The notes under the pieces are model-generated. The model did not search any database. It saw only the letters and a program-made list of their open reading frames with translations, and was not told the origin of the DNA. This document shows positions 1 through 64,000 of a stretch of DNA of 64,000 nt, piece after piece (positions within the stretch are counted from its first letter, which is position 1; the number at the start of each line of letters is the position of its first letter). The position numbers and the translations under genes are program-made. Origin of the DNA: Sedimenticola sp. (lineage in GTDB: Bacteria; Pseudomonadota; Gammaproteobacteria; Chromatiales; Chromatiaceae); assembly GCA_027068915.1 (NCBI GenBank), contig JAMOLT010000041.1, positions 977-64,976 of the forward strand, written 5' to 3'.

Positions 1-243
1 CCCATATCTTGATGGAAAATTTAAAAAATTAAAGGACACCATCGTGAATATTACTCGCACAAGCACATATGCACTCATAGCACAAAAAATCACTTTCATG
101 AATAAGAGAATGGCACCTATTTTTCCCCAACTATTGCCGGCACCAAGCGCTTGAACTAAAAGCTCCCAAGAAATAACCATTTTTGAATTATCGGCAAACT
201 GCTCTTGATGGTAACTGGTAGGTATCTTGTTCCATTGGATCAT
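1..243 (-). CDS. possible partial AT-rich hydrophobic protein running off the left edge
   Basis: Manual translation from ATG at 243 stays open to base 1 (MIQWNKIPTSY...WGKIGAILLFMKVIFCAMSAYVLVRVIF...); no family recognised. Confidence 0.25.
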   Translation of the reverse strand, partial: MIQWNKIPTSYHQEQFADNSKMVISWELLVQALGAGNSWGKIGAILLFMKVIFCAMSAYVLVRVIFTMVSFNFLNFPSRYG

Positions 244-296
244 GTCAGAGCGTGAGCAAAAATTGCGATTGACAATTGAAGGACAAACCCTCAAAA

Positions 297-325
297 TTTG
301 CCCCACTTTGCCCCACTTTGCGCCA
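297..325 (+). repeat. tandem TTTGCCCCAC x2 plus a third imperfect copy overlapping the tRNA 5' end
   Basis: tttgccccac tttgccccac tttgcgcca read directly. Confidence 0.8.
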
Positions 326-396
326 GTAGCTCAGCTGGATAGAGTACTCGGCTACGAACCGAGCGGTCGGAGGTTCGAATCCTTCCTGGCGCGCCA
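320..396 (+). tRNA. tRNA-Arg(ACG)
   Basis: 77-nt cloverleaf GCGCCAG...CTGGCGC-GCCA; D-loop AGCTGGATAG; anticodon loop CT-ACG-AA; T-loop GGTTCGAATCC; encoded CCA. Confidence 0.98.
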
Positions 397-405
397 TATC
401 CCGGA

Positions 406-432
406 AAGCCCACCAAACGGTGGGCTTTTTTT
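406..432 (+). terminator. intrinsic terminator after tRNA-Arg
   Basis: aagcccacc-aaac-ggtgggctt followed by a T-run. Confidence 0.85.
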
Positions 433-525
433 GTGTATTTGGAGTTGGCACATTCGAACCTCCGACTCAAAAGGCCGGTTCGACAAGCGCCGACAGGTGC
501 GCAGCATGAGTGCGTTGCGTGAATC

Positions 526-580
526 ATCCTTCCTGGTGCGCCATATCCCGGAAAGTTCACCAAACGGTGGGCTTTTTTGT
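526..580 (+). repeat. direct-repeat copy of the tRNA-Arg 3' end plus terminator (first copy 379-434)
   Basis: atccttcctgg(c/t)gcgccatatcccggaaag(cc/tt)caccaaacggtgggctttttt repeated 147 bp downstream. Confidence 0.92.
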
Positions 581-651
581 TTGTGTAAAAACGGGATTCA
601 AGCCGTTATACTCAGTGATCACCGCGATTACTACAACAGCCGGGTTTTGGG

Positions 652-1218
652 ATGAACGAAGAAAATGTGGAGAAGATGGCTGCCTGCTATCACGATATCA
701 TTGAAGGTGTTGGGGAAGATATAAGCAGGGAAGGCTTGCTGAAAACCCCCATGCGCGCCGCCAAGGCCATGGAGTTTTTGACTCAGGGTTACGGGCAGTC
801 CCTGGAGGATATCGTTAACGATGCAATTTTCCCGTCAGAGAATGACGAAATGGTTATCGTCAAGGATATTGAACTCTATTCCCTCTGTGAGCACCATATG
901 TTGCCATTTATCGGCAAGGCACATGTTGCCTATCTGCCGAAAGGAAAAGTGATTGGCTTGTCCAAGATTGCCCGAATCGTGGATATGTACGCCCGGCGCC
1001 TGCAGATTCAGGAGCAGCTTACCACCCAGATCGCTTATGCCATCCAGAATGCGATCGGCGCGGCGGGAGTTGCAGTGGTGATTGAGGCTTCTCACTTGTG
1101 CATGATGATGCGTGGGGTGCAAAAACAGAATTCTTCCACCACCACTTCCATGATGTTGGGGGCATTCAGGAACAATCACCGCACCAGGGATGAATTTCTT
1201 ACCCTGATCAAATTGTAA
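652..1218 (+). CDS. folE: GTP cyclohydrolase I
   Basis: [39 protein letters not shown] motifs. Confidence 0.97.
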
Positions 1219-1568
1219 TGGTAACCATCCGTATAAAAAATCTGCGCTTGCGTACCTACATCGGTTTTAATGATGAAGAAATGCGCAAACGCCAGGATGT
1301 GGTGGTGAATGTGCGCTTCAGCTATGAGGCTGATGAAGCCGCTGAAACTGACGACGTTAAATATGCGGTGAACTACCGCACCATAACCAAGGAAATCATT
1401 GCGTTTGTCGAAGATGGGCGCTTCATGTTGCTGGAAAGGCTGGCGGCGGATGTCCTGGATCTGGTGATGAGGCATGAGACGATTTCCTCGGCGGAGGTAG
1501 AGGTGGACAAGCCCAACGCCCTGCGTTTTTCCGATTCGGTCTCCGCCGTTCTTCGTGCGCAGCGGTAG
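1218..1568 (+). CDS. folX: dihydroneopterin triphosphate 2'-epimerase (FolB/FolX family)
   Basis: IRIKNLRLRTYIG, NYRTITK, LLERL, VDKPNALRFSDSVS; coupled to folE. Confidence 0.9.
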   Translation: MVTIRIKNLRLRTYIGFNDEEMRKRQDVVVNVRFSYEADEAAETDDVKYAVNYRTITKEIIAFVEDGRFMLLERLAADVLDLVMRHETISSAEVEVDKPNALRFSDSVSAVLRAQR

Positions 1569-1594
1569 CTGGTTTCCTGTTGCTGGAGAGGCAG

Positions 1595-1777
1595 ATGATA
1601 CGTGATGCGTTATTGGTGAAGCTGTCTTTCTGGCTGATTGTAATCGGCGCGTTTGCATTGCTTACGCCCCAACCGGCCTGGCCGGAATGGCTGGCGCGCA
1701 TGATCCTTTCCACAGGTGTTGCTCTGGGAATTACCACTGTAATTGTCAAATTCAGGGAAAGCAGAAAAAAACGCTGA
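1595..1777 (+). CDS. small two-TM membrane protein
   Basis: GGAGAG before ATG 1595; two hydrophobic segments and a basic C-terminus. Confidence 0.6.
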   Translation: MIRDALLVKLSFWLIVIGAFALLTPQPAWPEWLARMILSTGVALGITTVIVKFRESRKKR

Positions 1778-1811
1778 GTGGTGCCGGGTTCACGACTTGA
1801 TCAGAGCTTCC

Positions 1812-2522
1812 TTACGTTGCAGTGAGCTGTTTCTGCCGCTGCAGATAGTCCTCTACAATGCTTTGCATGTGTTCTGCGTTGTATGGACGAAGCCCACTCA
1901 AGACCATGTTTTTTTTGCCTTTTCCGATAACTTCGCCATCATCATGAAGGCTGAATAGCAGCTGCACTTCGCCCCGTTTTCTTTCGATGTTGAAGTGGGT
2001 GCCCGACAGTTTCAGTTCGGGATTGGTGATGTCCAGGCGATCCAGATGTATCTCCATGCTTTCATAGATGATCAGCGGGCGGCCAGGATTGATCATCACG
2101 CTGTGCGCCTCCATGAGTGGCACAAGAACATAAGGAAAGGCATGGCCGGAAAAGGCGACATAGGCTTCAACAAGACGGTGGATGAGTGCTTTATCCTGGG
2201 TAAGGTTGCCTTGACGTTCAATTCGCAGGTAATCCTTGCCATTGTCGCCAGAGATAGTAATTTCATCTGTTGCACTGTCCGGAAAATGCAGTTTAATGTT
2301 ATCGCCTACCATTCCGGAAAAGACAAAGCGCATATTCTGGCTAAGTCCATACTGGTTGAGCACCAGGCCAAATAGCAAATCACCCGGCACACAGAAGCGC
2401 TTGGAGTCGATATCATGCAGGGGGTTGAAGTCGTTGGCGATTTTCTTGGCGAAATCGCTGGCTTGCTGTCGGGACACCTGTATGTTGTTGTTCTCTATTT
2501 TGTAGTGGTTTTCTAGTATCAT
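1812..2522 (-). CDS. DUF3581-like conserved protein (probable hotdog-type fold)
   Basis: QQASDFAKKIANDFNPLHD..KRFCVPGDLLF recalled as the DUF3581 signature; start trimmed to MILENHY. Confidence 0.75.
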   Translation of the reverse strand: MILENHYKIENNNIQVSRQQASDFAKKIANDFNPLHDIDSKRFCVPGDLLFGLVLNQYGLSQNMRFVFSGMVGDNIKLHFPDSATDEITISGDNGKDYLRIERQGNLTQDKALIHRLVEAYVAFSGHAFPYVLVPLMEAHSVMINPGRPLIIYESMEIHLDRLDITNPELKLSGTHFNIERKRGEVQLLFSLHDDGEVIGKGKKNMVLSGLRPYNAEHMQSIVEDYLQRQKQLTAT

Positions 2523-2528
2523 CTGGGT

Positions 2529-3389
2529 TTGTCCCGCCACAATCTGGCGTTGAATTTTATCAGGAATCCCGTTTTGTTTTCAGTATTGTTCAAAAGGAAG
2601 CCACCGCTGGATGAGGCATCCGTGCTGTGGCTGTTCGATGTGTTTGGCTGGTCCTTCCGAAATTTTTCGCCTGCGGTGTTCTACCAGCAAAGCAGCCTGG
2701 TTCTTCCGACTAACGATTTTTTCCCCGGAAAAGTGGATAGCGTACAGGGAATGGCAGAGCTGGTCTTCGAGCGCGTTGCCGAATACGCAGGCATGGGGCA
2801 CTGGCCATGGCAGGTAGTGGAGCAATCTCATTGTTATCTGGAAAAAAATGCAATGCTCCCGGTGGGAGCAGGCCAGGCTTTCCCGGGTGGCAGGCGGATG
2901 ATCCTGGCCAATGAGCAGGTATTGCCGGTCATTTACGACATGAGGCACATCAATAACCCGGAGACCCTGATTGCCGGTTTTGCGCACAGGTTGGGGCAGT
3001 ACCTTGGGCATACCGCCAAGGAGCCTCCCCCCGGTGGAGTGGAAAACTGGCCGCAGGTAACCGAGGTGCTGGCTGTATATCTGGGATTTGGGCTGATGTT
3101 TGCCAATAGCGCCTTTGTTTTTCCACCCGGGGGGTGTGGCGGCTGCGGGACAGCTGTTTCCCGTGACAATGCGTTGTCCCAGTGGGACTATACCTATGCC
3201 CTGGCGTTGTTTGCCGTGCTGAAGGATATTCCTCCACGCCAGGTTCGCTCCCATCTCAAGAAATCCTTGCGTGGTTATTTCCAGCGTTGCGTTGCCGATA
3301 TTACTTCCCGGGAGCAATTGCTGGCGCGCCTCCAGGGTATGGTCGATGCCGGCGGGAAGCAGGTCTCCACGAACAGCATTCAGGCCTGA
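2529..3389 (+). CDS. conserved hypothetical protein with a degenerate zincin-like segment and GGCGGC motif
   Basis: 286-aa ORF; LIAGFAHRLGQY...EVLAVYLGFGLMFAN..GGCGGC; 14 bp before pqiA. Confidence 0.75.
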   Translation: MSRHNLALNFIRNPVLFSVLFKRKPPLDEASVLWLFDVFGWSFRNFSPAVFYQQSSLVLPTNDFFPGKVDSVQGMAELVFERVAEYAGMGHWPWQVVEQSHCYLEKNAMLPVGAGQAFPGGRRMILANEQVLPVIYDMRHINNPETLIAGFAHRLGQYLGHTAKEPPPGGVENWPQVTEVLAVYLGFGLMFANSAFVFPPGGCGGCGTAVSRDNALSQWDYTYALALFAVLKDIPPRQVRSHLKKSLRGYFQRCVADITSREQLLARLQGMVDAGGKQVSTNSIQA

Positions 3390-3403
3390 AGCTGGTAACA
3401 TTC

Positions 3404-4051
3404 ATGGACGAAGAGGTGTTGATGGCTTGCCAGGAATGCGATGCACTGCAGCGCGTTCCCTGGGTGCCTGCCGGCAAAAAGGTGCGCTGCCGGGGATGTG
3501 GGACAACTCTGTATCATCATCCGCGTGGCGGCCTGGATCGCCCCATTGCTTTGCTGCTCGGGGCGCTGGTGTTGTATGTGCTTGCCAACAGTTTTCCGCT
3601 GGTAACACTGGATATTGGTGGAGCCAGCCGGGAAACGTCATTGATCGGCACCGCCTGGGCGCTGTACAACCATGACATGAAATTATTGGGAATACTGGTG
3701 TTTCTTACCAGTCTTGCCGTGCCCGGAGCTATCCTGTTCAGTACCTTGTATGTACTTATGGGGTTGCGCCTGCAACGGAGCCTGCCGGGGCTGCGGCAGA
3801 TGCTGGCGCTGCTAAGCCATATCCACCCCTGGGAAATGGCGGATGTATTTGTGATCAGTATACTGGTGGCTCTGGTAAAAATGTCCGGAATGGCGGAGGT
3901 AATTATTGATGCAGGCCTGTACGCCCTGATTGGTTACATATTGTTGGGCATAGCTGCCAGTGCCAGCATTGATGTTTTTGTTCTTTGGCGTCGGCTGGAG
4001 AGGATTGATCATTTTTTACAGGGGAAGCTATCTTTTGAGGCCGGAAAATGA
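3404..4051 (+). CDS. pqiA: paraquat-inducible protein A, N-terminal half (PqiA family)
   Basis: CQECD...CRGC Zn-ribbon, TM helices, PWEMADVF motif; start trimmed to MDEEV. Confidence 0.9.
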   Translation: MDEEVLMACQECDALQRVPWVPAGKKVRCRGCGTTLYHHPRGGLDRPIALLLGALVLYVLANSFPLVTLDIGGASRETSLIGTAWALYNHDMKLLGILVFLTSLAVPGAILFSTLYVLMGLRLQRSLPGLRQMLALLSHIHPWEMADVFVISILVALVKMSGMAEVIIDAGLYALIGYILLGIAASASIDVFVLWRRLERIDHFLQGKLSFEAGK

Positions 4052-4674
4052 CGGTTTTGCTTCGTGCGAAGCCTTTAGGGCTGGCCAGCTGCGGGATTTG
4101 CCGACAGGTTGTGCGCCTGTCATTGCCGTCCGCAACTCAGCCGAAGTGCCCTCGCTGTGGAGGAAGAGTGCATTCGAGGTTGCCCCATAGCCTTGCCCGC
4201 ACCTGGGCATTCCTGATCGCTTCGATGATTCTTTACATTCCTGCCAACGTGTATCCGGTAATGAAAAACACCTACCTTGGCGCGGAAAGCAGTAATACCA
4301 TTCTGAGTGGCGTGGCTCTTTTTCTTAAAGAAGGGGATTGGCTTCTGGCATTCGTGATCTTTACTGCAAGCATTGTGGTGCCGTTGTTGAAGATGGTCAG
4401 TCTGTTGTATCTGCTGCTGAACGTGCGCAAGCCCCCTGTTGCGAGAAGAGCCAGGCAGCAGACGATATTGTACCGGGTGACAGAGTTGGTGGGGCGCTGG
4501 TCCATGGTAGATGTGTTTGTTATCGGCATTCTGACGGCACTGGTGCAGATGGGCGCCATCTCCACGGTAGAGCCGGGCATTGGTGCCATGGCATTTGGTG
4601 CGGTGGTTGTTTTGACCATGCTGGCGGCTATCAGTTTCGATCCGCGGCTTATTTGGGATCAGGAAAAACAATGA
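4048..4674 (+). CDS. pqiA: paraquat-inducible protein A, C-terminal half (PqiA family)
   Basis: CGIC..CPRC, YIPANVYP, GRWSMVDVFV, SFDPRLIWD. Confidence 0.93.
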   Translation: MTVLLRAKPLGLASCGICRQVVRLSLPSATQPKCPRCGGRVHSRLPHSLARTWAFLIASMILYIPANVYPVMKNTYLGAESSNTILSGVALFLKEGDWLLAFVIFTASIVVPLLKMVSLLYLLLNVRKPPVARRARQQTILYRVTELVGRWSMVDVFVIGILTALVQMGAISTVEPGIGAMAFGAVVVLTMLAAISFDPRLIWDQEKQ

Positions 4675-6374
4675 CGGAAGGGAATAGCAAGTTTGAGGAG
4701 TTGCCAGAGGCATTGGTGACTGCGGATCATCCGGGATTTTCATTTATCTGGCTGGTGCCTCTGGTGGCGTTGATCATTGGTGCGGTGCTTATCTACAAGG
4801 AATATTCCAGCTTGGGGCCGGTGGCTCATATCCAGTTCCAGAGTGCCGAGGGTCTGGCGCCGAAGAAAACCGAAATCAAATATCGTGATGTTGTGATTGG
4901 CAAGATAAAAACTGTTCAGTTTTCACAAGATCTTTCCCATGTGGTGGTGGAAGCGCAACTGAACAAGGGGATGGAAGTGTTGCTGTCGCCAAAAACCCGC
5001 TTCTGGGTGGTGCGACCGCGCATCGGAGCCACGGGCGCCAGCGGCATAAGCACCTTGTTCAGTGGTGCGTATATCGCCATGGATCCGGGCAATGGTGATG
5101 GTTATGCAGAAAGCTTTGTTGGCCTGGAAGAACCGCCAAAAATTCTGTCGGACGCCAAGGGACGCTCGTTCCGGCTGCGGGCCAACAGCTTGGGGTCCAT
5201 CTCTGTTGGCTCTCCGGTCTATCACCGTCAGATTCAGGTGGGAGAGGTCACGGGTTATCGCCTGGTTCCGGATCAGGGCTATGTGGCGCTGGATGTCTTC
5301 ATCAATGCACCAAATGACAAGCTGGTGCGCCGCAACACGCGCTTCTGGAACGTGTCCGGCATGGATATGGAGGTATCCGGCAGCGGACTCAAGGTGGAGT
5401 TGGAATCCCTGGTGTCCCTGCTCGCCGGCGGCGTGGCTTTCGATGCCTCTCTGACGCTGGGAGACGATCAGCCCGCTGCCGAGGGAACGATTTTCCAGCT
5501 GTATGCATCCAGAACAGAAAGCCAGGAAAGAACCGGCCAGTTGAGTTTGCCCTATGTGCTGTATTTCGATGATTCCGTGCGCGGCCTTTCCATAGGGGCT
5601 CCCGTGGAGTTTCGTGGTATTCCCGTGGGCAAGGTGCTGGATGTTTCGCTGGAGAAAAATGCAACGGATGGGCTGGTGCGCATCGCCGTGCTGGTGGGTC
5701 TGGAACCCGAGCTCGTTCCTTTTGGAAACAAGGATCCAGCTTCTGACCAGGAAATGCACAAGGCATTTTTTCAGGAAACTCTGGAAAAAATGGTGACCAA
5801 GGGTCTGCGTGCGCGCTTGATGATGGGGAATCTGCTGAGCGGGCAACTGATTGTGGATATGGATTTCGACCCGGAAGCCGGAATTGCGTCCATTGATTAT
5901 TCCGGGAAATACCCGGTGTTGCCCACCACCCCTGGCTCCCTGTCCAGTATCACCAACAGTCTGGTCGCCATTTTGGGCAAACTCAAGCGCCTGCCCCTGG
6001 AAGAAATGGGTGCACATTTTCTCAATGTAAGCGAAGGGTTGGACGCGTTGGTGAATGATGCTACCTTGCAGGATTCTCTGCAGAACCTGTCTCTGGTGCT
6101 GCAGCGCGCCGACCGGATACTGTCGGTAGTGGAAAACAAGACATCACCTTTCATGAATGAAATCACCAGCCTGAGCATGGATGCCAGGAAGATGGTGCAA
6201 CAAGCGGAGCGAACTCTCGATGAGCTGGCAAAAACAACCTCGGATCAGGGCAGCATGGGTGGCGAGCTGATCAATACCATGCGAGAGCTGGCGGCCGCAG
6301 CACGAGCGGTGAAGGGGGTTGCCGATTATCTTGAGCGGCACCCGGAAGCATTGTTGCAGGGGAAAGCGCGTTAG
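4671..6374 (+). CDS. pqiB: PqiB intermembrane transport protein (three MCE domains plus helical stalk)
   Basis: IWLVPLVALIIG anchor, TRFWVVRPRIG, GSPVYHRQIQVGEV, GAPVEFRGIPVGKV, YLERHPEALLQGK. Confidence 0.95.
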   Translation: MTEGNSKFEELPEALVTADHPGFSFIWLVPLVALIIGAVLIYKEYSSLGPVAHIQFQSAEGLAPKKTEIKYRDVVIGKIKTVQFSQDLSHVVVEAQLNKGMEVLLSPKTRFWVVRPRIGATGASGISTLFSGAYIAMDPGNGDGYAESFVGLEEPPKILSDAKGRSFRLRANSLGSISVGSPVYHRQIQVGEVTGYRLVPDQGYVALDVFINAPNDKLVRRNTRFWNVSGMDMEVSGSGLKVELESLVSLLAGGVAFDASLTLGDDQPAAEGTIFQLYASRTESQERTGQLSLPYVLYFDDSVRGLSIGAPVEFRGIPVGKVLDVSLEKNATDGLVRIAVLVGLEPELVPFGNKDPASDQEMHKAFFQETLEKMVTKGLRARLMMGNLLSGQLIVDMDFDPEAGIASIDYSGKYPVLPTTPGSLSSITNSLVAILGKLKRLPLEEMGAHFLNVSEGLDALVNDATLQDSLQNLSLVLQRADRILSVVENKTSPFMNEITSLSMDARKMVQQAERTLDELAKTTSDQGSMGGELINTMRELAAAARAVKGVADYLERHPEALLQGKAR

Positions 6375-6408
6375 CAGGATGTTGAAAACGCCGTTTTTCA
6401 ACATCCTG
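6375..6408. repeat. perfect 14-bp inverted repeat filling the gap between convergent stop codons; probable bidirectional terminator or minimal MITE
   Basis: CAGGATGTTGAAAA-cgccgt-TTTTCAACATCCTG, directly between pqiB TAG and fbpC TGA. Confidence 0.85.
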
Positions 6409-7503
6409 TCAGGAGAACGATTGGCAAATGCTGCTGTCTCCAGTTGAGCTGGCGGCCTGTTCCTGCGGAAACACCACCAAATGATCGAACTCCAGGCGGA
6501 TGCCGATGGTTTCCCCAATGCTGTGCTTGTGGTGGCTGGGCGCCAGGCACAACACCTTGATGCCGCTTGGCATGCGCAAGGTGTAAAGAAATTCCGAGCC
6601 GCGAAACGCCCGTTCTGAGACCACGGCGGTTTCCCCTGCTGCATCGTCATGGACGATATCGTCCGGGCGGATCAGCACGTCCACCTTGCAGCCGGGCTTG
6701 CAGCCTTTTGGCACCATTCCCTGTATGGCGCCCAGTTCGGTAGTCACGCTGCCGGGGCTTTCGACGACCCCGGGGATCAGGACGCCCTCGCCGATAAAAC
6801 CCGCCACGAAGCGATTGGCGGGTTTGTGGTAGAGGTTGTAGGCGCTGTCCTGTTGCTGGATGCGCCCCTTGTCCATTACACAGATCTCATCCGCCATGGC
6901 GAAGGCTTCCTGCTGGTCGTGGGTAACGAGGATTGCGGTGATGTTTTCCTGCCGGAGGATGTTGCGCACTTCCTGCGCCAGTTGCTCCCGCAATTCCACG
7001 TCCAGGCTGGAAAAAGGCTCATCCAGAAGCAGCATGGAGGGCCGGGGCGCCATGGCGCGGGCCAGGGCCACGCGTTGCTGCTGCCCCCCGGACAACTGGT
7101 GCGGATAGGCTTTCGCCAGGTCGCGCATGCCGATCATGTCCAGTAGTTGGGATATGCGCTGTTGTTGTTCCTTGCGGCGCCAGCCTTTGAGCGCAAAACG
7201 GATATTGCCGCTGACGGTCATGTTGGGAAACAGGGCGAAATCCTGAAAGACCATGCCGATCTGGCGTTGCTCTGGTGGCAGATGGTGATCTTCATCACTT
7301 ATCTGTTGCCTGTCTACCGAGATATGTCCGCTGGAGAGAGGCTCAAAACCGGCAATGGCTCGCAGTACCGTGGTCTTGCCGCAACCGCTGGGCCCCAGAA
7401 GGCAGCCGATGCTGCCTCTCGCCAGAGAAAATGAAAGCTTCCGCACAATCTCCTTGTCTCCGTAGCGTACACTGATCTGGCTTACTTCCAGTTTCGGCTG
7501 CAT
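6409..7503 (-). CDS. fbpC: Fe3+ ABC transporter ATP-binding protein
   Basis: GPSGCGKTT, LSGGQQQR, LLLDEP, C-terminal TOBE region; in operon with fbpAB. Confidence 0.9.
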   Translation of the reverse strand: MQPKLEVSQISVRYGDKEIVRKLSFSLARGSIGCLLGPSGCGKTTVLRAIAGFEPLSSGHISVDRQQISDEDHHLPPEQRQIGMVFQDFALFPNMTVSGNIRFALKGWRRKEQQQRISQLLDMIGMRDLAKAYPHQLSGGQQQRVALARAMAPRPSMLLLDEPFSSLDVELREQLAQEVRNILRQENITAILVTHDQQEAFAMADEICVMDKGRIQQQDSAYNLYHKPANRFVAGFIGEGVLIPGVVESPGSVTTELGAIQGMVPKGCKPGCKVDVLIRPDDIVHDDAAGETAVVSERAFRGSEFLYTLRMPSGIKVLCLAPSHHKHSIGETIGIRLEFDHLVVFPQEQAASSTGDSSICQSFS

Positions 7504-7507
7504 GAAT

Positions 7508-9163
7508 CTACCCCACTCTCGATTGGGAAATGCTTTTGCTCAGATACAGCACAGGCAGTATGCCGGTGGCCACGATCATCAGGGCGGCGGTGGAAGAGTC
7601 GGCCAGGCGCTCATCCGATGCCAGTTCGAAGGCGCGAACCGCCAGGGTGTTGAAATTGAATGGCCGGAGAATCAGGGTTGCCGGAAGTTCCTTCATGACA
7701 TCCACAAATACGATCAGCAGCGCCGTCAGCACGGAAGCCTTCATTAATGGCAGATGCACCTTGAATAAAATTTCCCGGGGGCGGTAGCCCAGGGAGCGGG
7801 CGGCGTCGTCCATGGAGGGCTTGATCTTTCCCAGGCCGGATTCCACGGTTTGCAGGCTTACCGCCAGGAAGCGCACGATATAGGCAAACAGCAGGGTAAA
7901 CAGGGTGCCGCTGAGCAGCAACCCCGTGGAGAAGTCGAAGTGATCCCGAAAAAAACTGTCGATACTGTTGTCCAGCCAGGCGAAGGGAATAATGATGCCA
8001 ATGGCAATGACGGCGCCGGGAACCGCATACCCAAGGGCGGTGATGCGGATGGCGACATGCACCGGCCGGGTTGCCAGCATGCGTTTGCCATAGGCAAGGA
8101 ACAGCGCCAGGAGCGCAGCCAGCAGGGATGCGGACAGGCCCAGCAACAGGGTGTTCAAGGTGAGGGTGACAAAACTGGCGTCGATCATTTCATCCCAGGT
8201 TTGCAGCGCCCAGGATGTCAATTGCGCCGCAGGCAGGAAGAACCCCAGAATTGCCGGCGCGGAGCAGGCGAGAAATGCCAGCAATGCCTTGTAACCGCTA
8301 AGCCGGTATTCCGGCAGTCTGCTGTATTTGTTGGAGGTGTGGTGATAGCGGGCCTGCCTGCGGGAAATGCGTTCCATCACTACCAGCACAAACACGAACA
8401 GCAGCAGCAGGGATGCCAGTTTGGCCGCCGCTACGCTGTCGCCCATACCGAACCAGGTGCGGAAAATGCCGGTGGTGAATACGCTCACGCCAAAGTAGGA
8501 TACCGTGCCGTAGTCGGCCAGGGTTTCCATCAGCGCCAGCGACAGACCCGCGATGATGGCCGGGCGGGCAAGGGGCAACGCCACCCGGAAGAAACTGCAC
8601 CAGGCGCCGCAACCCAGGGTGCGGCTCACTTCCAGCACACAAATCGATTGTTCCAGAAAGGCGGCGCGGGCAAGGAGGTAAACATAGGGATAGAGCACCA
8701 GGGAAAGCATGATGATGGCGCCTCCCAGGGAACGTATTTCCGGAAAATAGTAGTCGCCATATCCCCAGCCGGTTAACTCCCGTATCCAGGTTTGCACCGG
8801 CCCGGCGAAATCGAACATCCCCGTGTAGGTATAGGCGATGATATAGGCCGGCATGGCCAGGGGCAGCAGCAGCATCCAGGTAAACAGCGTTTTGCCGGGA
8901 AACCGGCACATGGCGGTCAGCCAGGCGGTTGAAACGCCGATGAGCAATGTGCCGGTGGCGACCCCCATGGCCAGCAGGGCGGAGTTGCCCAGGTACTCGG
9001 AAAGTACGGTGTCCTTGAGATGTTGCCAGTTTTCGCTGCTGGGTCCGAACAGAAAGCCGGTGATGGTGAGTACGGGAATACTGAGCAACAACGCCAGCAG
9101 CAGTATTCCGGGCTGCCATAGCCGGCCGGAAATTCCGCGGCTGTCTGGCAGCCTAGCCCGCAT
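7508..9163 (-). CDS. fbpB: Fe3+ ABC transporter permease
   Basis: two EAA-type loops (EVSRTLG, DAARSLG), KELPATLILRPFNFNTLA. Confidence 0.92.
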   Translation of the reverse strand: MRARLPDSRGISGRLWQPGILLLALLLSIPVLTITGFLFGPSSENWQHLKDTVLSEYLGNSALLAMGVATGTLLIGVSTAWLTAMCRFPGKTLFTWMLLLPLAMPAYIIAYTYTGMFDFAGPVQTWIRELTGWGYGDYYFPEIRSLGGAIIMLSLVLYPYVYLLARAAFLEQSICVLEVSRTLGCGAWCSFFRVALPLARPAIIAGLSLALMETLADYGTVSYFGVSVFTTGIFRTWFGMGDSVAAAKLASLLLLFVFVLVVMERISRRQARYHHTSNKYSRLPEYRLSGYKALLAFLACSAPAILGFFLPAAQLTSWALQTWDEMIDASFVTLTLNTLLLGLSASLLAALLALFLAYGKRMLATRPVHVAIRITALGYAVPGAVIAIGIIIPFAWLDNSIDSFFRDHFDFSTGLLLSGTLFTLLFAYIVRFLAVSLQTVESGLGKIKPSMDDAARSLGYRPREILFKVHLPLMKASVLTALLIVFVDVMKELPATLILRPFNFNTLAVRAFELASDERLADSSTAALMIVATGILPVLYLSKSISQSRVG

Positions 9164-9323
9164 TTTTCACCGGAGTCCGGGATTTCCGGTCGATCCGGCA
9201 GCCCGAACAGGACAGGATGAAGAGGCCGGAGATGGCCTGGCTATTGGTAACAGACGCAATCATCGGTCTTTTTTCCATAACAGGCATCCGGTGCGGTGAG
9301 AAATACGGGCTGGACGCAAGGAC

Positions 9324-10343
9324 TTATTTCCAACCCGCCCGATCCATCAGGCGCACTGCTTCGGCATTGGTTTTTCCGAGAACATCCAGATTCATCCTGT
9401 CCGGCTTGAAGTCGCCCCAGCTCGCCACCAGTGCGCTGATTTCCGCTTCCGGGTTGACCGGGTACTCGAAATTCACCTCTGCATACCATTTTTGCGCCTC
9501 CTTGCTCACCAGAAATTCCAGCAGTTTCAATGCGTTTTCCGGATTTTTCGCGTATTTGGTGATGCCGGCGCCGCTGATATTGACGTGGGTGCCTCTGCCA
9601 TTCTGGTTGGGCCAGAACAGCCCCATGGCCTGTGCGGCCTTCATCTGGGCCGGGCCTTTCTTGTTGGTAAGCATTTTTCCGTAGTAATAGGTATTGGCGA
9701 CAGCCAGATCACATTGCCCTGCCGCCGCGGCCTTGATCTGATCGCGGTCGCCGCCCTTGGGCGGGCGGGCCATATTCCTTACCAGCCCCTTGGCCCAGTT
9801 CTCGGTGGCTTCCACCCCATGGGTAGCGATGAGTGAAGCGACCAGCGATTGATTGTATATGTTGCTGGAACCGCGAATGCATATGGACTTGCGCCATTTT
9901 GCATCCGCCAGATCCTCATAGGTGGACAGCTTGCCGGGGTCAACCCGGTCTTTTGCATAGAAAATCACCCTTGCGCGCAGGGACAAGCCCACCCACTTCC
10001 CATCCGGGTCGCGCAGGTGCTCCGGCACGGCCTGCTGGAGGAAAGGGCTGTTCACAGGGGCCAGCACATCCGCCTGTTTGGCGCGGTACAGGCGTCCTGC
10101 ATCCACGGTGATGAACAGATCCGCCGGCGTGTTGCGGCCTTCATTTTTCAGGCGCATCAGCAGCTTGTCCGCCTTGGCGGTAACCAGATTGGTTTGTATG
10201 CCGGTTTCCGCGGTAAAGCGATCCAGCAGGGGTTTGATCAATTGCTCCTTGCGTCCGGAATACACATTGACTTCGGATGCCAGGGCGTCGAATGAGAGTG
10301 ACAGCAGTATCAGGATTGCCAGGGTTCGGGAGCGTAGTTTCAT
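9324..10343 (-). CDS. fbpA: Fe3+ ABC transporter substrate-binding protein (FutA/FbpA type)
   Basis: signal peptide, VNVYSGRKE, SSNIYNQSL, ANTYYYG (paired Tyr iron ligands), GTHVNISG. Confidence 0.93.
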   Translation of the reverse strand: MKLRSRTLAILILLSLSFDALASEVNVYSGRKEQLIKPLLDRFTAETGIQTNLVTAKADKLLMRLKNEGRNTPADLFITVDAGRLYRAKQADVLAPVNSPFLQQAVPEHLRDPDGKWVGLSLRARVIFYAKDRVDPGKLSTYEDLADAKWRKSICIRGSSNIYNQSLVASLIATHGVEATENWAKGLVRNMARPPKGGDRDQIKAAAAGQCDLAVANTYYYGKMLTNKKGPAQMKAAQAMGLFWPNQNGRGTHVNISGAGITKYAKNPENALKLLEFLVSKEAQKWYAEVNFEYPVNPEAEISALVASWGDFKPDRMNLDVLGKTNAEAVRLMDRAGWK

Positions 10344-10411
10344 TTTGGGTTTGACAGTTTTGGTTCAATAACAGTGATTCAATACTAGCTAAAAATAAAC
10401 GCAATGTAAAC

Positions 10412-10430
10412 AATAATGATTATTATTCAA
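10412..10430. promoter_or_regulatory. Fur box upstream of fbpA
   Basis: minus strand ttgaataataatcattatt matches GATAATGATAATCATTATC at 14/19, ~70 bp upstream of fbpA. Confidence 0.7.
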
Positions 10431-10473
10431 GTTAGCAGGCGGTGCAGGAACAGAAAGTGCCGGGTATGCTGCT

Positions 10474-10908
10474 TTATCCTCCTTTGTTCGCCAGCAGCGC
10501 AGTATTTTTGATACTAGCGATAAAAAAGATGTGAAACAGAAGAATTGCCGTAATGAGAATTTTCAGGAATGTTGCTTCTATAAAAAAGACCACGGATGTA
10601 CCTCCCACAAGAACAATGGTGAGGATCGCCAGTAGCTTTGCTTTTTTGGGAATGCTTCTGGTTTCCTGCCAATTCCTGATCAGTGGCCCGAATATGCGTA
10701 GATTCAGAAGCCAGTTATGGAAGCGGGGAGAAGAGTTGGCGAAGCAGGCTGCCGCCACCAGCAGAAAGGGAGTTGTCGGCAAAATCGGCAATATCAGACC
10801 CAAGGCACCGAGGGCGACGAACACCAATCCCAATGAAGTCAGGATGAAATTTGCTGCCAGATTGTTGCTGGCAGGTTTTGCTTGGTTGTTTCGGGGGTTG
10901 TTTACCAT
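10474..10908 (-). CDS. ybaN: YbaN/DUF454 family inner-membrane protein
   Basis: GLILPILPTTPFLLVAAACFANSSPRFHNWL..FGPLIRNW. Confidence 0.9.
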   Translation of the reverse strand: MVNNPRNNQAKPASNNLAANFILTSLGLVFVALGALGLILPILPTTPFLLVAAACFANSSPRFHNWLLNLRIFGPLIRNWQETRSIPKKAKLLAILTIVLVGGTSVVFFIEATFLKILITAILLFHIFFIASIKNTALLANKGG

Positions 10909-11079
10909 GGCAGTTCCGGTTTTTCTTCATGACAAGGTTTTCCGGTATGCAGCAGGCTGATGGTATCACCGTGTGTGAATATGTTCAGCAATTTTTGCCT
11001 ATGGTGGGTATGACGGCCTTGTTGCCTAGCGAGAATGGCGGCCTGCTGCTTAAGCCGCCATTCTTGTCTCAGTTGTCAG

Positions 11080-11655
11080 TTAGCCTTCATCCTCACCGCC
11101 TGGAGCATCATCACCCGGATCATAGCCTTCCGGCAGGGAGTGAGCGATGCCTTTGTGGCAATCGATGCAGGTATAGCCTTTTTCGATGGCTTCTTCGTGC
11201 CGGTCTGCGCTACGACTTTCCTGACGTTCGAAGTCCATGGAATCAAAATGGTGGCAGTTGCGGCACTCGCGTGAATCTGTTTCCTTCATGGTTTTCCAGA
11301 CGTTTTGGGCCAGTTGCAGCTTCTTCGCCTCGAATTTTTCTACGGTGTCCAGGTCCTTGACAATGAAGTGGTGATACAGCTCTTTGGACGCCTGAATTTT
11401 GCGTATGATCTTGTGGATCCATTCTTTGGGAACATGGCAGTCGGGGCAGGTGGCGCGAATGCCGGTGCGATTGGTGAAGTGAATGGTTTCCTGCAGGTCT
11501 TCATAAGGGCTGTCGCGCATTTCATGGCAGGAAATACAGAATTCCTCTGTATTGGTAATTGCCAGTGCCCAGTTGAAGCTGCCCCATAAAATGATGCCAA
11601 GAATGATTCCGATGACAAGTACAGAGAATGTGCCTTTTTTTTGCCCACTAGTCAT
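11080..11655 (-). CDS. napC: tetraheme cytochrome c NapC/NirT family
   Basis: four CxxCH (CISCH, CPDCH, CRNCH, CIDCH) and an N-terminal TM; start trimmed to MTSGQ. Confidence 0.95.
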   Translation of the reverse strand: MTSGQKKGTFSVLVIGIILGIILWGSFNWALAITNTEEFCISCHEMRDSPYEDLQETIHFTNRTGIRATCPDCHVPKEWIHKIIRKIQASKELYHHFIVKDLDTVEKFEAKKLQLAQNVWKTMKETDSRECRNCHHFDSMDFERQESRSADRHEEAIEKGYTCIDCHKGIAHSLPEGYDPGDDAPGGEDEG

Positions 11656-11717
11656 GATTGGTTGTCCTGATTGGTGTATGGGTAGTATGGAGGCCTCCCC
11701 GGGAGGCCTCATGGTGA

Positions 11718-12170
11718 TTACTTCAAGCCGTCAAAATCGTTCTTGACCAGCGGGTTGGCATCAACCTGAACTGCGTGACACTGGTTGCAGAAGTAGCGGC
11801 GTGAAGAAACCTTTTGCAGTTTTTTGCCATCGCGGCTGAGGAAATGGCTTTCCCCTACCATTGGAGACTTTTCCTTCTTGTGATTCTTCTTGCTGTGGCA
11901 TTTCATGCAGCCATTGTTCTTCAGAGTGATCTTGTACTTGTCTACCTTGTGGGGAACCATGGGAGGTTGTTGCTTGTAGGAACGCTCGAAACCACCTTCC
12001 TGGGAGATCACCTTCTGCTTGATTGGTTTCAGTGACGCCCCGCTAAGGTCTTCGGTGCCGCGAAGGGAGGCGATGTCTTCTTTGGCGGTGACGGTATTGC
12101 CGGCGATCAGTAACAGGCCAAGGGCTGCCAGACTTATGTGGATAATCTTTTTCATCTTTATCTCCATCAA
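11718..12170 (-). CDS. napB: periplasmic nitrate reductase diheme subunit
   Basis: QQPPMVPH, CMKCH, RRYFCNQCH; the start may be MKKII. Confidence 0.95.
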   Translation of the reverse strand: MMEIKMKKIIHISLAALGLLLIAGNTVTAKEDIASLRGTEDLSGASLKPIKQKVISQEGGFERSYKQQPPMVPHKVDKYKITLKNNGCMKCHSKKNHKKEKSPMVGESHFLSRDGKKLQKVSSRRYFCNQCHAVQVDANPLVKNDFDGLK

Positions 12171-12176
12171 CTCAAA

Positions 12177-13085
12177 TTAAACTGTATGTTTGGAATAATC
12201 TTTCGCGGGTTGGATGCCGCTTTTGGATAGATTGGAATAGCGGTTGTTGAACTGGAACACGTCCACTGCACATACATCAATACAGCGTCCGCAGTTGGTG
12301 CACTGGTTTTCCATGATGACTGGGCCAATACCCTTGGCCGCACCTTTCAGTGCCGGTTTGATCACCTGGGGCTCCGGGCAGACATTGAAGCAATCCATGC
12401 AGTCATCACAGGCTTCGCGATTTGTTGCAGAAACCCTGAGCATTGCATGATTGGACAACAGGCTATAAAACGCACCTACCGGGCAGTAGTGACCACACCA
12501 GCCGTCTCTCGAGACCAGTAGGTCGAACAGGAAGATTGCCAGAATCAATACCCATGCCAGCCCCATGCTGAATACAATGCCCCGGAACAGGATGGATACC
12601 GGATTAACCAGTTCCCATACGATTCCCCCCATAAGCAGGGGCAGAACAAGAGTCAAGGCCAGTATCCAGTAACGGGTACTGCGTGATGCATGAGAACTGC
12701 CGCGTATCCTCAGTTTGCGCCGCAGCCAAGCTGCTGCATCCGTTATCATGTTCACCGGGCAAACCCAGGAGCAATAGACGCGGCCACCCACCAGTGCATA
12801 AAAAGCCAGGACAATGGCTGCGCCCACAAAGGCAGTGGTTTCCGGCGTGACGCCGGATATCATTGCCTGCAGCAGGATGTACGGATCGGTCAAGGGAAGG
12901 AAATCAAGGGTCAGGCTGGATGCCAGGTTGCCTTTGACGATCCAGAATCCGAACCAGGGGCCCATGAGGAAGAGAGCCAAGATGCCCAGCTGGCTCATGC
13001 GCCGTAAAATCAACCATTTGTGCGCATTCACCCAACCTTTGGCTTGGATGGCTTCTGTGCCGGCATCTTGGGGCATGTTGGCCAT
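12177..13085 (-). CDS. napH: quinol dehydrogenase membrane subunit
   Basis: GRVYCSWVCP, GWCGHYCP, two 4Fe-4S motifs, TM helices. Confidence 0.96.
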   Translation of the reverse strand: MANMPQDAGTEAIQAKGWVNAHKWLILRRMSQLGILALFLMGPWFGFWIVKGNLASSLTLDFLPLTDPYILLQAMISGVTPETTAFVGAAIVLAFYALVGGRVYCSWVCPVNMITDAAAWLRRKLRIRGSSHASRSTRYWILALTLVLPLLMGGIVWELVNPVSILFRGIVFSMGLAWVLILAIFLFDLLVSRDGWCGHYCPVGAFYSLLSNHAMLRVSATNREACDDCMDCFNVCPEPQVIKPALKGAAKGIGPVIMENQCTNCGRCIDVCAVDVFQFNNRYSNLSKSGIQPAKDYSKHTV

Positions 13086-13957
13086 TATTTGCCCTCCTGC
13101 TTGCGGTTGAGTGTATCCAATGGATTGGTGGAAAAAGGTGACTTAGGCGACTGGCTGTCTGTTTTGCCATCGAGAATCAGCCCTTCACCTTGGAGGTCAT
13201 AACGTACTCCGGCAGGCAGGTTGTACTGGTGCTCAACATCCGGTGTTACCAGTGCCTCTCCGGCCTTTTGTTTCTCCTCCCAGCCGAAACGGTAGTGGCT
13301 GCCCAGTTCCCCTTTCGCAAGATCCAGTGGCAGCACCTTGATGGCTGCTTTTTCCAGAATACAGGCTTTTTCGCATAGTCCACATCCCGTGCAGGCATCG
13401 GAATGCACGATGGGGATGAACAGGGCGTGTTTGCCGGAACGGACATTGGGCTGCATTTCCAGGGAGATCGCCTTGCCCCGAATGGGGCAGACGTTGAAGC
13501 AAACTTCACAGCGCAGTCCCTGGAAGGCGATGCAGTTTTCCTGATCAACAAGAACAGCCAGCCCCATGCGGGACTTTTCAATGTCGGTCAGGGAATGATC
13601 CAGGGCGTTGGTCGGGCAGGCCACCACACAGGGGATGTCTTCGCACATTTCACAAGGCCCGGTGCGGGCGATGAAATACGGTGACCCGGAAGGGATGTCA
13701 TCACCCAGCTGGCCGAGAAACAGGATGTCGAAAGGGCAATCCCTGACGCACAGCCCGCAACGGATGCAGGCGCCGAGGAAATTGTCTTCCGGGAGCGCAC
13801 CAGGAGGCCTGATCGCCAAGGGTGGAAGCGCGTTGGCGCGCTGGGTATAAAAACCCAGGCCAATGCCCATCATACCCACGCTGCAGGCGGTCTTCAGCGT
13901 CGTCGTCAGAAATTGACGCCGGTTGATGCCTTTGTTGCCCTTGTCCGGTTTAGCCAT
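13085..13957 (-). CDS. napG: quinol dehydrogenase ferredoxin subunit
   Basis: Tat motif INRRQFL, RPPGA, CIRCGLCVRDCP and further Fe-S motifs; start trimmed to MAKPD. Confidence 0.96.
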   Translation of the reverse strand: MAKPDKGNKGINRRQFLTTTLKTACSVGMMGIGLGFYTQRANALPPLAIRPPGALPEDNFLGACIRCGLCVRDCPFDILFLGQLGDDIPSGSPYFIARTGPCEMCEDIPCVVACPTNALDHSLTDIEKSRMGLAVLVDQENCIAFQGLRCEVCFNVCPIRGKAISLEMQPNVRSGKHALFIPIVHSDACTGCGLCEKACILEKAAIKVLPLDLAKGELGSHYRFGWEEKQKAGEALVTPDVEHQYNLPAGVRYDLQGEGLILDGKTDSQSPKSPFSTNPLDTLNRKQEGK

Positions 13958-14011
13958 TGTCGCAGTCCAGTTCAGCAATGCAGCCCCCCTTGGCAGGCGG
14001 GCTGCAAACTC

Positions 14012-16552
14012 CTATGCCTTGGTGATTTTCACCGCACACTTTTTATAATCCGTCTCTTTGGAGAGGGGATCTGTGGCGTCAAGTGTGAGCTTGTTGACCA
14101 AGCGCCCGGCATCAAACCAGGGGATGTAAATCAGGCCTTCTGGCGGATGGTTGCGACCGCGCGTCTCTACCTTGCAGGTAATGGTTCCCCGGCGGGAAGA
14201 GATCTTGGCCATGCGCCCGTTACGCAACTTGAACTTTTTGGCATCCTTCTTGTGCATATACACCACAGCATCAGGCACAGCACGATACAATTCGGGAACC
14301 CGGCGGGTCATGGATCCGGAATGCCAGTGTTCCAGCACGCGCCCCGTGCACAACCACAATGGATATTCCTTGTCGGGGGTTTCCGCGGCCGGCTCATACG
14401 GCGCTGTAATGATATTTGCCCTGCCATCCTTCTTGCCATAGAACTGGACGTCTGATCCTTTTGCCACATGTGGGTCATAGCCTTCGCGGAAACGCCATAG
14501 GGTTTCCTTTCCATTGATCACCGGCCAACGGATACCGCGTGCCTTGTGGTAGGCCTCAAATTCAGCCATCTCGTGGCCTTTCTTGGGGATATTCCCGACA
14601 GTGTTGAACAGCCGGTACTCCTCGAACAGCCCTTTTTGCACATAGAAGCCGAAGTGGGCAGACTCGTCGTTATCATACTCGTTGCCCCGGTCGTCGGTGA
14701 TCTTGCCATCGAAGGGGAACTTGTTGACTACGCCGTTCGCGTAGAGAATGTCATACAGGGTCTTGCCCTTATATTCCGGCTTTTTGGCCAGGAGCTCCTC
14801 GTCCCATACGTCCTCAACCTTGATGTATTTGGCGAATTCCATCAATTGCCATACGTCGGATTTCGAATCGCCAGGTGCTTTGGTTTGCTGACGCCAGAAC
14901 TGGGTGCGGCGCTCGGCATTGCCGTAGGCGCCCTCTTTCTCGATCCACATGGCGGTGGGCAGAATCAGGTCGGCTGCCTGAGCGGAGACCGTGGGGTAGG
15001 GATCAGACACCACAACGAAATTTTCCGCTCTGCGCCAGCCGGGATAACTTTCGTCGTTGAAGTTGGCTGCCGCCTGCATGTTGTTGTTGCACATGACCCA
15101 GAAACAGTTCATCTTGCCATCCTTGAGTGCCCGGTGCATGGCGACGGCGTGAATCAGGGTTTTGCCCAGTTTTGGATCCTTGGCGCGGGGAATGGTGCCT
15201 TCGGGCAACTGCCACACTTTCTCTGCAAACTGGCAGTGCGCTTCTTTTTTCACAACCAGATCAGCGGGCAGGCGATGGGTGAAGGTACCCACCTCGCGGG
15301 CGGTGCCGCAGGCTGAGGGCTGACCGGTAAGGGAAAACGGGCTGTTGCCTGGCTCGGAAATCTTGCCCATCAGCAGATGCACGTTGTAGCACAAGCCGTT
15401 GACCCATACGCCGCGGGTGTGCTGGTTGAAGCCCATGGTCCAGTAGGAGGCCACTTTCTTGTTGGGATCTGCATAGGCTTTGGCGAGGCGTTCCAGCTTG
15501 TCCTTGGGTACGCCGGAGAGCTCGGAAGCATGCTCCACGGTATATGGCGCAACAGACTTTGCGTATTCTTCAAAGCTGATTTTTGTCAGCTTGCCCTTGG
15601 CTCGGTTCTTGGCTTTCTTCTCGCGGGGATCGTTGTCGCGCAAGCCATAGCCGATGTCGGTGGGCGTTTTGGTAAAGTTGACGTGTTTGTCGATAAAATC
15701 CTTGTTATATGCCTTCGTCTGAATAATGTAGTTGGCGATATAGTTCAGTATCGCCAGGTCTGTCTGGGGATGGAAGATCATGCTGTTGTCAGACAATTCG
15801 AAGGAACGGTGCCGGAAGGTAGACAGGACATGCACTTCACAGCCGGGTTTGGTGAGCCGGGTGTCTGTAAGCCGGGACCATAGAATGGGGTGCATCTCCG
15901 CCATATTCGCGCCCCAGAGTACGAACACATCAGCATGTTCAAGGTCGTCGTAACAACCCATGGGTTCGTCTATGCCGAAGCCACGCATGAATGCGCCAAC
16001 GGCGGAAGCCATGCAGTGCCGGGCGTTGGGCTCCAGGCTGTTGGTGCGGAAGCCAGCCTTCATCAGTTTGGAGGCGGCATAGCCTTCCCACAGGGTCCAC
16101 TGTCCGGAGCCGAACATGCCGATCCCCTTGGGGCCTTTGTTCTTACGGGCAGCTACAAATTTCTCGGCCATGATTTTGAATGCTTCATCCCAGGAGATCT
16201 CCTCGAACTTGCCATCCTTGTCAAATTTGCCATTTTTCTTGCGCAGCAGGGGTTTGGTCAGCCGATCCTCACCGTACAGGATCTTGGGCAGGAAATAGCC
16301 CTTGATGCAGTTCAGCCCCTTGTTTACCGGTGCATCAGGATCGCCCTGGCTGGCGACGACCTTGCCGTCTTTGGTGCCAATAAGGACACTGCAACCTGTG
16401 CCGCAGTAGCGACAGGCGGCTTTGTCCCAGCGCACGCCATCTTTATCTGTTCCGGCCAATGCCGTCTTGGTTGCAGAAAGAGTGACGCCTGCGGTTGCTG
16501 CGGCAGCAGCTATGGCGTTGCTTTTGATAAAATCTCGTCTAGTTAAACTCAC
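14012..16552 (-). CDS. napA: periplasmic nitrate reductase catalytic subunit
   Basis: GTG start, Tat [16 protein letters not shown] 4Fe-4S, ARHCMAS Mo ligand, DYKKCAVKI end. Confidence 0.98.
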
Positions 16553-16820
16553 GGATTACCTCCTCGTTTAGATCATCTCCACCGTAGTGGTAAATCAAGG
16601 TTGCACTCACTACGCCTGCCAGTGAGTGAAACGTCATCATGGTGTCGCCAGCAGAGCTGTTTTCACTGTCTTCCACTGTGACGATCAGCTTTCCTTCTTC
16701 CACACCCCCGTGAACTTCCACACCGGGGATGCTGTTTAGCTGTGCTTCCACGGCAGAACCATTTTCTGGCCTGGCATGGACGATGCAGCTGCATATGTTC
16801 ATGTTGTTGTCGTTTTCCAT
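16539..16820 (-). CDS. napD: NapA Tat-proofreading chaperone
   Basis: [22 protein letters not shown]; position between napF and napA. Confidence 0.9.
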
Positions 16821-16824
16821 AGGG

Positions 16825-17346
16825 CTATTGGGCCTCCGGAATCTCAAGTGAAATGGAATGGTTGGGGCATACGGCAAGGCACTCTCCGCAGCCATTGCAA
16901 AGTTCCTGGTTCAGCAAGGGAGTGGCCCTGCCGCCTGTTTGCAGTTGAAAGTGGATGGCATCGGTATCGCAGGCTTCCGCACAGGAGCGGCAGACGATGC
17001 CGTTCAGGGAGAGACACTGATCATTTACATTGGCGCGGTGGCGCCAGGCGAGGGAAGGGGCGAGCACGGGAGCTTGCAAGGCATTGCTGGTGCAGGCTTG
17101 CAAGCAATCGCCGCAAAAATCACAGCCGGCAGATTGAAAACGGATCTCGGGAAAGCCTCCGGAACCCCGGAACAAAATGCCTTCTTCGCAAGCCTTTATG
17201 CAGTCATTGCAACGGCTGCACAGCGTCACGAAGCTGTTTTCTGTTTGCGCCCAGGGTGGGCGTAATGGTGGTAGTTGGTTGCGTAATTGCCCCCGCAGCA
17301 ACTGCCTTCGGTCTATCTTGATGTTTGCGTCATCCGCTCCAAACAC
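16825..17346 (-). CDS. napF: ferredoxin-type protein
   Basis: RRQLLRG, LRPPWA, four CxxCxxC clusters. Confidence 0.94.
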   Translation of the reverse strand: MFGADDANIKIDRRQLLRGQLRNQLPPLRPPWAQTENSFVTLCSRCNDCIKACEEGILFRGSGGFPEIRFQSAGCDFCGDCLQACTSNALQAPVLAPSLAWRHRANVNDQCLSLNGIVCRSCAEACDTDAIHFQLQTGGRATPLLNQELCNGCGECLAVCPNHSISLEIPEAQ

Positions 17347-17406
17347 ATTTCCTGCCTGATAGTTTAGGTACGGGGGTAATTACATAGGAAAAGCAGGGGA
17401 ATGGCT

Positions 17407-17420
17407 TTGATTAAGGTCAA
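17407..17420. promoter_or_regulatory. FNR box of the nap promoter
   Basis: TTGAT-taag-GTCAA (9/10); at -41.5 it predicts a minus-strand -10 of TGTAAT (17384-17379) and +1 near 17372, 26 nt before napF. Confidence 0.8.
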
Positions 17421-17492
17421 TAATCGTGGGGTAATTGTGACATTTCGAAGGTTGTTGTCCGGATTGGTTTTCCGGATAAGGCGGCTATCGGA

Positions 17493-18365
17493 CTAGCGAT
17501 GCAGATTGATGCGGTCGAAATACCGGCCCCGGTACAGCAGCCGCTGGCTGTTTTCCTCGAACCCTGTGCGGGTGTGCAGCACATTGTTGCAGATCAACCC
17601 CTGCCCGGCGTCCAGGGTGCCTTCTATATAGTAGGGGTTGTCTGTGCTCATGATCTGGCCGAGAAAGTGCACGGCTTCACGGGTCAGCTCGTCGTCTCTC
17701 CAGTGGATATTGCGCTTGCGGTGGGTGTAGCGCATGTGCAGGCTGCCGTCTGCCTGCGGCATGAATACCGGCCCCCGGGACCAGCCGCGCAATTCCTTGC
17801 CATTGACGACATTGGGTGGAATGCTCATGGCCTCGGGATGCTCGAAGGCGTGGATGTAGCTGGGGTTTTCATCCCGGAGCATGATGTACGCGATCTCGTG
17901 GTCCAGCAATTGGTTCATGCCGCCCTGTGTTGCCGGGCGTACGCAGTGCAACAGCAGGCCGTGAATCTGTTTGTCCAGATCATTGTAATAGCCATCCGTA
18001 TGCCAGGCGATGGGGCGGTTGGTGTAGGGGATGTAACTGGCCTGGGGTTCGGTTTCTGCTGCTTCCAGGGAAGAAATGGCGTCGCCGTCGGCGCACATGT
18101 TGTGATCCAGCTGTTGCAATCCGAACTGCAGCCCCAGTTTGCGCAGGATTTCCTTGTCCGGGTCGTCGCCGGTTTTTCCGGCGTAGATGGCCATATTGGT
18201 TTTTTTCAGAATGTCCGCCAGCCTGGTGTGCTGTGCTGCAGTGAGCTTGCGCGGGTCATCGATTTCCACCACCAGTTCTTCCACAGAAGACGGGTAATTT
18301 TGCAGCTTTTCTGCACGCCACCGCTGATAGGTGTTGTCGTCATTCAAATCAAATGGGTTGCTCAT
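17493..18365 (-). CDS. TauD/TfdA-family Fe(II)/2-oxoglutarate dioxygenase
   Basis: AWHTDGYY (HxD), LHCVRPA, NNVLHTR (distal His), downstream Arg. Confidence 0.85.
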   Translation of the reverse strand: MSNPFDLNDDNTYQRWRAEKLQNYPSSVEELVVEIDDPRKLTAAQHTRLADILKKTNMAIYAGKTGDDPDKEILRKLGLQFGLQQLDHNMCADGDAISSLEAAETEPQASYIPYTNRPIAWHTDGYYNDLDKQIHGLLLHCVRPATQGGMNQLLDHEIAYIMLRDENPSYIHAFEHPEAMSIPPNVVNGKELRGWSRGPVFMPQADGSLHMRYTHRKRNIHWRDDELTREAVHFLGQIMSTDNPYYIEGTLDAGQGLICNNVLHTRTGFEENSQRLLYRGRYFDRINLHR

Positions 18366-18961
18366 CCTACCTTGTCCAGTTTGCGGCGCCGGAATGCCAC
18401 GCCTCGTTGTGTCGCCAGTTCTTCACAGGCCCTGATGTCCACGCCATCCAGCCCGTCAATGGCGGTGGCGGTAACTCGGGGTATGTATTTGGGGGCTTCT
18501 TCGAGCAATGCCAGCATGGCTTCCCAGGAGCCGGGAAGGGCGGGCTGGCAGTGCCGCGCATAGGTTTCCGGGTTGTGGGCGTTCATGGAAACGGACAGGC
18601 TGTCTACCAACCCCTGCATTTCCGGCAATACATTGCGCTTGTTCACCAGATTGGCCAGGCCGTCGGTGTTGACCCGGACTGTTCCGCCGTGCTCCTTGAT
18701 CCAGCGGGCAACCTCCAGCAGCACCTTGAAGCGCAAGGTGGGTTCGCCGAAGCCGCAGAACACGATTTCCTCATAGTCTGCGGGATTGCCGATGGCGCTG
18801 ATGATTTCCCTGATCTCCGGGCGATGAGCCAAGCTCAGGTCGAAGTCATGCACAACCGGCCCCTGCTCCGTATGCTTGGGGCAGAATTGGCATTCCAGGG
18901 TGCAGCGGTCTGTAATGTTCAGATACAGATTGTTGCGAATGGGATAGGCGATCAGGTTCAT
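18362..18961 (-). CDS. radical SAM protein, TatD-associated family
   Basis: LYLNITDRCTLECQFCPK (CxxxCxxC), EIVFCGFGEP, RVNTDG; 199 aa. Confidence 0.88.
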   Translation of the reverse strand: MNLIAYPIRNNLYLNITDRCTLECQFCPKHTEQGPVVHDFDLSLAHRPEIREIISAIGNPADYEEIVFCGFGEPTLRFKVLLEVARWIKEHGGTVRVNTDGLANLVNKRNVLPEMQGLVDSLSVSMNAHNPETYARHCQPALPGSWEAMLALLEEAPKYIPRVTATAIDGLDGVDIRACEELATQRGVAFRRRKLDKVG

Positions 18962-18964
18962 GCT

Positions 18965-20386
18965 TCAGGGGCGAACCAGCTTGACTTTGCCGAATAGGGA
19001 CAGTTCGTCCGCGATGGCTTTCGCATCACCGCTGATTGCTATGGTTTGCTTGCGGGAAGCAAAATATTTGCGCCCCATAAGCTGGATATCCTGTTTGCTC
19101 ACGCCCTCGATTCCGGGCACATATTTGGCCAGGTCTGCGGGGGTTTTGCCGTCTATCCAGTAGCCGGTAAGCGTGGCTGCCAATGCGGAGGAAGTCTCGT
19201 TCGCCAGCAGAAAGCTGCCTTTCAGGTAACGCTGGGCGCGGATCAGCTCCTTGTCTTCGGGCAGTGTCGCGGCCAGTCTGTCCAGCTCGTAGAAGATTTC
19301 CACCAGGGTGGCGGCGGTAACCTCATTGCGCACCGAGGCGCTGGCGCGGAACATGCCTCCCTTGCTCCAGTCGATGACGGAAGTACGGGGCGAATAGGTG
19401 TATCCCTTGTCTTCGCGGATATTCATGGTCAGACGGCTGCCGAATGCGCCACCCAGTATGGTGTTGGCGACTTTCAGGGAAAACTCGTCCGCGTTGCCCG
19501 CCGCCGGCATGGGACGGCCAACATAGATGGTGGACTGTACGGAGTTCGGGCGATCCACTACCAGCAGGGCGGGCTGGGTTGTTTCCGGGGCAGGGGGGAT
19601 GCCAGTGATTTTCCGGTCCTGGTTCTTCCAAGCGCCAAAATGCTGGTTTGCCAGTGTTTCCATTCGGGCGGTGGAAAGGTTGCCAACCAGGACGAGGATG
19701 GACTGGCCTGGCTGGAAGCGCTGTTGGTAGGTCTTGTGCAGGTCAGTTCTGGTGATTTTGCTGATGACTTGCGGGTCAGGGTTGACGAAGGCATAAGGGT
19801 GCTTGCCAAACAGCTGACGGTAAAAGACCTGGTTGAGATCATAGGAAGGCTGGGATTTGCTGGCGATGATGGACTGTAGCTCGTTCTCTATCGCCAGCTT
19901 CACCTCCTCTTCGGGAAAGTTGGCATTGCGGGCCGTATCCGCCAGTATTTCCAGTAGTGCATCTGTTCCCGTGGACAGGCCGTTGATGCCGATATAGGAG
20001 ATGTCCTTGCCAATGCCGACGTCGATTTCTGCACCCAGCGCCTGTAACTGCTCGGCAATCTGCCGTGAGTTGCGCTGGCTGGTGCCTGAGCTGATGGTTG
20101 CCGAAAGCAGATTGCTCAGGCCCTTGAGCTGCTCGGGATCCGAGGCCTCGCCGGCCCCTGCTGCTAAATACATGGAGACCAGGGGAAGTCCGGGGCGTTC
20201 GATGAGCCACAGGGTAAGGCCGTTGGCGAGCTGTTTTTCCACCACATCGGGTAGCACCAGAGGCTTGTCGGGAGCGTAATCCGGCAGACCCTTGATGGCT
20301 TTGTTGTCTTTTTTCGCCTGCACAGGGCTGCCTGCCGCCAGCAGGGAAAGACAGAGCAGGGTAGTGATGATCCATGCATGTTTCAT
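18965..20386 (-). CDS. M16 family peptidase, non-catalytic subunit, exported
   Basis: signal peptide; no HxxEH; GGAFGSRL..IREDKGYTY (R/Y pair). Confidence 0.88.
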   Translation of the reverse strand: MKHAWIITTLLCLSLLAAGSPVQAKKDNKAIKGLPDYAPDKPLVLPDVVEKQLANGLTLWLIERPGLPLVSMYLAAGAGEASDPEQLKGLSNLLSATISSGTSQRNSRQIAEQLQALGAEIDVGIGKDISYIGINGLSTGTDALLEILADTARNANFPEEEVKLAIENELQSIIASKSQPSYDLNQVFYRQLFGKHPYAFVNPDPQVISKITRTDLHKTYQQRFQPGQSILVLVGNLSTARMETLANQHFGAWKNQDRKITGIPPAPETTQPALLVVDRPNSVQSTIYVGRPMPAAGNADEFSLKVANTILGGAFGSRLTMNIREDKGYTYSPRTSVIDWSKGGMFRASASVRNEVTAATLVEIFYELDRLAATLPEDKELIRAQRYLKGSFLLANETSSALAATLTGYWIDGKTPADLAKYVPGIEGVSKQDIQLMGRKYFASRKQTIAISGDAKAIADELSLFGKVKLVRP

Positions 20387-21747
20387 TACTTCTTCTCCTG
20401 GTGCTGCCGGGCGACCTGACGGTCGATCCAGCTGCGGTTAGCGACGGTAAGGTATTTGGCTGCGGCCTGCTGGATGCTCCTGGCGGTGACCTTGTTGATC
20501 AGCTCAGGGTAACGGTTAACCAGGTCTGCATCGCCGTGGATCAGCTGGGAGATGGCCAGGTAATCGGCGCGGCTGAGGTTGTGTGCCAGCTCCTTGTAGA
20601 AGTCTGCGATCATCTTGGTCTTAACTGCCTGCAGGCGTTCTTCGGTCACGCCGCTTTGCGCCAATTCATTGATGACTGCTTGAATGTTATTCACATTTTG
20701 CCTTGCATCGCTTCCGGGTTTGTAGATGCCAAAGGCAACCGTCAGGCTCGGACCGGCAACCGTCAATACATTGCCCAAGGGCCAGGCCATGCCGCCAGAG
20801 ATGGAGAGCATGGACTGCTCTTCCTTGACCATTCTCTGATAGAGCAGGCTGGCCTCGCCTCCCAGCAGCAGTTCACCCAACACGGCCAGAGGATAATAAT
20901 CGGGGCTTTCCGGCCCGGGCATCTTCCAGCCGATGGCCAGCGCTGGTGCTGTAGCGTGGCTGTCCATTTCCTGCTTGAAGCGTTCTTTGGTATTTAAAGG
21001 TTCCGAAACATCCGGGCGTGGAGGGACGGGTGCACTTGCAATCTTGCTGAAATACTTGTTGACCAATGCGTGAACCTGATCGGCATCTACATCCCCCGCG
21101 ATGGCGATTACGGCATTGTTGGGCGTGTAGTAGGTGGCATGAAAGCGTTTTACATCCTCGATACTGGCTTTGTCCAGATCAATGAAGGAGCCATAACCAT
21201 CGTGGGAATTTTCCCACTTGTCGAAAGCCAGGGCCGCAAGATCTGTCCAGAAAAACAGCCCATAGGGCTTGTTCTTCACATTGACACGGATTTCTTCTTT
21301 GACCACGTCCCGCTGGTTGTTCAGGTTTTCTTCGGAGAAATCCAGATGTCGCATGCGGTCGGCTTCCAGCCACAGGATTGGCTCCAGGGCAGATACCGGC
21401 GCCTTGGAAATGTAGTTGGTGTAATCATAGCGGGTGGAGCCATTGAGAGAGCCACCGCCTCCCTGGATGATTTTTACAAAGCTGCCCTTGGGGGCGTTGG
21501 GGGTTCCCTCGAACATCATGTGCTCGAACAAATGAGCAAATCCGGTACGCCCTCTTGGCTCAAGGCGAAAGCCGACATGATAGGCGATGGACAGGCCAAA
21601 GGTCGGGGAGGAGTGATCTTCAGACACCACAAGGGTCAACCCATTGTCGAGCTTGTAGGTGCTGATGGGCAACTGTTGTGCAGCTGTAGTGCTTGACAGG
21701 GCCAGCAGCAACAGCGCTGGTGCCAGCCATTTCAGGGTCTTGTTCAT
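20386..21747 (-). CDS. M16 family zinc peptidase, catalytic subunit, exported
   Basis: signal peptide; TGFAHLFEHMMF (HxxEH), EEIR; start trimmed to MNKTLK. Confidence 0.92.
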   Translation of the reverse strand: MNKTLKWLAPALLLLALSSTTAAQQLPISTYKLDNGLTLVVSEDHSSPTFGLSIAYHVGFRLEPRGRTGFAHLFEHMMFEGTPNAPKGSFVKIIQGGGGSLNGSTRYDYTNYISKAPVSALEPILWLEADRMRHLDFSEENLNNQRDVVKEEIRVNVKNKPYGLFFWTDLAALAFDKWENSHDGYGSFIDLDKASIEDVKRFHATYYTPNNAVIAIAGDVDADQVHALVNKYFSKIASAPVPPRPDVSEPLNTKERFKQEMDSHATAPALAIGWKMPGPESPDYYPLAVLGELLLGGEASLLYQRMVKEEQSMLSISGGMAWPLGNVLTVAGPSLTVAFGIYKPGSDARQNVNNIQAVINELAQSGVTEERLQAVKTKMIADFYKELAHNLSRADYLAISQLIHGDADLVNRYPELINKVTARSIQQAAAKYLTVANRSWIDRQVARQHQEKK

Positions 21748-22074
21748 GTTCTCCTGTTCTCCATTGGTTGGCCGGTATTTCATCTTCGTAGTCGAAGTTG
21801 CCGGGCAGTCTTCCGCTAATCTTGATTGATTGTGCTTTTTGCTGGCGTGGATTTTATTGGCCCGGAAATGAAATGTCATGCCTTCGTGAATGATTTGGCG
21901 CGAGGCATAGTCCGCAGCCGATAGCCAATCCAATTGGCAAAGCGAAAATGCAGCAGCACGGAACGACAAAAAGTATAGCATTTTATTGCCGGGCCAATAG
22001 CGTTCAGCGAAGGCTGAAGGCAGGCGCTGTGCAGACCCGGAAAATCCTCCTCATAGAAAAGGGCTAACAAATTA

Positions 22075-22108
22075 ATATTGTAAATAGTAATTTACTACTT
22101 AACAATAT
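22075..22108. promoter_or_regulatory. AT-rich nested palindrome, operator-like
   Basis: atattgt-aaa-tagtaa-t-ttacta-ctta-acaatat upstream of the first sgp gene. Confidence 0.4.
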
Positions 22109-22137
22109 AAGCAAACTCTGAAATACTAATATGCAGA

Positions 22138-22152
22138 TGGCGGGTTGCTTGC
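22138..22152 (+). promoter_or_regulatory. candidate sigma54 (-24/-12) promoter of the sgp genes
   Basis: TGGC-gggttgc-TTGC with the correct GG-N10-GC spacing, ~40 nt before the ATG. Confidence 0.45.
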
Positions 22153-22192
22153 GCATCTATAACAAACAGCTAACTGATTTTGGAGAAATATC

Positions 22193-22609
22193 ATGAAAAA
22201 ATTGATTAAAGTTGCTGCTGTAGCAGCACTGATCGCTGCTTCTGCTTCTGCTTCCGCCTGGTGGGGTGGCCCGTGGGGTAACAATGGTTACGGAAACAAC
22301 AACAATGCCTGGGACAACGCTATGGATGGTATGGGTGATGGCTATGGTTCCGGTGATTTCAACTTTGGCATGAGTGGTTCCGCTCGTGGTAACAGCTATG
22401 GTCGTGGCTATGGCAACAACCGTTATGATGGTTATAACGGCTACGGTTATGCCCCCTATGGTTATGCTCCTTACGGCTATGCTCCTTATGGCGGTGCTCC
22501 CGGCCCTTATGGCGCTCGTGGTCCTTACGGTACTCCTGGCCCGTATGGTGCTCCTGCTCCTTACGGTGCTCCTGCAGCTCCTCAGGCACCTGCGGCTCCG
22601 GCCAAGTAA
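22193..22609 (+). CDS. sulfur globule envelope protein (SgpA/SgpB-like)
   Basis: signal peptide ASASA|WWGGPWG, GDFNFG, Gly/Tyr/Pro repeats GYAPY x3 and GPYG. Confidence 0.9.
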
Positions 22610-22622
22610 GTTTGCAATGAAC

Positions 22623-22661
22623 CCGGGTGCGCCTGTGGTCTCGGTGCACCCGGCAGTTTTT
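22623..22661 (+). terminator. hairpin between the sgp genes (terminator or mRNA stabiliser)
   Basis: ccgggtgcgcc-9nt-ggtgcacccgg then cagttttt. Confidence 0.6.
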
Positions 22662-22702
22662 CGGATGAATTGGTACATCTAAATGATGCCGGAGAGTGTG
22701 TG

Positions 22703-23266
22703 ATGAACAAGATTGTAAGAATGAGTATGGCTGCTGTTCTGGTTGCTGTTTCCGCTTCTGCTTCTGCATGGTGGGGAAACAACGATACATGGGGCAATGA
22801 TGGCGTTGGCGATGTTATGGGCGATATGTTTGGCGACATGGATTTCAACTTCAATATGCGTGCCCACGGTAATGGTTATGGTCGTGGAGATGGCTACGGC
22901 TACAATCGCTATGATGGACGCAATGGCTATGGTTATGCGCCGTATGGCTATGCCCCTTATGGTGCGCCCGTTGCGCCTGCCATGAGCGAAGAGCAGCAAA
23001 AAGCTGCCGCCGAGCAATATGCCAGGGCTGTTGAAGCGCAGCGCAAGGCAGCAGAGGCTTATGCCGCCCGGCAGGCAGAGATGTTCAGACAGCGCCAGGC
23101 AGCTGCTCCCCGGCAGGCCATGCCTGCCCCCTACCGGGCGCCGCAATTCACCGGCTTCAGAACCCGTGAAGAGGCAATGAAGGCAATGGAGGCTCGTCAT
23201 GCGCAAATGGAGAAGGAAATGGAAGCCCGCCGTGCCCGGTTTGAAAAGGATTGCAACAAGTCCTGA
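22703..23266 (+). CDS. sulfur globule protein paralog with an Ala/Gln/Arg/Glu-rich helical C-terminus
   Basis: ASASA|[27 protein letters not shown], then [24 protein letters not shown]. Confidence 0.85.
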
Positions 23267-23279
23267 TCAGGCAGATCAG

Positions 23280-23540
23280 CTAGTGTACTGCGTCGGAATC
23301 AAAGGCTCTTTCAGCGTCCCCCAAAAGTGCCAGGACAAGGCGGGGTGCGTTGCTCTCTTGGCAAGTACCCCAACACCGTCCTGGCGCTTTTGGGGGATTC
23401 CCTTCGGGTGAGCCACAATGCGGCCATCTGCGGCGCTGCGCTCGCTTGAAAGGGGGTGGCCCTTCCTGTGCGAGTACGCCTTGCATCTGGCCGCATTGTG
23501 ACTCACTGAAAGGGCCTTTGATTCTGACGCAGTACACTAG
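23280..23540. mobile_element. 261-bp MITE, CTAG-ended family, two internal hairpin modules
   Basis: 35-bp TIRs (33/35) CTAGTGTACTGCGTCGGAATCAAAGG...; second copy at 39177-39357. Confidence 0.88.
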
Positions 23541-23633
23541 CCGGATATTTCACCCAGTCGCCAAAAAATAAAGATAAGCGGTTGTTTTTTTATAGATATT
23601 ATTGGAATTTTAGCAAAGTACTAAAGTGTAACC

Positions 23634-23831
23634 GGGCCACGGCTTGCGTCCACCCTCGCACTGATCTTGCCGCCCAGAGATGGTATTTCCTCAATCATCA
23701 ATAGCTCAGGCTATTGATTCAATTGGAAATCCGCCTCTGAACGACAATCTCAGCACGATCATCGGACTCCTGAGTGAAACATCCGGCTAGTTGATGGAGG
23801 CGCGCCCGGTTATGCCGGGCGCGCTTTTTTT
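23634..23831 (+). ncRNA. candidate ~200-nt sRNA with a rod-like hairpin
   Basis: nested stems 23662-23761 (apical 9-bp atcaatagc/gctattgat), AT-rich upstream region, strong terminator; 5' end and strand inferred. Confidence 0.35.
23800..23831 (+). terminator. strong intrinsic terminator
   Basis: gcgcgcccgg-ttatg-ccgggcgcgc-T7. Confidence 0.9.
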
Positions 23832-23926
23832 CCACTGGTATTTCCCGTGTGCTAGGATTCATATACTTTATCCTGGACTCGTACGGGCATCTGCCTGCTC
23901 AGAGCGGGGCAACAGAGAGGCCTCAA

Positions 23927-24154
23927 ATGATGAGAAAGCAGAATATTACACAGAAGTTTTCGGTGGCATTCGCATATATCTTTTATGTTTTCGCTGTGAC
24001 CAGTGTTGTTGCTGTAGGCTATTATTACTTGCAGCATGGCGGTGATCATCCCTCTGTTGCTGCTTGGGCCGCCGCTATCGTTTTCTTTATTAGTGGTGGT
24101 GTGGTGCTGCACGTCATGGGGCGGGCCGATATTCCGGACTTCCGCATCAAGTGA
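23927..24154 (+). CDS. small two-TM membrane protein
   Basis: GAGAGG before ATG; two hydrophobic helices; C-terminal LHVMGRADIPDFRI. Confidence 0.7.
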   Translation: MMRKQNITQKFSVAFAYIFYVFAVTSVVAVGYYYLQHGGDHPSVAAWAAAIVFFISGGVVLHVMGRADIPDFRIK

Positions 24155-24177
24155 TTTATTGATTATCTCCGCTGATT

Positions 24178-24191
24178 TTGATCAGCATCAA
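24178..24191. promoter_or_regulatory. perfect FNR box upstream of yhcC-ubiU-ubiV
   Basis: TTGAT-cagc-ATCAA, 10/10 consensus. Confidence 0.88.
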
Positions 24192-24224
24192 GCCGCGCAA
24201 CAGGCATTTGTGGCATAAAGCGCC

Positions 24225-25196
24225 ATGTTTGAGAATCAAACCTTTCCGCAAGCCGTTCTGTCTGATCTGGTCAATACCTTTGGCCAGGATCTGAAGCGCC
24301 GTTACGGGGAGCGGGTACACAAGCTGGCTATTAATGCCGGTTTTACCTGCCCCAATCGTGACGGCAGCAAGGGCAGGGGCGGTTGCACTTTTTGCAACAA
24401 TGTTTCCTTCAGCCCGAATGCGCGTAGTGAGCCGGATGTGCTTGAGCAGCTTGCATCTGGCCGACAGGTGTTGGGAAAGCGTACTGGTGCAAAGAAGTTT
24501 CTGGCGTATTTTCAAGCGTATACCAATACTTATGCGGACGTGGACGCCCTTGACCGGATCTACCGCCAGGCGCTGTCCGAGCAGGATGTGGTGGGGCTTT
24601 CCATTGGCACCCGCCCGGATTGCGTGCCCCCGGCGGTGCTGGATCTGCTGGCTTCCTATCAGGATCAGGGGCATGAAATCTGGCTGGAGCTGGGCCTGCA
24701 GTCCGCCTTCGATCACACGCTGGAAAAGGTCAATCGCGGGCATGGTTTTGCAGAATACCGCCAGGCGACCGCCGCGGCTCATGCACGGGGGCTGGCGGTT
24801 TGCACGCACCTGATCGTGGGCCTGCCCGGAGAGCGTGCGGGAGATTCCCTGTCGAGCCTGGATCGCGTGCTGGAGCTGGGCGTACAGGGGCTGAAAATCC
24901 ATCCCCTGCATGTGGTGAAAGGCACCCGACTGGCGAACCAATGGCGGCGGGAGGAATACCGGCCGCTGCAATTTGGTGAGTATGTGGACGCCGTGGTGCA
25001 GATGGTGGCGCGCACTCCCGCAGATGTGGTTTATCATCGGCTTACCGGCACAGCGCAGGAAAATGTCCTTCTTGCCCCGCAATGGTGTAACTGGAAATGG
25101 CGGGTATTGAATGCCATTACCCGCAAACTGGCTGAATCCGGCCTCGAACAGGGTGCCATGCTTGCGCCCCTGCCATCTGCCGTCAATTCTGATTAA
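24225..25196 (+). CDS. yhcC: radical SAM protein, TIGR01212/YhcC family
   Basis: GFTCPNRDG..GGCTFC, YFQAYTNTY, GTRPDC, ELGLQS, KIHPLHVVKGT. Confidence 0.92.
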   Translation: MFENQTFPQAVLSDLVNTFGQDLKRRYGERVHKLAINAGFTCPNRDGSKGRGGCTFCNNVSFSPNARSEPDVLEQLASGRQVLGKRTGAKKFLAYFQAYTNTYADVDALDRIYRQALSEQDVVGLSIGTRPDCVPPAVLDLLASYQDQGHEIWLELGLQSAFDHTLEKVNRGHGFAEYRQATAAAHARGLAVCTHLIVGLPGERAGDSLSSLDRVLELGVQGLKIHPLHVVKGTRLANQWRREEYRPLQFGEYVDAVVQMVARTPADVVYHRLTGTAQENVLLAPQWCNWKWRVLNAITRKLAESGLEQGAMLAPLPSAVNSD

Positions 25197-25207
25197 GAGG
25201 TTTTTTC

Positions 25208-26203
25208 ATGCAGCTTGTATGTCCGGCGGGTAATCTGCCGTCCCTCAAGGCCGCCATCGATGAAGGTGCGGATGTGGTGTATCTGGGCTTCAAGGACGAT
25301 ACCAATGCGCGTAATTTTGCCGGTCTGAATTTCAATGACCGCACCCTGGATCAGGGGCTGGACTATGTGCGCAGCTGTGGCCGCGAGGTCTATGTCGCGC
25401 TCAATACCTACCCGCGTCCCCAGGGCTGGAAGCGCTGGCAGGCTGCGGTGGACAGGGCAGCGGACATGCAGATGAATGCGTTGATCGCGGCAGACATGGG
25501 GGTGCTGGACTATGCCGCCAACCGCCATCCTGATTTGCCTTTGCATCTGTCGGTGCAGGGTTCGGCCACCAACTACGAAGCGCTGAAATTCTACAAGGAA
25601 CGCTTTGGCATCCGCCGCGCCGTGTTGCCGCGGGTGCTGTCCATGTCCCAGGTGAAGCATGTGGCGGAAAACGCAGAGGTGGAAATCGAAGTGTTCGGTT
25701 TTGGCAGCCTGTGCGTAATGGTGGAGGGACGTTGCCTGCTGTCTTCCTATGCCGCCGGACAATCCCCCAACACCCATGGCTGCTGCTCCCCGGCAGGTGA
25801 GGTGCGCTATGAGGAAACCGCCACGGGCATGGAGACCCGCCTGGGCGGGGTGCTGGTGGACAAGGTGGGCAAGGGTGAAAATGCGGGCTACCCCACGGTG
25901 TGCAAAGGCCGTTACGATGCCCTGGACAAGACCTATTACGCCATGGAAGAGCCCACCAGCCTCAACACCCTGGATCTGTTGCCCGAGCTGCTGGCCGCCG
26001 GCGTGGTCGCCATCAAGATAGAAGGGCGGCAGCGCAGCCCCGCCTATGTGAGGCAGGTTGCGCAGGTTTGGCGTCAGGCCATCGACAGCTGTCTGAAAGA
26101 CCCCCAGGGTTTTCAGCCGCGCAACGAATGGATGCAACAGCTTGGCGCCGTATCCGAAGGGCAGCAGACCACCCTGGGTGCATATCACAGAACCTGGCAA
26201 TGA
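25208..26203 (+). CDS. ubiU: O2-independent ubiquinone hydroxylase subunit UbiU (U32 family)
   Basis: MQLVCPAG, NARNFAGLNF, GSLCVMVEGRC..SPNTHGCCSP..CKGRY, KIEGRQRSP. Confidence 0.93.
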   Translation: MQLVCPAGNLPSLKAAIDEGADVVYLGFKDDTNARNFAGLNFNDRTLDQGLDYVRSCGREVYVALNTYPRPQGWKRWQAAVDRAADMQMNALIAADMGVLDYAANRHPDLPLHLSVQGSATNYEALKFYKERFGIRRAVLPRVLSMSQVKHVAENAEVEIEVFGFGSLCVMVEGRCLLSSYAAGQSPNTHGCCSPAGEVRYEETATGMETRLGGVLVDKVGKGENAGYPTVCKGRYDALDKTYYAMEEPTSLNTLDLLPELLAAGVVAIKIEGRQRSPAYVRQVAQVWRQAIDSCLKDPQGFQPRNEWMQQLGAVSEGQQTTLGAYHRTWQ

Positions 26204-27102
26204 GTGAGACTTCCATGAAACTATCTCTTGGCCCCGTGCAGTACTACTGGTCCCGTGAGGATCTGATGGATTTTTACCAGCAGGTGGCGGATATGCCGGT
26301 GGATATCGTGTATCTGGGAGAGACCGTCTGTGCAAAACGGCGGTTGTTCCGCTTCGATGACTGGATGGATACCGCCCGCAAACTCCGGGACGCAGGAAAG
26401 GAGGTGATCCTGTCCACCATGGCGCTGCTGGAAGCGGAATCCGAGCTGAAATCCCTGCGGCGTATCTGCAACAATGGCGAATTCCTGGTGGAGGCCAACG
26501 ATATGGCGGCGGTGCAGCTGCTTTCGGCGGCGGGTCTGCCCTTTGTGGCCGGGCCGACGGTGAACATCTACAACGCCGCGACTTTGCAGGTGCTGGCGAA
26601 TGCCGGTCTCAAACGCTGGGTGCCCGCGGTGGAGCTGGGTAGGGACACCCTGGCGGCCATTGCGCTGGAGGCGCCGAAAGGCGTGGAGACGGAGCTGTTT
26701 GCCTGGGGGCGCATGCCTTTGGCCATGTCCGCCCGCTGCTACACCGCCCGCGCCTATGATCTGCCCAAGGACGATTGCCAGTACCGCTGCCTGGATCACG
26801 CCGATGGCTTGACATTGCGCACCCGGGAGGGCGAGCCTTTCCTGGCGATCAACGGGATCCAGACCCAGTCGGCATTGACCTGCAATCTGCTCGCTGAAGT
26901 GGATGAAATCAAGGCCCTTGGGGTGGATGTGCTGCGCATCAGTCCCCAGGCGCACCATACCGGCCGTATTGCGCAGGCATTTGCTGATGTGCTGCAGGGG
27001 CAGAGCAAGGAAAAGCTGCCCGATATGGAGCGTCTTATGCCGGTGGGTGGTTGTGACGGCTACTGGCAGGAGCAGGCCGGCATGCGCTATTCACAAAAGT
27101 GA
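26200..27102 (+). CDS. ubiV: O2-independent ubiquinone hydroxylase subunit UbiV
   Basis: KLSLGPVQYYW, GETVCAKR, SARCYTAR..DDCQYRC, NGIQTQS, CDGYW; ATGA overlap with ubiU. Confidence 0.93.
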   Translation: MSETSMKLSLGPVQYYWSREDLMDFYQQVADMPVDIVYLGETVCAKRRLFRFDDWMDTARKLRDAGKEVILSTMALLEAESELKSLRRICNNGEFLVEANDMAAVQLLSAAGLPFVAGPTVNIYNAATLQVLANAGLKRWVPAVELGRDTLAAIALEAPKGVETELFAWGRMPLAMSARCYTARAYDLPKDDCQYRCLDHADGLTLRTREGEPFLAINGIQTQSALTCNLLAEVDEIKALGVDVLRISPQAHHTGRIAQAFADVLQGQSKEKLPDMERLMPVGGCDGYWQEQAGMRYSQK

Positions 27103-27227
27103 GGTTGTTATTAACCCGGCAACGAACCATGTCATCCTCAGGATGTCAGACGCGAGCCAGGCCGCGACGCCTTGCCACGAATGCGCTCGGGATGGCTGAG
27201 GGCGACAGCGTTAGTCGCCGGTTACTA

Positions 27228-27707
27228 TCAGTCCGGTAACAGACCCGCGAGGCGGCTTGCCAGGCGATGCAGGGGATCGGGAAGCAGGTTCTCATCGAGA
27301 GAATAAAGCAGGTTCTTGATTTCCAGCCCCAGTTCCGTGTCGCCTTCCAGCTGCAGGCGGCGCTGGAAGAACAGGGTGTCCGGGTCTTCCTCGTTCAAGG
27401 CCAGCAACAAAAATTCCCTTGCCTTGCCGCCAAAGCGCACATCCGCCGCGCTTTGCGCTGGTGCTGGCGTGAGCTTCCCTTGCCGTAGCGTCAGGCGATA
27501 GTCCAGGGCCAGATCCATTACTTCGATCTGCAAAACCCTGTCCTGCAGGAAATCCAGCTCACCACTGGCCAGAGGCTCGGACAGCAGCCGGTTCAACAGC
27601 AGGGTCAAACCTTGTGAATGCAGTCGGCCAGGCAGCAGTTTTCCGGGCAGGGTAAGCAATGTCCCGACGCGGGGTGGGGTGAATGGCAAGGGCAAACGTG
27701 TAATCAT
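27228..27707 (-). CDS. ubiT: SCP2-domain ubiquinone biosynthesis accessory factor
   Basis: GELDFLQDR..EEDPDTLFFQRRLQLEGDTELGLEIKNLL; start trimmed to MITRL. Confidence 0.9.
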   Translation of the reverse strand: MITRLPLPFTPPRVGTLLTLPGKLLPGRLHSQGLTLLLNRLLSEPLASGELDFLQDRVLQIEVMDLALDYRLTLRQGKLTPAPAQSAADVRFGGKAREFLLLALNEEDPDTLFFQRRLQLEGDTELGLEIKNLLYSLDENLLPDPLHRLASRLAGLLPD

Positions 27708-27741
27708 GAGCGGAGTTTGCCATGGTAATTCCCGCAATCAT

Positions 27742-27755
27742 TTGAGGAACGTCAA
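27742..27755. promoter_or_regulatory. FNR/DNR-type box shared by the divergent ubiT and nnrS
   Basis: TTGAG-gaac-GTCAA, palindromic, 8/10 consensus. Confidence 0.7.
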
Positions 27756-27837
27756 GGAAAAGGCGGATAGAGCAAGGAAAATGCTCACTTCTGATCGTCA
27801 TAATTGTCATAACCGTTTCTTCCAGGAGAAGTACAGC

Positions 27838-29037
27838 ATGCCCTTACAGATTGGTGATCCTCCGGTAATGCGAAAACCCGGTGGTTTTGCACTGTTTGCT
27901 CTAGGGTTTCGCCCGTTTTTTCTGGCGGCAGGTGTTTCTGCGTTGGCGTTCTTGGGATTGTGGCTGGTTCTATGGCGGGGTGTGGTGCCTGCGGGGGGGT
28001 ACTTTGCTCTGGTGGAGTGGCATGCCCATGAGATGCTGTTTGGGTATACGGCAGCGGTAATTGCAGGTTTTTTGCTGACCGCAGTAAAAAACTGGACTGG
28101 TATGGCGGTGCCGACGGGCAGGTTGCTGGCGGTAATTTTCGGTATATGGTTGCTGGGGCGGCTACTGGTGTTGGTGCCAGGTGTGCCAGGGTGGCTGGTG
28201 GCTGCTGTCGATCTGGCTTTCATTCCTTTGGTGGGCTGGGCGCTCTGGCGCCCTCTGTGGTATGGGAGAAACAAAGCCAACCGCATGTTTTTGCTGATAT
28301 TTGCAGGGATGACTCTGGCCAATCTGCTAATGCATCTGGATGTGGCGGGCGTGGCGCCGGGGCTGTGGTTCCGAGGCGCCTATCTGATGATGGATATGGT
28401 GCTGCTGGTGTTGTTGCTGGTGGCGGGCAGAGTGGTGCCGTTCTTTACCGATAAGGCAGTCATGGGCGCCCGTTCCGTTGTCCGCCCCTGGGTGGAAAAG
28501 GCGGCTTTTGCCAGTATGGTTGCTGTGGCTGCCGCCGAGCTGGCTTTCCCTCTTGGGCCGGCGGCCGGCATTGTATTGTTGGTGGCGGCGCTGATCCAGG
28601 GCATACGCCTGGCTGGCTGGTACAGCAATGGTATCTGGCGAGTGCCGATTCTCTGGGTGCTGCATATAGGTTATGCCTGGCTGGTGCTGGGGTTGGCTTT
28701 GCGTGGCCTGGCCGGATTCGGTCTGCTCCCTTCAGCGATTGCCCTCCATGCCATCACCGTTGGTGGCATTGGTGTGCTGACCCTGGGCATGATGGCGCGG
28801 GTGGCGCTGGGCCATACCGGTCGAAACATCAACGACACCGGCCCCTTGTTGCCGATAGCTTTTGTGCTGCTTAATATCGGTGCCGTACTGCGCGTGTTTG
28901 GCCCCCTGTTTGCAGCAGAGCAATTCAATTTGTGGATCGATATTGCCGGAGGGCTGTGGATGCTCGCATTCGCAGCGTTTGTTCTGGTGTATACGCCCAT
29001 ACTGATCAGGCCCCGGGTTGATGGCCGGCCAGGTTAA
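27838..29037 (+). CDS. nnrS: NnrS heme-copper membrane protein (NO stress)
   Basis: FALGFRPFFL, WHAHEMLFG, FLLTAVKNWTG, GRVVPFFT, ARVALGHTGR; GGAGA RBS. Confidence 0.95.
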   Translation: MPLQIGDPPVMRKPGGFALFALGFRPFFLAAGVSALAFLGLWLVLWRGVVPAGGYFALVEWHAHEMLFGYTAAVIAGFLLTAVKNWTGMAVPTGRLLAVIFGIWLLGRLLVLVPGVPGWLVAAVDLAFIPLVGWALWRPLWYGRNKANRMFLLIFAGMTLANLLMHLDVAGVAPGLWFRGAYLMMDMVLLVLLLVAGRVVPFFTDKAVMGARSVVRPWVEKAAFASMVAVAAAELAFPLGPAAGIVLLVAALIQGIRLAGWYSNGIWRVPILWVLHIGYAWLVLGLALRGLAGFGLLPSAIALHAITVGGIGVLTLGMMARVALGHTGRNINDTGPLLPIAFVLLNIGAVLRVFGPLFAAEQFNLWIDIAGGLWMLAFAAFVLVYTPILIRPRVDGRPG

Positions 29038-29212
29038 TTGTCTCTATTGTGGGAAGAAGATCCCCGCAGATGGCTCCCACTGCCCTGAATGCGGAGCGGT
29101 GTCCCATTTTCAGGAAAAAGGCTATCGTGCCGGCATACGCCGCAAGTTTCTGCTCTGGTTCGTGATTCTGGTGGTTTTTTGTACGGTTATGATTCTGTGG
29201 TTGCCGCGCTGA
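29021..29212 (+). CDS. small Zn-ribbon membrane protein, DnrP-like
   Basis: CLYC..CPEC plus C-terminal TM ending MILWLPR, recalled from Pseudomonas DnrP; overlaps the nnrS end. Confidence 0.65.
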   Translation: MAGQVNCLYCGKKIPADGSHCPECGAVSHFQEKGYRAGIRRKFLLWFVILVVFCTVMILWLPR

Positions 29213-29230
29213 AACCGATCCCGCAGGCTG

Positions 29231-31450
29231 TTATTTGGTCAGGCTCATGAACAGTTTTGGCAGCTTTTCCGGCAGCCGTTCCACCCGGTCGATGACGGTA
29301 TAGTTGTTGCGTCCGAATATATCGGCCACATAGTCGTCAGCATGGGGATCGAGGCTGATGCAGTAGGTGGTGATTCCTTTGCTGTCCAACTCGGTCACTG
29401 CTACATGAGTGTCTTCCTGCAGGTATTTGGGATCCTGTACGTCGATGTCATGAGGTTCGCCATCGGTAAGCACCAGCAGTAGCCGTTTCTCCTCGCGGCG
29501 GTTCTCAAGATAGCGGCCGGCATGGCGCAGGGCCGCGCCCATACGCGTCGAATGACCTGCCTCCATTGCCGCCAGGCGGCCCTTGGATTCATCGCCCCAA
29601 CATTCATTAAACCCCTTGAAGTGGGCGTACCGCACCTCGTGACGGGTATTGGAAGAAAAGCCGGATATGGCGAAGGGGTCACCGAGCGCTTCCACCGCGG
29701 TCGCCAGCAAGGAGACTGCCTCCTGACTCAGCTGCAAAATGGTGGAATCGGCGCCCTGGGGTACTTCATTGATTGATTCTGACAGGTCAAGCAGCAGCAG
29801 CACGGCGATGTCGCGGCCATCCTTGACGTGGCTCTGATGGATGCGGGTATCGGGAGTGGAGCCGATGCGGTAATCGATGGCGGCGCGAATCGCCACATCC
29901 AGGTCCAGTTCATCACCCTCTTCCTGATAGCGTACCCGGCGACGCTGCTGTGGCTTGAGCAGATCGACGATCTGTTTCAGTTGCTTGGCCAGGCGCTTGT
30001 GCTTTTCCAGCAGCCGGTCAATGTGGCTGGCGTCACCCTGGGGCTGAATCGCTTCGTAGACGGTGACCCAGTCGGGGCGATAGTTCTGTACCGACTGATC
30101 CCATTCGTGGTAGTGCTGCGGTGGCAGCAGTTCATCCTCATCGGTTCCCTGGCCCCGGTTGGCTGCGCCGTGGTCGGAGTGAAAGTCATCCTCGTCCTCC
30201 ACATCCTCAAGGAAGACCCACAGGTAGCGGTTGTCGTCGCGATAGCTGACCTCGGTATCTTCGAACCAGACCTTCGGCTTGCGGAAGTCGTGCTCGTGAT
30301 TGTCCTTCAGCCAGTGTACCCCCAGCTCGGTACTGAGTGAGGCATCGAATGGATCCGCCTCGATACGAGCGCGGAACTTTGCCGCGTATTCCAGCAGGCT
30401 TTCGTCGCTGTAATTGTGATCCGGATTTAACAGAGCGTAGGAGAGCATTGCCAGCTTGTGACGAATGCAGGACCAGCCCTCGGGGCAACTCCCCGGTTTG
30501 GGCTTCGGGTGCATCGATAGCCACAGCTTCCGCAACCCGGGATATTGCCGCATCGCCAGATGTTCGACCCGGGCATCCTCGAACACCTCGATACAGATGT
30601 GCTGAAAGGTGCTGAAGTTGTCGGCCAGATAGGGTTCCGACCAGATCTTGTGCGCCATCATGTGGGCGATGGTCGCACGGTAGCGGTCGATGCCGCTGAC
30701 TGGCCCCAGATCCTCATAGACATCCGGCAGATGGATCCCCAGCCGGTCGAGGTGGGGGCGTGGTTTGCGCAGGGAGTCGAATGCCTCCGAGTAGGGACAG
30801 AAATCGGTCTCCAGGTCCCAAAGGGCACGCTCGAACAGGCGCAGCTGCCGCTCATGATCCATGAACAGGGTGCCGTTACGCTCCTTGACCAGCATCGCCT
30901 TGGCGTCGGCGCTCTGCAGGCTGAAATAGTCGGGCAGGCGATGGGGGTGGTCGCGATAAACGCGGATGCCGTAGTTGATCCAGTTCTCCACCCCGGCCAT
31001 GCTGAGCTGGTTGAACAGGTAGGGCGCACGCTCGGCCAGCAGCTGGGTGCCTTCCTTTGCCTCTTTCGCCATCTGTTCTATCAGTCGCAGCCAGCCGCGC
31101 AGCAGTCCGATGCTGCCAAGGCGGCGCGCCACCGCAGGCAGGGTGGCGAGAAAAGGATTGATCGCCTTGCCGGCAGCATATTCGGAAAGCAGTGCACAAG
31201 TGGCAGCCACCTCGGGGATGATCGCCTCGTCGCTGTGGCGCACCACCTCCGGGATTTCATCGAGAAAGATCAGCACCAGCTCGGTACCGCGCCCCAGGCT
31301 GCATACGCGGTCGGCATTTTCCAGCCAGGCGTCTACTCCCTCTGGTGAAAGCAGTTCCCTGGCCTGGAGAAAAGCATCCTCAAAAATATCATCGATTTTG
31401 CGAACGCTGCACTGGAGTCGATCCCGCCACGCTTGAGTTTCCGGATTCAT
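29231..31450 (-). CDS. cbbO: RuBisCO activase adaptor, vWA domain (CbbO/NorD family)
   Basis: MIDAS DLSES, TRMGAALRHA, LTDGEPHD; downstream of cbbM-cbbQ. Confidence 0.93.
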   Translation of the reverse strand: MNPETQAWRDRLQCSVRKIDDIFEDAFLQARELLSPEGVDAWLENADRVCSLGRGTELVLIFLDEIPEVVRHSDEAIIPEVAATCALLSEYAAGKAINPFLATLPAVARRLGSIGLLRGWLRLIEQMAKEAKEGTQLLAERAPYLFNQLSMAGVENWINYGIRVYRDHPHRLPDYFSLQSADAKAMLVKERNGTLFMDHERQLRLFERALWDLETDFCPYSEAFDSLRKPRPHLDRLGIHLPDVYEDLGPVSGIDRYRATIAHMMAHKIWSEPYLADNFSTFQHICIEVFEDARVEHLAMRQYPGLRKLWLSMHPKPKPGSCPEGWSCIRHKLAMLSYALLNPDHNYSDESLLEYAAKFRARIEADPFDASLSTELGVHWLKDNHEHDFRKPKVWFEDTEVSYRDDNRYLWVFLEDVEDEDDFHSDHGAANRGQGTDEDELLPPQHYHEWDQSVQNYRPDWVTVYEAIQPQGDASHIDRLLEKHKRLAKQLKQIVDLLKPQQRRRVRYQEEGDELDLDVAIRAAIDYRIGSTPDTRIHQSHVKDGRDIAVLLLLDLSESINEVPQGADSTILQLSQEAVSLLATAVEALGDPFAISGFSSNTRHEVRYAHFKGFNECWGDESKGRLAAMEAGHSTRMGAALRHAGRYLENRREEKRLLLVLTDGEPHDIDVQDPKYLQEDTHVAVTELDSKGITTYCISLDPHADDYVADIFGRNNYTVIDRVERLPEKLPKLFMSLTK

Positions 31451-31476
31451 GATACAGCTCTTCGGCGCCTGGGGCG

Positions 31477-32280
31477 TCAGGCGAGGATCATCTCGACGGC
31501 GGCATCCAGTGTGGCGCGGATGTCGGGGTCATCGGTAATCGGGCGTACCAGCGCCATTTTGCAGGCCTCTACCGGCCCGATGCCATCATCGATCAGTTGC
31601 GCCGCATAGACCAGCAGCCGGGTGGAGATTCCCTCATCCAGGCCATGGCCCTTGAGGTTGCGGGCGCGGTGGGCGATATCTACCAGATGTTCGGCCAGCG
31701 CAGCATCCACGCCGCCTTCATGGGCAACGATACGTGCTTCTTCGGCCTTGTCCGGGTAATCGAAATCCAGCGCAGTGAAGCGTTGCTTGGTGGACTGTTT
31801 CAAATCTTTCATCAGGCTCTGGTAGCCGGGGTTATAGGAGATCACCAGCTGAAAATCAGGATGTGCCTCCAGCAGTTCACCCTTCTTGTCCAGCGGCAGT
31901 ACGCGGCGGTGATCGGTGAGCGGATGGATTACCACCGTGGTGTCCTGGCGCGCCTCGACCACTTCGTCAAGATAGCAGATGGCGCCAACACGCGCCGCCA
32001 CCGTCAGCGGGCCATCCTGCCAGCGGGTGCCCTTTTCGTCGAGCAGGAAACGCCCCACCAGATCGGCGGCGGTCATGTCCTCGTTACAGGCGACAGTGAT
32101 CAGCGGTTTCTGCAGCTTCCACGCCATATACTCGATGAAACGTGATTTTCCGCAACCGGTCGGTCCTTTGACCATCACTGGCAGGCGGCGGTTATAGGCA
32201 GATTCATAGAGTGTTACCTCGTTGCCGGTAGTCTGGTAGAAAGGTTCCTCTTCGATCAGGTACTGCTGTTTGTCAGTCAT
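31477..32280 (-). CDS. cbbQ: RuBisCO activase AAA+ ATPase (CbbQ/NorQ family)
   Basis: [34 protein letters not shown]. Confidence 0.95.
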
Positions 32281-32303
32281 CGCATTGTTCTCGCTTCGGG
32301 TCG

Positions 32304-32480
32304 ATCCTCATTAGCAGGCCATTGAAAAACGCAGTTTTTTGATGGCCTGTGTGCGGTACAAGGATGTACCGCCATTCTCAGTGGCTGTAAGCCATTGAAA
32401 ATGAGGGAACCGGGAAATCGCATTTTCCGGTTCCGTGGTTGAAACAGCCCATGGAGGAACTTTTTCAACATCCTCATTAG
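32304..32480. mobile_element. multi-hairpin MITE between cbbM and cbbQ with flanking direct repeats
   Basis: ends CAGGCCATTGAAAAA / TTTTTCAACATCCT related to the 6375-6408 IR; ATCCTCATTAG at 32304-32314 and 32470-32480; four internal hairpins. Confidence 0.75.
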
Positions 32481-32559
32481 AGAAGAGAGTGAAGCCCACT
32501 CTCTTCTGTGATGAGGACTCCACCCCATGATGGGGTGAAGTCTCATGTAGCCGGGTTGC

Positions 32560-33945
32560 TTACTTGTGCACACCCAGCTTCTCGCGCCAGCCTGGATACA
32601 GGTTGTCGGCATCTTCCTGGAAGGTCTCCAGAGCGCCGCGCAGCTCAGGATGATCCTTGGCGTAGTCAACCAGATCAACACCTTCTTGCCAGGCGTTGAC
32701 GGCCTGCCGCAGGGAAGTGGCGCCAGCAACGATGCCATCCTTGTGGCCAAGAGCGCCGCCGCCGGAGGTCTGAATGACGTTGCAGTGGCCCAGGTTATCA
32801 AAGAAGCCTGGCAGACGCAGGGCATTCATGCCGCCGGAGATAATCGGCGTACAGGACTTCATCTTGCCCCAGTTCTGGTGGAAGTAATCGCCGTCGACAT
32901 CATCATCGACCAGCATCAGGGCGTTGACCTTGTCGCTGGCATAACCTTCCATTTTTCCGTAACCCATGGTGCCAACGTGAATTCCGGAAGCCCCTGACAT
33001 ACGTGCCCACTTCATGTGAGCCAGTGCGGTGTAACCGCGGTTGGACTCTTCTGAAGTGATAGCACCGTGCCCTGCGCGATGATAGTGCAGGAACTGATTG
33101 GGGAAGTAACGGCGTGCCGTTGTAACCATGCCACAACCACCCACATAGCCATCTACCAGGAAGGCAACATTTTCGGCGTGCTCGCCGAAGGTCTCAAGGA
33201 TGTATTCGCCGCGAGCGATCATCTCGAACGGGTCATCAGCGGTGATGTTGGCGGAGAAGATCTTTGCCTCACCGGTCTCATCCATGGCGCGCTTCATTGC
33301 ATCGGCGACCAGCGGAGTGATTTCGCGCATCGGTGCATAGAGCTGGTTGCCCTGGGGTTCGTCGTTCTTGATGAAGTCGCCACCGAGCCAGAACTGATAG
33401 CAGGCGTCAGCGAACGGCTTGGAACGCAGGCCCAGTTTTGGCTTGATGATAGTGCCGACCACCATGCCGCCGTTGTCGAGATCCCGGCCCAGTACCCGCC
33501 ACATATCGACGATATTCATTGATGGACCATCGAACAGGCGCAGGAATTTGGGTGGTACATAGAAATCGAGCAGTTTGGCGTACTCTACATCACCCATGCC
33601 CTGGTTGTTACCCACGATCAAGGTCATCATGGAGACTACCATGGCGCGACCGTCAGTGATGTTGCGGTCGAACAGTGCAATCGGGTAAGCGATCTTCATC
33701 AGTTCCTTGTCCTCATCCACGAAGTAGCAGATGGCGTCAAGGTTCTTGGTGAAATCATCAGTGGTTACCACTTGCACGTTGGTGCCGGTGGAGGACTCGG
33801 CGCAGAAATGGGCTGCAGTACCGATGAAATCAAAGAAACCGGGCTTTGGTCTTATTTTATAGGCGGTCAACACCCAATCGCCGCTGGCGATGAGGTCTTC
33901 CTCTTTGAGATCCAGATTGGCATAACGACTAGTTTGGTCAAGCAT
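32560..33945 (-). CDS. cbbM: ribulose-1,5-bisphosphate carboxylase/oxygenase form II
   Basis: [44 protein letters not shown]; 461 aa; no small subunit. Confidence 0.98.
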
Positions 33946-34041
33946 GATTTTCTCCTTTACTCCGGGTTATAATTCACTAAGCGGCAGTGGCCGCGTGCGG
34001 GTATTCTCGGGAAAAACTGGTATAAAGGGAAATCAATGCTG

Positions 34042-34058
34042 TCTATTGTTAGTATAGA
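34042..34058. promoter_or_regulatory. LysR (CbbR-type) T-N11-A box upstream of cbbM
   Basis: perfect TCTAT-N7-ATAGA ~100 bp upstream of the cbbM start. Confidence 0.6.
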
Positions 34059-34295
34059 GTAAAATCTATGGTTTTTTTCATGGTTTTTTTTGCTGGCGCA
34101 AATCTGGTTCGCCAAGTCGTGCTGCGCCGCTCGATCCTTGCACTTGATCAGGCGGCATACTGGAGTCACGCCAGTTTTTTCCATCATAATGGGAAATCGT
34201 TTAATGGAAAGCGGAGCCAATTAGATATTTCTGAATTGTGTTGACAATGGCGCCCTTGGTGGAAGGGTTATTGATTGATAACTTGTTGAAAGTAT

Positions 34296-34372
34296 TGGTC
34301 GGAGTGAGAGGATTCGAACCTCCGGCCCCTGCCTCCCGAAGGCAGTGCTCTACCAGGCTGAGCTACACTCCG
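34296..34372 (-). tRNA. tRNA-Pro(CGG)
   Basis: CGGAGTG...CACTCCG-ACCA; anticodon loop TT-CGG-GA; GGTTCGAATCC. Confidence 0.98.
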
Positions 34373-34379
34373 ATTTGCG

Positions 34380-35351
34380 TCAAATCGACCGTTGTACCGA
34401 GAAGTCGGCCAATGCGGCCAGGGCGCTGTTGAATGCAGAAGGGGGTAATGCTTCCAGCGCCTTTTTCGCCAGTTCTGCTTCTTCCCTGGCACGGCGGGCA
34501 GTGTAAGTGATTGCGTCAGTGGATTCAATTGCCGCCATGACTTCATCGGCCATGTCGGCGCCGCCTTTTTCAATCGCAGTTCTCAGCAGTTTTTGCTGTT
34601 TCTTGTTGCCGGTCTGGATGGCGCGGATCAGGGGCAGGGTGGGTTTTCCTTCGGCCAGGTCATCTCCCAGATTCTTGCCGATGTCTTCATCGGAAGAGCC
34701 GTAGTCCAGGGCATCATCGATCATTTGAAAAGCCATGCCCAGATGCAAACCATAATCGGCCAGCGCCTGTTCCTCGCATTCCGGCCGTTCCGCCACGATG
34801 GCGGCCAGCCTTGTGCCCGCTTCGAACAAGGTGGCGGTTTTGCGGGTGATGACTTCCATGTACTGCTCCTCTGTGGTGTCGGGATCATTGCAGTTGAGCA
34901 GCTGCAGCACTTCTCCTTCGGCAATACGGTTGGTGGCGTGGGAGAGCACGTCCATCACGCGCAGGTTCTGGATTTCCACCATCATCTCGAAAGAGCGGGA
35001 GTAGAGAAAATCACCGACCAGGACGCTGGCTGCGTTGCCCCAGACGGCATTGGCGGTTTCGTTGCTGCGGCGCATGTCCGAGCCATCCACCACATCGTCA
35101 TGCAGCAAGGTGGCGGTGTGAATAAATTCAATGATGGCCGCCAGATTGATATGCTGGTTTCCCTGGTAGCCTACTGCAAGGGCGGCAAGCTGGACGATCA
35201 TCGGACGCAAGCGCTTGCCGCCGCTGTTGATAATATAGTGGCCAATTTGATTGATAAGCACGACATCCGACTGGAGGCGATCCAGTATCAGCAGGTCGGT
35301 GGCCCGCATGTCGTCAGCAATGAGTTCGCGAATGGCGGAAAGTTCCATCAA
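34380..35351 (-). CDS. ispB: octaprenyl diphosphate synthase
   Basis: GGKRLRP, LLHDDVVD (FARM), FQMIDDALD, GDDLAEGKPTLP. Confidence 0.95.
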   Translation of the reverse strand: MMELSAIRELIADDMRATDLLILDRLQSDVVLINQIGHYIINSGGKRLRPMIVQLAALAVGYQGNQHINLAAIIEFIHTATLLHDDVVDGSDMRRSNETANAVWGNAASVLVGDFLYSRSFEMMVEIQNLRVMDVLSHATNRIAEGEVLQLLNCNDPDTTEEQYMEVITRKTATLFEAGTRLAAIVAERPECEEQALADYGLHLGMAFQMIDDALDYGSSDEDIGKNLGDDLAEGKPTLPLIRAIQTGNKKQQKLLRTAIEKGGADMADEVMAAIESTDAITYTARRAREEAELAKKALEALPPSAFNSALAALADFSVQRSI

Positions 35352-35541
35352 TACCAGGGAGATCAGGTCAAACAGGAATGTTGATGCTATAGGGAAACGC
35401 CTCTTCTGCCAAGGGTTTGGATAAATATGCCGTTCTGTTTGACCTGGGACGCGAATCTGGTTAAAATCCCGCGTCTTTCTGCTGGCTCTTTGAATTCTTG
35501 CTGGCCGTATTAACAGTTATTTTTACCGGAGACATGCTGAC

Positions 35542-35853
35542 ATGTATGCCGTAATCCAGACCGGGGGAAAGCAGTATCGCGTGAGCGAGGGCATGACCCT
35601 GAAGGTTGAAAAAATCAATGCCGAAGAAGGTTCCAGTGTCGAGCTGGACAAAGTGCTCATGGTTGCCGATGGCGATAACGTGCAGGTTGGCGCGCCTTAC
35701 CTCGATGGCAAGGTGACTGCCACCGTGAAGGCACATGGCAAAGGAAAAAAGGTACATATCATCAAGTTCAAGCGGCGTAAGCACCACCTGAAGCGTCAGG
35801 GGCATCGCCAGCAATATACTGAACTTGAGATCACCGGCATCAACGCAGGTTGA
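35542..35853 (+). CDS. rplU: 50S ribosomal protein L21
   Basis: [14 protein letters not shown]...GHRQQYT. Confidence 0.99.
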
Positions 35854-35865
35854 GGAGAAGAAAAC

Positions 35866-36123
35866 ATGGCACATAAGAAAGCAGGCGGTAGTTCCAGAAA
35901 CGGTCGCGATTCAGAATCCAAACGTCTTGGCGTAAAGATCTATGGTGGCCAGGCCATTAGAGCCGGCAGTATCATCATTCGTCAGCGTGGCACCCGGGTA
36001 CATGCCGGCGTTGGCGTTGGTTGCGGCAGGGATCACACGCTGTTTGCCCTGAGTGACGGTGTCGTCAAGTTTGAGAAGAAAGGCCCCAGGATGCGTCAGT
36101 TCGTGAGCGTGGTGCCCGCCTGA
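35866..36123 (+). CDS. rpmA: 50S ribosomal protein L27
   Basis: [24 protein letters not shown]. Confidence 0.99.
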
Positions 36124-36153
36124 TACTCGTTAAAGAAACGGAATCAAGGCAAG

Positions 36154-36182
36154 AAGCCTCGCCACCTGGCGGGGCTTTTTTT
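36154..36182 (+). terminator. intrinsic terminator after rpmA
   Basis: aagcctcgcca-cc-tggcggggctt followed by a T-run. Confidence 0.85.
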
Positions 36183-36194
36183 GTTTTGCGGTAG

Positions 36195-37273
<1,079 letters not shown>

Positions 37274-37274
<1 letters not shown>

Positions 37275-38398
37275 TGATTAGCAGAGATGGCATCGCTGAA
37301 ACCCGCCGCTGGGTCGTCAAAATCGGCAGCGCCTTGCTTACCGCAGAAGGCCAGGGGCTGGATCGCCAGGCGCTGGGTGGCTGGGTGGATCAAATGGCAG
37401 GCTGGCTGGAACAGGGCAACGAACTGGTGCTGGTTTCCTCCGGCGCGGTGGCGGAAGGCATGTGCCGCATGGGTTGGGACAAGCGCCCCGATACCCTTCA
37501 CGAGTTGCAGGCTGCCGCAGCGATCGGCCAGATGGGGCTGGTGCAGGCATGGGAAAGCTGCTTCCAGCGCCGGGGTTTGCATACCGCCCAGGTGCTGGTG
37601 ACCCACGATGATCTTTCCAATCGCCGCCGCTATCTGAATGCGCGCAGCACCTTGCAGACCCTGCTGGCGCTGGGTGTAGTGCCGGTGGTGAATGAAAACG
37701 ATGTGGTCGCCAATGATGAATTGCGTTTTGGTGACAATGACACTCTTGCTGCGCTGGTGGCCAATCTCATCGAGGCGGATCTTTTGGTATTGCTGACAGA
37801 TCAGGATGGTTTGTTTGACGCCGACCCACGCACTTCAACGGAAGCCAGCCTGATTGAACATGTACGGGTTGATGACCCTCGCCTGGACGCTTTTGCGGGT
37901 GATACGGGCAGCGGTGTTGGCAGTGGTGGCATGCTGACAAAGTTGCGTGCTGCACGACTGGCAGCCCGTTCGGGGGCGGCAACCATCATTGCTTCCGGTA
38001 AGGAAAAAGATGTCCTGCATGGTATTGCCAGGGGAAAGCAACTGGGCACATTACTGGTGCCCTCCCAGGAACCGGATGCTGCACGCAAGCGCTGGTTGGC
38101 TGCGCAGCTACAGGCGCATGGCAAGCTGATGCTCGATGCCGGTGCGGTAAAAATGCTGCGGGAATCCGGCTCCAGTTTGTTGTCTGTGGGCGTGACGGCG
38201 GTGGAAGGCCGTTTTTCCCGGGGGGAGATGGTGGTTTGTGTTGGCCCGGATGGTCGGGAAGTGGTGCGGGGACTGATCAACTACTCAGCAGACGAAGCGC
38301 GGAAAATTGCCGGAAAACCCAGTCATGATTTTGAACGGATACTGGGCTACATGGATGAAAAGGAACTGATCCACCGGGATAACCTGGTTGTCCTGTGA
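37274..38398 (+). CDS. proB: glutamate 5-kinase with PUA domain
   Basis: [31 protein letters not shown]. Confidence 0.97.
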
Positions 38399-39180
38399 CC
38401 TGGCTGCTGGCGTATGCCGCTCTGGGCGCTGTGGCCGGCGTGCTGGCCGGGTTGATGGGCATCGGCGGTGGTCTGGTGATTGTGCCCGGCTTGCTGTTTC
38501 TGTTTCATTTGCAGGGTTTTGAATCCTCTTTTCTCTCCCATATCGCCATTGGAAGCTCCCTGGCGATTATTGTCCCCACTGCGCTTTCTTCGCTGTGGGC
38601 GCACCACAAACGTGGCGCCATCGACTGGTCTGTCGTACTGCGGCTAACGCCAGGGCTGATGTTCGGCGCGCTGTGTGGCGCCTGGTTGGCGTCCCAATTC
38701 AGCACCGACTTGCTCAAGACCCTGTTCGGACTGTTTCTGTTGATGGTAGCTATCCAGATATTTTCAGGGCGCAACCCTGACCATGGAAAGACACGGGGGC
38801 AGGGCGCTGCTGTCTTTTTTCCCGTAGGGGCAGTGATTGGAACAGTCTCGGGACTGGTGGGCATTGGCGGCGGCACCATGACCGTGCCTTTTCTCGTCTG
38901 GCGGGGAAAGACCTTGCCCGGATCCATAGCGACTTCGGCGGCTTGTGGCCTGCCCATCGCCGTTGCCGGAACCCTGGGCTTCATGCTCATGGGAGCGGAT
39001 GTGGGGGCAGGATCATCCACCGGCTTCGTGTATTGGCCTGCGGTTGTAGCCGTTGGGCTGTTTGCTGTGCTCATGGCTCCTGCTGGTGCACGGTTGGCGC
39101 ACAGCCTGCCGATTCCGGTGCTGAAAAAATGGTTTGCCTTGCTGCTGGTGGTGGTAGGGGTGCGCTTGCTGATCAGCTAG
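38395..39180 (+). CDS. sulfite exporter TauE/SafE family membrane protein
   Basis: [13 protein letters not shown] twice-repeated motif, AIGSSLA, ATSAACG; stop codon lies in the MITE end. Confidence 0.88.
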
Positions 39181-39357
39181 TGTACTGCGTCGGAATTAAA
39201 GGAGCTTTCAGAGCCTCCCTTCGGGTGAGTCACAATGCGGCCATCTGCGGTGTCGTACTCGCTTGAAAGGGGGTGGCCCTTCCTGCGCGAGTACGCCTTG
39301 CATCTGGTCGCATTGTGACGCACTGAAAGGGCCTTTAATTCCGACGCAGTACACTAG
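39177..39357. mobile_element. 181-bp MITE, CTAG-ended family, one internal module
   Basis: 35-bp TIRs (33/35); same family as 23280-23540 but lacking its ~80-bp first module. Confidence 0.88.
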
Positions 39358-39892
39358 GATCCCAAAAGTTGCCTGAAGCCCCTGTGGGCGGCGGAGTGTT
39401 TGGGTCGAGACGAAGGAAGCGGATCACCCTTCCCTGATCATCCCGAAGGGCCAGGCGATTGTCCTGTAACCGGTATGCAAACTGCTGAATCTGCCCCGTG
39501 TCAGCATCAATCAGCTGGAGACGCCCTGGCTGGATTTTCACATAGAAATTTCTGTATTGCTCCCGTGACCAGTACATGCGGGCGTAGCCCCGTTTGATCG
39601 CTAGAAGAATACGGTTTTTGCTGACCCAGGCACCTTCCAGCAGTTTGGGCTGTTGCGGCAACAGAGAAGCGCCGCCAGGTGGTGCAGGATAGGGCGACAG
39701 GTGATGTTGATAGCCAAAGGGGGTGGAGGAATATCCTATATGCCCGGAGAAGTCCTGGTAGAGACGCATCGTTTCGAACATGCCCAGCATGAAACGCATC
39801 ATTTCTGCAAAGGGGCTGGCGTTGTTCCAGTTGCTGGCGCCTGCCGGCCCGATGAGCAGGAGCAGAAAGAGAACTTGTGCGGTTTTTTTCAC
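39335..39892 (-). CDS. exported hypothetical protein
   Basis: GTG start with signal peptide (KKTAQVLFLLLLIGPAGA), Pro/Tyr linker, beta-rich C-terminal domain; last codons lie inside the MITE. Confidence 0.7.
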   Translation of the reverse strand: MKKTAQVLFLLLLIGPAGASNWNNASPFAEMMRFMLGMFETMRLYQDFSGHIGYSSTPFGYQHHLSPYPAPPGGASLLPQQPKLLEGAWVSKNRILLAIKRGYARMYWSREQYRNFYVKIQPGRLQLIDADTGQIQQFAYRLQDNRLALRDDQGRVIRFLRLDPNTPPPTGASGNFWDPSVLRRN

Positions 39893-40005
39893 GGAAACGA
39901 CTGCTGGGCGGCTGTTGATTCGACAATTATAAAGCAATGATTAGACTCTTGAAAAAGTATGGAGTAAATTGTTTCGATTGTCCCGGAATCTGGAGGTTTA
40001 AGGCA

Positions 40006-40443
40006 TTGACTGGAGGGAAAAATAAAGATGGAGAATCACAGGAACTGCGCCGCGCCCTTGATGAGCTGCTGGCAGAGCGAAAACAGTTGCTGGCAGTTTT
40101 TTGCCAAGCGGCAAACGCCAGCCAGGAGCATAGTGAAGAAAGTCGTACCCAGCTTTTTGCGCGCCTTTGTCAGCTATTGATGGATTATGCCGCCTTGTGG
40201 CAATTCGAGATCCATGATGTGCTGGTGCATTCTGCGGCAGAGCATTCTACTGCGGTGAAGGCGCTGGAACTGCACCAGCCCGTTATCCAGCAGGCAGCGA
40301 ATAATGCCCTGGATTTCAATGATATGTTTGATATCTTTGTGCAAGAGGGAAAAACCCCCCAAATGGAATCCCGGTTGTCAGTTCTTGGTGAATCCCTGGC
40401 AAACCGTTTTGAAGCAGAAGATCAGATTGTCCTGAACCTTTGA
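40006..40443 (+). CDS. Rsd/AlgQ-like anti-sigma70 factor
   Basis: LAERKQLL..C, LCQLLMDY, ALDFND, LSVLGESLANRFEAEDQ; start uncertain (TTG 40006 after GGAGG; ORF open from 39937). Confidence 0.75.
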   Translation: MTGGKNKDGESQELRRALDELLAERKQLLAVFCQAANASQEHSEESRTQLFARLCQLLMDYAALWQFEIHDVLVHSAAEHSTAVKALELHQPVIQQAANNALDFNDMFDIFVQEGKTPQMESRLSVLGESLANRFEAEDQIVLNL

Positions 40444-40452
40444 GGAATAACC

Positions 40453-42756
40453 ATGGCGTTGCTTGATAGCTCGATTGACAAGAATTCAGCGGCATTGCTG
40501 CAGGATGAATTGATTGTCCCAAAAAGGAAGTCCCTGCGGCTGGATACCTTTCCCAGGGGAACGGACAATGCGCGCATCGATGTGCGCCTGGAGCCATCGT
40601 TGAAAGCAGCCATTGAAGCAAATGCACGCTCTAGTATGGCCCGGCATATGCGTACATGGCACCTGTCTGCAAGCAGCGAACTACTGGGTGAAGAGGAGGC
40701 GGCGGCCGAGCAGTTCCAGAAGGTGTTCAACAAGCTAAGCATCGTCACAGCGCAAAAGGCCAGAAAATCTTCCCGAAGAGAAGTGTATCAGCTGTTTATC
40801 CTTTCCGTGGTAAAGCAGATCTATCTGAGCGTGGATCAGCAATTGCGGGAATGCAGGGAAGATTTTGACGAGGATTCGCTCCTTGGTGAGACTTCTGCCA
40901 GTGGTCGGGTTTCCCGGCACGAAAAACTGTGGCGTTTCAGCCGGCACCAGTCCATGTTGCGCTATCTTGTGAGCCGTGAGCTCATTGAGCAGCTCCACAG
41001 TATGGAGCTGGTGGGTCGCAAACAGCGGAAAAGTGTGCTTGCCCTGTCATGGCCGGTTGCAGAGGAAATGCTGTTCAACCCCTTGTTGCAGCTGAGTGAT
41101 TTGAGCGATGAAGCAGCCTTTATCGAGATCTATCCCTTCCTGCTGATTAAGCCCAAGATGTTCAGAAATTTTGAGCGGCTGGTGCTGGACGTATTCTGTC
41201 ACTGGCTGCCGGACTGCCCGGTGCGACGGTTGTCGGAGCAGCAGAATGATGATCTGAATACATTGCAGCTGCGCCGGGACAAAGGGGATTTTCCTGCCTA
41301 TGCCCAGGTGGAGGCCTATCTGCGCGCAATCATGTCCCAATCCGAATACCAGCGGGCGGAAAACAGCTGGTTCGATGATCCCAGGAACCTGTCATGGCTG
41401 CTGGGAGGAGATGGGGACAAAGGGCGGCCTGGTTTCTGGGATGAGGAACGCTGGCATGGCTTCCAGGACAATTTGCTGCAGGAGCTGGAAAAAGCTTTCC
41501 ATAGAAACGGCCTGCTGGAAATGATTTTTGCCAGCGCCATGGTGCCTGACCTGTATCGCAGCCTTGGGCGCAAAGGTGCGTTACGCCTTCTTTACGAATA
41601 CCTGCTTGACGGGCGCAGCAAAAAGGAATTGCTGCCGATATTGCAGCAATTCAAGGATATTTCAGACCTGGATCTCTATGTTGAGCGTATGGATGTGGTG
41701 CGCAGGGAAATCAAGCAGGCCACCCCCGGTCAGCGCAGAAACTGGCTGATCAAGGTGCTGGAAGGCTACGCAAACCTGCGGCGGGATCTGAAGCTGTCCT
41801 GGGAGATGTACCGGGCCATGGATCTGATCCACCTTTTGGAGAAGCCCAAAGATTTGGCATTGTCCCGGGCAAACGCGTTGTTGCAGGAGTTTTCCCTGCA
41901 GCAGGAAGAGGAGGCGCCCGAGGTCAACGGACATGTTATTCTCAAGGCCGATCTGCGAGGTTCGACGGAACTGACCGCCACCATGATTAGGGAGGGATTA
42001 AACCCGGCAGCCTATTTCAGCCAGAATCTGTTTGATCCCATCAATACCTTGTTGCAGAAATATGGCGCCGAGAAGGTGTTTGTCGAAGGCGATGCGGTCA
42101 TTCTCATGATCCTGGATCAATCCAGCCCCCCCTCCCAGGTAGTAGCAAGAGCCTGTGGGCTGGCGTACGATATCATCGATCTCGTTATGCAACGAAATCG
42201 GGAAAGCCGGCAGATGGAGCTTCCTGAGCTGGAGCTGGGGATAGGGGTTTCCTATGTGGCCGAAGCGCCTTGCTATTTGTTTGACGCAGGGCGTAAAATA
42301 ACCATTTCCCCTGCTATTAACAGGGCTGATCGTCTCTCTTCCTGCACAGGACGTGATTTTATCGGATTTGGCGAAGAGCGGGCTTGGGGCGTGGAGGTCA
42401 TCAAGGTCGAACAGATTGCCAACAGTGTCTCAGGAGAAAGCCAATATTGCCGTTACAATGTGAATGGCATAGAACTGGATCTACCCGCATTCCAGCATCT
42501 GACAGAAGAGATGGTGTTGAAGAAGATAAAGGCATCCAGCTATGGGAAAGATACCGGCGATCATTATTATGTTGGTCGATTTCCTGATCTTTCCGGAAAA
42601 ACCCGATGGCAGGTATTGCGCCAGAGTATGGTCAAATACTGGGATGGAGGAAAGCTTCTGGCTCCTTCAGCGAAGAGTGGGGAAAGTTTTTACGAACTGG
42701 TTACAGATCCAGAAATACTAGGCCGGACACGGGAAAAGTTATCCGGTCGAAATTGA
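40453..42756 (+). CDS. large protein with a C-terminal class III nucleotidyl-cyclase-like domain
   Basis: ILKADLRGST, KVFVEGDAVIL, LGIGVS, ISPAINRADRL; N-terminal ~490 aa unrecognised. Confidence 0.8.
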   Translation: MALLDSSIDKNSAALLQDELIVPKRKSLRLDTFPRGTDNARIDVRLEPSLKAAIEANARSSMARHMRTWHLSASSELLGEEEAAAEQFQKVFNKLSIVTAQKARKSSRREVYQLFILSVVKQIYLSVDQQLRECREDFDEDSLLGETSASGRVSRHEKLWRFSRHQSMLRYLVSRELIEQLHSMELVGRKQRKSVLALSWPVAEEMLFNPLLQLSDLSDEAAFIEIYPFLLIKPKMFRNFERLVLDVFCHWLPDCPVRRLSEQQNDDLNTLQLRRDKGDFPAYAQVEAYLRAIMSQSEYQRAENSWFDDPRNLSWLLGGDGDKGRPGFWDEERWHGFQDNLLQELEKAFHRNGLLEMIFASAMVPDLYRSLGRKGALRLLYEYLLDGRSKKELLPILQQFKDISDLDLYVERMDVVRREIKQATPGQRRNWLIKVLEGYANLRRDLKLSWEMYRAMDLIHLLEKPKDLALSRANALLQEFSLQQEEEAPEVNGHVILKADLRGSTELTATMIREGLNPAAYFSQNLFDPINTLLQKYGAEKVFVEGDAVILMILDQSSPPSQVVARACGLAYDIIDLVMQRNRESRQMELPELELGIGVSYVAEAPCYLFDAGRKITISPAINRADRLSSCTGRDFIGFGEERAWGVEVIKVEQIANSVSGESQYCRYNVNGIELDLPAFQHLTEEMVLKKIKASSYGKDTGDHYYVGRFPDLSGKTRWQVLRQSMVKYWDGGKLLAPSAKSGESFYELVTDPEILGRTREKLSGRN

Positions 42757-42782
42757 ATTAGTTGCTCCTGTTCGGGACTGAG

Positions 42783-43187
42783 ATGGAGCATCGGGATGCT
42801 GCTATGTATGCCTGTAAGCATAAACTACACCGTGTAAAAACAATGCTGCGTGCGCAATTGAGCGTTCGTGGCGCCAACACCCAGTCAGTCCTTATTGAAC
42901 AAATCTCGGAAGCCGGACTGGATTTCTTGTGTGATGCCGGTGCGCAATGCCGGATCATGCCCGAAGAGCGAAAAATGCCCGGCCCGGTTTTTGGCGTGTA
43001 TGTGGACATCGTGTTCCGGCTGCCCAATTCCGACCGGGAGCTGCAGACGCGATGTCAGGTGCTGTTCTGTCATCGTCTTTCTCAAAACAGCTACCGGTTT
43101 GGTTGCGAATTTCATCAACTCGCCGATGCGAATCAGGAATTGTTGCAGGAGTTTCTGCAGCAGGCAGAGATTGAACTAGTTTCCTGA
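42783..43187 (+). CDS. PilZ-domain protein
   Basis: QISEAG (D/NxSxxG-like), C-terminal YRFGCEF..L..LLQEFL; start uncertain (42762/42783/42804). Confidence 0.7.
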   Translation: MEHRDAAMYACKHKLHRVKTMLRAQLSVRGANTQSVLIEQISEAGLDFLCDAGAQCRIMPEERKMPGPVFGVYVDIVFRLPNSDRELQTRCQVLFCHRLSQNSYRFGCEFHQLADANQELLQEFLQQAEIELVS

Positions 43188-43203
43188 TTGGCCCGGAAGG
43201 CGG

Positions 43204-45183
43204 CTATAAAGCTGTACTGTCAGTGGCCTCTGTTTGGGCGGTCTTCTCCGCCTCGGTTCCCAGTATCGGCAGCATCCGCTCTGACAGCCGCGTAAGCTTG
43301 CGTTTCAGGCGGTGGTCATAAATTGCGGCGTAGGTAAATACCCGCTTTACATAGCCTTTTGTCTCATTGAAAGGGATCAATTCTACCCAGATATCAGCAG
43401 GCAGGCGGGATTTTGGCAGCCAGCGTTTTACCCTGTGCGGGCCTGCATTGTAGGCGGCAGTCGCCAGCACCGGGTTTTCTCCAAGAGTGGACAGCACATA
43501 TGCGAGGTAGGTGGTTCCTAGTTCAATATTGATTTTTGGAGAAATCAGATCTCTGTGCCTGGGTGATTTCTTTTTCTTTAGCAGTTTCTTCGATACATAT
43601 TTGGCGGTAGCCGGCATGAGCTGCATCAGTCCCACGGCACCTGCAAAAGAGCGCACACTGGCATTGAATGCGCTTTCCTGTCGGATTACGCCGTAAACCC
43701 AGGAAATGTCCAGCTTGTTTTTCTTCGCGTAGTGCTGCACATCCGGTTTGTGCTCCAGGGGGAATCGCAGTTCCAGATCATCCCAGAAACCAGATTTGGC
43801 CAGGGTGAAGATTGCCTGATCATGCCAGTCCCATGATTGCGCCAACTCGGCAGCGGCAATGTATTCCTCCGTGCTGAGGTCACGGGTGGCGAAGCGCCAT
43901 TCACGGCGGGCATCCACCCAGCGGTTCAGCGCCAGCAGTTCCCTGGTTCTGGCTACCGCCGGATCATTACTGATTGCCGTAGCAATATCTTTTTCCACAA
44001 TACCCTTTCCCGGAGCAAACCGATAGGTTTCGCCAATCCGATCGGCGGCGAGAAAACCGTAGTAGCTGCGCTCGCTGACCAGTTCGCTATACAGCGCGTT
44101 CGCCTGGGATTGCTGGCGGGTCTGTTCCAGCGCCCGCGCCAGCCAGTACCGCCAGCGTTCGCTCTGCTGCTCTTTCTGCGGCATTTGGCCGATTCTGGAG
44201 ATCACCTGGCTCCAGTCGCTATGGAGCAGGGCGGATTCGACCAGCGCTTCCTGGAGCTTGCTGTCATGGCCGCAGGGCTGAAGAGCGGACATGAAATCAG
44301 CGGCAACCGGATCTTCATTGCGTGTCAGCCACAGTGCGAGCTTGCGATTGACCAGATGCTGATTCAGGGTGGAAATGGCAAAGTGCTGTTGCAGTTTATT
44401 CCAGTAGCTCAACGCCGCCAGAGGGTTCTTTCTGATTTGCCGGTAGGCGGCATCCACCAGGATTTCCTGACGCTGAGGGTGCTCTTTCTTCAGTGTCGGA
44501 TCTGTAAAGACCAGGGCAGGCTTGCCATGTACCTTGATCCAGGTGTTTACCCAGGGGCGATCCTTGGCGGGAAGGGATTTCTTCAAATAGCGGGCAAGTT
44601 TGATCTGTCCCTTGTCCATGGCCAGAGCAATGCGTTGCCAGACCAGCCTGGTGGTCAGCAGACCGGCTTCACGCCAGGACTTGAATACCGGGTCACAGGC
44701 TTTTGGTCTTGATTTTCCGTGCAGCCATATAGGCTCAACCTGTGAAAAAGCGCGTTTTTTCTCGCCGGTGTAAATCAGCGCCTGCAAATAGTGGCACTGG
44801 CGACTGATGTTGGATTGCGGGGTATAGAACCGTATGTAGCTCTTCCAGTCCTGGCGATTGGCCAGTACATTCAGCCAGCGGGCGCGCAGCAAGGCTGCCA
44901 GTGGCGTATGCTCATTCTTTTCGAGAAAATCAGCGACTTCCTGGTTTTTTACTGTTCCCAGCCTGTGCTTGAGCCGGGCGTATTCCAGATAGGGATAAAG
45001 AGGATAGTTGCGCAGCAGGGAATCCATATTGCCAGGCAGGGTTTTGCCTGCCGCTGCGATTTTCTCCGCACCCAGAAACAGCTTGCGCTGCGCTTCCTGG
45101 GCGATAGTGCCGGCACTGGCGTTTGCTGCCAGCAACAGTATTCCAGCCAGGGTGATATCGATTATTCTGTGCCGGGCAATCAT
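43204..45183 (-). CDS. slt: soluble lytic murein transglycosylase Slt70
   Basis: YPLYPYLEY, IRQESAF (catalytic Glu), GLMQLMP, AAYNAGP, ETKGYV. Confidence 0.95.
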   Translation of the reverse strand: MIARHRIIDITLAGILLLAANASAGTIAQEAQRKLFLGAEKIAAAGKTLPGNMDSLLRNYPLYPYLEYARLKHRLGTVKNQEVADFLEKNEHTPLAALLRARWLNVLANRQDWKSYIRFYTPQSNISRQCHYLQALIYTGEKKRAFSQVEPIWLHGKSRPKACDPVFKSWREAGLLTTRLVWQRIALAMDKGQIKLARYLKKSLPAKDRPWVNTWIKVHGKPALVFTDPTLKKEHPQRQEILVDAAYRQIRKNPLAALSYWNKLQQHFAISTLNQHLVNRKLALWLTRNEDPVAADFMSALQPCGHDSKLQEALVESALLHSDWSQVISRIGQMPQKEQQSERWRYWLARALEQTRQQSQANALYSELVSERSYYGFLAADRIGETYRFAPGKGIVEKDIATAISNDPAVARTRELLALNRWVDARREWRFATRDLSTEEYIAAAELAQSWDWHDQAIFTLAKSGFWDDLELRFPLEHKPDVQHYAKKNKLDISWVYGVIRQESAFNASVRSFAGAVGLMQLMPATAKYVSKKLLKKKKSPRHRDLISPKINIELGTTYLAYVLSTLGENPVLATAAYNAGPHRVKRWLPKSRLPADIWVELIPFNETKGYVKRVFTYAAIYDHRLKRKLTRLSERMLPILGTEAEKTAQTEATDSTAL

Positions 45184-45194
45184 TGTTTCACTCC

Positions 45195-45461
45195 AGGGTC
45201 TGTCAACACTAATCCAATAGACTTTGCCGGGGCAATTTTTTCACCCAGCAAGGCTGAATGAGTGAAGTATAGTGGCGCTATATGAACGAATGATAACGCT
45301 GCTGGGTGGAAAATAGCCCCAGCCCTACGGGTTGCGCCTGAAAAAGCACCACTCGGCGTTGCTCGTCGTTCATTTGGAGTAGCCAAATCCCCCTCCTTGC
45401 GCCTTGGTTGGCGCTTTTTCAGGTGCAACAAGAGCCCATTGGATTAGTGTTAACAGACCCT
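45195..45461. mobile_element. 267-bp MITE with AGGGTCTGT-type TIRs and two internal modules
   Basis: 24-bp TIRs (23/24); two opposed hairpin modules with a CCCTACGGG linker. Confidence 0.85.
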
Positions 45462-45604
45462 AAGCACTATACCGTGTTCCTGTAGTGCGTTATCCCTGTC
45501 GCCCGTCTGTGAATATGTACGGTCCGCATAGGCTACAATCTTCTCAATTCTGGATCCATGAGTTCAGGATCAATTATAGACAGTATTGTTTTTGGAGTTG
45601 TGAA

Positions 45605-46051
45605 ATGGCAGACAATAACAGCATGGAAGAGGAAATGACACTCAATAGCGGTATAGCCGCTTTCGAAGCGAAGCATTTTGTGCGCGCAGCCCAATTGCTG
45701 GAGCCCCTGGCGGATGCGGGCAATGCAGAAGCGCAATACCGGGTCGCCATCATGGCCCAGAACGGCTTGGGCACGGTGCAAAACCAGGCTCGCGCATATG
45801 AGCATATGAAGGCGGCGGCGGAAGCAGGCCTGCCTTTTGCTCAGCATGGGCTGGGGTTCATGTATCTGCAAGGGGAATGCGTGGACAAGAATGGAGAAAA
45901 GGCGCTGCAGTGGTTCATGTGCGGCGCCGAGCAGGGGCTGCAAGGCTCCATGACCACCATCGCCATGATGTATCAGGACGGCAATGGCGTAGATGCCGAC
46001 CCGGTAAAAGCCCGGGAGTGGTTCCACAAGGCCGGATTTGATGAGATGTGA
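45605..46051 (+). CDS. Sel1-like repeat protein
   Basis: A..G.AEAQY/AQHGLGFMYLQG/AMMYQDGNGV repeats; start trimmed to MADNN. Confidence 0.88.
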   Translation: MADNNSMEEEMTLNSGIAAFEAKHFVRAAQLLEPLADAGNAEAQYRVAIMAQNGLGTVQNQARAYEHMKAAAEAGLPFAQHGLGFMYLQGECVDKNGEKALQWFMCGAEQGLQGSMTTIAMMYQDGNGVDADPVKAREWFHKAGFDEM

Positions 46052-46093
46052 ATCACCGGTTCCGCAAGTCTGGATTCCTGGGGAGTATCCGGA

Positions 46094-47152
46094 CTAACCC
46101 TGGCGGCGCTTGCGTACGGCTTCCGCAAGCAGTTCCAGCAGGGGAGTGCTGTCTTCCCACGCCAGACAGGCGTCGGTAATGCTCTGTCCGAAGGTAAGCG
46201 GTTTGCCCTGCGTCAACGGCTGATTTCCACCCACGAGATGGCTTTCGATCATGGCGCCGACGATGCGCAGGTCGCCCCTCGCCACTTGCCCGGCTACGTC
46301 CCGGCCCACATCGATTTGTTTTTTGAACTGTTTGTGGCTGTTGGCGTGGCTGAAATCGACCATTAGCCGCGGCGTCAGCCCGGCCTTCTCCATTTCCTCC
46401 GCAGCGAGGTTTACGGATTCGGCATCATAGTTCGGCCGTTTGCCGCCGCGCAGGATGATATGGGTGTCGTTGTTGCCGGCGGTGCTGAAAATGGCGGAAT
46501 GCCCCTCTTTGGTCATGGACATGAAGACATGCGGGCGTTCCGCTGCGCGCATGGCGTCCACGGCCACGCGCATGGTGCCGTCGGTGCCGTTCTTGAATCC
46601 CACCGGGCAGGACAGGCCGGAGGCCAGCTCCCGGTGTCCCTGGCTTTCCGTGGTGCGGGCGCCGATGGCGCCCCAGCTGACCAGGTCAGCCACATATTGC
46701 GGTGATATCAGGTCCAGGAATTCCGTACCGGCCGGCAGCCCCGTGTCGTTGATGTCCACCAGCAGCTTCCGTGCCAGCTCCAGCCCCTTGTTGATCTTGA
46801 AGGAGTTGTCCAGGTTCGGGTCGTTGATCAGGCCTTTCCAGCCCACGGTGGTGCGGGGCTTTTCAAAATATACGCGCATGACGATGAGCAAATCATCCGC
46901 CAGTTGTTTTTTTACTGCCAGGAGGCGGCTTGCGTATTCCATGGCCGCTTCCGGATCATGCACGGAGCAGGGGCCGATAACCACGAGCAGGCGATCATCC
47001 TCGCCGTGGAGAATGCGATGGATCTGCTGGCGGGTTTCAAAAACGGTTTTTGCCGCCGTTTGCGTAATGGGCAAACGCTCATGCAGGGCTGCGGCGGGGA
47101 TTACTTCCTGGGTGCCGCGAATGCGCAGATTGTCTGTCTTGTATTCTTGCAT
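46094..47152 (-). CDS. 3-deoxy-7-phosphoheptulonate synthase, class I (AroF/G/H type)
   Basis: GPCSVHD, RVYFEKPRTTVGWKG, GARTTESQ, DFSHANS, SITDAC. Confidence 0.96.
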   Translation of the reverse strand: MQEYKTDNLRIRGTQEVIPAAALHERLPITQTAAKTVFETRQQIHRILHGEDDRLLVVIGPCSVHDPEAAMEYASRLLAVKKQLADDLLIVMRVYFEKPRTTVGWKGLINDPNLDNSFKINKGLELARKLLVDINDTGLPAGTEFLDLISPQYVADLVSWGAIGARTTESQGHRELASGLSCPVGFKNGTDGTMRVAVDAMRAAERPHVFMSMTKEGHSAIFSTAGNNDTHIILRGGKRPNYDAESVNLAAEEMEKAGLTPRLMVDFSHANSHKQFKKQIDVGRDVAGQVARGDLRIVGAMIESHLVGGNQPLTQGKPLTFGQSITDACLAWEDSTPLLELLAEAVRKRRQG

Positions 47153-47207
47153 GAGTGTTGTTTCCGGCCTTGAAACAGCCAATTATAGCCTTTTGCGGGT
47201 AACAGAC

Positions 47208-48179
47208 TCAATACAAGTGACAGGCAACCTGGTGAATGTTTCCATCATCATGGATGTTCTTCAGCGCCGGCATGGCGTTTGCGCATTGCGCCATGGCCTC
47301 GGGGCAGCGGGTGCGGAAGGGGCAGCCGGAAGGCGGGTTCAGGGGGGATGGCACGTCACCCTGGAGAATGGTGCGGTGGGTTCTGGCGTCCGGATCCGGG
47401 CTGGGAATAGCGGACAACAGTGCCTTGGTGTAGGGGTGTCGGGGTTCCTTGTACAGATCCGTGGAGGAAGCCACTTCCACCAGCTTGCCCAGGTACATGA
47501 CGCCGATTTCGTGGCTGATGTGCTGCACTACCGCCAGATCGTGGGAAATAAACAGGAAGGAAATATGCAGCTCCCGCTGCAGGCGCGCAATCAGGTTCAG
47601 CACCTGGGATTGCACGGATACATCCAGGGCGGAAACGGCCTCGTCGGCGACGATGAATTTGGGGTCCAGGGTCAGGGCGCGGGCGATACCGATGCGCTGA
47701 CGCTGGCCGCCGGAAAACTCATGGGGATAGCGGTGCAGCACGTTGGGGCGCATGCCCACGATGTCCAGCAGCTCCAGCACCTTTTTCCTGCGTGATGCGG
47801 CGTCGCCAATGTGGTGGGTCTCCAGGGGTTCCAGCAGGGTTTGCATTACCGTGCGCCGCGGGGAGAGTGAGGCGTAGGGATCCTGAAAAATGATCTGCAT
47901 GTCCTTGCGGTGCGCCACCAGTTCCTTGCTGCCCAGTGCAGTGATGTTGGTGTCTCCCAGCTTTACTTCGCCGGCGGTGGGTTCGTGCAGGCGCAGAATT
48001 GCGCGCCCCAGGGTGGATTTTCCGCAGCCGGATTCGCCTACCAGACCGAAGGTATGGCCCTTCGGTATGGAGAAGCTCACATCGTCCACCGCCTTGAGCT
48101 GTCCCACCACGCGGCGAAAGAAGCCCCCCTTGATGGGGAAGTGTTTCTTCAGGTTTTTGACTTCGAGTAGTGTGCTCAT
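47208..48179 (-). CDS. peptide ABC transporter ATP-binding protein (OppF/DppF type)
   Basis: [25 protein letters not shown]-terminal Cys motif. Confidence 0.93.
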   Translation of the reverse strand: MSTLLEVKNLKKHFPIKGGFFRRVVGQLKAVDDVSFSIPKGHTFGLVGESGCGKSTLGRAILRLHEPTAGEVKLGDTNITALGSKELVAHRKDMQIIFQDPYASLSPRRTVMQTLLEPLETHHIGDAASRRKKVLELLDIVGMRPNVLHRYPHEFSGGQRQRIGIARALTLDPKFIVADEAVSALDVSVQSQVLNLIARLQRELHISFLFISHDLAVVQHISHEIGVMYLGKLVEVASSTDLYKEPRHPYTKALLSAIPSPDPDARTHRTILQGDVPSPLNPPSGCPFRTRCPEAMAQCANAMPALKNIHDDGNIHQVACHLY

Positions 48180-48182
48180 GGC

Positions 48183-49157
48183 TCAGGGCTCGATGGGGTG
48201 GTAGCAGGCGACGGCATTTTCATCGCTCCAGATCAGCGGCGGTTCCTGCCTGTGGCATTGTTCGTCCGCCCGGTAACAGCGATCCACGAAACGGCAGCCG
48301 GCGGGCAGATGCAACAGATCGGGAACCGTGCCGGGGATGGTGGGCAGTTCGTCCAGCTTGTTTTCACGAATGCGCGGGATGGATTTGAGCAAGCCTTCCG
48401 AATAGGGGTGATGGGGCGTCTTGAACAGAGATTGCACCGGGGCTTCCTCGGCCACTCTCCCCGCATACATGACCACCGCCCGGCTGCAGGTTTGTGCCAC
48501 CACGCCCAGGTCGTGGGTGACCAGCACCACGGACGTGCCCAGCTCTTCCTGCAGTTTGTTCATCTGTTCCAGCACCTGGGCCTGGGTGGTTACATCCAGG
48601 GCGGTGGTGGGTTCGTCCGCCAGCAGCAGCTTGGGGTTGCAGGACAGGGCCATGCCGATCATCACCCGCTGGCGCATGCCGCCGGACATCTGGTGAGGAT
48701 ACTCGTCGATGCGTTTTTCCGGCGAGGGAATGCCCACCAGTTCCAGCATTTCAATGGCGCGGCTTCGGGCCTGTTTGCGGTTCATGCCCTGATGGCGCAT
48801 GAGCACGTCGGTCATTTGCGTGGCGATGGTGAACACCGGGTTGAGGGCGGTCATGGGCTCCTGGAAGATCATGGAGATCTCCTTGCCGCGGATATGCCGG
48901 TATTCCGATTCGGGCAGGCCCACCAGCTCCCGGCCTTCCAGTTTGATGCTGCCGTTGGTGATGCGTCCCGGTGGTGAGGGGATGAGTCCCAGGATGGCCA
49001 GGGAGGTGACGGATTTGCCGCAGCCGGATTCGCCCACCAGCCCCAGGGTCTCGCCGGGCATGATATCGAAGCTCACCCCGTCGATGGCGCGCACAATGCC
49101 CCGCTGGGTGGAGAACTCGATAACCAGGTCTTTTACGCTGAGCAGGGGGGCGGTCAT
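48183..49157 (-). CDS. peptide ABC transporter ATP-binding protein (OppD/DppD type)
   Basis: [25 protein letters not shown]; start trimmed to MTAPL. Confidence 0.93.
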
Positions 49158-49220
49158 TGGACGCTCCTCCAGCACCACGTCAGGTGCAATCCGGATGCGG
49201 CGCGGAATTCCCGCGACAGC

Positions 49221-49297
49221 GTAGGTTGGGCAAAGGCCTTCAGGCCGTGCCCAACACAAACGCCGCTGTCGGGCACGCTGTGCTTTGCCCGACCTGC
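49221..49297. repeat. GTAG-family REP doublet (REPIN)
   Basis: GTAGGTTGGGCA...TGCCCAAC followed by the inverted copy GTCGGGCAC...GCCCGACCTGC. Confidence 0.7.
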
Positions 49298-49323
49298 CCG
49301 GCTCCGGTTCTGCTCCTGGAGCT

Positions 49324-49365
49324 GTAGCCCGCAGCCCGTATTGCGCTGCATTTTATGAGGCCTAC
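49324..49365. repeat. degenerate GTAG...CTAC REP-like palindrome
   Basis: gtagcccgcagcccgtattgcgctgcattttatgaggcctac. Confidence 0.45.
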
Positions 49366-49380
49366 CTGCGTGAAGCATTT

Positions 49381-50268
49381 TCATGCGCTCACCTTCTTCG
49401 GGTCAAGAGCATCCTGCAGGGAGTCGGAAAACATGTTGAACGCCATCACCAGCACGAACAGGAAGGTGGAGGCGGTAAGGAAGTTGGAATAGTGCCCGGC
49501 CTGCACCTCCTGGGTGGATTCGGCGATCATCAGCCCCCAGGAAACCCCGTCCACCACCCCCAACCCCAGGAAGCTCAATATGACCTCGGACTTGATGGCG
49601 CTGACAAACACGATGGTGGCCTGCACCAGCAGGATATGGTAGGTGTTGGGCATGATGTGACGGAAAATGATCTTGTTCCGGGGCAGGCCGATGGCGCGGG
49701 CGGCCTCTACGAACTCAAAGTTTTTCAGCTTGATCACTTCACCGCGCACCAGACGGGAGGTGGTGGTCCAAAAGGTGGCGATCATGGCAATGTGCATGGA
49801 GTAGGGGTAGCCTTGCAGGGCAAAGGCGATGGCGGCCACGAACAGATAAAACGGAATCGAGTCCAGTACGCCCATCAGCCACAGGATCAATTCATCCACC
49901 CAGCTGTTGGCAAAATAGCCGGACAGGGCGCCCAGTATGCCGCCGAGAATGGTGGACAATATGGCCACCACCATGCCTACCTCAAAAGCCGTCTTGGTGC
50001 TGTAGATGGCGCGCTGGAATATGTCCTGGCCGATGATGTTGGTGCCCAGCCAGTGTTCGGCGCCGGGTTTCGCCCACATGGGGCCTTCGATAGCGCTCCA
50101 GTGCTGTCCCCACAGCCCCATCCATACGCCCAGGGCGATGACGAAGAAGAACAGCACCACGCCCAGGGAGATCATGCCGGTGCGGTCACGGCGGAACTTG
50201 TACAGCGCCTTGCCCCACAGGGATTCGCTTTCCCTGGGCAATGTTGTGCTCTCGGTCAGGGTATTCAT
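49381..50268 (-). CDS. peptide ABC transporter permease (OppC type)
   Basis: HWLGTNIIGQD, EFVEAARAIG, FRHIMPN. Confidence 0.92.
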   Translation of the reverse strand: MNTLTESTTLPRESESLWGKALYKFRRDRTGMISLGVVLFFFVIALGVWMGLWGQHWSAIEGPMWAKPGAEHWLGTNIIGQDIFQRAIYSTKTAFEVGMVVAILSTILGGILGALSGYFANSWVDELILWLMGVLDSIPFYLFVAAIAFALQGYPYSMHIAMIATFWTTTSRLVRGEVIKLKNFEFVEAARAIGLPRNKIIFRHIMPNTYHILLVQATIVFVSAIKSEVILSFLGLGVVDGVSWGLMIAESTQEVQAGHYSNFLTASTFLFVLVMAFNMFSDSLQDALDPKKVSA

Positions 50269-51218
50269 TTCAGCGACACTCGCGGATCGACCAGCTTGTA
50301 GAAAATATCATTCAGGATCAGCACAACCACGAACAGCACCGCGGTGATGCCCACCACTGCCTTGAGTATGGGTTGGTCGCCCGAGGTGATGGCGTCGTAG
50401 GTGACAAGGCCCACGCCGGGGATGCCGAAATAGCTCTCCAGCAGCAAGGAGCCGGAGATCACCACCAGGGGGATGGAGAACATGATGCGGGTGATGATGG
50501 GAATCATGGCGTTCTTCAGGATATGCTTGAACAGCAGCTCTCCCGGTGGTGTGCCGAAGGCCTTGGCGGTGCGCACATGATCCCGGCCCATTTCCTCGAC
50601 GATCACCGCCCGGTAGAAACGGGTGTTGTAGCCCAGCGACACGAATACGGTTGCCAGGGTGGGCACGGTGACATAGTGTAGATAGTCCCAGAAGTTGTAC
50701 ACGTTCCAGCCGCGCACCGGAAACCAGCCCAGACCATCATTGGAGGAAAGCAGGATCTGAAAGGCGATGATAACGATGAGGAAACTCACGCTCATGCCCA
50801 CTACCGAGCCGCCCATGATGAATTTGTCCAGCCAGCGGCCCCGGTGGTAGGCCGCCACCAGCGCCAGGGCGATACCCAGCAGGTTGCCCAGGACAAAGCC
50901 GGGCGTGATCAGCGCCAGGGAAATGGGCACGGTGCGCTTGAGAATGCTGCTGACCCGCTCGCCGGTGGAGTCGGAATAGCCGAAATCGAAGGTCACCAGC
51001 TCCTTCATGTATTCCAGGTAGCGGCTGACGAAAGGTTTGTCGTAACCCAGTTGATGGCGGATTTCCTGGATCTGTTCCTCCGTAGCGTTCTTACCCAGCA
51101 GCTCATAGGTCTTGTCCGGGCCGAAATACACCATGAGCAGGAAACTGATCAGGGTCACGCCGACGATCAGGGGAATGCCGGTAATAAACTTGCGCAGGGC
51201 GTATTGCAGCATTTCCAT
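50265..51218 (-). CDS. peptide ABC transporter permease (OppB type)
   Basis: LGYDKP..RY, VRTAKAFG, KHILKNA, ESYFGIPG; start trimmed to MEMLQ. Confidence 0.92.
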   Translation of the reverse strand: MEMLQYALRKFITGIPLIVGVTLISFLLMVYFGPDKTYELLGKNATEEQIQEIRHQLGYDKPFVSRYLEYMKELVTFDFGYSDSTGERVSSILKRTVPISLALITPGFVLGNLLGIALALVAAYHRGRWLDKFIMGGSVVGMSVSFLIVIIAFQILLSSNDGLGWFPVRGWNVYNFWDYLHYVTVPTLATVFVSLGYNTRFYRAVIVEEMGRDHVRTAKAFGTPPGELLFKHILKNAMIPIITRIMFSIPLVVISGSLLLESYFGIPGVGLVTYDAITSGDQPILKAVVGITAVLFVVVLILNDIFYKLVDPRVSLK

Positions 51219-51220
51219 GG

Positions 51221-53029
51221 TTATTTCTGCGCCTCTTTCACGTCCACATACTTGAGATGGAATCCGCCTACGATGTCTTCGTTCGGAAAGCTCACGACGT
51301 CCTTGTGCCACATAAAGATCCGTGTGCGTGAAAGCCCAGAGACAATGGCGCATGAGTCAATCACGATCTGATTCATTTTGCGGTATAACCTGGTGCGTTC
51401 GGGAGACGGCTGCATCACCGACGTAAGTTCATACAGGCGGTTGAACTCGGGGTCATTGAAGTTGGTGCTGTTGGAGCCAGGAGCGCCATTGGGGCCGTAA
51501 AAGAGTTGCAGGGTGTTTTCCGCGTCGGGATAATCCAGCGCCCAAGCCATGCCAATGATCTTGATTTTTGCCTGCTTGATAGCTTTGTTGTAGTCGCCAA
51601 AGGAAGCAAAGGAGTTAAAAACAACCTTCTCCTTGGGATAACCGATCTTCATCAGCCAGCCCCGGTACTGCTCAAAAAACTGGCGGTGCTCCACACCGGC
51701 AACTGCGCCGTAATCCAGTGTGGGTAGGTTGTCGGCTGTCCAGCCTGCTTCCTGTAACAGTTTTTGGCCTCTTTCGGGGTTGTATTCCAAGGATGCTCTG
51801 GACAGATCTGGGTCGTATTCCGGTACCACAGGGGGAATGATGCCAGGGAAGATAAAGCCGATATCGGAATAAAAAGTCCGGTTGCGCTCTTCCCAGTCGA
51901 AGGCATAGCGGATGGCGCAACGCAGGGCGTGGTTCATTTTCTCCCGCTGGGGATCGGGGTTGTAGCCGATTTCCGGGTCGCGCATGTTGAATGTACTGAA
52001 AACAAAGGCGTTTTCTATGCCTCCGATCATGAAAAAACGCTGTGCATACTCTGGCTTCATGATCAGCTTGGGTTTTTTCTCCGATAGCACGTCATCCAAC
52101 AGTTCCTTGGGGATTTCCGCGTACTGGATCTCGTTGCCCTTGGTGAAGGAATTCCAGCGCGACAGGGATTCTTTGACGAAGTGGATTTCCAGGCGATCCA
52201 CCAGGGGCGGAATCTTGCCTTCGATTTCCTGAATGCCGTATTGGCCATGGACAGCTTCATCATAGCCTTCGTAAGCCAGATCAATGGGCTCCTGTCTGAA
52301 CTTGGGATTTCTCACCAGCACCACGCCCACGGAATCGAAGCGCTGTAGCCGGAAGGGGCCGGAACCCACGGGGCGCACGGAAAACTCCCGGCCATAGTGT
52401 TCCACGGCTTCTTTGGGCACGACGGCGGCATAGCCCTGGGCCAGGGTGTGAACCAGCTGGGGAAAGGGCTTGTTGAGAATGATTTGTATGGTGTAGCGGT
52501 CCAGGGCTTTCAGGCCTTCCACTTCCTCGTCATAGTCTGAACCGGCCTTTTTCCATTCCGCCATGCCCTTGATGCGCCCGGCCCAGAACCAGCTTCCCTG
52601 GGAACGGGTCTTGGGATCGAAATGGCGCTTCAGGGAATAGACAAAATCAGCAGCGGTCACTTCCCGGCCCTTGCCGTTGGGGAAGGCGGGGTCGTCAGTA
52701 AACTCCACGCCTTCTTTGATGCGAATGGTGTAGGTCAGGCCGTCCGCCGAGACTTCCGGCAAGTCCACTGCCAGGTTGGGCTTGACCTGGTAGGGGCGCG
52801 CCAGGTATTTGTAGGAATACAAGGTGTCGTAGATATTTACCACCACATGGTTGGCGTATGTGGTAGCGGCTTGAACGGGATCCAGGCTGGTGGGAGCGCC
52901 CTTCAGGGAATGCCGGTAGATCTTCATGCCGTTGGTGTCCGGTCCGTCGGAGCAGCCTCCTGCGAGAAGGATGGAAAGCAGGATCAGCAAGCCGGAAATT
53001 CGTTTGGACATGAAGTGTCTGAAAACCAT
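51221..53029 (-). CDS. peptide ABC transporter substrate-binding lipoprotein (family 5)
   Basis: lipobox LAGGC, SLDPV, YDTLYSY, PVGSGPF, WALDYPDAEN. Confidence 0.92.
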   Translation of the reverse strand: MVFRHFMSKRISGLLILLSILLAGGCSDGPDTNGMKIYRHSLKGAPTSLDPVQAATTYANHVVVNIYDTLYSYKYLARPYQVKPNLAVDLPEVSADGLTYTIRIKEGVEFTDDPAFPNGKGREVTAADFVYSLKRHFDPKTRSQGSWFWAGRIKGMAEWKKAGSDYDEEVEGLKALDRYTIQIILNKPFPQLVHTLAQGYAAVVPKEAVEHYGREFSVRPVGSGPFRLQRFDSVGVVLVRNPKFRQEPIDLAYEGYDEAVHGQYGIQEIEGKIPPLVDRLEIHFVKESLSRWNSFTKGNEIQYAEIPKELLDDVLSEKKPKLIMKPEYAQRFFMIGGIENAFVFSTFNMRDPEIGYNPDPQREKMNHALRCAIRYAFDWEERNRTFYSDIGFIFPGIIPPVVPEYDPDLSRASLEYNPERGQKLLQEAGWTADNLPTLDYGAVAGVEHRQFFEQYRGWLMKIGYPKEKVVFNSFASFGDYNKAIKQAKIKIIGMAWALDYPDAENTLQLFYGPNGAPGSNSTNFNDPEFNRLYELTSVMQPSPERTRLYRKMNQIVIDSCAIVSGLSRTRIFMWHKDVVSFPNEDIVGGFHLKYVDVKEAQK

Positions 53030-53164
53030 GAGGAATCATCGAGTGGGCGAGTATAGCGGTTTCTGCAGCAGTGGAAAATTACTTTTCTTTGCGGAATTGC
53101 GGCTGACATCAGTGCCGTAGTATGGCGGGAAACTCCCGGCGCAATAATGCTAAAATACCCTGCT

Positions 53165-53995
53165 ATGTCTTTACAATACGATTTGCACAGCCATTCTACG
53201 GTATCTGATGGCACCTTGCGTCCCGCCGAGCTGGTGGCGCTGGCGGCGGCTTCCGGGGTGGATGTGCTGGCCCTTACCGATCATGACAATGTATCGGGTG
53301 TGGCAGAAGCCGGGGCAGCAGCCCGGGAACAGGGGATACGGATCATCCCCGGCGTGGAAATATCCGTAAACTGGAACGGCCATACCGTGCATATCCTTGG
53401 TTTGCAGATCGATCCGGAAAACGCCGCCCTGCTCCAGGGGCTACAGGGACTTTGTGAATATCGCCGCTGGCGGGCGCAGGAAATCGGGCGAAAACTGGAG
53501 AAAAAAGGTATTTCAGGTGCCTATGAAGGTGCTTGCGAGCTGGCGACAGGGGCGCTGGTGGGAAGGCTGCATTTTGCGCGCTTTCTGGTGCAACACGGCC
53601 ATGCCCGGGATGTGAAGGATGTTTTTCGCAACTACCTGGTGACGGGCAAGCCAGGTTATGTGCGCGGGGAATGGGCGCCCCTGGAGGACGCCATGGGCTG
53701 GATTCTTGGCGCAGGTGGTCTGGCGGTGATCGCCCATCCGGCGCGGTATAAGATGACCCGGGGCAAGCTGCGGCGGCTCATCGGCGAGTTCCGGGAGCTG
53801 GGTGGTCGGGGGCTGGAAGTGGTATCCGGCAGCCACAGCAGGGACGAGTACTTCACCATGGCCAGACATGCCCAGGACTTTGGTTTGCTGGCGTCAGCCG
53901 GCTCGGACTATCACGGCCCGGACAACCCCTGGATCAGTCTGGGCAATTTGCCGGATCTGCCGCCGGGTTGCGATCCGGTGTGGAACTCTTTTTGA
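53165..53995 (+). CDS. yciV: PHP-domain nuclease (YciV/TrpH, RNase AM type)
   Basis: DLHSHSTVSDG, LTDHD, GVEIS, HILG, AHP, GSDYHG. Confidence 0.9.
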   Translation: MSLQYDLHSHSTVSDGTLRPAELVALAAASGVDVLALTDHDNVSGVAEAGAAAREQGIRIIPGVEISVNWNGHTVHILGLQIDPENAALLQGLQGLCEYRRWRAQEIGRKLEKKGISGAYEGACELATGALVGRLHFARFLVQHGHARDVKDVFRNYLVTGKPGYVRGEWAPLEDAMGWILGAGGLAVIAHPARYKMTRGKLRRLIGEFRELGGRGLEVVSGSHSRDEYFTMARHAQDFGLLASAGSDYHGPDNPWISLGNLPDLPPGCDPVWNSF

Positions 53996-53996
53996 T

Positions 53997-54617
53997 ATGG
54001 CGCAGTTTTTTCAGATTCATCCCGAAAACCCCCAGCAACGGCTTGTGCATCAGGCGGTGGAGATTCTGCGCGACGGCGGGGTCATTATCTATCCTACGGA
54101 TTCCAGTTACGCCATCGGCTGCCGGGTGGGGGACAAAGCGGCCATGGACCGTATCCGCCGGATTCGCCGCCTGGACGACAAGCACAATTTCACCCTGGTA
54201 TGCCGGGATTTGTCGGAGATTTCCCTGTATACCAAGCTCGATAACCAGCAGTACCGCCTGATCAAGAGCCTCACCCCGGGGCCTTACACCTTCATATTAA
54301 AGGCGACCAAGCAGGTGCCCAAGCGCCTCATGCACCCCAAACGCAAGACCATCGGCATTCGTATTCCGGACAACCGCATCGCCCTGGCCCTGCTGGACGA
54401 GCTGAATGAACCGATTTTGAGCAGTACCCTGATCTTGCCTGGTGAGGAGCTGCCGATGATGGATCCCTATGACATGAAACAGACCCTCGAAAGCCAGGTC
54501 GATCTGATCATCGATGGCGGTTACTGCGGCTATGACCCCACCACGGTTGTGGTAATGGAAGACGACGAGCCCTGGGTAGCCCGGCATGGCAAGGGTGATG
54601 CTTCCTTGTTCGAATGA
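53997..54617 (+). CDS. yciO: YciO / Sua5-TsaC family protein
   Basis: MAQFFQIHPENPQ, YPTDSSY, PGPYTFIL, IGIRIP. Confidence 0.93.
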   Translation: MAQFFQIHPENPQQRLVHQAVEILRDGGVIIYPTDSSYAIGCRVGDKAAMDRIRRIRRLDDKHNFTLVCRDLSEISLYTKLDNQQYRLIKSLTPGPYTFILKATKQVPKRLMHPKRKTIGIRIPDNRIALALLDELNEPILSSTLILPGEELPMMDPYDMKQTLESQVDLIIDGGYCGYDPTTVVVMEDDEPWVARHGKGDASLFE

Positions 54618-54650
54618 TCTTCCCGCCACGTTTCCGGATATAATCACTTT

Positions 54651-55325
54651 ATGCAAGAACTTACCTTGATTCAACAACTGGCGGTATTCGTGCTGCCGTT
54701 GATTTTTGCCATCACCGTACACGAGAGCGCCCATGGCTGGGTGGCGGACAAGTTGGGCGACCATACGGCGCGATCCATGGGGCGGGTGACCCTCAACCCT
54801 ATTCCCCACATCGATCCTGTAGGCACCATCGTCGTGCCCCTGGCGCTGTATGCCCTGACGACCCTGTCTGGCGGCGGCGGACTGATTTTCGGCTGGGCCA
54901 AGCCGGTGCCCATCAACCCGCGGAATTTCAGCAACTACCGGCGGGATACGGCGCTGACTGCGGTAGCCGGGCCGGTGTCCAATTTCATCATGCTGTTGCT
55001 GTGGGCCATGGTGCTGCGCCTGAGCATGGGGCTGGAGAACAGCGCCGGGTGGGTTGCCGAGCCCCTGGCCTATATGGCCGTGGGTGGAATCCTCATCAAC
55101 ACTATTCTCATGGTGCTGAATCTGCTGCCCATATTGCCCCTGGACGGGGGGCGGGTGTTGGCCTCTTTGTTACCGCCCCGCCTGTCCTATTCCTATGCGA
55201 AACTGGAACCTTGGGGCTTGTTCATCCTTATCGGACTGATGGTGACAGGCATACTCTGGCCATTGATGAGCCCCATGCTGCAGTTCGTGCAGACCCTGGC
55301 ATATTCCATCGCGGGACTTATGTAG
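54651..55325 (+). CDS. site-2 protease family (M50) membrane metalloprotease
   Basis: TVHESAHG (HExxH), NLLPILPLDGG (NPDG). Confidence 0.93.
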   Translation: MQELTLIQQLAVFVLPLIFAITVHESAHGWVADKLGDHTARSMGRVTLNPIPHIDPVGTIVVPLALYALTTLSGGGGLIFGWAKPVPINPRNFSNYRRDTALTAVAGPVSNFIMLLLWAMVLRLSMGLENSAGWVAEPLAYMAVGGILINTILMVLNLLPILPLDGGRVLASLLPPRLSYSYAKLEPWGLFILIGLMVTGILWPLMSPMLQFVQTLAYSIAGLM

Positions 55326-55372
55326 AAGTCGTGCCGAACCTTATCAACTAAACAGATTTAATCAGGACATTC

Positions 55373-56590
55373 ATGGAAACTGTAGCATCGCAACATTCCC
55401 GCGTACTTTCCGGCATGCGCCCTACCGGCCGCCTGCATCTGGGGCACTATCACGGGGTACTGAAAAACTGGGTGGAATTGCAACATGAGTACCAGTGCTT
55501 CTTTTTTGTCGCCGACTGGCATGCGCTGACCACTCACTACGATGATCCCTCCATCATTCCGGAAAGCGTCTGGGATATGGTTATCGACTGGCTGGCCGCC
55601 GGTGTAAATCCTGGCGAAGCGACCCTGTTCATCCAGTCCCGGGTGCCGGAGCATGCCGAACTGCATTTGCTGCTGTCCATGCTCACGCCCCTGGGCTGGT
55701 TGGAGCGTGCGCCGAGCTACAAGGATCAGCAGGAAAAGCTCAAGGAAAAAGATTTGGCTACCTACGGCTTTCTCGGTTATCCGTTGCTGCAGGCAGCAGA
55801 CATTCTCATCTACCGCGCCGGCATCGTACCCGTGGGGGAAGATCAGGTGGCTCATGTGGAACTGACCCGGGAGATCGCCCGGCGCTTCAACCACCTGTAC
55901 GGTCGCGAGGCAGACTTTGAGCTGCGGGCGGAAGAGGCGGTGAAGAAGATGGGCAAGAAGAACGCCCGCCTCTACGCCAGCTACCGCAAGGCCTGGCAGG
56001 AACAGGGAGATGACGAGGCGCTGGCGGCGGCTCGCGCCCTGCTGGAATCCCAGCAGAATATCAATCTCAGCGACCGGGATCGTCTGTTCGGCTATCTGGA
56101 GGGAGGTGGCAAGGTGATCCTGCCCGAACCCCAGGCATTGCTCACCAAGGTTCCTAAAATGCCGGGGCTGGACGGGCAGAAAATGTCCAAGTCCTACGGC
56201 AACACCATTCCCCTGAATGCCAAACCGGAACAGCTGGAGCAGCAATTGCGCACCATGCCCACGGATCCGGCCCGGGTGCGGCGTACCGATCCCGGTGATC
56301 CTGCCAAGTGCCCCGTGTGGGAGTTCCATGAAATCTACTCCGACGACACGGTGAAGAGGTGGGTCAGGGAAGGCTGCCGCAGCGCCGGCATCGGCTGTAT
56401 CGAATGCAAACAGCCGGTCATCGATGCGGTGTTGGCGGAGCTCAGACCCATACAGGAGCGGGCGGTGGAATATGAAAACGATCCCGGCCTGGTGCGCAAC
56501 ATCATCAACGAGGGCTGTGAAAAGGCCCGCGATGAGGCCCGTGATACCATGGACGAAGTGCGCCACGTCATGTCTCTGGAATATCGATGA
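55373..56590 (+). CDS. trpS: tryptophanyl-tRNA synthetase
   Basis: PTGRLHLGH (HIGH), GYPLLQAAD, VGEDQ, KMSKS. Confidence 0.98.
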   Translation: METVASQHSRVLSGMRPTGRLHLGHYHGVLKNWVELQHEYQCFFFVADWHALTTHYDDPSIIPESVWDMVIDWLAAGVNPGEATLFIQSRVPEHAELHLLLSMLTPLGWLERAPSYKDQQEKLKEKDLATYGFLGYPLLQAADILIYRAGIVPVGEDQVAHVELTREIARRFNHLYGREADFELRAEEAVKKMGKKNARLYASYRKAWQEQGDDEALAAARALLESQQNINLSDRDRLFGYLEGGGKVILPEPQALLTKVPKMPGLDGQKMSKSYGNTIPLNAKPEQLEQQLRTMPTDPARVRRTDPGDPAKCPVWEFHEIYSDDTVKRWVREGCRSAGIGCIECKQPVIDAVLAELRPIQERAVEYENDPGLVRNIINEGCEKARDEARDTMDEVRHVMSLEYR

Positions 56591-57432
56591 ATACCGCTGA
56601 TACCGCCATCGGTCAAGGATCTGCCGCCGAGTCCGTTCCCCGGCAGGAGGAAATGCCCTTTGCGGTAGTGGAAGGCCAGCCCCAGTATCAGCTGCCCAAG
56701 GATCTTTACATCCCGCCGGATGCCCTGGAGGTTTTTCTCGATGCCTTCGAGGGACCGCTGGATCTGCTTTTGTACCTGATCAAGCGCCAGAACCTGGATA
56801 TCCTGAATATTCCCCTAGCGAAAATCACCCAGCAGTACATGGAATATATCGACCTGATGAAAGAGCTGCGCCTGGAGCTGGCAGCGGAGTACCTGGTGAT
56901 GGCGGCGATGTTGGCAGAGATCAAATCCCGCATGCTCCTGCCCCGGCCTGTTTCCGAAGAGGAAGAGGGAGAGGATCCCCGCGCTGAACTGATCAGGCGT
57001 TTGCAGGAATATGAGCGTTTCAAGCAGGCGGCGGAAGACCTGCATGACATGCCCCAGCTGGGAAGAGATGTTTTTCCCGTGCGCGTGGAAGTGCCGGACA
57101 AACATACCAGGCAGGAGCCACCGCCCCTGGAGCTGAAAGAGCTTTTGCTGGCGCTGAAAGAGGTATTGCAGCGGGCAGACATGTTCAGCAACCACCACAT
57201 CACCCGCGAACCCCTGTCTCTGCGGGAACGCATGAGCCGGGTGCTGGAATCGGTGAGCACGGATCGTTTCGTTGATTTTCACGATCTTTTCGACATCACC
57301 GAAGGCCGTGATGGCGTGGTCGTCACCTTCATGGCCATTCTGGAACTGCTCAAACAAACCCTGATTGAAATGGTGCAAAGCGAAACTTTTGGCCCCATCC
57401 ATGTGAAAGCCCATGGAGTGAGTGAGGCATGA
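56587..57432 (+). CDS. scpA: segregation and condensation protein A
   Basis: FEGPLDLLLYLI, AAEYLVMAA, TFMAILEL. Confidence 0.96.
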   Translation: MNTADTAIGQGSAAESVPRQEEMPFAVVEGQPQYQLPKDLYIPPDALEVFLDAFEGPLDLLLYLIKRQNLDILNIPLAKITQQYMEYIDLMKELRLELAAEYLVMAAMLAEIKSRMLLPRPVSEEEEGEDPRAELIRRLQEYERFKQAAEDLHDMPQLGRDVFPVRVEVPDKHTRQEPPPLELKELLLALKEVLQRADMFSNHHITREPLSLRERMSRVLESVSTDRFVDFHDLFDITEGRDGVVVTFMAILELLKQTLIEMVQSETFGPIHVKAHGVSEA

Positions 57433-58178
57433 ATCCCAGCGACAATTTGAAACAAATCGTGGAAGCAGCCCTGCTTGCTTCCGGCAAGGCCATGACTCTG
57501 GGCAAGCTGCTGGAGCTGTTCGATGAAATGGAACAGCCGGAGAAAAAGGAGCTGCAAGCCGTGCTGCAGGAACTGAACGAAGACTACGCGAACCGGGGTA
57601 TCGAGATAAAGGAGGTCGCTTCCGGCTGGCGCATCCAGGTTAGCAGGGAATGCGCACCCTGGGTTTCCCGGTTGTGGGAAGAGAAGCCGGGCCGTTACTC
57701 CCGCGCCTTGATGGAAACCCTGGCCCTGATCGCCTATCGTCAGCCCATTACCCGGGGTGAGATCGAGGATATCCGTGGCGTCAGCGTTAGCACCCACATC
57801 ATGCGTACCCTGCTGGAGCGCGAATGGGTGCGGGTGGTGGGGCAGCGGGATGTGCCGGGTAAACCCTCTCTGTACGGCACCACGCGGGAATTTCTGGATT
57901 ATTTCGGGCTCAAATCCCTGGATGAATTGCCCACCCTTGCAGAGATTCGTGATCTTGATGTGATCAACGAAGAGCTGAACCTGCAAGAGCCGAATGCGGG
58001 GGCAACGAATGACGCTGCCGCTGAAGAACAGAACACAAGTGACGATCTGCAGCACGAATCGGCAGATCCGCAAGCACAAGAAACAGCGCCGGAAGAACCA
58101 TCCCCTCAGACGGATCCGGAAGCAGAACAAAATACACTAACCGCAGCAGATACGGATACTGATGAAAAACAAACCTGA
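57429..58178 (+). CDS. scpB: segregation and condensation protein B with an acidic tail
   Basis: VEAALLAS, ETLALIAYRQPITR, GKPSLYGTT. Confidence 0.96.
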   Translation: MNPSDNLKQIVEAALLASGKAMTLGKLLELFDEMEQPEKKELQAVLQELNEDYANRGIEIKEVASGWRIQVSRECAPWVSRLWEEKPGRYSRALMETLALIAYRQPITRGEIEDIRGVSVSTHIMRTLLEREWVRVVGQRDVPGKPSLYGTTREFLDYFGLKSLDELPTLAEIRDLDVINEELNLQEPNAGATNDAAAEEQNTSDDLQHESADPQAQETAPEEPSPQTDPEAEQNTLTAADTDTDEKQT

Positions 58179-59001
58179 AATCCAGGGAGAACGCCTGCAG
58201 AAAATGCTGGCGAATGTCGGCATGGGATCCCGCCGACAAATCGAAGGCTGGATTCGTGAAGGACGGGTGCAGGTCAATGGCAAGCCCGCCAGCCTGGGTG
58301 ATCGCGCAACCCTGCAGGATCAGATCACCGTTGACGGGCGCCTGGTGTCAGGGAAAAAACTGGCGGCCAACGAGCGCTTCGTTATCTTGTATAACAAGCC
58401 GGAAGGTGAGCTGGTTACCCGCCATGATCCGGAAGGCCGCAAAACCGTATTTGCTAAACTGCCCCGCCTGCCCCAGGGACGCTGGATTGCAGTGGGGCGG
58501 CTGGATGTGAACAGCGCAGGCCTGCTGTTGCTTACCAATGACGGGGAGCTGGCGAACCGCCTCATGCATCCTAAACAGCTGATCGAGCGTGAATATGCCG
58601 TGCGTGTACATGGCCGGGTGACGGAAGACATGCTCAAGCAACTGGTGCGGGGCGTTACCCTGGATGACGGCCCGGCCCGCTTCGAGGAAGTGGTATTCTC
58701 GGGTGGTGAAGGCAGCAACCAGTGGTATCACGTCGTGCTCATGGAGGGCCGCAAGCGCGAAGTCAGGCGCATGTGGGAAGCCGTGGGCGCCGTAGTGAAC
58801 CGCCTCAAACGTGTGCGCTACGGGCCGATTATCTTGAACAGCCGGGTAAAATCCGGCATGTGGAGAGAACTGGAAAAAGAAGAACAAAAAGAACTGCTGC
58901 GTATTGCCGGCTTAAAAGACAAGCGCCGCTGGGGAACCCTGAAGCGCCCCGGTTCCCGAGTGGAGAAAAAATCCCGGCCTTCGCCCTGGGCGCGTAAATA
59001 A
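58162..59001 (+). CDS. rluB: 23S rRNA pseudouridine synthase B
   Basis: S4 domain RLQKMLA..GSRR, YNKPEGE, VGRLDVN. Confidence 0.94.
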   Translation: MKNKPEIQGERLQKMLANVGMGSRRQIEGWIREGRVQVNGKPASLGDRATLQDQITVDGRLVSGKKLAANERFVILYNKPEGELVTRHDPEGRKTVFAKLPRLPQGRWIAVGRLDVNSAGLLLLTNDGELANRLMHPKQLIEREYAVRVHGRVTEDMLKQLVRGVTLDDGPARFEEVVFSGGEGSNQWYHVVLMEGRKREVRRMWEAVGAVVNRLKRVRYGPIILNSRVKSGMWRELEKEEQKELLRIAGLKDKRRWGTLKRPGSRVEKKSRPSPWARK

Positions 59002-59068
59002 ACCCAACAGCTGGGTAAACTGCAGTTCCGCTTTTCTGTATTTCAGGAATGGCGATCTACTGTTAGGA

Positions 59069-60109
59069 GTGAAGAATATGCGCATATTGATAGTCATGAG
59101 TCTGTTGCTGTTCGTACAACCGTTGCTTGCAGCCGCAGAAGGCGAGCTGGGCAAAGATTTGGTGAATCCCGGGTACCATGAGCAACCTGGCTGGTTCAAG
59201 GAGTCCTTCCTTGATCTTGGCGAAGACGTTGCAGAGGCGACGGCGCAGAACAAGCGCGTGTTGCTGTATTTTTATCAGGATGGTTGCCCCTACTGCGCCA
59301 AGTTGCTGGAAGACAATTTTGGTAATGCGCGCATCGCGGAAAAAACGCGCAAGCATTTCGATGTCATTGCCATTAATTTGTGGGGGGATCGTGAAGTCAC
59401 CGATCTCAATGATCAGGTCGTTACAGAAAAGAACTTTGCCGAGTCCCTGCGGGTGCAATACACGCCCACCCTGCTGTTTCTCAATGAACAGGGAAAAGCT
59501 GTGGTGCGGCTGAATGGCTATTACGAACCGGCCAAATTCGACGTGGTGCTGGACTATGTATCCGGCAAGCAGGAAACCGCAATGAAACTGTCCGCCTACT
59601 ATGCCCAGCGCAAGCCAGCTACTGGTGGCGGCAAGCTTCATGATGAGCCGTTTTTTCTTCCACAGCCGTTGCGACTGGCGGACAATCGCAAGCAGTCCTG
59701 GCGCCCCTTGCTGGTGCTGTTCGAGCAGCCGGACTGCCGGCCTTGCGATGAACTGCACCAGGATTCCTTCAACCGCCAGCATCTGGTGACCGCGTTGAGC
59801 GCGTTTGATATCGCGCAGGTGGACATGCGTTCTCCCACAGAGTTGCAGACGCCTGACGGGCGAAGCATTCCCGCCCGCCAGTGGGCGGCGGAGCTGGGCC
59901 TGCAGTATGCGCCGAGCATGGTGTACTTCGATGCGGAAGGAAAAGAGGTTTTCCGCTCCGAAGCCTGGTTGAAAGCCTTTCATCTGCATACGGTGCTGGA
60001 CTATGTGGCCACTGGCGCCTATTTGCAGCAGAAGAATTTCCAGCGCTTTGTGCAACATCGGGCGGAGATATTGCGGGAAAAGGGTTTTGAAGTAGATTTG
60101 ATGGAGTAG
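59069..60109 (+). CDS. exported tandem thioredoxin-fold protein (SoxW-like)
   Basis: signal peptide; two thioredoxin domains with CPYC and CRPC; R.QYTPT and RSEAWL. Confidence 0.8.
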   Translation: MKNMRILIVMSLLLFVQPLLAAAEGELGKDLVNPGYHEQPGWFKESFLDLGEDVAEATAQNKRVLLYFYQDGCPYCAKLLEDNFGNARIAEKTRKHFDVIAINLWGDREVTDLNDQVVTEKNFAESLRVQYTPTLLFLNEQGKAVVRLNGYYEPAKFDVVLDYVSGKQETAMKLSAYYAQRKPATGGGKLHDEPFFLPQPLRLADNRKQSWRPLLVLFEQPDCRPCDELHQDSFNRQHLVTALSAFDIAQVDMRSPTELQTPDGRSIPARQWAAELGLQYAPSMVYFDAEGKEVFRSEAWLKAFHLHTVLDYVATGAYLQQKNFQRFVQHRAEILREKGFEVDLME

Positions 60110-60235
60110 GTTTCTGGTTATCTGTCGCCTGACGCGAGCCGCGCAACGGTTGCTGACGGTTTGCCGGAACGAAGAATAAATGCGGTGAACAACCGATCAG
60201 CAGGGAACTCGATTGTGAAACTGTTACGAGACAAC

Positions 60236-62056
60236 ATGAATTTCAGGGCCTGGATCCTCATCGGGTGCCTGCTTTCATTTGCCGGGCTGCTGCAGGCGCA
60301 AACGGCAGCGAATGCGCAGGATGAAGCGAAACCGCCAGAAAAAATCCAGGAAAGCACAAATGCCGGCAAGGTGCAGCTGGAAGTGGAAATCCCGGGGCTG
60401 GAAGGCGCACTGCTGGAAAATGCCAAAGCCTATCTTGGATTGCTGCAAAAAAAGGATGATCCGCATCTGACCGAGCAGTGGATCAGGCATCTGCATGAGA
60501 AATCCGTGGAGGAAATTCAGCAGGCCTTGCAGCCTTTTGGTTATTACAACGCCCGGGTCGAAGCTTCCCTTGAGAAAAAAGATGGCAAATGGGTTGCGGT
60601 CTATGCGGTAACGCCGGGGCCCCAGGTGGTGGTTTCCGGGATTGACCTGAAATGGTCGGGTGAAGGGGCGAAAGAGCCAGAGCTGCAACAGGCGATGGAG
60701 AATTTTCCGCTGAAAAAAGGTGCGGCCCTGGATCAGGAAATCTATGAGAAAGCCAAGGCGGCGCTGCTGGAGTTGGCGGATTCTCTGGGTTATCCGGATG
60801 TAGAGGCAATTACAGCAAGGATTGTTGTGGATGCAAAAGCCAATCAAGCCGAAATAACCCTGCATCTGGACACCGGCCACAAGTACTACATCAGCGAAAT
60901 CCGTCTGCATCAGGATTTTCTGGAGGCGGATTTCGTACGGCGTTATCTGGCGGACGTGAAGCCCGGCGATACCTATTCCCAGGAAAATCTTCTCGAAATC
61001 CAGAGAGATCTGGTTACGGCAGGATACTTCTCTCTCGTGGATATCAAGCCGAAGTTCCGGGAGGCACAGGACTACAGGGTGCCGGTCGATGTTTCTCTCG
61101 AACCCGTAAAGCGCCAGCAATATTCGTTCGGGATCGGATATGACACCGATATCCAGGTGAATCTCTCCATGCGCTGGAAGCACCGACGCATCAACCGGCT
61201 TGGGCACAAAGCAGATGCCCTGGTAAAGCTTTCCCTGGTGGAGAGCCTGATCCAGGCCAACTACTGGATTCCTGTCAGGGACCCACGCACCACCAAGCTG
61301 GGGTTTACCGCCAGGCTGCAAAGCGAGGTACTGGACGATTCCAAGAGCGATTCCCTGAGCCTGGAGGCCGGCTATTATTTTATCTGGAACCAATGGAACG
61401 CCAGGTTCTATACAGAGCTCAGATATGAGCAGTTTACTGCCGGTGCAGCCGATAGCGTTGACTCCAACTTCCTGAGTTTTGGCACCAGAGTCGAACGGAC
61501 CTATTTTGAAAAAGGAAACTATCCCCGCCGGGCATGGAGCCTGTTTGCGGATCTGCGTACCTCGCCGGGGCCACTCTCTTCCACCGATTATGTTCGGGCT
61601 CATATCAGGGGCAAGGCATATGTGCCGCTCTTTCAGGAAGGCCGCCTGATTCTTGCCAGCGAGCTGGGTCTGGCCGCCGTGGGGGACTATGAAAAATACC
61701 CGAACTCCCTGCGGTTCTTTGCTGGCGGAGACGCCAGTGTGCGTGGTTATGACTGGAAAACCCTTGGCCCCGAGGATGATGAAGGAGATGTCATCGGCGG
61801 CAGGCAGGTGCTGACGGCAAGCATTGAATACAACCATAAGGTTGCCGAGCAGTGGGTGGCGGCCGGGTTCGTCGATGCGGGCAACGCCTTCAATGACAGG
61901 CTGGATAACCTCCATTATGGCGCCGGTTTCGGCGCGCGCTGGTTGTCCCCCGTGGGCACGGTGCGGCTGGACTTTGCCTGGCCGGTGCACAAGGAAGACG
62001 AAACAACGAAGTTCTCCGACATCAAGGTGCACTTCGGCTTCGAGGTATTGCTGTGA
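60236..62056 (+). CDS. tamA: translocation and assembly module outer-membrane protein
   Basis: POTRA region ALQPFGYY, RFFAGGDASVRGY, C-terminal HFGFEVLL; start trimmed to MNFRA. Confidence 0.92.
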   Translation: MNFRAWILIGCLLSFAGLLQAQTAANAQDEAKPPEKIQESTNAGKVQLEVEIPGLEGALLENAKAYLGLLQKKDDPHLTEQWIRHLHEKSVEEIQQALQPFGYYNARVEASLEKKDGKWVAVYAVTPGPQVVVSGIDLKWSGEGAKEPELQQAMENFPLKKGAALDQEIYEKAKAALLELADSLGYPDVEAITARIVVDAKANQAEITLHLDTGHKYYISEIRLHQDFLEADFVRRYLADVKPGDTYSQENLLEIQRDLVTAGYFSLVDIKPKFREAQDYRVPVDVSLEPVKRQQYSFGIGYDTDIQVNLSMRWKHRRINRLGHKADALVKLSLVESLIQANYWIPVRDPRTTKLGFTARLQSEVLDDSKSDSLSLEAGYYFIWNQWNARFYTELRYEQFTAGAADSVDSNFLSFGTRVERTYFEKGNYPRRAWSLFADLRTSPGPLSSTDYVRAHIRGKAYVPLFQEGRLILASELGLAAVGDYEKYPNSLRFFAGGDASVRGYDWKTLGPEDDEGDVIGGRQVLTASIEYNHKVAEQWVAAGFVDAGNAFNDRLDNLHYGAGFGARWLSPVGTVRLDFAWPVHKEDETTKFSDIKVHFGFEVLL

Positions 62057-64000
62057 AAATCGGGTTGAAGCGTCTGGGTATTGGTTTGGTGTTGGTGTCG
62101 GTGCTGGTGATCGGCGCGGCCGCTACCCTGCTCGGTACCCGCCCTGGTGTCCAGTGGCTCCTGGAAACGGGCAACCGCTTCATTCCCGGAGAGCTAGCCG
62201 TTGAGCATGCCGAAGGAAACCTGTTGGGCAAGCTCCGCCTGCGGGGGCTCAGCTACCGGGATGCCGATATGTCGGTGGAGGCAGGCGAAGTGATCCTGGA
62301 CTGGCTGCCAACCGAGTTGTTCGGCGGGGTTTTCCATTTGCAGGAACTGACTATTGAAAAACTGCGTTATGCGAAACTGCATGAAACAGAAGAACAACCA
62401 TCGGCGGCCATCGAGCTGCCGGACATCGAACTGCCCATCAGGTTGAGGCTGGATCTGGTGCAGGCCAAATCCGTAGAAGTCGTTCCTGCGCCCCAGGCAG
62501 CTCCTGTGATCATCGATCAACTGGTGCTGGTAGCAAACTGGGATGCCGCCGGTGTCAATCTGTCGAAGCTGGAGCTGGCCATGCCGGACCTGAAGTTTCA
62601 TGGCAGCGGCAAAGTCCTGCCCAAGGGAGCATATCCCCTGGATCTGAATCTGAACTGGGAATTCAGCGCCGCAGGCCTGCCCAGGGTTGCCGGCAAGGGA
62701 AGGCTGGAGGGTGATCTGGAGCGTCTCCAGTTACAGCACCAGATCAATGGAGATGTGGAAGCGGGTATTACGGCAAATGTGCATGACCCGCTACATGAAC
62801 TTACCTGGGATGCCAGGGTGCAGATCAACAAGATTCCCCGGGAGTACCTGCCCCTGGATGAGACGGCATCCCTGGGTTTGGAGGTTGATGCCAGGGGCGA
62901 TCTGGCCCGCATGGATAGCCGTATCGCCTTCAAGGTAGAGGCCGCCAAAGACAAGGCTACTGTCGAAGCACAGCAGCTGTTGCTGAACCTGATCGCCAGC
63001 ATGGAGTTCGCCGAGCAACGCTTCAAGCTGCAGGGTGACTGGCAGCACCTGCAGTGGCCTCTGACGGGTGCAGCCCGGATTGCTGCCCCAAAGGGCAAGC
63101 TGGAGGCAGCCGGCGTTCCTGACAGTTATGTGTTTTCCCTGCAAACGGCCCTGCGGGGTGATGGAATTCCCCCTGGTGATTGGCAGGCGGAAGGGAAAGG
63201 GGGTCTTGACAAGCTCAGGCTGGACAAACTGCTGGGCAAGATCCTGGACGGCACCTTTGCGGCTGTTGGCGATCTGGCATGGTCCCCGACACTGGCCTGG
63301 AAGATGGACCTCATCGCCACGGATATCAACCCGCAGGCGCTCAACGCCCAATGGCCGGGTAAACTCAGCGCTGCGGTTGCCACCAGTGGGGAGCTGCCGG
63401 ATAGTGGCCTTCAGTTGCAGGCGCAGATCAGGGAACTGCAAGGATCCTTGCGCGAAAAGCCCGTGGCGGGCAGTGGCAAGCTGCGCATCAACGGCAGTAA
63501 ACTGCTGCTGGAAGATCTGCTGTTCAGCAGCGGCCAGGCAAAGATCGGCGTCAGCGGCGAGCTGGGTGATGCCTGGGATCTGCAATGGAAACTCGACGTG
63601 CCGGATCTTGCGGATTTGCTACCCCAGGGTGAAGGCGCGATTCACGGCGCGGGCAAACTGCGGGGCAGCCAGGAGCAGCCCGTCATCGAGGGGATGATAG
63701 AAGCGGCAGCGCTTCTTGCCAACGGCATCAAATGTGGCCAGTGCAAGGCAGACTTCTCCGTGGGCCTTGAGGAGGCCTTTGTATCCCGGGTATTGATTAC
63801 AGGCACGGATGTACTGGCGTCAGGGCAGCATATGTCTTCCCTGTCGTTGCAACTGGACGGGCCGTTGCAGCGTCAGACCGTCAAATTGAATGTGGATCAT
63901 ACACAGGGCAAACTGAGATTCATTGCAACCGGCGCCTATCTTCAGGAACAGACCGCCTGGCAGGGGGAGATACAAACCCTGGGGCTGGATGCCGGAGACG
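62053..64000 (+). CDS. tamB: translocation and assembly module protein, partial (runs off the right edge)
   Basis: GTG overlapping the tamA stop; N-terminal TM then LGTRPGVQWL..EGNLLG; amphipathic beta repeats; position after tamA. Confidence 0.85.
   Translation, partial: MKIGLKRLGIGLVLVSVLVIGAAATLLGTRPGVQWLLETGNRFIPGELAVEHAEGNLLGKLRLRGLSYRDADMSVEAGEVILDWLPTELFGGVFHLQELTIEKLRYAKLHETEEQPSAAIELPDIELPIRLRLDLVQAKSVEVVPAPQAAPVIIDQLVLVANWDAAGVNLSKLELAMPDLKFHGSGKVLPKGAYPLDLNLNWEFSAAGLPRVAGKGRLEGDLERLQLQHQINGDVEAGITANVHDPLHELTWDARVQINKIPREYLPLDETASLGLEVDARGDLARMDSRIAFKVEAAKDKATVEAQQLLLNLIASMEFAEQRFKLQGDWQHLQWPLTGAARIAAPKGKLEAAGVPDSYVFSLQTALRGDGIPPGDWQAEGKGGLDKLRLDKLLGKILDGTFAAVGDLAWSPTLAWKMDLIATDINPQALNAQWPGKLSAAVATSGELPDSGLQLQAQIRELQGSLREKPVAGSGKLRINGSKLLLEDLLFSSGQAKIGVSGELGDAWDLQWKLDVPDLADLLPQGEGAIHGAGKLRGSQEQPVIEGMIEAAALLANGIKCGQCKADFSVGLEEAFVSRVLITGTDVLASGQHMSSLSLQLDGPLQRQTVKLNVDHTQGKLRFIATGAYLQEQTAWQGEIQTLGLDAGD

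Follow-up and report, generated by a model that had tools for sequence, protein, structure and literature searches.

A compact RtT-like unit behind a tRNA-Arg(ACG) gene of Sedimenticola sp. with an antisense arm matching its host tRNA

The tRNA-Arg(ACG)-folE locus

The window (the whole stretch of DNA analysed, 64,000 nucleotides from Sedimenticola sp.) carries close to its start a tRNA-Arg(ACG) gene followed by a small repeated unit, with folE directly after it; the same order is found in relatives. The features of this region are listed in Table 1. The promoter-like site upstream of the gene is its putative promoter, as judged from its similarity to the consensus. Between the -10-like hexamer of this site and the 5′ end of the tRNA sits the tandem of TTTGCCCCAC, which had been pointed out in the initial annotation and is real. 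The closest relatives (L010 and L011) carry a single TTTGCCCCAC; the tandem is therefore a lineage-specific 10-bp duplication of the leader and lies outside the element.

Table 1. Features of the tRNA-Arg(ACG) locus (window positions) and of two further RtT-like loci in the same genome (contig positions)
Feature	Position	Strand	Evidence or detail
Promoter-like site of the tRNA-Arg gene (TTGACA, 17-nt spacer, CAAAAT); promoter function putative	269-297	+	consensus scan, 10/12 matches
Tandem TTTGCCCCAC x2, GC-rich tRNA leader	297-306 / 307-316	+	repeat scan
tRNA-Arg(ACG), host gene	320-396	+	ARAGORN; Rfam tRNA model, 64.7 bits
Target of the antisense 15-mer: tRNA nt 46-60 (variable-loop end, T-stem 5′ strand, T loop)	366-380	+	inverted repeat, 15/15 complementary
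Direct repeat, copy 1: tRNA nt 59-76, 3′ trailer, terminator 1	379-434	+	repeat and terminator scans
Intrinsic terminator 1, stem-loop then T run	403-430	+	terminator scan; 12-bp stem, T7
Linker, remnant of an antisense copy of nt 61-72	435-451	+	49% mean identity, nine species
Segment B, perfect antisense of host tRNA nt 60-46, ATTCGAACCTCCGAC	452-466	+	inverted repeat
A-rich variable loop TCAAAAGGCC	467-476	+	65% mean identity in the genus; length 10-16 nt
Segment D: GGTTCGA (sense tRNA nt 52-58) and an invariant C	477-484	+	17/17 aligned units
B-D stem, 7 bp (TCGAACC with GGTTCGA)	454-460 / 477-483		present in minimum-energy folds
Segment E, hairpin cassette inserted at tRNA position 58/59	485-525	+	compensatory pairs
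E hairpin 1	487-491 / 496-500	+	loop GACA
E hairpin 2	510-513 / 517-520	+	loop GTT; closing pair 507-523
Tandem G-A pairs flanking hairpin 2	508 with 522, 509 with 521	+	
Segment A′, second copy of tRNA nt 59-76, ATCCTTCCTGGTGCGCCA	526-543	+	repeat scan
Second trailer copy and intrinsic terminator 2 (stem-loop 550-577, two U-G pairs, T run)	544-585	+	repeat and terminator scans
Short RtT-like unit after tRNA-Ser(GCT) (L198)	contig C10:22000-22529	-	own genome
Two 176-nt long-form units between tRNA-Arg(TCT) and tRNA-His (L197)	contig C8:1-517	-	own genome

Architecture of the unit

The unit starts 55 nt past the tRNA-Arg(ACG) gene. As stated in the initial annotation, the 3′ end of the tRNA and the terminator are repeated downstream: the repeat scan returned a direct repeat of 53 nt (379-431 / 526-578) with 94% identity and a spacing of 147 nt, which continues at a small offset (426-437 / 576-587). 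The change of CC to TT in the second terminator stem keeps pairing as G-U, and the terminator scan finds both hairpins. We also recovered the perfect 15-nt inverted repeat between 366-380 and 452-466 (100% complementary), for which the chance expectation inside 1.5 kb is about 0.001 by our own estimate. The 94 nt between the repeats hold no plausible coding sequence, and the open reading frames over 297-585 traverse the tRNA and the terminators.

GGTTCGA (477-483) is followed by 42 nt (484-525) and then by ATCCTTCCTGGTGCGCCA (526-543), so that the copy of tRNA nt 52-76 is split exactly between the T-loop positions 58 and 59, again in agreement with what had been described. Segment A′ is identical to the tRNA gene (379-396) at 17 of 18 positions, the single difference being a C-to-T change. 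In relatives, A′ matches the local variant of the tRNA, CTGG or CGGG. The C-to-T change, at tRNA position 70 (CTGGCGC to CTGGTGC), is shared by the window and the first unit of L013; the two carriers are different species and both retain the C in their tRNA genes.

Taken as a whole, the unit represents the last third of its host tRNA in folded-back form. Its parts come in the order antisense arm (nt 60-46), A-rich loop, sense nt 52-58, GC hairpins at 58/59, sense nt 59-76, trailer and terminator.

Several simpler descriptions of the region were discarded. A degenerate second tRNA gene on either strand can be set aside, as ARAGORN and Rfam give one tRNA and the minus strand holds only nt 46-60 in sense. 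A tandem of the whole tRNA with a period of 147 does not fit, as 467-525 is unlike tRNA nt 1-58. The sense copy starts at nt 59 and might recall the 18-nt primer-binding site of retroviral type; the repeat extends into trailer and terminator, and it was therefore copied from DNA or from a precursor, not from the mature tRNA. Weak Rfam matches to sX4, the rnk leader and the Phe leader were driven by the tRNA or the terminator.

Inheritance at the folE locus and further units in the genome

Positions 200-900 of the window were searched against 40 related genomes. Nearly all members of the genus showed the order tRNA-Arg(ACG), unit or units, folE, and so did a second genus of the family. Strains with an empty site had been envisaged for comparison, and none was found at the tRNA-Arg(ACG)-folE locus among the relatives examined. 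The unit is vertically inherited in the genus. Tandem copies vary from one to three per genome, as expected of unequal crossing-over between direct repeats; the window has a single unit, G019 has two and the complete genome G010 has three. Distal units of such arrays are often truncated at arbitrary points (L019, L020, L021_u3, L023_u2, L027_u2, L029_u3, L048_2 and L052_2). In two species of the genus, represented by L019 and L020, the truncated unit is the only one present, and the unit is thus dispensable.

No integrase and no foreign DNA were detected near the unit, either among the ORFs of the window or at the loci of the relatives. Separately, we observed an insertion of about 4 kb between the RtT-like array and folE in another genome of the same genus (G006, L031:1116-4963). 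Judged from their translations, its ORFs probably specify ordinary metabolic enzymes, namely a protein similar to ornithine cyclodeaminase and subunits of an opine- or sarcosine-type oxidase; no integrase was recognised among these translations.

Within its own 2.83-Mb genome, the spacer of the window (432-528, 97 nt) is single-copy. Two more RtT-like loci are present among the 35 tRNA genes of this genome, with sequences that are different and host-specific. The unit behind tRNA-Ser(GCT) carries a 17-nt antisense segment GGATTCGAACCCTCGAT, a mutated GGTTTGAC and a 3′-end copy with one mismatch. The two long-form units of L197 lie inside a Pro-Arg-His tRNA operon with no terminator between, and each terminates in ATCCTGCCGGGCGTGCCA; because of this position they must be co-transcribed with the tRNAs. 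As for gene order, tRNA-Ser(GCT) is found directly upstream of tRNA-Arg(ACG) in relatives and on another contig in the genome of the window.

The antisense arm follows its host tRNA

Units of like build were found behind other tRNAs. In G023 they follow tRNA-fMet and tRNA-Lys(TTT), and their antisense 15-mers (CCTACGAC and CCTTCGAC, vs CCTCCGAC) match their own T-arms. We searched for such units with a pattern consisting of TTCGAACCNNNGAC, 5-25 nt and GGTTCGAC. It matched in 15 of 151 genomes of the family (Sedimenticolaceae), and the reversed control pattern in none. A wider scan, with one genome per species, matched in many more genomes; among the carriers in the 80 matches listed are Ca. 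Thiodiazotropha, Steroidobacteraceae, Nitrococcus, Thiohalophilus, Salinisphaera, Wenzhouxiangellaceae and Lysobacteraceae.

A tRNA lies just upstream in 34 of the 80 matches listed, the hosts being fMet, four Arg isoacceptors, two Lys, two Thr, Asn, Pro and Tyr. The co-variation of the antisense segment with the host tRNA had been fixed beforehand as a test, and it was borne out: at nt 49-51, the three positions left free by the pattern, the antisense complements the host in all 34 independent loci, which comprise 12 different T-stem triplets. The window unit belongs to a family of small tRNA-attached units, so that the outcome named beforehand as refuting, a lone copy that does not co-vary with its host, was not observed. 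The other 46 matches listed are mostly chance hits in other phyla; several of them are evident units whose host tRNA is off the contig or past the 400-nt limit (for example L140 and L145). Host tRNAs found by the pattern also include Pro(GGG), Pro(TGG) and Arg(CCG/TCT/TCG).

The same behaviour is observed within one isoacceptor, as the antisense tracks each of the tRNA-Lys(CTT) T stems GAAGG, GTAGG and GCAGG. In hosts whose T stem includes a G-U pair (Arg, fMet), it is the 5′ strand to which the antisense corresponds, so that the G50-U64 pair of tRNA-Arg is answered by a C. The arm is therefore genuinely complementary to the tRNA and does not duplicate its 3′ strand. In all lineages the identity of segment B stops sharply at nt 46 and at nt 60, and the junction falls at exactly 58/59 in all units behind the different tRNAs. 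Across several orders of Gammaproteobacteria, at least 15 tRNA species have RtT-like units behind them. The window unit is homologous to these units behind many other tRNAs, and the host-specific parts always match the local tRNA. A local duplication artefact, considered in the initial annotation, does not account for a unit that nearly all species of the genus carry at one and the same locus and that has its like behind other tRNAs.

We also considered whether hairpin 1 (GCGCCG...) might pair with the 3′ strand of the acceptor. Such pairing does not track the host in the fMet, Lys and Pro units, and the resemblance in Arg is thus a GC-rich coincidence.

Selection on the arms and hairpins

Nine species of the genus were compared, and conservation is given as mean pairwise identity. 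The antisense 15-mer (B) and GGTTCGAC (D) both reach 100%. The hairpin cassette (E) is at 81%, close to the folE coding sequence (80%), followed by trailer and terminator (71%), the variable loop (65%) and the linker (49%). The constancy of GGTTCGAC does not come from conversion by the tRNA, since its last C is absent from the tRNA.

An alignment of 17 short units was examined for covariation. Six pairs are altered on both sides across hairpins 1 and 2. Among them is the outer pair 507-523, which brackets the tandem G-A; nine units have C-G there, four have U-A and one has U-G. In total, 94.6% of cells are paired, vs 21-40% when the partners are slid, and none of 500 shuffles reached the observed value. 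The B-D stem gives no covariation support, as its 7 bp are invariant. Thus, with B and GGTTCGAC fully conserved, hairpins that change in a compensatory way and a linker that drifts, the unit is under selection. Purifying selection acts on B, D and the hairpins, and the selected form is most likely a structured RNA on the tRNA strand.

Folded alone, the unit has a stability z of -1.2, which is nothing unusual. We further inspected the loops of segment E in 55 units (window 485-525 and loci L010-L156). C(GNA)G accounts for 69 of 90 triloops, and 111 of 131 hairpins are closed by C-G. Triloops of the C(GNA)G type are best known for very stable mini-hairpins of single-stranded DNA, less for RNA. 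This loop preference is unexplained if the element acts as RNA.

A probable compact variant of RtT

The organisation described above is that of RtT, a kind that the initial annotation had not mentioned and for which, to our knowledge, no function has been accepted since 1991. In E. coli K-12, the tyrT-tyrV spacer and its three 178-bp rttR repeats read GAACCTTCGAC-TAA-GGTTCGA-GC hairpins-CGAATA up to the junction, and then ATCCTTCCCCCACCACCA. The window unit is very probably an RtT-type module.

The Rfam model of RtT (RF00391) has a gathering threshold of 45 bits. It gave 132.9-137.5 bits on the E. coli units, and longer units of the same family as the window scored just above the threshold: 47.8, 47.3 and 46.0 in L058 (tRNA-Lys) and 46.3 in L035 (tRNA-Arg(ACG)). 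No match was obtained in window positions 1-1200 at E ≤ 10, nor in the whole genome of the window, L197 and L198 included. Of 300 genomes of the class, 57 (from 53 of 271 genera) have matches, which lie behind tRNA-Glu, Ser, Gln and Tyr.

Comparison with the longer units indicates what the model misses. Segment E of the window equals that of L035 minus two middle hairpins; common to both are the start (AAG-hairpin-GCAG) and the end (GA-hairpin-GA-ATC, then ATCC after the junction). In L150 the antisense is continuous over 27 nt (nt 46-72) and perfect except for the base opposite U60, and L148 and L153 carry a continuous antisense of nt 46-68. The closing helix is present in L014, L015, L148, L150 and L153. 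No complement for such a helix was found in the window linker (435-451), which is only 49% conserved in the genus. RF00391 is thus blind to the window unit because the middle hairpins and the closing helix have been lost, the antisense of nt 61-72 has decayed to a linker, and the unit has its own terminator.

In the L058 region (genome G121, same family), we noted on the minus strand a match to the group I intron model RF00028 at 2079-2339 (36.9 bits, below the cut-off of 50; E 2.5e-06). It occupies the spot of a Pro-(Arg)-His-Lys operon where ARAGORN misses the expected tRNA-Arg(TCT). From its sequence and position, this site could be an intron-containing tRNA-Arg.

The window unit is a real, conserved and compact variant of the known but unexplained RtT kind and does not constitute a new class. 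As an explanation of the whole, we favour a compact two-hairpin tRNA-trailer repeat of the RtT type that is under selection, with a structured RNA as the preferred form; we regard this reading as probable. The RtT kind is accordingly much wider than its Rfam model. That a stripped-down unit is still under selection indicates which parts matter, and its small size makes it a convenient construct for experiments on the effects of RtT-like RNA on tRNAs. In genome annotation, island boundaries should not be assigned from duplicated tRNA 3′ ends of this kind.

Strand, expression and possible mode of action

According to the sequence scan, both terminators function on the + strand only. The stem changes peculiar to the window copy are all C-to-T on the + strand (5 of 5), with G-U pairing kept. 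A count of G-U pairs over 55 E segments gave 35 for the plus and 68 for the minus strand; this count is crude and does not favour the + strand, so that strand assignment rests mainly on context. In E. coli, rtT is reported (Bosl and Kersten 1991, as cited in later work) to be an RNA released by processing of the tyrT transcript, on the tRNA strand. In the window, a consensus scan detected no promoter-like site in the linker. With a strong terminator 1 upstream, expression of the unit would thus require read-through.

We consider it somewhat more likely than not that the unit acts as an RNA on the tRNA strand. Such an RNA would arise when transcription runs past terminator 1. The duplicated signals of the tRNA 3′ end and the terminator would define its 3′ end, and it would fold as the B-D stem plus two hairpins.

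That the antisense arm acts on its own tRNA is a tentative proposal, which we put forward with reserve. The best hint that it may pair with the real tRNA or its precursor is that the complement of nt 46-51 has no partner in the unit and yet tracks the host everywhere. The B-D stem-loop would expose this complement in its loop, much as antisense RNAs present their seeds, and from there pairing could proceed with the 5′ half of the T-arm of an unfolded or precursor tRNA-Arg. The effect might be on maturation or quality control of its own tRNA; alternatively, the RNA might be a decoy for factors that bind tRNA 3′ ends. In the minimum-energy fold of the read-through RNA (320-580), the 15-mer pairs with the T-arm, and refolding of the precursor tRNA by the antisense arm, as suggested in the initial annotation, is possible according to this model. 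The read-through fold also joins the anticodon region (CGAACCG) to CCGGTTCG; this pairing was rejected, as the variable-loop sequence that it needs is not conserved in relatives.

A more general scheme can be imagined, in which RtT-type modules are trailer-encoded antisense devices, each specific for its tRNA and spread by a protein-free, target-templated fold-back copying. The window unit would then represent the minimal core, made of the antisense 15-mer, GGTTCGAC, two hairpins and the 3′ tail, whose B-D stem-loop would start to pair at nt 46-51 and then unzip or clamp the T-arm of a cognate tRNA that is damaged or still a precursor. We give this scheme as a speculation that is more probably wrong than right by far.

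Alternative explanations

The most serious alternative is a non-autonomous mobile or self-templating element acting at the DNA level. It would insert at T-loop position 58/59, or recombine via GGTTCGA, and copy both strands of its target; the antisense and sense arms would serve as guides for target recognition. A homologous core (GGTTCGAC, hairpins, CGAGTA) with host-matched arms behind at least 15 tRNA species is what such an element would leave, as are a junction exactly at 58/59 everywhere and the existence of tandem arrays. The C(GNA)G loops, typical of stable mini-hairpins of single-stranded DNA, point the same way. The layout with antisense to the left and sense to the right may be likened, as a lead, to that of bridge or guide RNAs, which read two target strands. 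Against this, genes for recombinase, reverse transcriptase or transposase are absent at the loci examined, the spacer is single-copy in its genome, and one locus is stably inherited across the genus with a divergence that resembles that of the neighbouring gene. Neither terminal repeats of transposon type, nor target duplications, empty sites or fresh insertions were seen. A MITE or other non-autonomous transposon of the usual kind was rejected on similar grounds, with no terminal inverted repeats, no target-site duplication and no near-identical dispersed copies in the 2.83-Mb genome. The initial annotation had proposed a non-autonomous element that targets tRNAs: the existence of a family of small tRNA-attached units was confirmed, and its mobility was not, given the single-copy spacer and the lack of terminal repeats and target duplications. 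We judge a mobile element unlikely, and favour the selected RtT-type trailer repeat.

The unit could also be a by-product with no function: the tRNA 3′ end would long ago have been duplicated, by fold-back or in tandem, and the copy would now be drifting and slowly undergoing deletion. Template-switch (‘quasi-palindrome’) correction would then keep the 15-mer identical to the tRNA, unequal crossing-over would do so for the sense copy, and selection would play no part. Arbitrary truncation of distal array units, two species with a stump only, and the decay of linker and closing helix agree with this scenario, and so does the match of the direct repeats to the tRNA variant of each locus, which gene conversion would bring about. 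However, the last C of GGTTCGAC differs from the tRNA and is nonetheless 100% conserved, and segment E is conserved like coding DNA with compensatory pair changes. Moreover, the sharp ends of B (nt 46 and 60) in all lineages are unlike repeated conversion tracts. These points make a by-product improbable and argue for the selected trailer repeat.

Finally, a scar of the attL/attR type, left by a tyrosine-integrase island once inserted in the tRNA-Arg T-loop and later deleted, was suggested by a duplication that starts in the T-loop, the classical crossover region of integrases; it can practically be dismissed. Trailer and terminator are duplicated in full, and the intervening 94 nt are conserved structured sequence common to units at other tRNAs and to E. 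coli RtT. The unit is inherited with compensatory changes and is carried by all relatives that have the locus, and folE comes next, with no integrase, foreign DNA or island remnant.

Comparison with known systems

Among functional parts of tRNA transcripts, E. coli 3′ETS-leuZ, listed among the sRNAs of that species, is a 3′ external transcribed spacer that pairs with other sRNAs. To this extent it resembles the unit in that a non-coding 3′ trailer segment of a tRNA transcript acts, or would act, through base pairing. It differs in being without copies of the tRNA, whereas the window unit is complementary to its host.

The likeness to attL/attR sites lies in a second tRNA 3′ end, starting from the T-loop, downstream of an intact tRNA gene. 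In contrast to such sites, the spacer is a conserved structured module found in all relatives and at many tRNAs.

The resemblance to RtT of E. coli goes much further into detail. Both lie directly behind a tRNA gene on the same strand, with tandem repetition possible, and in both the final part copies nt 59-76 of the host tRNA down to ...CCA (ATCCTTCCCCCACCACCA in E. coli, ATCCTTCCTGGTGCGCCA in the window). An antisense T-arm followed by GGUUCGA forms a stem in each case (GAACCUUCGACCAAGGUUCGA in E. coli, 452-466 with 477-483 in the window), and small GC hairpins are placed at 58/59. The last hairpin is framed by tandem G-A and followed by CGA(A/G)T(A/C), the junction and ATCC; a tandem G-A helix has been reported for RtT by covariation analysis (PMC8250186). 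The differences are mainly those of a reduced form. The window unit has two hairpins and an E segment of 41 nt, whereas E. coli has four and about 85 nt, and it is without the conserved closing helix between the antisense of nt 59-70 and the 3′ copy. Its antisense is perfect over nt 46-60, while that of E. coli covers mainly nt 59-68 plus an imperfect 46-56. Each short unit has an intrinsic terminator of its own, and the host is tRNA-Arg(ACG) instead of the tRNA-Tyr of E. coli.

Follow-up and report, generated by a model that had tools for sequence, protein, structure and literature searches.

Three short elements in a 64,000-nt window of a Sedimenticola sp. contig (the whole stretch of DNA analysed here) end in two different types of terminal inverted repeat (TIR) and carry the same interior of inverted hairpins. 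This raises the question of what the hairpins do and how they came to stand behind different ends, for which the first-pass annotation had proposed a protein-recognised internal-loop motif, shuffled as a cassette between unrelated MITE shells.

Three elements with different ends and one interior

The three elements, their TIRs, the CCC-N3-GGG mini-hairpins and the five modules lie where that annotation had placed them, in coordinates as well as in sequence (Table 1). TIRs start with CTAGTGTACTGCGTCGG.. and (C)TAGGGYCTGTTAAC.. in the window families; they are 35–55 nt long with 80–90% complementarity in family A, and 29 nt long with 90% complementarity in family B.

Table 1. Elements and their parts in the window (R1, covariance model of the module).
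Feature	Position	Strand	Remarks
Family A element, full two-module form, 261 bp	23280..23540	.	
Family A left TIR (C-TA-G TGTACTGCGTCGGAAT..CTTTCAG)	23280..23314	+	
Module Y	23319..23395	+	CAAGGCG 23336, CAACACCG 23371; R1 60.4 bits, E 1.7e-14; folded
Central mini-hairpin CCCTTCGGG	23400..23408	+	second site 39217
Module X	23414..23500	-	R1 66.8 bits
Family A right TIR	23506..23540	-	
Family A element, module X only, 181 bp	39177..39357	.	
Module X	39231..39317	-	R1 68.9 bits, E 5.7e-17
Family B element, AGGGTCTG-ended, 267 bp	45195..45461	.	TIRs 45195-45223 and 45433-45461
Module M1	45231..45318	+	CAAGGCT 45249, TAACGCTG 45294; R1 46.8 bits
Central mini-hairpin CCCTACGGG	45323..45331	+	
Module M2	45337..45423	-	CAAGGCG 45400, CAACGCCG 45354; R1 58.2 bits

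The full element at 23280 folds as RNA over its entire length at -180.8 kcal/mol (z -16.2), and its module Y is 10 nt short of the 271-bp genomic consensus, while the copy at 39177 is without the first module. Both X modules keep CAAGGCG (minus strand, 23477 and 39294) and have a degenerate 3' motif (CAGCGCCG, CGACACCG), unlike most genomic copies, which carry CAACACCG; the X module at 23414 additionally has tandem G.A/A.G pairs within its outer stem, with CAGATG on either arm. Family A occupies about 50 places in the genome (89 TIR ends), in sizes of 52, 63, 76, 101, 158–166, 181–184, 212 and 261–271 bp that correspond to shells with no, one or two modules. Copies are located at gene ends or in leaders. 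The terminal CTAG of the 39177 element supplies the TAG stop codon of the open reading frame 38395..39180, and the family B element adjoins the ribosome-binding site of a minus-strand gene for 659 aa (43204..45183).

The module is a covarying hairpin that folds on one strand

The module is roughly 87 nt long and runs from an outer stem through a 5x6 internal loop, in which C[AAGGC]G faces C[AACRCN]G, a 7-bp stem, a second loop (GCA/CAAG, with CAAG forming one side) and an 8-bp stem to a 5-nt apical loop. The loop-motif pair keeps its spacing, as 110 of the 171 modules share a span of 51 nt, and positions C18, G70 and A55, which the module search pattern did not force, were conserved at 96–100%. 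Within the window, the strict loop-motif pattern matched three times against 0.09 expected, and R1 recovered exactly the five modules of the A and B elements (46.8–68.9 bits; next match at E=2.7). A single motif does stand behind different TIRs, as had been supposed.

Pairing within the module is maintained through sequence change: 81.4% of cells were paired compared with 53.1% in shuffles, and the covariation score was 0.709 compared with 0.213, a value reached by none of 500 shuffles (slid controls, 0.13–0.26), with the qualification that these shuffle controls overstate significance because the module copies are related by descent. Outer-stem pairing was a criterion for selecting modules; helices 2 and 3 played no part in the selection and were paired in 91% and 83% of cases, respectively. 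Under a strand-symmetric filter, G.T pairs on the AAGGCG strand outnumbered A.C pairs by 175:30 in outer stems and by 69:15 in inner stems, about 5:1 overall, from which it follows that the AAGGCG strand is the one that folds, as RNA or as single-stranded DNA (ssDNA). These results bear out the earlier idea of a conserved internal-loop motif held in covarying, strand-specific hairpins. Searches of Rfam, at gathering and at permissive thresholds, returned just miRNA-precursor models far below threshold, and we know of no fit of the motif order or spacing to SRP (4.5S) RNA, kink-turns, attC sites or self-cleaving ribozymes.

Shells diverge and occasionally recombine

All shells are TA-flanked, have TIRs of about 30 nt and follow one layout of TIR, inward-reading module, CCC-N3-GGG, inverted module and TIR. 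Most start with TAG[T/G]G, family C with TTAACCC, and a TTCAGNG box is found in nearly all shell classes, the window's own B family being without it. Given these common TA ends and this layout, the shells are not truly unrelated, as the first-pass annotation had called them; chimeras and re-paired modules occur as well. The UNCG linker, which had been taken as part of the common architecture, is ruled out as a general feature, since the central N3 is family-specific (UNCG type in the window, GAA, GCA, AAA, GGA etc. elsewhere). The compensatory change between the TIRs of the two A copies (AATCAAAGG/CCTTTGATT vs AATTAAAGG/CCTTTAATT) is real, and genome-wide nine changes were identical in both TIR arms compared with about one expected, although one-arm changes (73) far exceed the compensatory ones.

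Genomes vary in which modules are found with which shell. In the window genome, the B-type shell holds M1 and M2, in Thiobacillus MAGs Y-type modules; in other shells, the partner of module Y is X, Z, Y or M2; one locus carries a B-left/A-right chimera, and neighbouring elements share terminal CTAGs (C13:16846). To this extent the proposed shuffling has a basis, but not as a free cassette. Were the modules independent small mobile palindromes nested secondarily into unrelated shells, one could account for shells with zero, one or two of them, for nested insertions such as the 52-nt insert within Y modules of Sedimenticola MAGs, and for the insertion of elements into one another's termini. We nevertheless regard this origin as very improbable: modules never vary in where they sit or in their inward direction, none was seen on its own between copies of a target duplication, orphan matches all lay inside further shells, and the sequence remaining in short forms does not represent clean empty sites. 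Moreover, another genome (G009) carries the same family B insertion as at 45195 with exactly module M1 lost in situ, that is, a module deleted from a two-module ancestor. The shells look like a single superfamily whose members diverge and now and then recombine.

The elements are mobile and insert at TA

The 39177 insertion site is empty (TTAGGATCCC) in three genomes (G003, G019 and G006) and the 45195 site in another (G007); together with the same-site variants, these empty sites demonstrate that the elements move. Comparison with empty sites places insertion at the TA of (C/T)TAG (CTAG/NTAN) or of TA/TAG stop codons, and the change from TTAGGATCCC to CTAG[element]CTAGGATCCC upon filling fits a TA or a 4-bp duplication equally.

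In the Sedimenticola genome itself, no transposase with A- or B-type TIRs was found. Inverted TIR matches more than 400 bp away, sought at 120 loci as a sign of an autonomous copy, were not seen; unpaired TIRs in the Sedimenticola genome were truncations or were interrupted by other repeats, and a solo B TIR (C20:10602) had no adjoining transposase. An IS5 (IS427-group) parent was rejected, with no PF13586 (DDE_Tnp_1_2) in the genome and one weak match among the 15 genus relatives searched. The suggested RAYT/HUH link was likewise dismissed: none of four Y1_Tnp loci had a module within about 1.5 kb, and no modules flanked a multi-copy 326-aa Y1-like gene.

The behaviour of IS630 elements and the precedent of RUP, an IS630-family MITE of Streptococcus pneumoniae, have been described (PMC2229807). 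RUP resembles the window elements in its CTAG preference, TIRs, lack of coding capacity and, probably, TA duplication, and it too inserts into other mobile elements (PMC2229807). The window elements might be ordinary IS630/Tc1-mariner-derived MITEs. In that case, an IS630-family transposase acting in trans would bind the TIRs on double-stranded DNA and double the TA within CTAG, while the interior, though conserved, would only enhance transposition or be a passenger. The target, TA inside (C/T)TAG, agrees with this, and IS630 ends of relatives (CTAGTACCTCACCAA at L194, CTAGTACTTCGTCAAG at L198, TAGTACCTCAGCCCAG at L233) resemble some MITE TIR classes (CTAGTACCTCGTCCAG, CTAGTACTCTTTCAAGG). However, the TIRs of families A, B and C matched none of the IS630 ends examined, these three loci included, and none of the IS630 loci examined contained a module. 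DDE_3 is absent from the Sedimenticola genome and from a complete genome (G010), both of which carry elements, so that no co-resident IS630 with matching ends is available, in contrast to IS630-family MITEs. Across 300 genomes, module and DDE_3 were independent, with DDE_3 in 23 of 92 module genomes and 54 of 208 others (odds ratio 0.95, p 0.89), and 20 of 25 module-saturated genomes were without it. Further differences from such MITEs are the folded core common to several TIR classes and the strand-specific G.T bias, which recognition of double-stranded DNA does not explain. IS630 was set aside as the parent, on the grounds of its module-free loci and the absent co-occurrence, and we consider this origin of the elements unlikely.

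The module is widespread and related to the core of Correia elements

The covariance model, built without Neisseria sequences, was run on 300 class-level genomes and detected modules in 92 of them, belonging to 87 of 271 genera, about a third of the gammaproteobacterial genera sampled, with Burkholderiales among them. An exact 20-mer of the A TIR was absent from 185,579 species genomes, and family A as such is restricted to close relatives. Elsewhere, one genome (G041) contains about 100 near-identical 280-bp copies, and a Pseudomonas aeruginosa megaplasmid carries a B-type shell with Y and M2.

R1 also aligned over model positions 1–87 with the Correia elements of Neisseria (E 4e-8 to 1e-3; best matches 36–38 bits, E about 1e-8), one of the alignments covering the inner CGCAG...CAAG as well. 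Like the window elements, Correia elements have TA-flanked ends starting TAGTG, a directional core, a long stable hairpin and no known transposase. Their core has the parts of the modules, namely a stem end ..CAGGA, CAAGGCG, an inner hairpin of about 40 nt (CGCAG...CAAG), CAACGCCG and T(A/C)CTGG; an IHF site and outward promoters are also among Correia features. They differ in size and build: at 105–157 bp, a Correia element has a single module, with the TIR itself serving as outer stem, whereas window-type elements measure 261–280 bp and combine a pair of inverted modules with a central mini-hairpin and a TIR of its own of about 35 nt. The TIR sequences are unrelated, and the 26-bp repeat TATAGTGGATTAA(C/A).. 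present at both Correia ends (PMC5039591) is missing from the ends of the window elements. Correia elements have been described as Neisseria-specific (PMC5039591, PMC10969869), and our literature searches by TIR and core sequence strings led to Neisseria papers alone. Correia elements (CREE or nemis) are thus probably a one-module member of the same old and very widespread superfamily.

The suggested likeness to ERIC repeats extended to short motifs only. ERIC/IRU elements are TA-flanked long hairpins in which GCAGG-AAGGCG and AACGCA occur close to the base of the stem, and an E. coli copy indeed contains GCAGGAAGGCG and AACGCAG; their form, a 127-bp consensus with a 44-bp central core, is not that of the window elements. 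Motif spacing and inner hairpin differ, and R1 gave no match to ERIC at E<=10, so that homology is not supported. REP/REPIN sequences are alike in combining two inverted hairpin units into a larger hairpin and in their single-strand logic. REPINs, which are much shorter, lack both TIRs and a TA duplication and lie on either side of their RAYT gene, whereas the window elements possess TIRs and have no module near any Y1_Tnp gene.

A possible cis-acting recognition structure

We favour, with some confidence, the explanation that these are TA-inserting MITEs of one old Correia-like superfamily, in which the conserved loops serve as a cis-acting recognition structure. At each element end, a variable TIR precedes a module that always reads towards the interior. 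In a single-stranded state, be it RNA or ssDNA, the TIRs would pair as a basal stem, with the modules as arms around the tiny central hairpin. The two invariant internal loops, C[AAGGC]G/C[AACRCN]G and GCA/CAAG, would be recognised by a conserved trans-acting factor, putatively required for the element's own spread or survival, and stems and TIRs may drift, constrained by pairing only. Shorter copies would stem from in-situ deletion of whole hairpins, and new combinations from insertion into one another's terminal CTAG followed by recombination. Protein recognition of the loop motif, as proposed at the outset, is plausible. TA duplication together with TIRs is a hallmark of double-strand DDE cut-and-paste, for which a folded strand is unnecessary, and this weakens the explanation.

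The module could instead be active as co-transcribed RNA, to the benefit or the detriment of the host, with a conserved ribonuclease or RNA-binding protein (RNase III or RNase E type) recognising the sense module and setting mRNA processing or stability. ERIC, like Correia, is reported to affect these processes. The wobble bias, the strongly negative fold z-score and the position of copies at gene ends or in leaders are consistent with such a role, the inverted pair would ensure that one sense module is met first from either direction of transcription, and Correia hairpins are reported to be bound and cleaved by RNase III (PMC2649163, PMC10969869). On the other hand, the apical loops differ from stable RNA tetraloops, the UNCG linker is not general, DNA hairpins tolerate G.T pairs too, and if selfish copies stay conserved by the hundreds in many lineages, a requirement of the element accounts for this more readily than host regulation does. 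We consider this role rather unlikely.

Within the favoured explanation, it is also conceivable, if unlikely, that the twin-loop hairpin and not the TIR is the true cis site, the TIRs being a mere stem that joins the TA junctions. A widely conserved enzyme other than an IS630 or IS5 DDE transposase would then act on the folded strand, either a protein of the host or a transposase not yet recognised as such.

To our knowledge, Correia elements, for which no transposase is known, have so far been regarded as peculiar to Neisseria. Their core is now seen to be an example of a two-loop hairpin, covarying and strand-specific, that is found behind many different TIRs, and the motif offers a concrete object that can be taken into pull-downs, mobility assays and structure probing. 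The covariance model can annotate a large unannotated repeat class, exemplified by the P. aeruginosa copy, and also accounts for many 'rod-like sRNA' and 'palindromic repeat' annotation calls. In addition, a comparative route is opened to the mobilising or binding factor. If the twin-loop hairpin is the cis site, the same factor would also be what moves Correia elements in Neisseria, a mobiliser that has long been missing.

Miniature elements in the window and in the host genome

Two CTAG-ended miniature elements (family A) and one element with different ends (family B) are located in the window, and their coordinates and sequences, together with the mini-hairpins and the five CAAGGC(G/T) motifs, were on checking as the first-pass annotation had described them. 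The repeat finder delimited TIR arms of 35–55 nt with 80–90% complementarity in family A, whose window copies are alike, and of 29 nt with 90% complementarity in family B. Between the TIRs lie hairpins of about 87 nt, here called modules, which are of types Y and X in family A and of types M1 and M2 in family B. The AACRCCG-like motif claimed opposite CAAGGC held in part: the strict pattern CAAGGCK-N25-42-AACRCYG matched three modules in the window (0.09 expected), while it misses the X modules of both copies, in which the 3' motif is mutated (CAGCGCCG and CGACACCG). This motif reads CAACACCG in most genomic copies. GATCAG precedes CTAG in both window copies of family A and not in other genomic copies, which is probably a coincidence. 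A dispersed repeat directly to the right of the first copy occurs at least 10 times in the host genome at 87–94% identity and dozens of times in congeners (G007, G013, G012 and G005).

Within the host genome (G000; 2.83 Mb, 54.7% G+C), where the window belongs to contig C41, family A is found at about 50 places and has 89 recognisable TIR ends. Its complete copies fall into discrete sizes (52–53, 63–65, 76–77, 101, 158–166, 181–184, 212 and 261–271 bp), corresponding to one shell with no module, Y, X, or both. Family B is represented by two full and three partial copies, and a motif scan of the host genome found the same interior in further shells, namely family C (TA-TTAACCYGGC...) and several additional ones on contigs C10, C13, C56 and C61. 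Both ends of the window's contig, and several other contigs, bear a repeat of about 1.3 kb that codes for a 326-aa protein, whose match to Y1_Tnp (HUH) is weak (19.6 bits) and does not reach the cut-off. This repeat probably breaks the assembly, and no modules flank it.

Features and their coordinates (window positions unless a contig or accession is named)
Feature	Location	Remark
Family A element, CTAG-ended	23280-23540	
Family A element, CTAG-ended	39177-39357	
Family B element, AGGGTCTG-ended	45195-45461	
Mini-hairpin CCCTTCGGG	23400 and 39217	family A elements
Mini-hairpin CCCTACGGG	45323	family B element
GATCAG before CTAG	23271-23279, 39168-39176	family A elements
Dispersed repeat	23541-23790	
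ORF upstream of 39177 element	38395..39180	TAG stop supplied by the element's left CTAG (39177-39180)
Convergent ORF	39335..39937	22 nt within the right TIR (39335-39357)
659-aa gene	43204..45183	minus strand; Shine-Dalgarno region 45181-45195
Family C shells, host genome	C33:91240-91700 and C52	
326-aa-protein repeat, host genome	C41:1-120, C41:76053-76238, C10:1-2573, C37:65082-66367, C30, C47	
Family B/A chimera	G013:C12:6850-7550	locus L214
Family C mini-element	G009:C120	locus L213, TIR-only
B-type element, P. aeruginosa PA83	NZ_CP017294.1, 8550-8820	L232 1455-1722

A covarying twin-loop hairpin that folds on one strand

The modules follow a common plan. An outer stem (18 bp or longer) leads to C[AAGGC]G on the 5' arm and C[AACRCN]G on the 3' arm; beyond these come a lower stem of 7 bp, a small loop in which GCA faces (C)AAG, an upper stem of 8 bp and an apical loop of 5 nt. 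AAGGCG and AACRCN are 51 nt apart in 110 of the 171 modules and 50–52 nt apart in 158, and outside the positions fixed by the search pattern C18 (99%), G70 (100%), A55 (96%) and G41 (98%) are near-invariant. Covariation was measured on 49 modules, any two of which have more than 14 differences over 87 positions: under this structure 81.4% of cells were paired (53.1% when shuffled), and the covariation score was 0.709 against 0.213 for shuffled sequences, a value reached by none of 500 shuffles, for copies that are related by descent and whose outer-stem pairing was a selection criterion. Sliding the partners by 1–3 columns gave scores of 0.13–0.26. The two inner helices, which had no role in module selection, were 91% and 83% paired, with changes on both sides in 13 of 15 pairs. 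The boundary of the 5x6 loop is fixed by G24-C63, which is replaced by A-U in seven sequences. In Y modules of five loci from Sedimenticola and related MAGs (L098, L137, L152, L153 and L159), the inner hairpin is interrupted on its 3' side, immediately after CAAG, by one and the same insert of about 52 nt (GTCGCTCCAGTGCATCCATGCACTCGCGACACTTGGACATCC..), a second small element whose nesting point is fixed.

Using a filter that counted Watson-Crick pairs only and was thus strand-symmetric, we found that mismatches on the AAGGCG strand were far more often G.T than A.C in both the outer stems (175 vs 30) and the inner stem (69 vs 15). Because each G.T reads as A.C on the complementary strand, and module copies are present in both genomic orientations, this bias argues for selection acting on the folding of the AAGGCG strand in particular, which could be RNA or ssDNA; symmetric cruciform extrusion would leave it unexplained. 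In all two-module elements AAGGCG is on the top strand in the left-end module and on the bottom strand in the right-end one, so that each module reads inward from its own terminus. The predicted whole-element fold is a 35-bp TIR stem bearing two arms and the mini-hairpin (−180.8 kcal/mol, z −16.2, for a family A element as RNA; −62.3 kcal/mol, z −7.6, for the family B element as DNA). Compensatory TIR changes, initially noticed between the two window copies, recur across family A, with nine cases of the same change in both arms where about one was expected, beside 73 one-arm changes; these arms lack the G.T/A.C bias (27 vs 21).

Relation to Correia elements and distribution

The covariance model of the module (R1), built from the 49 modules and without any Neisseria sequence, matched genuine Correia elements, fetched from Neisseria prophage contigs via the published TIR (PMC5039591), over its whole length (E 4e-8 to 1e-3). 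Their outer stem reads ..TTAAATTTAAATCAGGA / TACTGGTTTAAATTTAA.. and their loops read CAAGGCG and CAACGCCG; like Y modules, they have CGCAG...CAAG in the inner part. Given the whole-model match and these motifs, the short Correia element is a one-module member of the superfamily. Reviews place Correia, ERIC and RUP in distinct families with only general properties in common (PMC2229807, PMC10969869); a literature search for a description of a core common to these families found none, and an Rfam search for the module yielded only miRNA-precursor models far below threshold. The likeness to ERIC suggested previously extends to the short motifs GCAGG-AAGGCG and AACGCA, but unlike Correia, ERIC gave no match to R1, and we left it outside the superfamily.

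With at most 14 candidates scored per genome, R1 found modules in 92 of 300 genomes drawn evenly from the class (87 of 271 genera). Among the matches listed for the Y-type core pattern in the species-genome collection were Thiodiazotropha, Sedimenticola, Thiohalomonas, Thiobacillus, Sulfurimicrobium, Salinisphaera and Lysobacterales, with at least nine TIR classes and a single layout. The B shell holds M1 and M2 here, Y and M2 in Pseudomonas and a Y-type module in Thiobacillus; elsewhere Y is partnered by X, Z, Y or M2. On the 398-kb IncP megaplasmid of P. aeruginosa PA83, an unannotated B-type twin-hairpin element, whose first loop motif is degenerate (CAGACGC), sits between CoA-transferase and acyl-CoA dehydrogenase genes.

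Insertion sites and mobility

Joined element flanks were searched against the genus for empty sites. The 39177 element is absent from G003, G019 and G006, where the site reads ..TTAGGATCCC.., an upstream gene's TAG stop overlapping a convergent gene's stop (TTAG/CTAA). In the host genome the element has CTAG on either side, which is consistent with insertion at the TA of (C/T)TAG and a duplication of either TA or 4 bp. It supplies the upstream stop, and the convergent ORF runs into its right TIR. The orthologous site holds a family C mini-element in G009 and a chimera with a family B left end and a family A right end in G013, so that three related genomes have three different elements there (A with module X, TIR-only C, B/A chimera); the site is either an insertion hot spot or a place where one element replaced another in situ. 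The family B copy is absent from G007, while G009 has the same insertion lacking exactly module M1, so short forms can arise by in-situ hairpin loss. Some elements abut each other or have a terminal CTAG in common (C13:16846, C10:514716), and one MAG (G041) has about 100 near-identical 280-bp family C copies. The family B element adjoins the Shine-Dalgarno (GGAG, 7 nt, ATG) of the 659-aa gene, whose promoter must therefore be inside or beyond the element; Correia elements supply promoters when placed directly upstream of a gene like this.

The TA/CTAG target suggests an IS630-family transposase as mobiliser, and IS630 ends in relatives (CTAGTACCTCACCAA, CTAGTACTTCGTCAAG, TAGTACCTCAGCCCAG) are similar to two MITE TIR classes. 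However, the IS630-family domain DDE_3 is absent from the host genome, from the complete genome G010 and from 20 of 25 module-saturated genomes, no IS630 locus contains a module, no two paired TIRs are separated by more than 400 bp at any of 120 loci, and across the same 300 genomes module and DDE_3 occur independently (23/92 vs 54/208, odds ratio 0.95, p 0.89). Since IS copies go missing from draft assemblies and MITEs persist after their parent elements are gone, this evidence only weakens the IS630 model. An IS427-type transposase is absent from the genus (one weak match among the 15 relatives searched), no transposase with either TIR type occurs in the host, and the RAYT/HUH link raised by the first-pass annotation was rejected, as host Y1_Tnp genes are not near modules. 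Unrelated ends were seen in the host's 326-aa Y1-like gene, which has multiple copies, and in an IS3 element.

Interpretation

These elements form a mobile, TA-targeting, gene-less class whose shell and module combinations vary, as in the G013 chimera. Each end bears a conserved, covarying twin-loop hairpin that folds strand-specifically, and the class is very widely distributed and homologous to the Correia core. Rather than a cassette shuffled between unrelated shells, one diverging superfamily with occasional exchange of ends or modules is the better description; such exchange is facilitated by the fact that every element recreates its CTAG target at either end. As loop sequence is kept while stems drift, across many selfish lineages, we favour, with some reserve, the explanation that the loops form a surface recognised by a conserved factor needed by the element itself. 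Under this explanation, the factor has about an even chance of acting at the DNA level in mobilisation, and an RNA-level role, modelled on the RNase III role reported for Correia (PMC2649163), would be the other option.

Follow-up and report, generated by a model that had tools for sequence, protein, structure and literature searches.

The core of the locus that we analyzed is a protein of 767 residues, which a structural model and comparisons across its family indicate carries a genuine class III cyclase-type domain with non-standard residues in the base pocket. Based on these analyses, it is probably an active, unusual nucleotidyl cyclase. Our preferred reading, to which we give somewhat better than an even chance, is that it is soluble, belongs to an uncharacterized family that is both old and widespread, and would work as a stand-alone class III-type cyclase, with the adjoining rsd and PilZ genes as lineage-specific neighbors.

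Organization of the locus

The locus lies in a 64,000-nucleotide stretch of DNA (the window), in which the following features were assigned.

39335-39937, minus strand: gene for a small exported protein, divergent from the cluster; hydrophobic N-terminus, supported by alignment; no match in Pfam and NCBIfam scans
39920-39947, plus strand: sigma-70-like promoter match, TCGACA-16-TAGACT, from a consensus scan only (9/12 positions), not in itself a sign of function
40006-40443, plus strand: rsd-like gene, 145 residues from TTG 40006 (alternative ATG 39937, 168 residues)
40453-42756, plus strand: cyclase-like open reading frame of 767 residues, starting 9 bp past the rsd stop
40453-41907, plus strand: N-terminal domain (N-domain), residues 1-485, from the AlphaFold2 model and family conservation
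41908-42522, plus strand: diverged class III nucleotidyl-cyclase homology domain, residues 486-690, from Foldseek, hhalign and residue counts
42523-42756, plus strand: C-terminal beta-rich extension, residues 691-767, plus stop codon, from the secondary structure of the model
42762-43187, plus strand: stand-alone PilZ gene, 141 residues from TTG 42762 or 134 from ATG 42783
43204-45183, minus strand: Slt70-type soluble lytic murein transglycosylase gene (slt), convergent with the cluster; PF01464, PF14718 and NCBIfam PRK11619 (E 1.6e-112)

An earlier note on this DNA had described three co-directional, tightly spaced genes, and the open reading frames were as it described, separated by 9 and 5-26 bp. 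The Shine-Dalgarno-like sequence of the 767-residue gene (GAGGAA) overlaps the rsd stop, and a sequence scan found no plus-strand terminator-like sites within the cluster. The TTG start assigned to rsd has a GGAGG 9 nt upstream, and the resulting 145 residues are the size of Rsd-like homologues. The promoter match precedes rsd, within the intergenic region that rsd shares with the divergent exported-protein gene. The product of that gene comprises a signal peptide, a Met-rich helix, a Pro/Gly linker and a beta domain. The setting is core genome (obg-proB-tauE ... slt-sel1-aroG). A Pycsar-like defense system was considered and rejected, since this syntenic core-genome context, together with the lack of a PADLOC match for any of the four proteins, argues against a defense island.

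Fold and conservation of the 767-residue protein

Neither the 767-residue protein nor a 26-member profile of its family had a match in Pfam, NCBIfam, PDB sequences or PADLOC. AlphaFold2 modeled the protein with a pLDDT of 82, and when this model was compared to the PDB using Foldseek the top 50 matches were all class III adenylyl or guanylyl cyclases, among them CyaC (1WC0), Rv1625c and CyaB (E down to 1e-6, probability 1.00, TM 0.65-0.71 on target). At the sequence level the relation was detected only by profile-profile comparison: hhalign against canonical PF00211 domains gave 89% probability (E 2e-6), and none of the 26 family members matched PF00211 at E <= 1. The cyclase domain is also strongly constrained. 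Across 189 members, 47 of its 205 columns were at least 97% conserved, versus 14/485 in the N-domain and 0/77 in the C-terminal extension, which is family-specific, beta-rich and poorly conserved in sequence. The cyclase domain that the earlier note had recognized was in this way upheld.

The N-domain is all-helical, soluble and family-specific, and was modeled with confidence. Modeled alone, it had a pLDDT of 86.6 and a pTM of 0.88, and a fold search of the PDB returned no credible match (best E 0.24, probability 0.15). The maximum Kyte-Doolittle value of the whole protein was 1.13, with no hydrophobic stretch at transmembrane level. These results agree with the earlier description of about 490 soluble, unrecognized N-terminal residues, and the structure check that had been proposed for this region thus gave a confident helical model with no PDB counterpart. 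The residues G36, D38, D43, R192, D308 and N474 are invariant in the N-domain. A long helix (residues 425-457, 41725-41823) closes this domain and runs into the catalytic domain.

By hhalign, D500 (41950-41952) and D547 (42091-42093) align to the canonical metal-binding Asp residues, and both are kept in 189/189 members, as are K541, E545, D611 and N669. The residues that specify the purine in canonical cyclases (Lys with Asp/Thr for ATP; Glu with Cys/Ser/Gly for GTP) are absent. The Lys/Glu position is instead F543 (42079-42081; Phe in 188/189 members) and the Asp/Thr/Cys position is I616 (42298-42300; Ile in 185/189). The transition-state N-x3-R of the window's protein is formed by N623 (42319-42321) and R627 (42331-42333). 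The canonical Asn is kept in 156 of the 189 members, with His in 23 and Gly in 9. Arg627 is kept in 149/189 and replaced by Gln in 36/189, and all of the Q627 members carry R624; the pattern is compensatory, with one Arg retained. Since neither the Asn nor the Arg is invariant, the chemistry may differ from that of textbook cyclases.

Distribution of the family

A profile search identified at least 458 family clusters at 50% identity, nearly all with the same architecture, and there are at least 576 loci in species-representative genomes. The hosts are sulfur-oxidizing Gammaproteobacteria and some Nitrospirota; among 400 sampled Gammaproteobacteria the family was found in 17, from about 10 families. 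Relatives are named 'class 3 adenylate cyclase' in source records, and a literature search found no paper on the family. Both the DUF2652 cyclase-like proteins (PMC4886424) and AdvA were considered and found to be different families.

A sub-group of relatives of about 900-950 residues bears a 155-residue N-terminal extension. The extension is Rsd-sized, and an Rsd-cyclase fusion, which would have spoken strongly for the earlier note's proposal, was considered for it and rejected, as it is a diverged LspA-like (signal peptidase II) membrane domain. Genomes with these fused relatives also keep a normal lspA.

Conservation of the gene neighborhood

From these three genes, the earlier note had proposed a module of signal synthesis, receptor and transcription output. 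The gene-neighborhood survey that it suggested was run, and the proposal was not supported. The cyclase-like gene had rsd upstream in 51/74 loci, the exported-protein gene in 55/69, convergent slt in 51/65 and PilZ downstream in 8/72. The exported-protein gene is thus its most widely kept neighbor, and non-operonic neighbors are kept as often as rsd or more often, within a larger syntenic block. An upstream rsd occurs mainly in Sedimenticolaceae. No universal gene partner of the enzyme was found in Chromatiaceae, Thiotrichaceae, Nitrospirota or other gammaproteobacterial families, and the distant lineages with the enzyme had no common neighbor.

Co-conservation of all three genes was found only within the genus Thiolapillus. 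There, the window and 9/12 other genomes have rsd 6-13 bp upstream of the cyclase-like gene, PilZ follows in all genus-clade loci whose sequence continues downstream, and the cultured T. brandeum has the same order of rsd, cyclase-like gene and PilZ. In this genus the three genes form a compact, probably co-translated cluster. In a tree the PilZ-bearing loci formed one clade with 100% support, and Rsd was lost inside it. Three close relatives (L035, L036 and L040) are missing rsd from the locus and have kept PilZ where downstream sequence exists. These comparisons indicate that the "operon" is a young, genus-level arrangement, and that Rsd and PilZ are lineage-specific neighbors rather than parts of a conserved three-part signaling system. 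The stable packing of rsd, the cyclase-like gene and PilZ across the genus, with PilZ kept down to 41% cyclase identity, leaves room for a genuine local functional link, to which our reading may give too little weight.

The Rsd-like protein was assigned with PF04353 (E 1.2e-26, 93.9 bits, cut-off 35), and its residues 16-143 align end to end with the E. coli Rsd structures 4XWJ and 2P7V (E 1e-5). Its score against the NCBIfam sigma D regulator model was 81 bits, under the equivalog cut-off of 139. A profile search found a single Rsd_AlgQ match in the 99.99%-complete genome, making this the genome's only rsd, which must therefore do housekeeping duty. The sequence evidence thus indicates an ordinary anti-sigma-70 gene, present once in the organism and a syntenic neighbor at the family level, which in Thiolapillus probably became translationally coupled to the cyclase-like gene.

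The downstream open reading frame matched PF07238 (E 5.5e-8, 33.5 bits, cut-off 22.5); with this, the earlier assignments of an Rsd/AlgQ-like protein and of a stand-alone PilZ both stood. The motifs of the window's PilZ read H20-K-L-H-R24 and Q47-I-S49-E-A-G52, and R24 and G52 are the only invariant motif residues among seven orthologues; by comparison, the full R-x3-R and D/N-x-S-x2-G motifs are present in four further PilZ domains encoded by this genome. Three Cys (C57, C98 and C103) are invariant in the orthologues, and the subfamily is confined to one genus of the 60 in the family. This PilZ gene is a genus-specific addition with degenerate c-di-GMP motifs. Rather than serving as a c-di-GMP receptor, its product more likely binds protein as an adaptor or regulates the enzyme locally.

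A dedicated three-part module, in which the cyclase would make a possibly non-standard nucleotide, PilZ would bind it and Rsd would couple it to sigma-70 and transcription, is distinctly improbable in our view. The short gaps, the Shine-Dalgarno-like sequence overlapping the rsd stop, the gene order shared with T. brandeum and most of the genus, the persistence of PilZ beside quite diverged enzymes and the non-standard base pocket are all in keeping with such putative interactions, and a PilZ that stays conserved, with its three invariant Cys, after losing its c-di-GMP motifs could have another ligand. Against these points, the proposed output protein is the genome's sole rsd, with housekeeping duty, and is missing from the locus in the three close relatives. 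Moreover, of the 17 enzyme-bearing Gammaproteobacteria, 8 have no rsd, 7 have it elsewhere and only 2 have it adjacent, and the gap between rsd and the enzyme gene outside the genus is typically 100-300 bp, up to about 1 kb. The proposed receptor belongs to a subfamily found in a single genus, and to our knowledge no PilZ reads a cyclic mononucleotide.

Possible activity and product of the enzyme

In our preferred reading, the protein is a stand-alone unit in which a long helix connects an all-helical regulatory domain of about 480 residues to a highly diverged class III catalytic domain. This reading is also supported by the genus having 11 cNMP-binding domains but neither a class I nor a canonical PF00211 cyclase, and therefore needing a cyclic-nucleotide source. 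For its catalysis, dimerization and regulation we infer that it would work as other class III cyclases do, as a head-to-tail homodimer in which the invariant D500 and D547 would hold two divalent metals, and an Asn/Arg pair on the following helix, N623 with R627 or R624, would aid attack of the 3'-OH on the alpha-phosphate of an NTP. The N-domain would set the activity through the connecting helix. In the base pocket, F543 and I616 replace the Lys/Glu and Asp/Thr/Cys residues, and the invariant K498 and E545 occupy positions that determine specificity in pyrimidine cyclases. As this pocket is of neither the adenylyl nor the guanylyl type, the product is not readable from sequence, and cAMP is a default guess.

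The cyclase-like domain might instead be a non-catalytic scaffold, like that of Acinetobacter AdvA, and the protein would then act in the biology of the cell envelope by contacting other proteins. Cell division offers a precedent for a cyclase-like fold without enzymatic function (bioRxiv 10.64898/2026.04.03.716176), the canonical Asn and Arg are not invariant, and there is an envelope theme to the neighborhood in the convergent slt, the divergent exported protein, the mltG (YceG) gene directly upstream of the enzyme gene in Nitrospirota and the LspA-like fusion. We consider this improbable, because both metal Asp are present in all 189 members and an Arg is always at 624 or 627, because no other part of the protein is as constrained as the cyclase domain, and because AdvA lacks the catalytic residues that this family has. 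The slt and exported-protein genes also belong to separate transcription units, and synteny by itself may account for the envelope link.

A special case of our preferred reading is that the enzyme is the genus's housekeeping adenylyl cyclase, supplying cAMP to CRP-family regulators. Whole-genome scans of Thiolapillus found neither a class I (PF01295) nor a canonical class III (PF00211) cyclase, yet each genome has 11-15 cNMP-binding domains. The names given to relatives point the same way, and mycobacterial class III enzymes show that cAMP can be made even where the specificity residues are atypical. We regard this special case as a real possibility but an unlikely one. The adenine-specifying Lys and Asp/Thr are replaced by near-invariant Phe and Ile, and many of the cNMP_binding matches are likely FNR-type regulators that bind no nucleotide. 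In addition, a sister genus has a class I cyclase alongside an enzyme of the 767-residue type, so one does not simply stand in for the other. The genus also has a short CYTH protein, which could be the real cAMP source; with it present, the 767-residue protein need not be the sole candidate cyclase of the genome.

A further reading, and a very doubtful one, is that the family is a new class III branch making a messenger other than cAMP or cGMP, such as a cyclic pyrimidine or another NTP-derived product. The invariant pocket of K498, F543, E545 and I616 would then set the base choice, control would come from the N-domain as a new domain coupled to the envelope (in other lineages it is fused to the LspA-like membrane domain), and in Thiolapillus the motif-degenerate PilZ would have been recruited as a dedicated receptor of the messenger or as a regulator of the enzyme.

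If the 767-residue enzyme is active, it would represent a sizeable branch of class III cyclases, in hundreds of species, that sequence models have missed, with a base pocket neither adenylyl nor guanylyl in type and a regulatory domain without structural precedent. Many of the hosts are sulfur-oxidizing free-living bacteria and animal symbionts, e.g., Thiodiazotropha and Endoriftia. In Thiolapillus the enzyme may be the sole cyclic-nucleotide source for about 11 cNMP-binding proteins. Sister lineages, with their LspA-like fusion, would provide a cyclase with a membrane module of a new kind. The module of three genes proposed in the earlier note is of less importance, since the arrangement is at the level of a genus.

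Comparison with known systems

The Rsd-like protein resembles E. coli Rsd and Pseudomonas AlgQ in its Pfam family, its full-length alignment to the Rsd structures and its single-copy gene. It differs in scoring below the NCBI equivalog cut-off (81 vs 139 bits) and, in Thiolapillus, in its probable translational coupling to a cyclase-like gene. Pseudomonas PilZ (PA2960) and its Xanthomonas homologue are PilZ proteins not known to bind c-di-GMP. The window's PilZ is similarly a stand-alone fold without intact RxxxR and D/NxSxxG motifs, and is therefore probably a protein-binding adaptor, but it belongs to an unrelated, genus-restricted subfamily with three invariant cysteines and adjoins a cyclase-like gene rather than pilus genes.

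The 767-residue protein shares with the class IIIa/b cyclases (Spirulina CyaC 1WC0, M. tuberculosis Rv1625c, P. aeruginosa CyaB and Synechocystis Cya2) the fold, the placement of the two metal Asp and the Asn-x3-Arg helix, and a long helix leading into the domain. Unlike them, it has no PF00211 match, Phe in place of Lys/Glu and Ile in place of Asp/Thr/Cys, and its family has invariants of its own (K498, K541, E545, N517, D611, D626 and N669). It also has a 480-residue N-domain without a PDB fold match and an extra C-terminal beta extension.

In the class III-type catalytic core of the Pycsar pyrimidine cyclase PycC, the base is selected by residues outside the classical Lys/Asp pair. Those of EaPycC are located two before the first metal Asp and four and two before the second (PMC11224242), positions which correspond to K498, F543 and E545 here. 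The 767-residue protein is much larger than PycC, with a dedicated N-domain, and its locus has no adjoining effector with a cyclic-nucleotide-binding, TIR or transmembrane domain, unlike Pycsar. The division proteins AdvA/PA4961 also have a highly diverged cyclase-like fold that sequence models miss, C-terminal additions and possible envelope links. However, AdvA is membrane-anchored and is without the catalytic residues and dimerization arm (bioRxiv 10.64898/2026.04.03.716176), whereas all members of the 767-residue family retain the two metal Asp and the protein encoded in the window is soluble.

Gene Organization of the Locus

The presence, order and spacing of the three genes reported in the earlier note were correct, as were the Rsd and PilZ identities of the outer two (ORFs, PF04353, PF07238). 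The cluster and its flanking genes are arranged as follows:

39335–39937, minus: small exported-protein gene, the divergent flank of the three-ORF cluster
39937/40006–40443, plus: rsd-like ORF (Rsd/AlgQ, PF04353, E 1.2e-26)
40453–42756, plus: 767-residue enzyme ORF, with a class III cyclase fold in the C-terminal part of the model
42762 (TTG) or 42783 (ATG) to 43187, plus: PilZ ORF (PF07238, E 5.5e-8)
43204–45183, minus: Slt70-type lytic transglycosylase gene (slt), the convergent flank

An in-frame TTG at 40006, with GGAGG 9 nt upstream, gives the rsd-like ORF a homolog-sized product of 145 residues, which aligned over its full length with E. coli Rsd structures. Its stop is separated from the enzyme start by 9 bp and is overlapped by a GAGGAA. 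The surroundings are core genome (obg, proB and tauE on the upstream side; slt, sel1 and aroG on the downstream side), and the closest database relatives of the middle protein were from Thiolapillus. The exported protein, which was not assigned to any family, combines a signal peptide with a Met-rich helix (MAxAMxxMMDAMG in consensus), a linker rich in Pro and Gly and a conserved beta domain. The Slt70 protein had an above-threshold Pfam match (30 bits) to the Cucumovirus coat protein PF00760 within its superhelical region, also recorded for the T. brandeum ortholog, which is surely spurious.

Conservation of the Gene Neighborhood

We surveyed the neighbors of the enzyme gene at its 80 best loci, a set in which the query's close relatives are over-represented, using ORFs called by a simple procedure of our own and iterative neighbor searches. 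Counts give loci with the neighbor out of those with sufficient flanking sequence:

Rsd-like gene, directly upstream, same strand: 51/74
Exported-protein gene, upstream, opposite strand: 55/69
slt, downstream, convergent: 51/65
PilZ gene, downstream: 8/72

The adjacency of rsd is thus no better kept than that of genes unable to share a transcript with the enzyme gene. In the tree it was limited to the Sedimenticolaceae and close allies, and the exported-protein gene was tied to the enzyme gene more widely, including in Chromatiaceae and Achromatium. The rsd–enzyme gap was 6–13 bp within the Thiolapillus clade and typically 100–300 bp, up to ~1 kb, outside it. Three loci of that clade (L035, L036 and L040) had no rsd between the exported-protein and enzyme genes; PilZ was kept in L036 and L040, and in L035 the enzyme gene is the last of the sequence. 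All 12 other species of the genus had the enzyme, with an rsd above the Pfam cut-off adjacent in nine and never found elsewhere in these genomes; the three remaining genomes (two >90% complete) had no rsd above this cut-off. A single rsd was present in the window's genome. Among the 17 enzyme-bearing genomes of the class sample, rsd was absent in eight, on another contig or far away in seven, and adjacent in two.

Two loci had unusual surroundings. In the Candidatus Thiodiazotropha chromosome (OZ242974.1), rsd and the cyclase-like gene are separated by ~5 kb of additional genes, and the latter appears disrupted, since only residues 311–767 match. In Candidatus Vondammii, transposase genes surround the rsd–enzyme pair.

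The PilZ orthologs came from a single clade of loci (100% support), and when 60 genera of the family were searched with a profile, this subfamily turned up only in the window's genus. The window's genome also encodes canonical PilZ domains, which carry RxxxR and D/N-x-S-x-x-G; the cluster protein has H-K-L-H-R and Q-I-S-E-A-G, motifs in which orthologs vary everywhere except at the second Arg and the Gly. These degenerate motifs make c-di-GMP binding in the usual mode unlikely; the protein may be a protein adaptor or bind something else. Three cysteines are invariant (C57, C98 and C103, the last two as C-x4-C) and may form a metal or redox site.

Of 400 genomes sampled evenly from the class, 17, from ~10 families, had the enzyme family, and at least 576 loci were found in species-representative genomes. 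Its hosts include Sedimenticola, Thiodiazotropha, Endoriftia, Thiolapillus, Chromatiaceae, Thiomargarita, Thioploca, Achromatium and Nitrospirota MAGs, and distant families had no neighbor gene in common around it. At four Nitrospirota MAG loci (L094, L101, L104 and L107) the order on one strand was mltG(YceG), enzyme gene, PF01676 metalloenzyme. The tree put the Nitrospirota enzymes, with full support, as the sister group of the Thiotrichaceae ones (Thiomargarita, Thioploca), a placement that suggests transfer between the phyla.

The three genes are therefore conserved together only within the genus. What stood of the earlier interpretation was an unusual cyclase-type enzyme and a compact cluster in one genus, but not a conserved system: the enzyme stands alone and is old, rsd is the usual anti-sigma-70 gene, found ahead of it by happenstance in a single bacterial family, and PilZ is a young genus-specific addition. 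We consider it quite improbable that the three act as a module of signal synthesis, receptor and transcription output.

The N-Terminal Domain

Searches of Pfam, NCBIfam, PDB sequences and PADLOC with the middle protein, or with a profile of 26 sequences, gave no match, and the protein had no hydrophobic stretch of transmembrane grade, which bears out the soluble, unrecognized N-terminus described earlier. Residues 1–485, modeled alone with 36 homologs, were all-helical (pLDDT 86.6, pTM 0.88), with a long helix (425–457) leading into the catalytic domain; Foldseek against PDB found nothing credible (best E 0.24, probability 0.15). Searching 1.84 billion proteins with the domain profile identified 458 clusters at 50% identity, 320 of them at E <= 1e-10. 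Most matches were 740–830 residues long, so the domain is almost confined to this architecture.

Among the best 150 matches, about 21 were 890–950 residues long, the domain beginning near residue 160. An Rsd fusion was rejected as the source of the extra 155 residues, which are a diverged four-helix membrane domain of signal peptidase II (LspA, PF01252). Such fusions (proteins P0136, P0155, P0158, P0159, P0176 and P0240) were found in several gammaproteobacterial families of the class-level sample. Fusions of LspA-like, N- and cyclase-like domains lie at these enzyme-family loci:

L132: 5383–8277
L133: 5137–8337
L135: 5455–8229
L136: 5968–8745 (minus)
L143: 382–3177

These genomes also hold a normal stand-alone lspA (~150 bits versus 29–67 bits for the fused copy), and the catalytic Asp positions are retained in some fused copies and lost in others. 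The fusions, together with the slt and mltG neighbors, point to the envelope, and AdvA, an Acinetobacter cell-division protein with a non-enzymatic cyclase-like fold (bioRxiv 10.64898/2026.04.03.716176), is a precedent for the domain acting in envelope biology as a scaffold rather than a catalyst. We regard this as unlikely, given the residue conservation described below.

Fold and Putative Catalytic Residues of the Cyclase Domain

The AlphaFold2 model of the middle protein (26 homologs) had pLDDT 82, and Foldseek against PDB returned, for its C-terminal part, only class III adenylyl/guanylyl cyclases (CyaC, Rv1625c, CyaB, Cya2 and rhodopsin-GC; E down to 1e-6, probability 1.00, TM 0.65–0.71 on target). 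We aligned 14 canonical PF00211 domains taken from related genomes and compared this alignment with the family profile by hhalign; residues 491–634 matched (89% probability, E 2e-6). The columns identified D500 (KADLRGST) and D547 (EGDA) as the two metal aspartates and N623 and R627 (NRADR) as the Asn-x3-Arg pair, and placed F543 at the purine-specifying Lys/Glu position and I616 at the Asp/Thr/Cys position.

Among 189 distinct family members, D500, D547, K541, E545, D611 and N669 were kept in all, F543 in 188 and I616 in 185. Position 623 was Asn in 156, His in 23 and Gly in nine, and position 627 was Arg in 149 and Gln in 36; every Gln627 sequence carries Arg624, so one Arg is always retained at the start of that helix. 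In a Candidatus Endoriftia persephone locus (AASF01002167.1), SPLVL replaces the N-R-A-D-R found in all others, probably because this old draft assembly has a frameshift there. Columns conserved at >=97% numbered 47/205 in the cyclase domain, 14/485 in the N-terminal region and 0/77 in the C-terminal extension, making the cyclase domain the most constrained part. The cyclase domain noticed earlier is thus real, if unusual, and because of this conservation and constraint we read the protein as probably active, a two-metal enzyme whose pocket is altered.

Thiolapillus genomes, the window's and 12 others, had no class I or canonical class III cyclase. Each encodes 11–15 cNMP-binding domains, and the only candidate cyclases in the genus are one short CYTH protein, a putative cyclase (18612–19034 on contig C5 of the window's genome), and the 767-residue protein. 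A cyclase function of the latter would be useful to the cell, which does not prove it.

Our preferred reading, held with slightly better than even confidence, is that the protein would work as a dimer, cyclizing an NTP with two metals and a base pocket of non-purine type, under the control of the new helical N-domain. That it simply makes cAMP, the ordinary case nested within this reading, is a tentative possibility. The product cannot be deduced from sequence. In EaPycC, the Pycsar cytidylate cyclase, the specificity residues lie two positions before the first metal Asp and four and two before the second (PMC11224242), and these positions correspond to the invariant K498, F543 and E545 of the middle protein.
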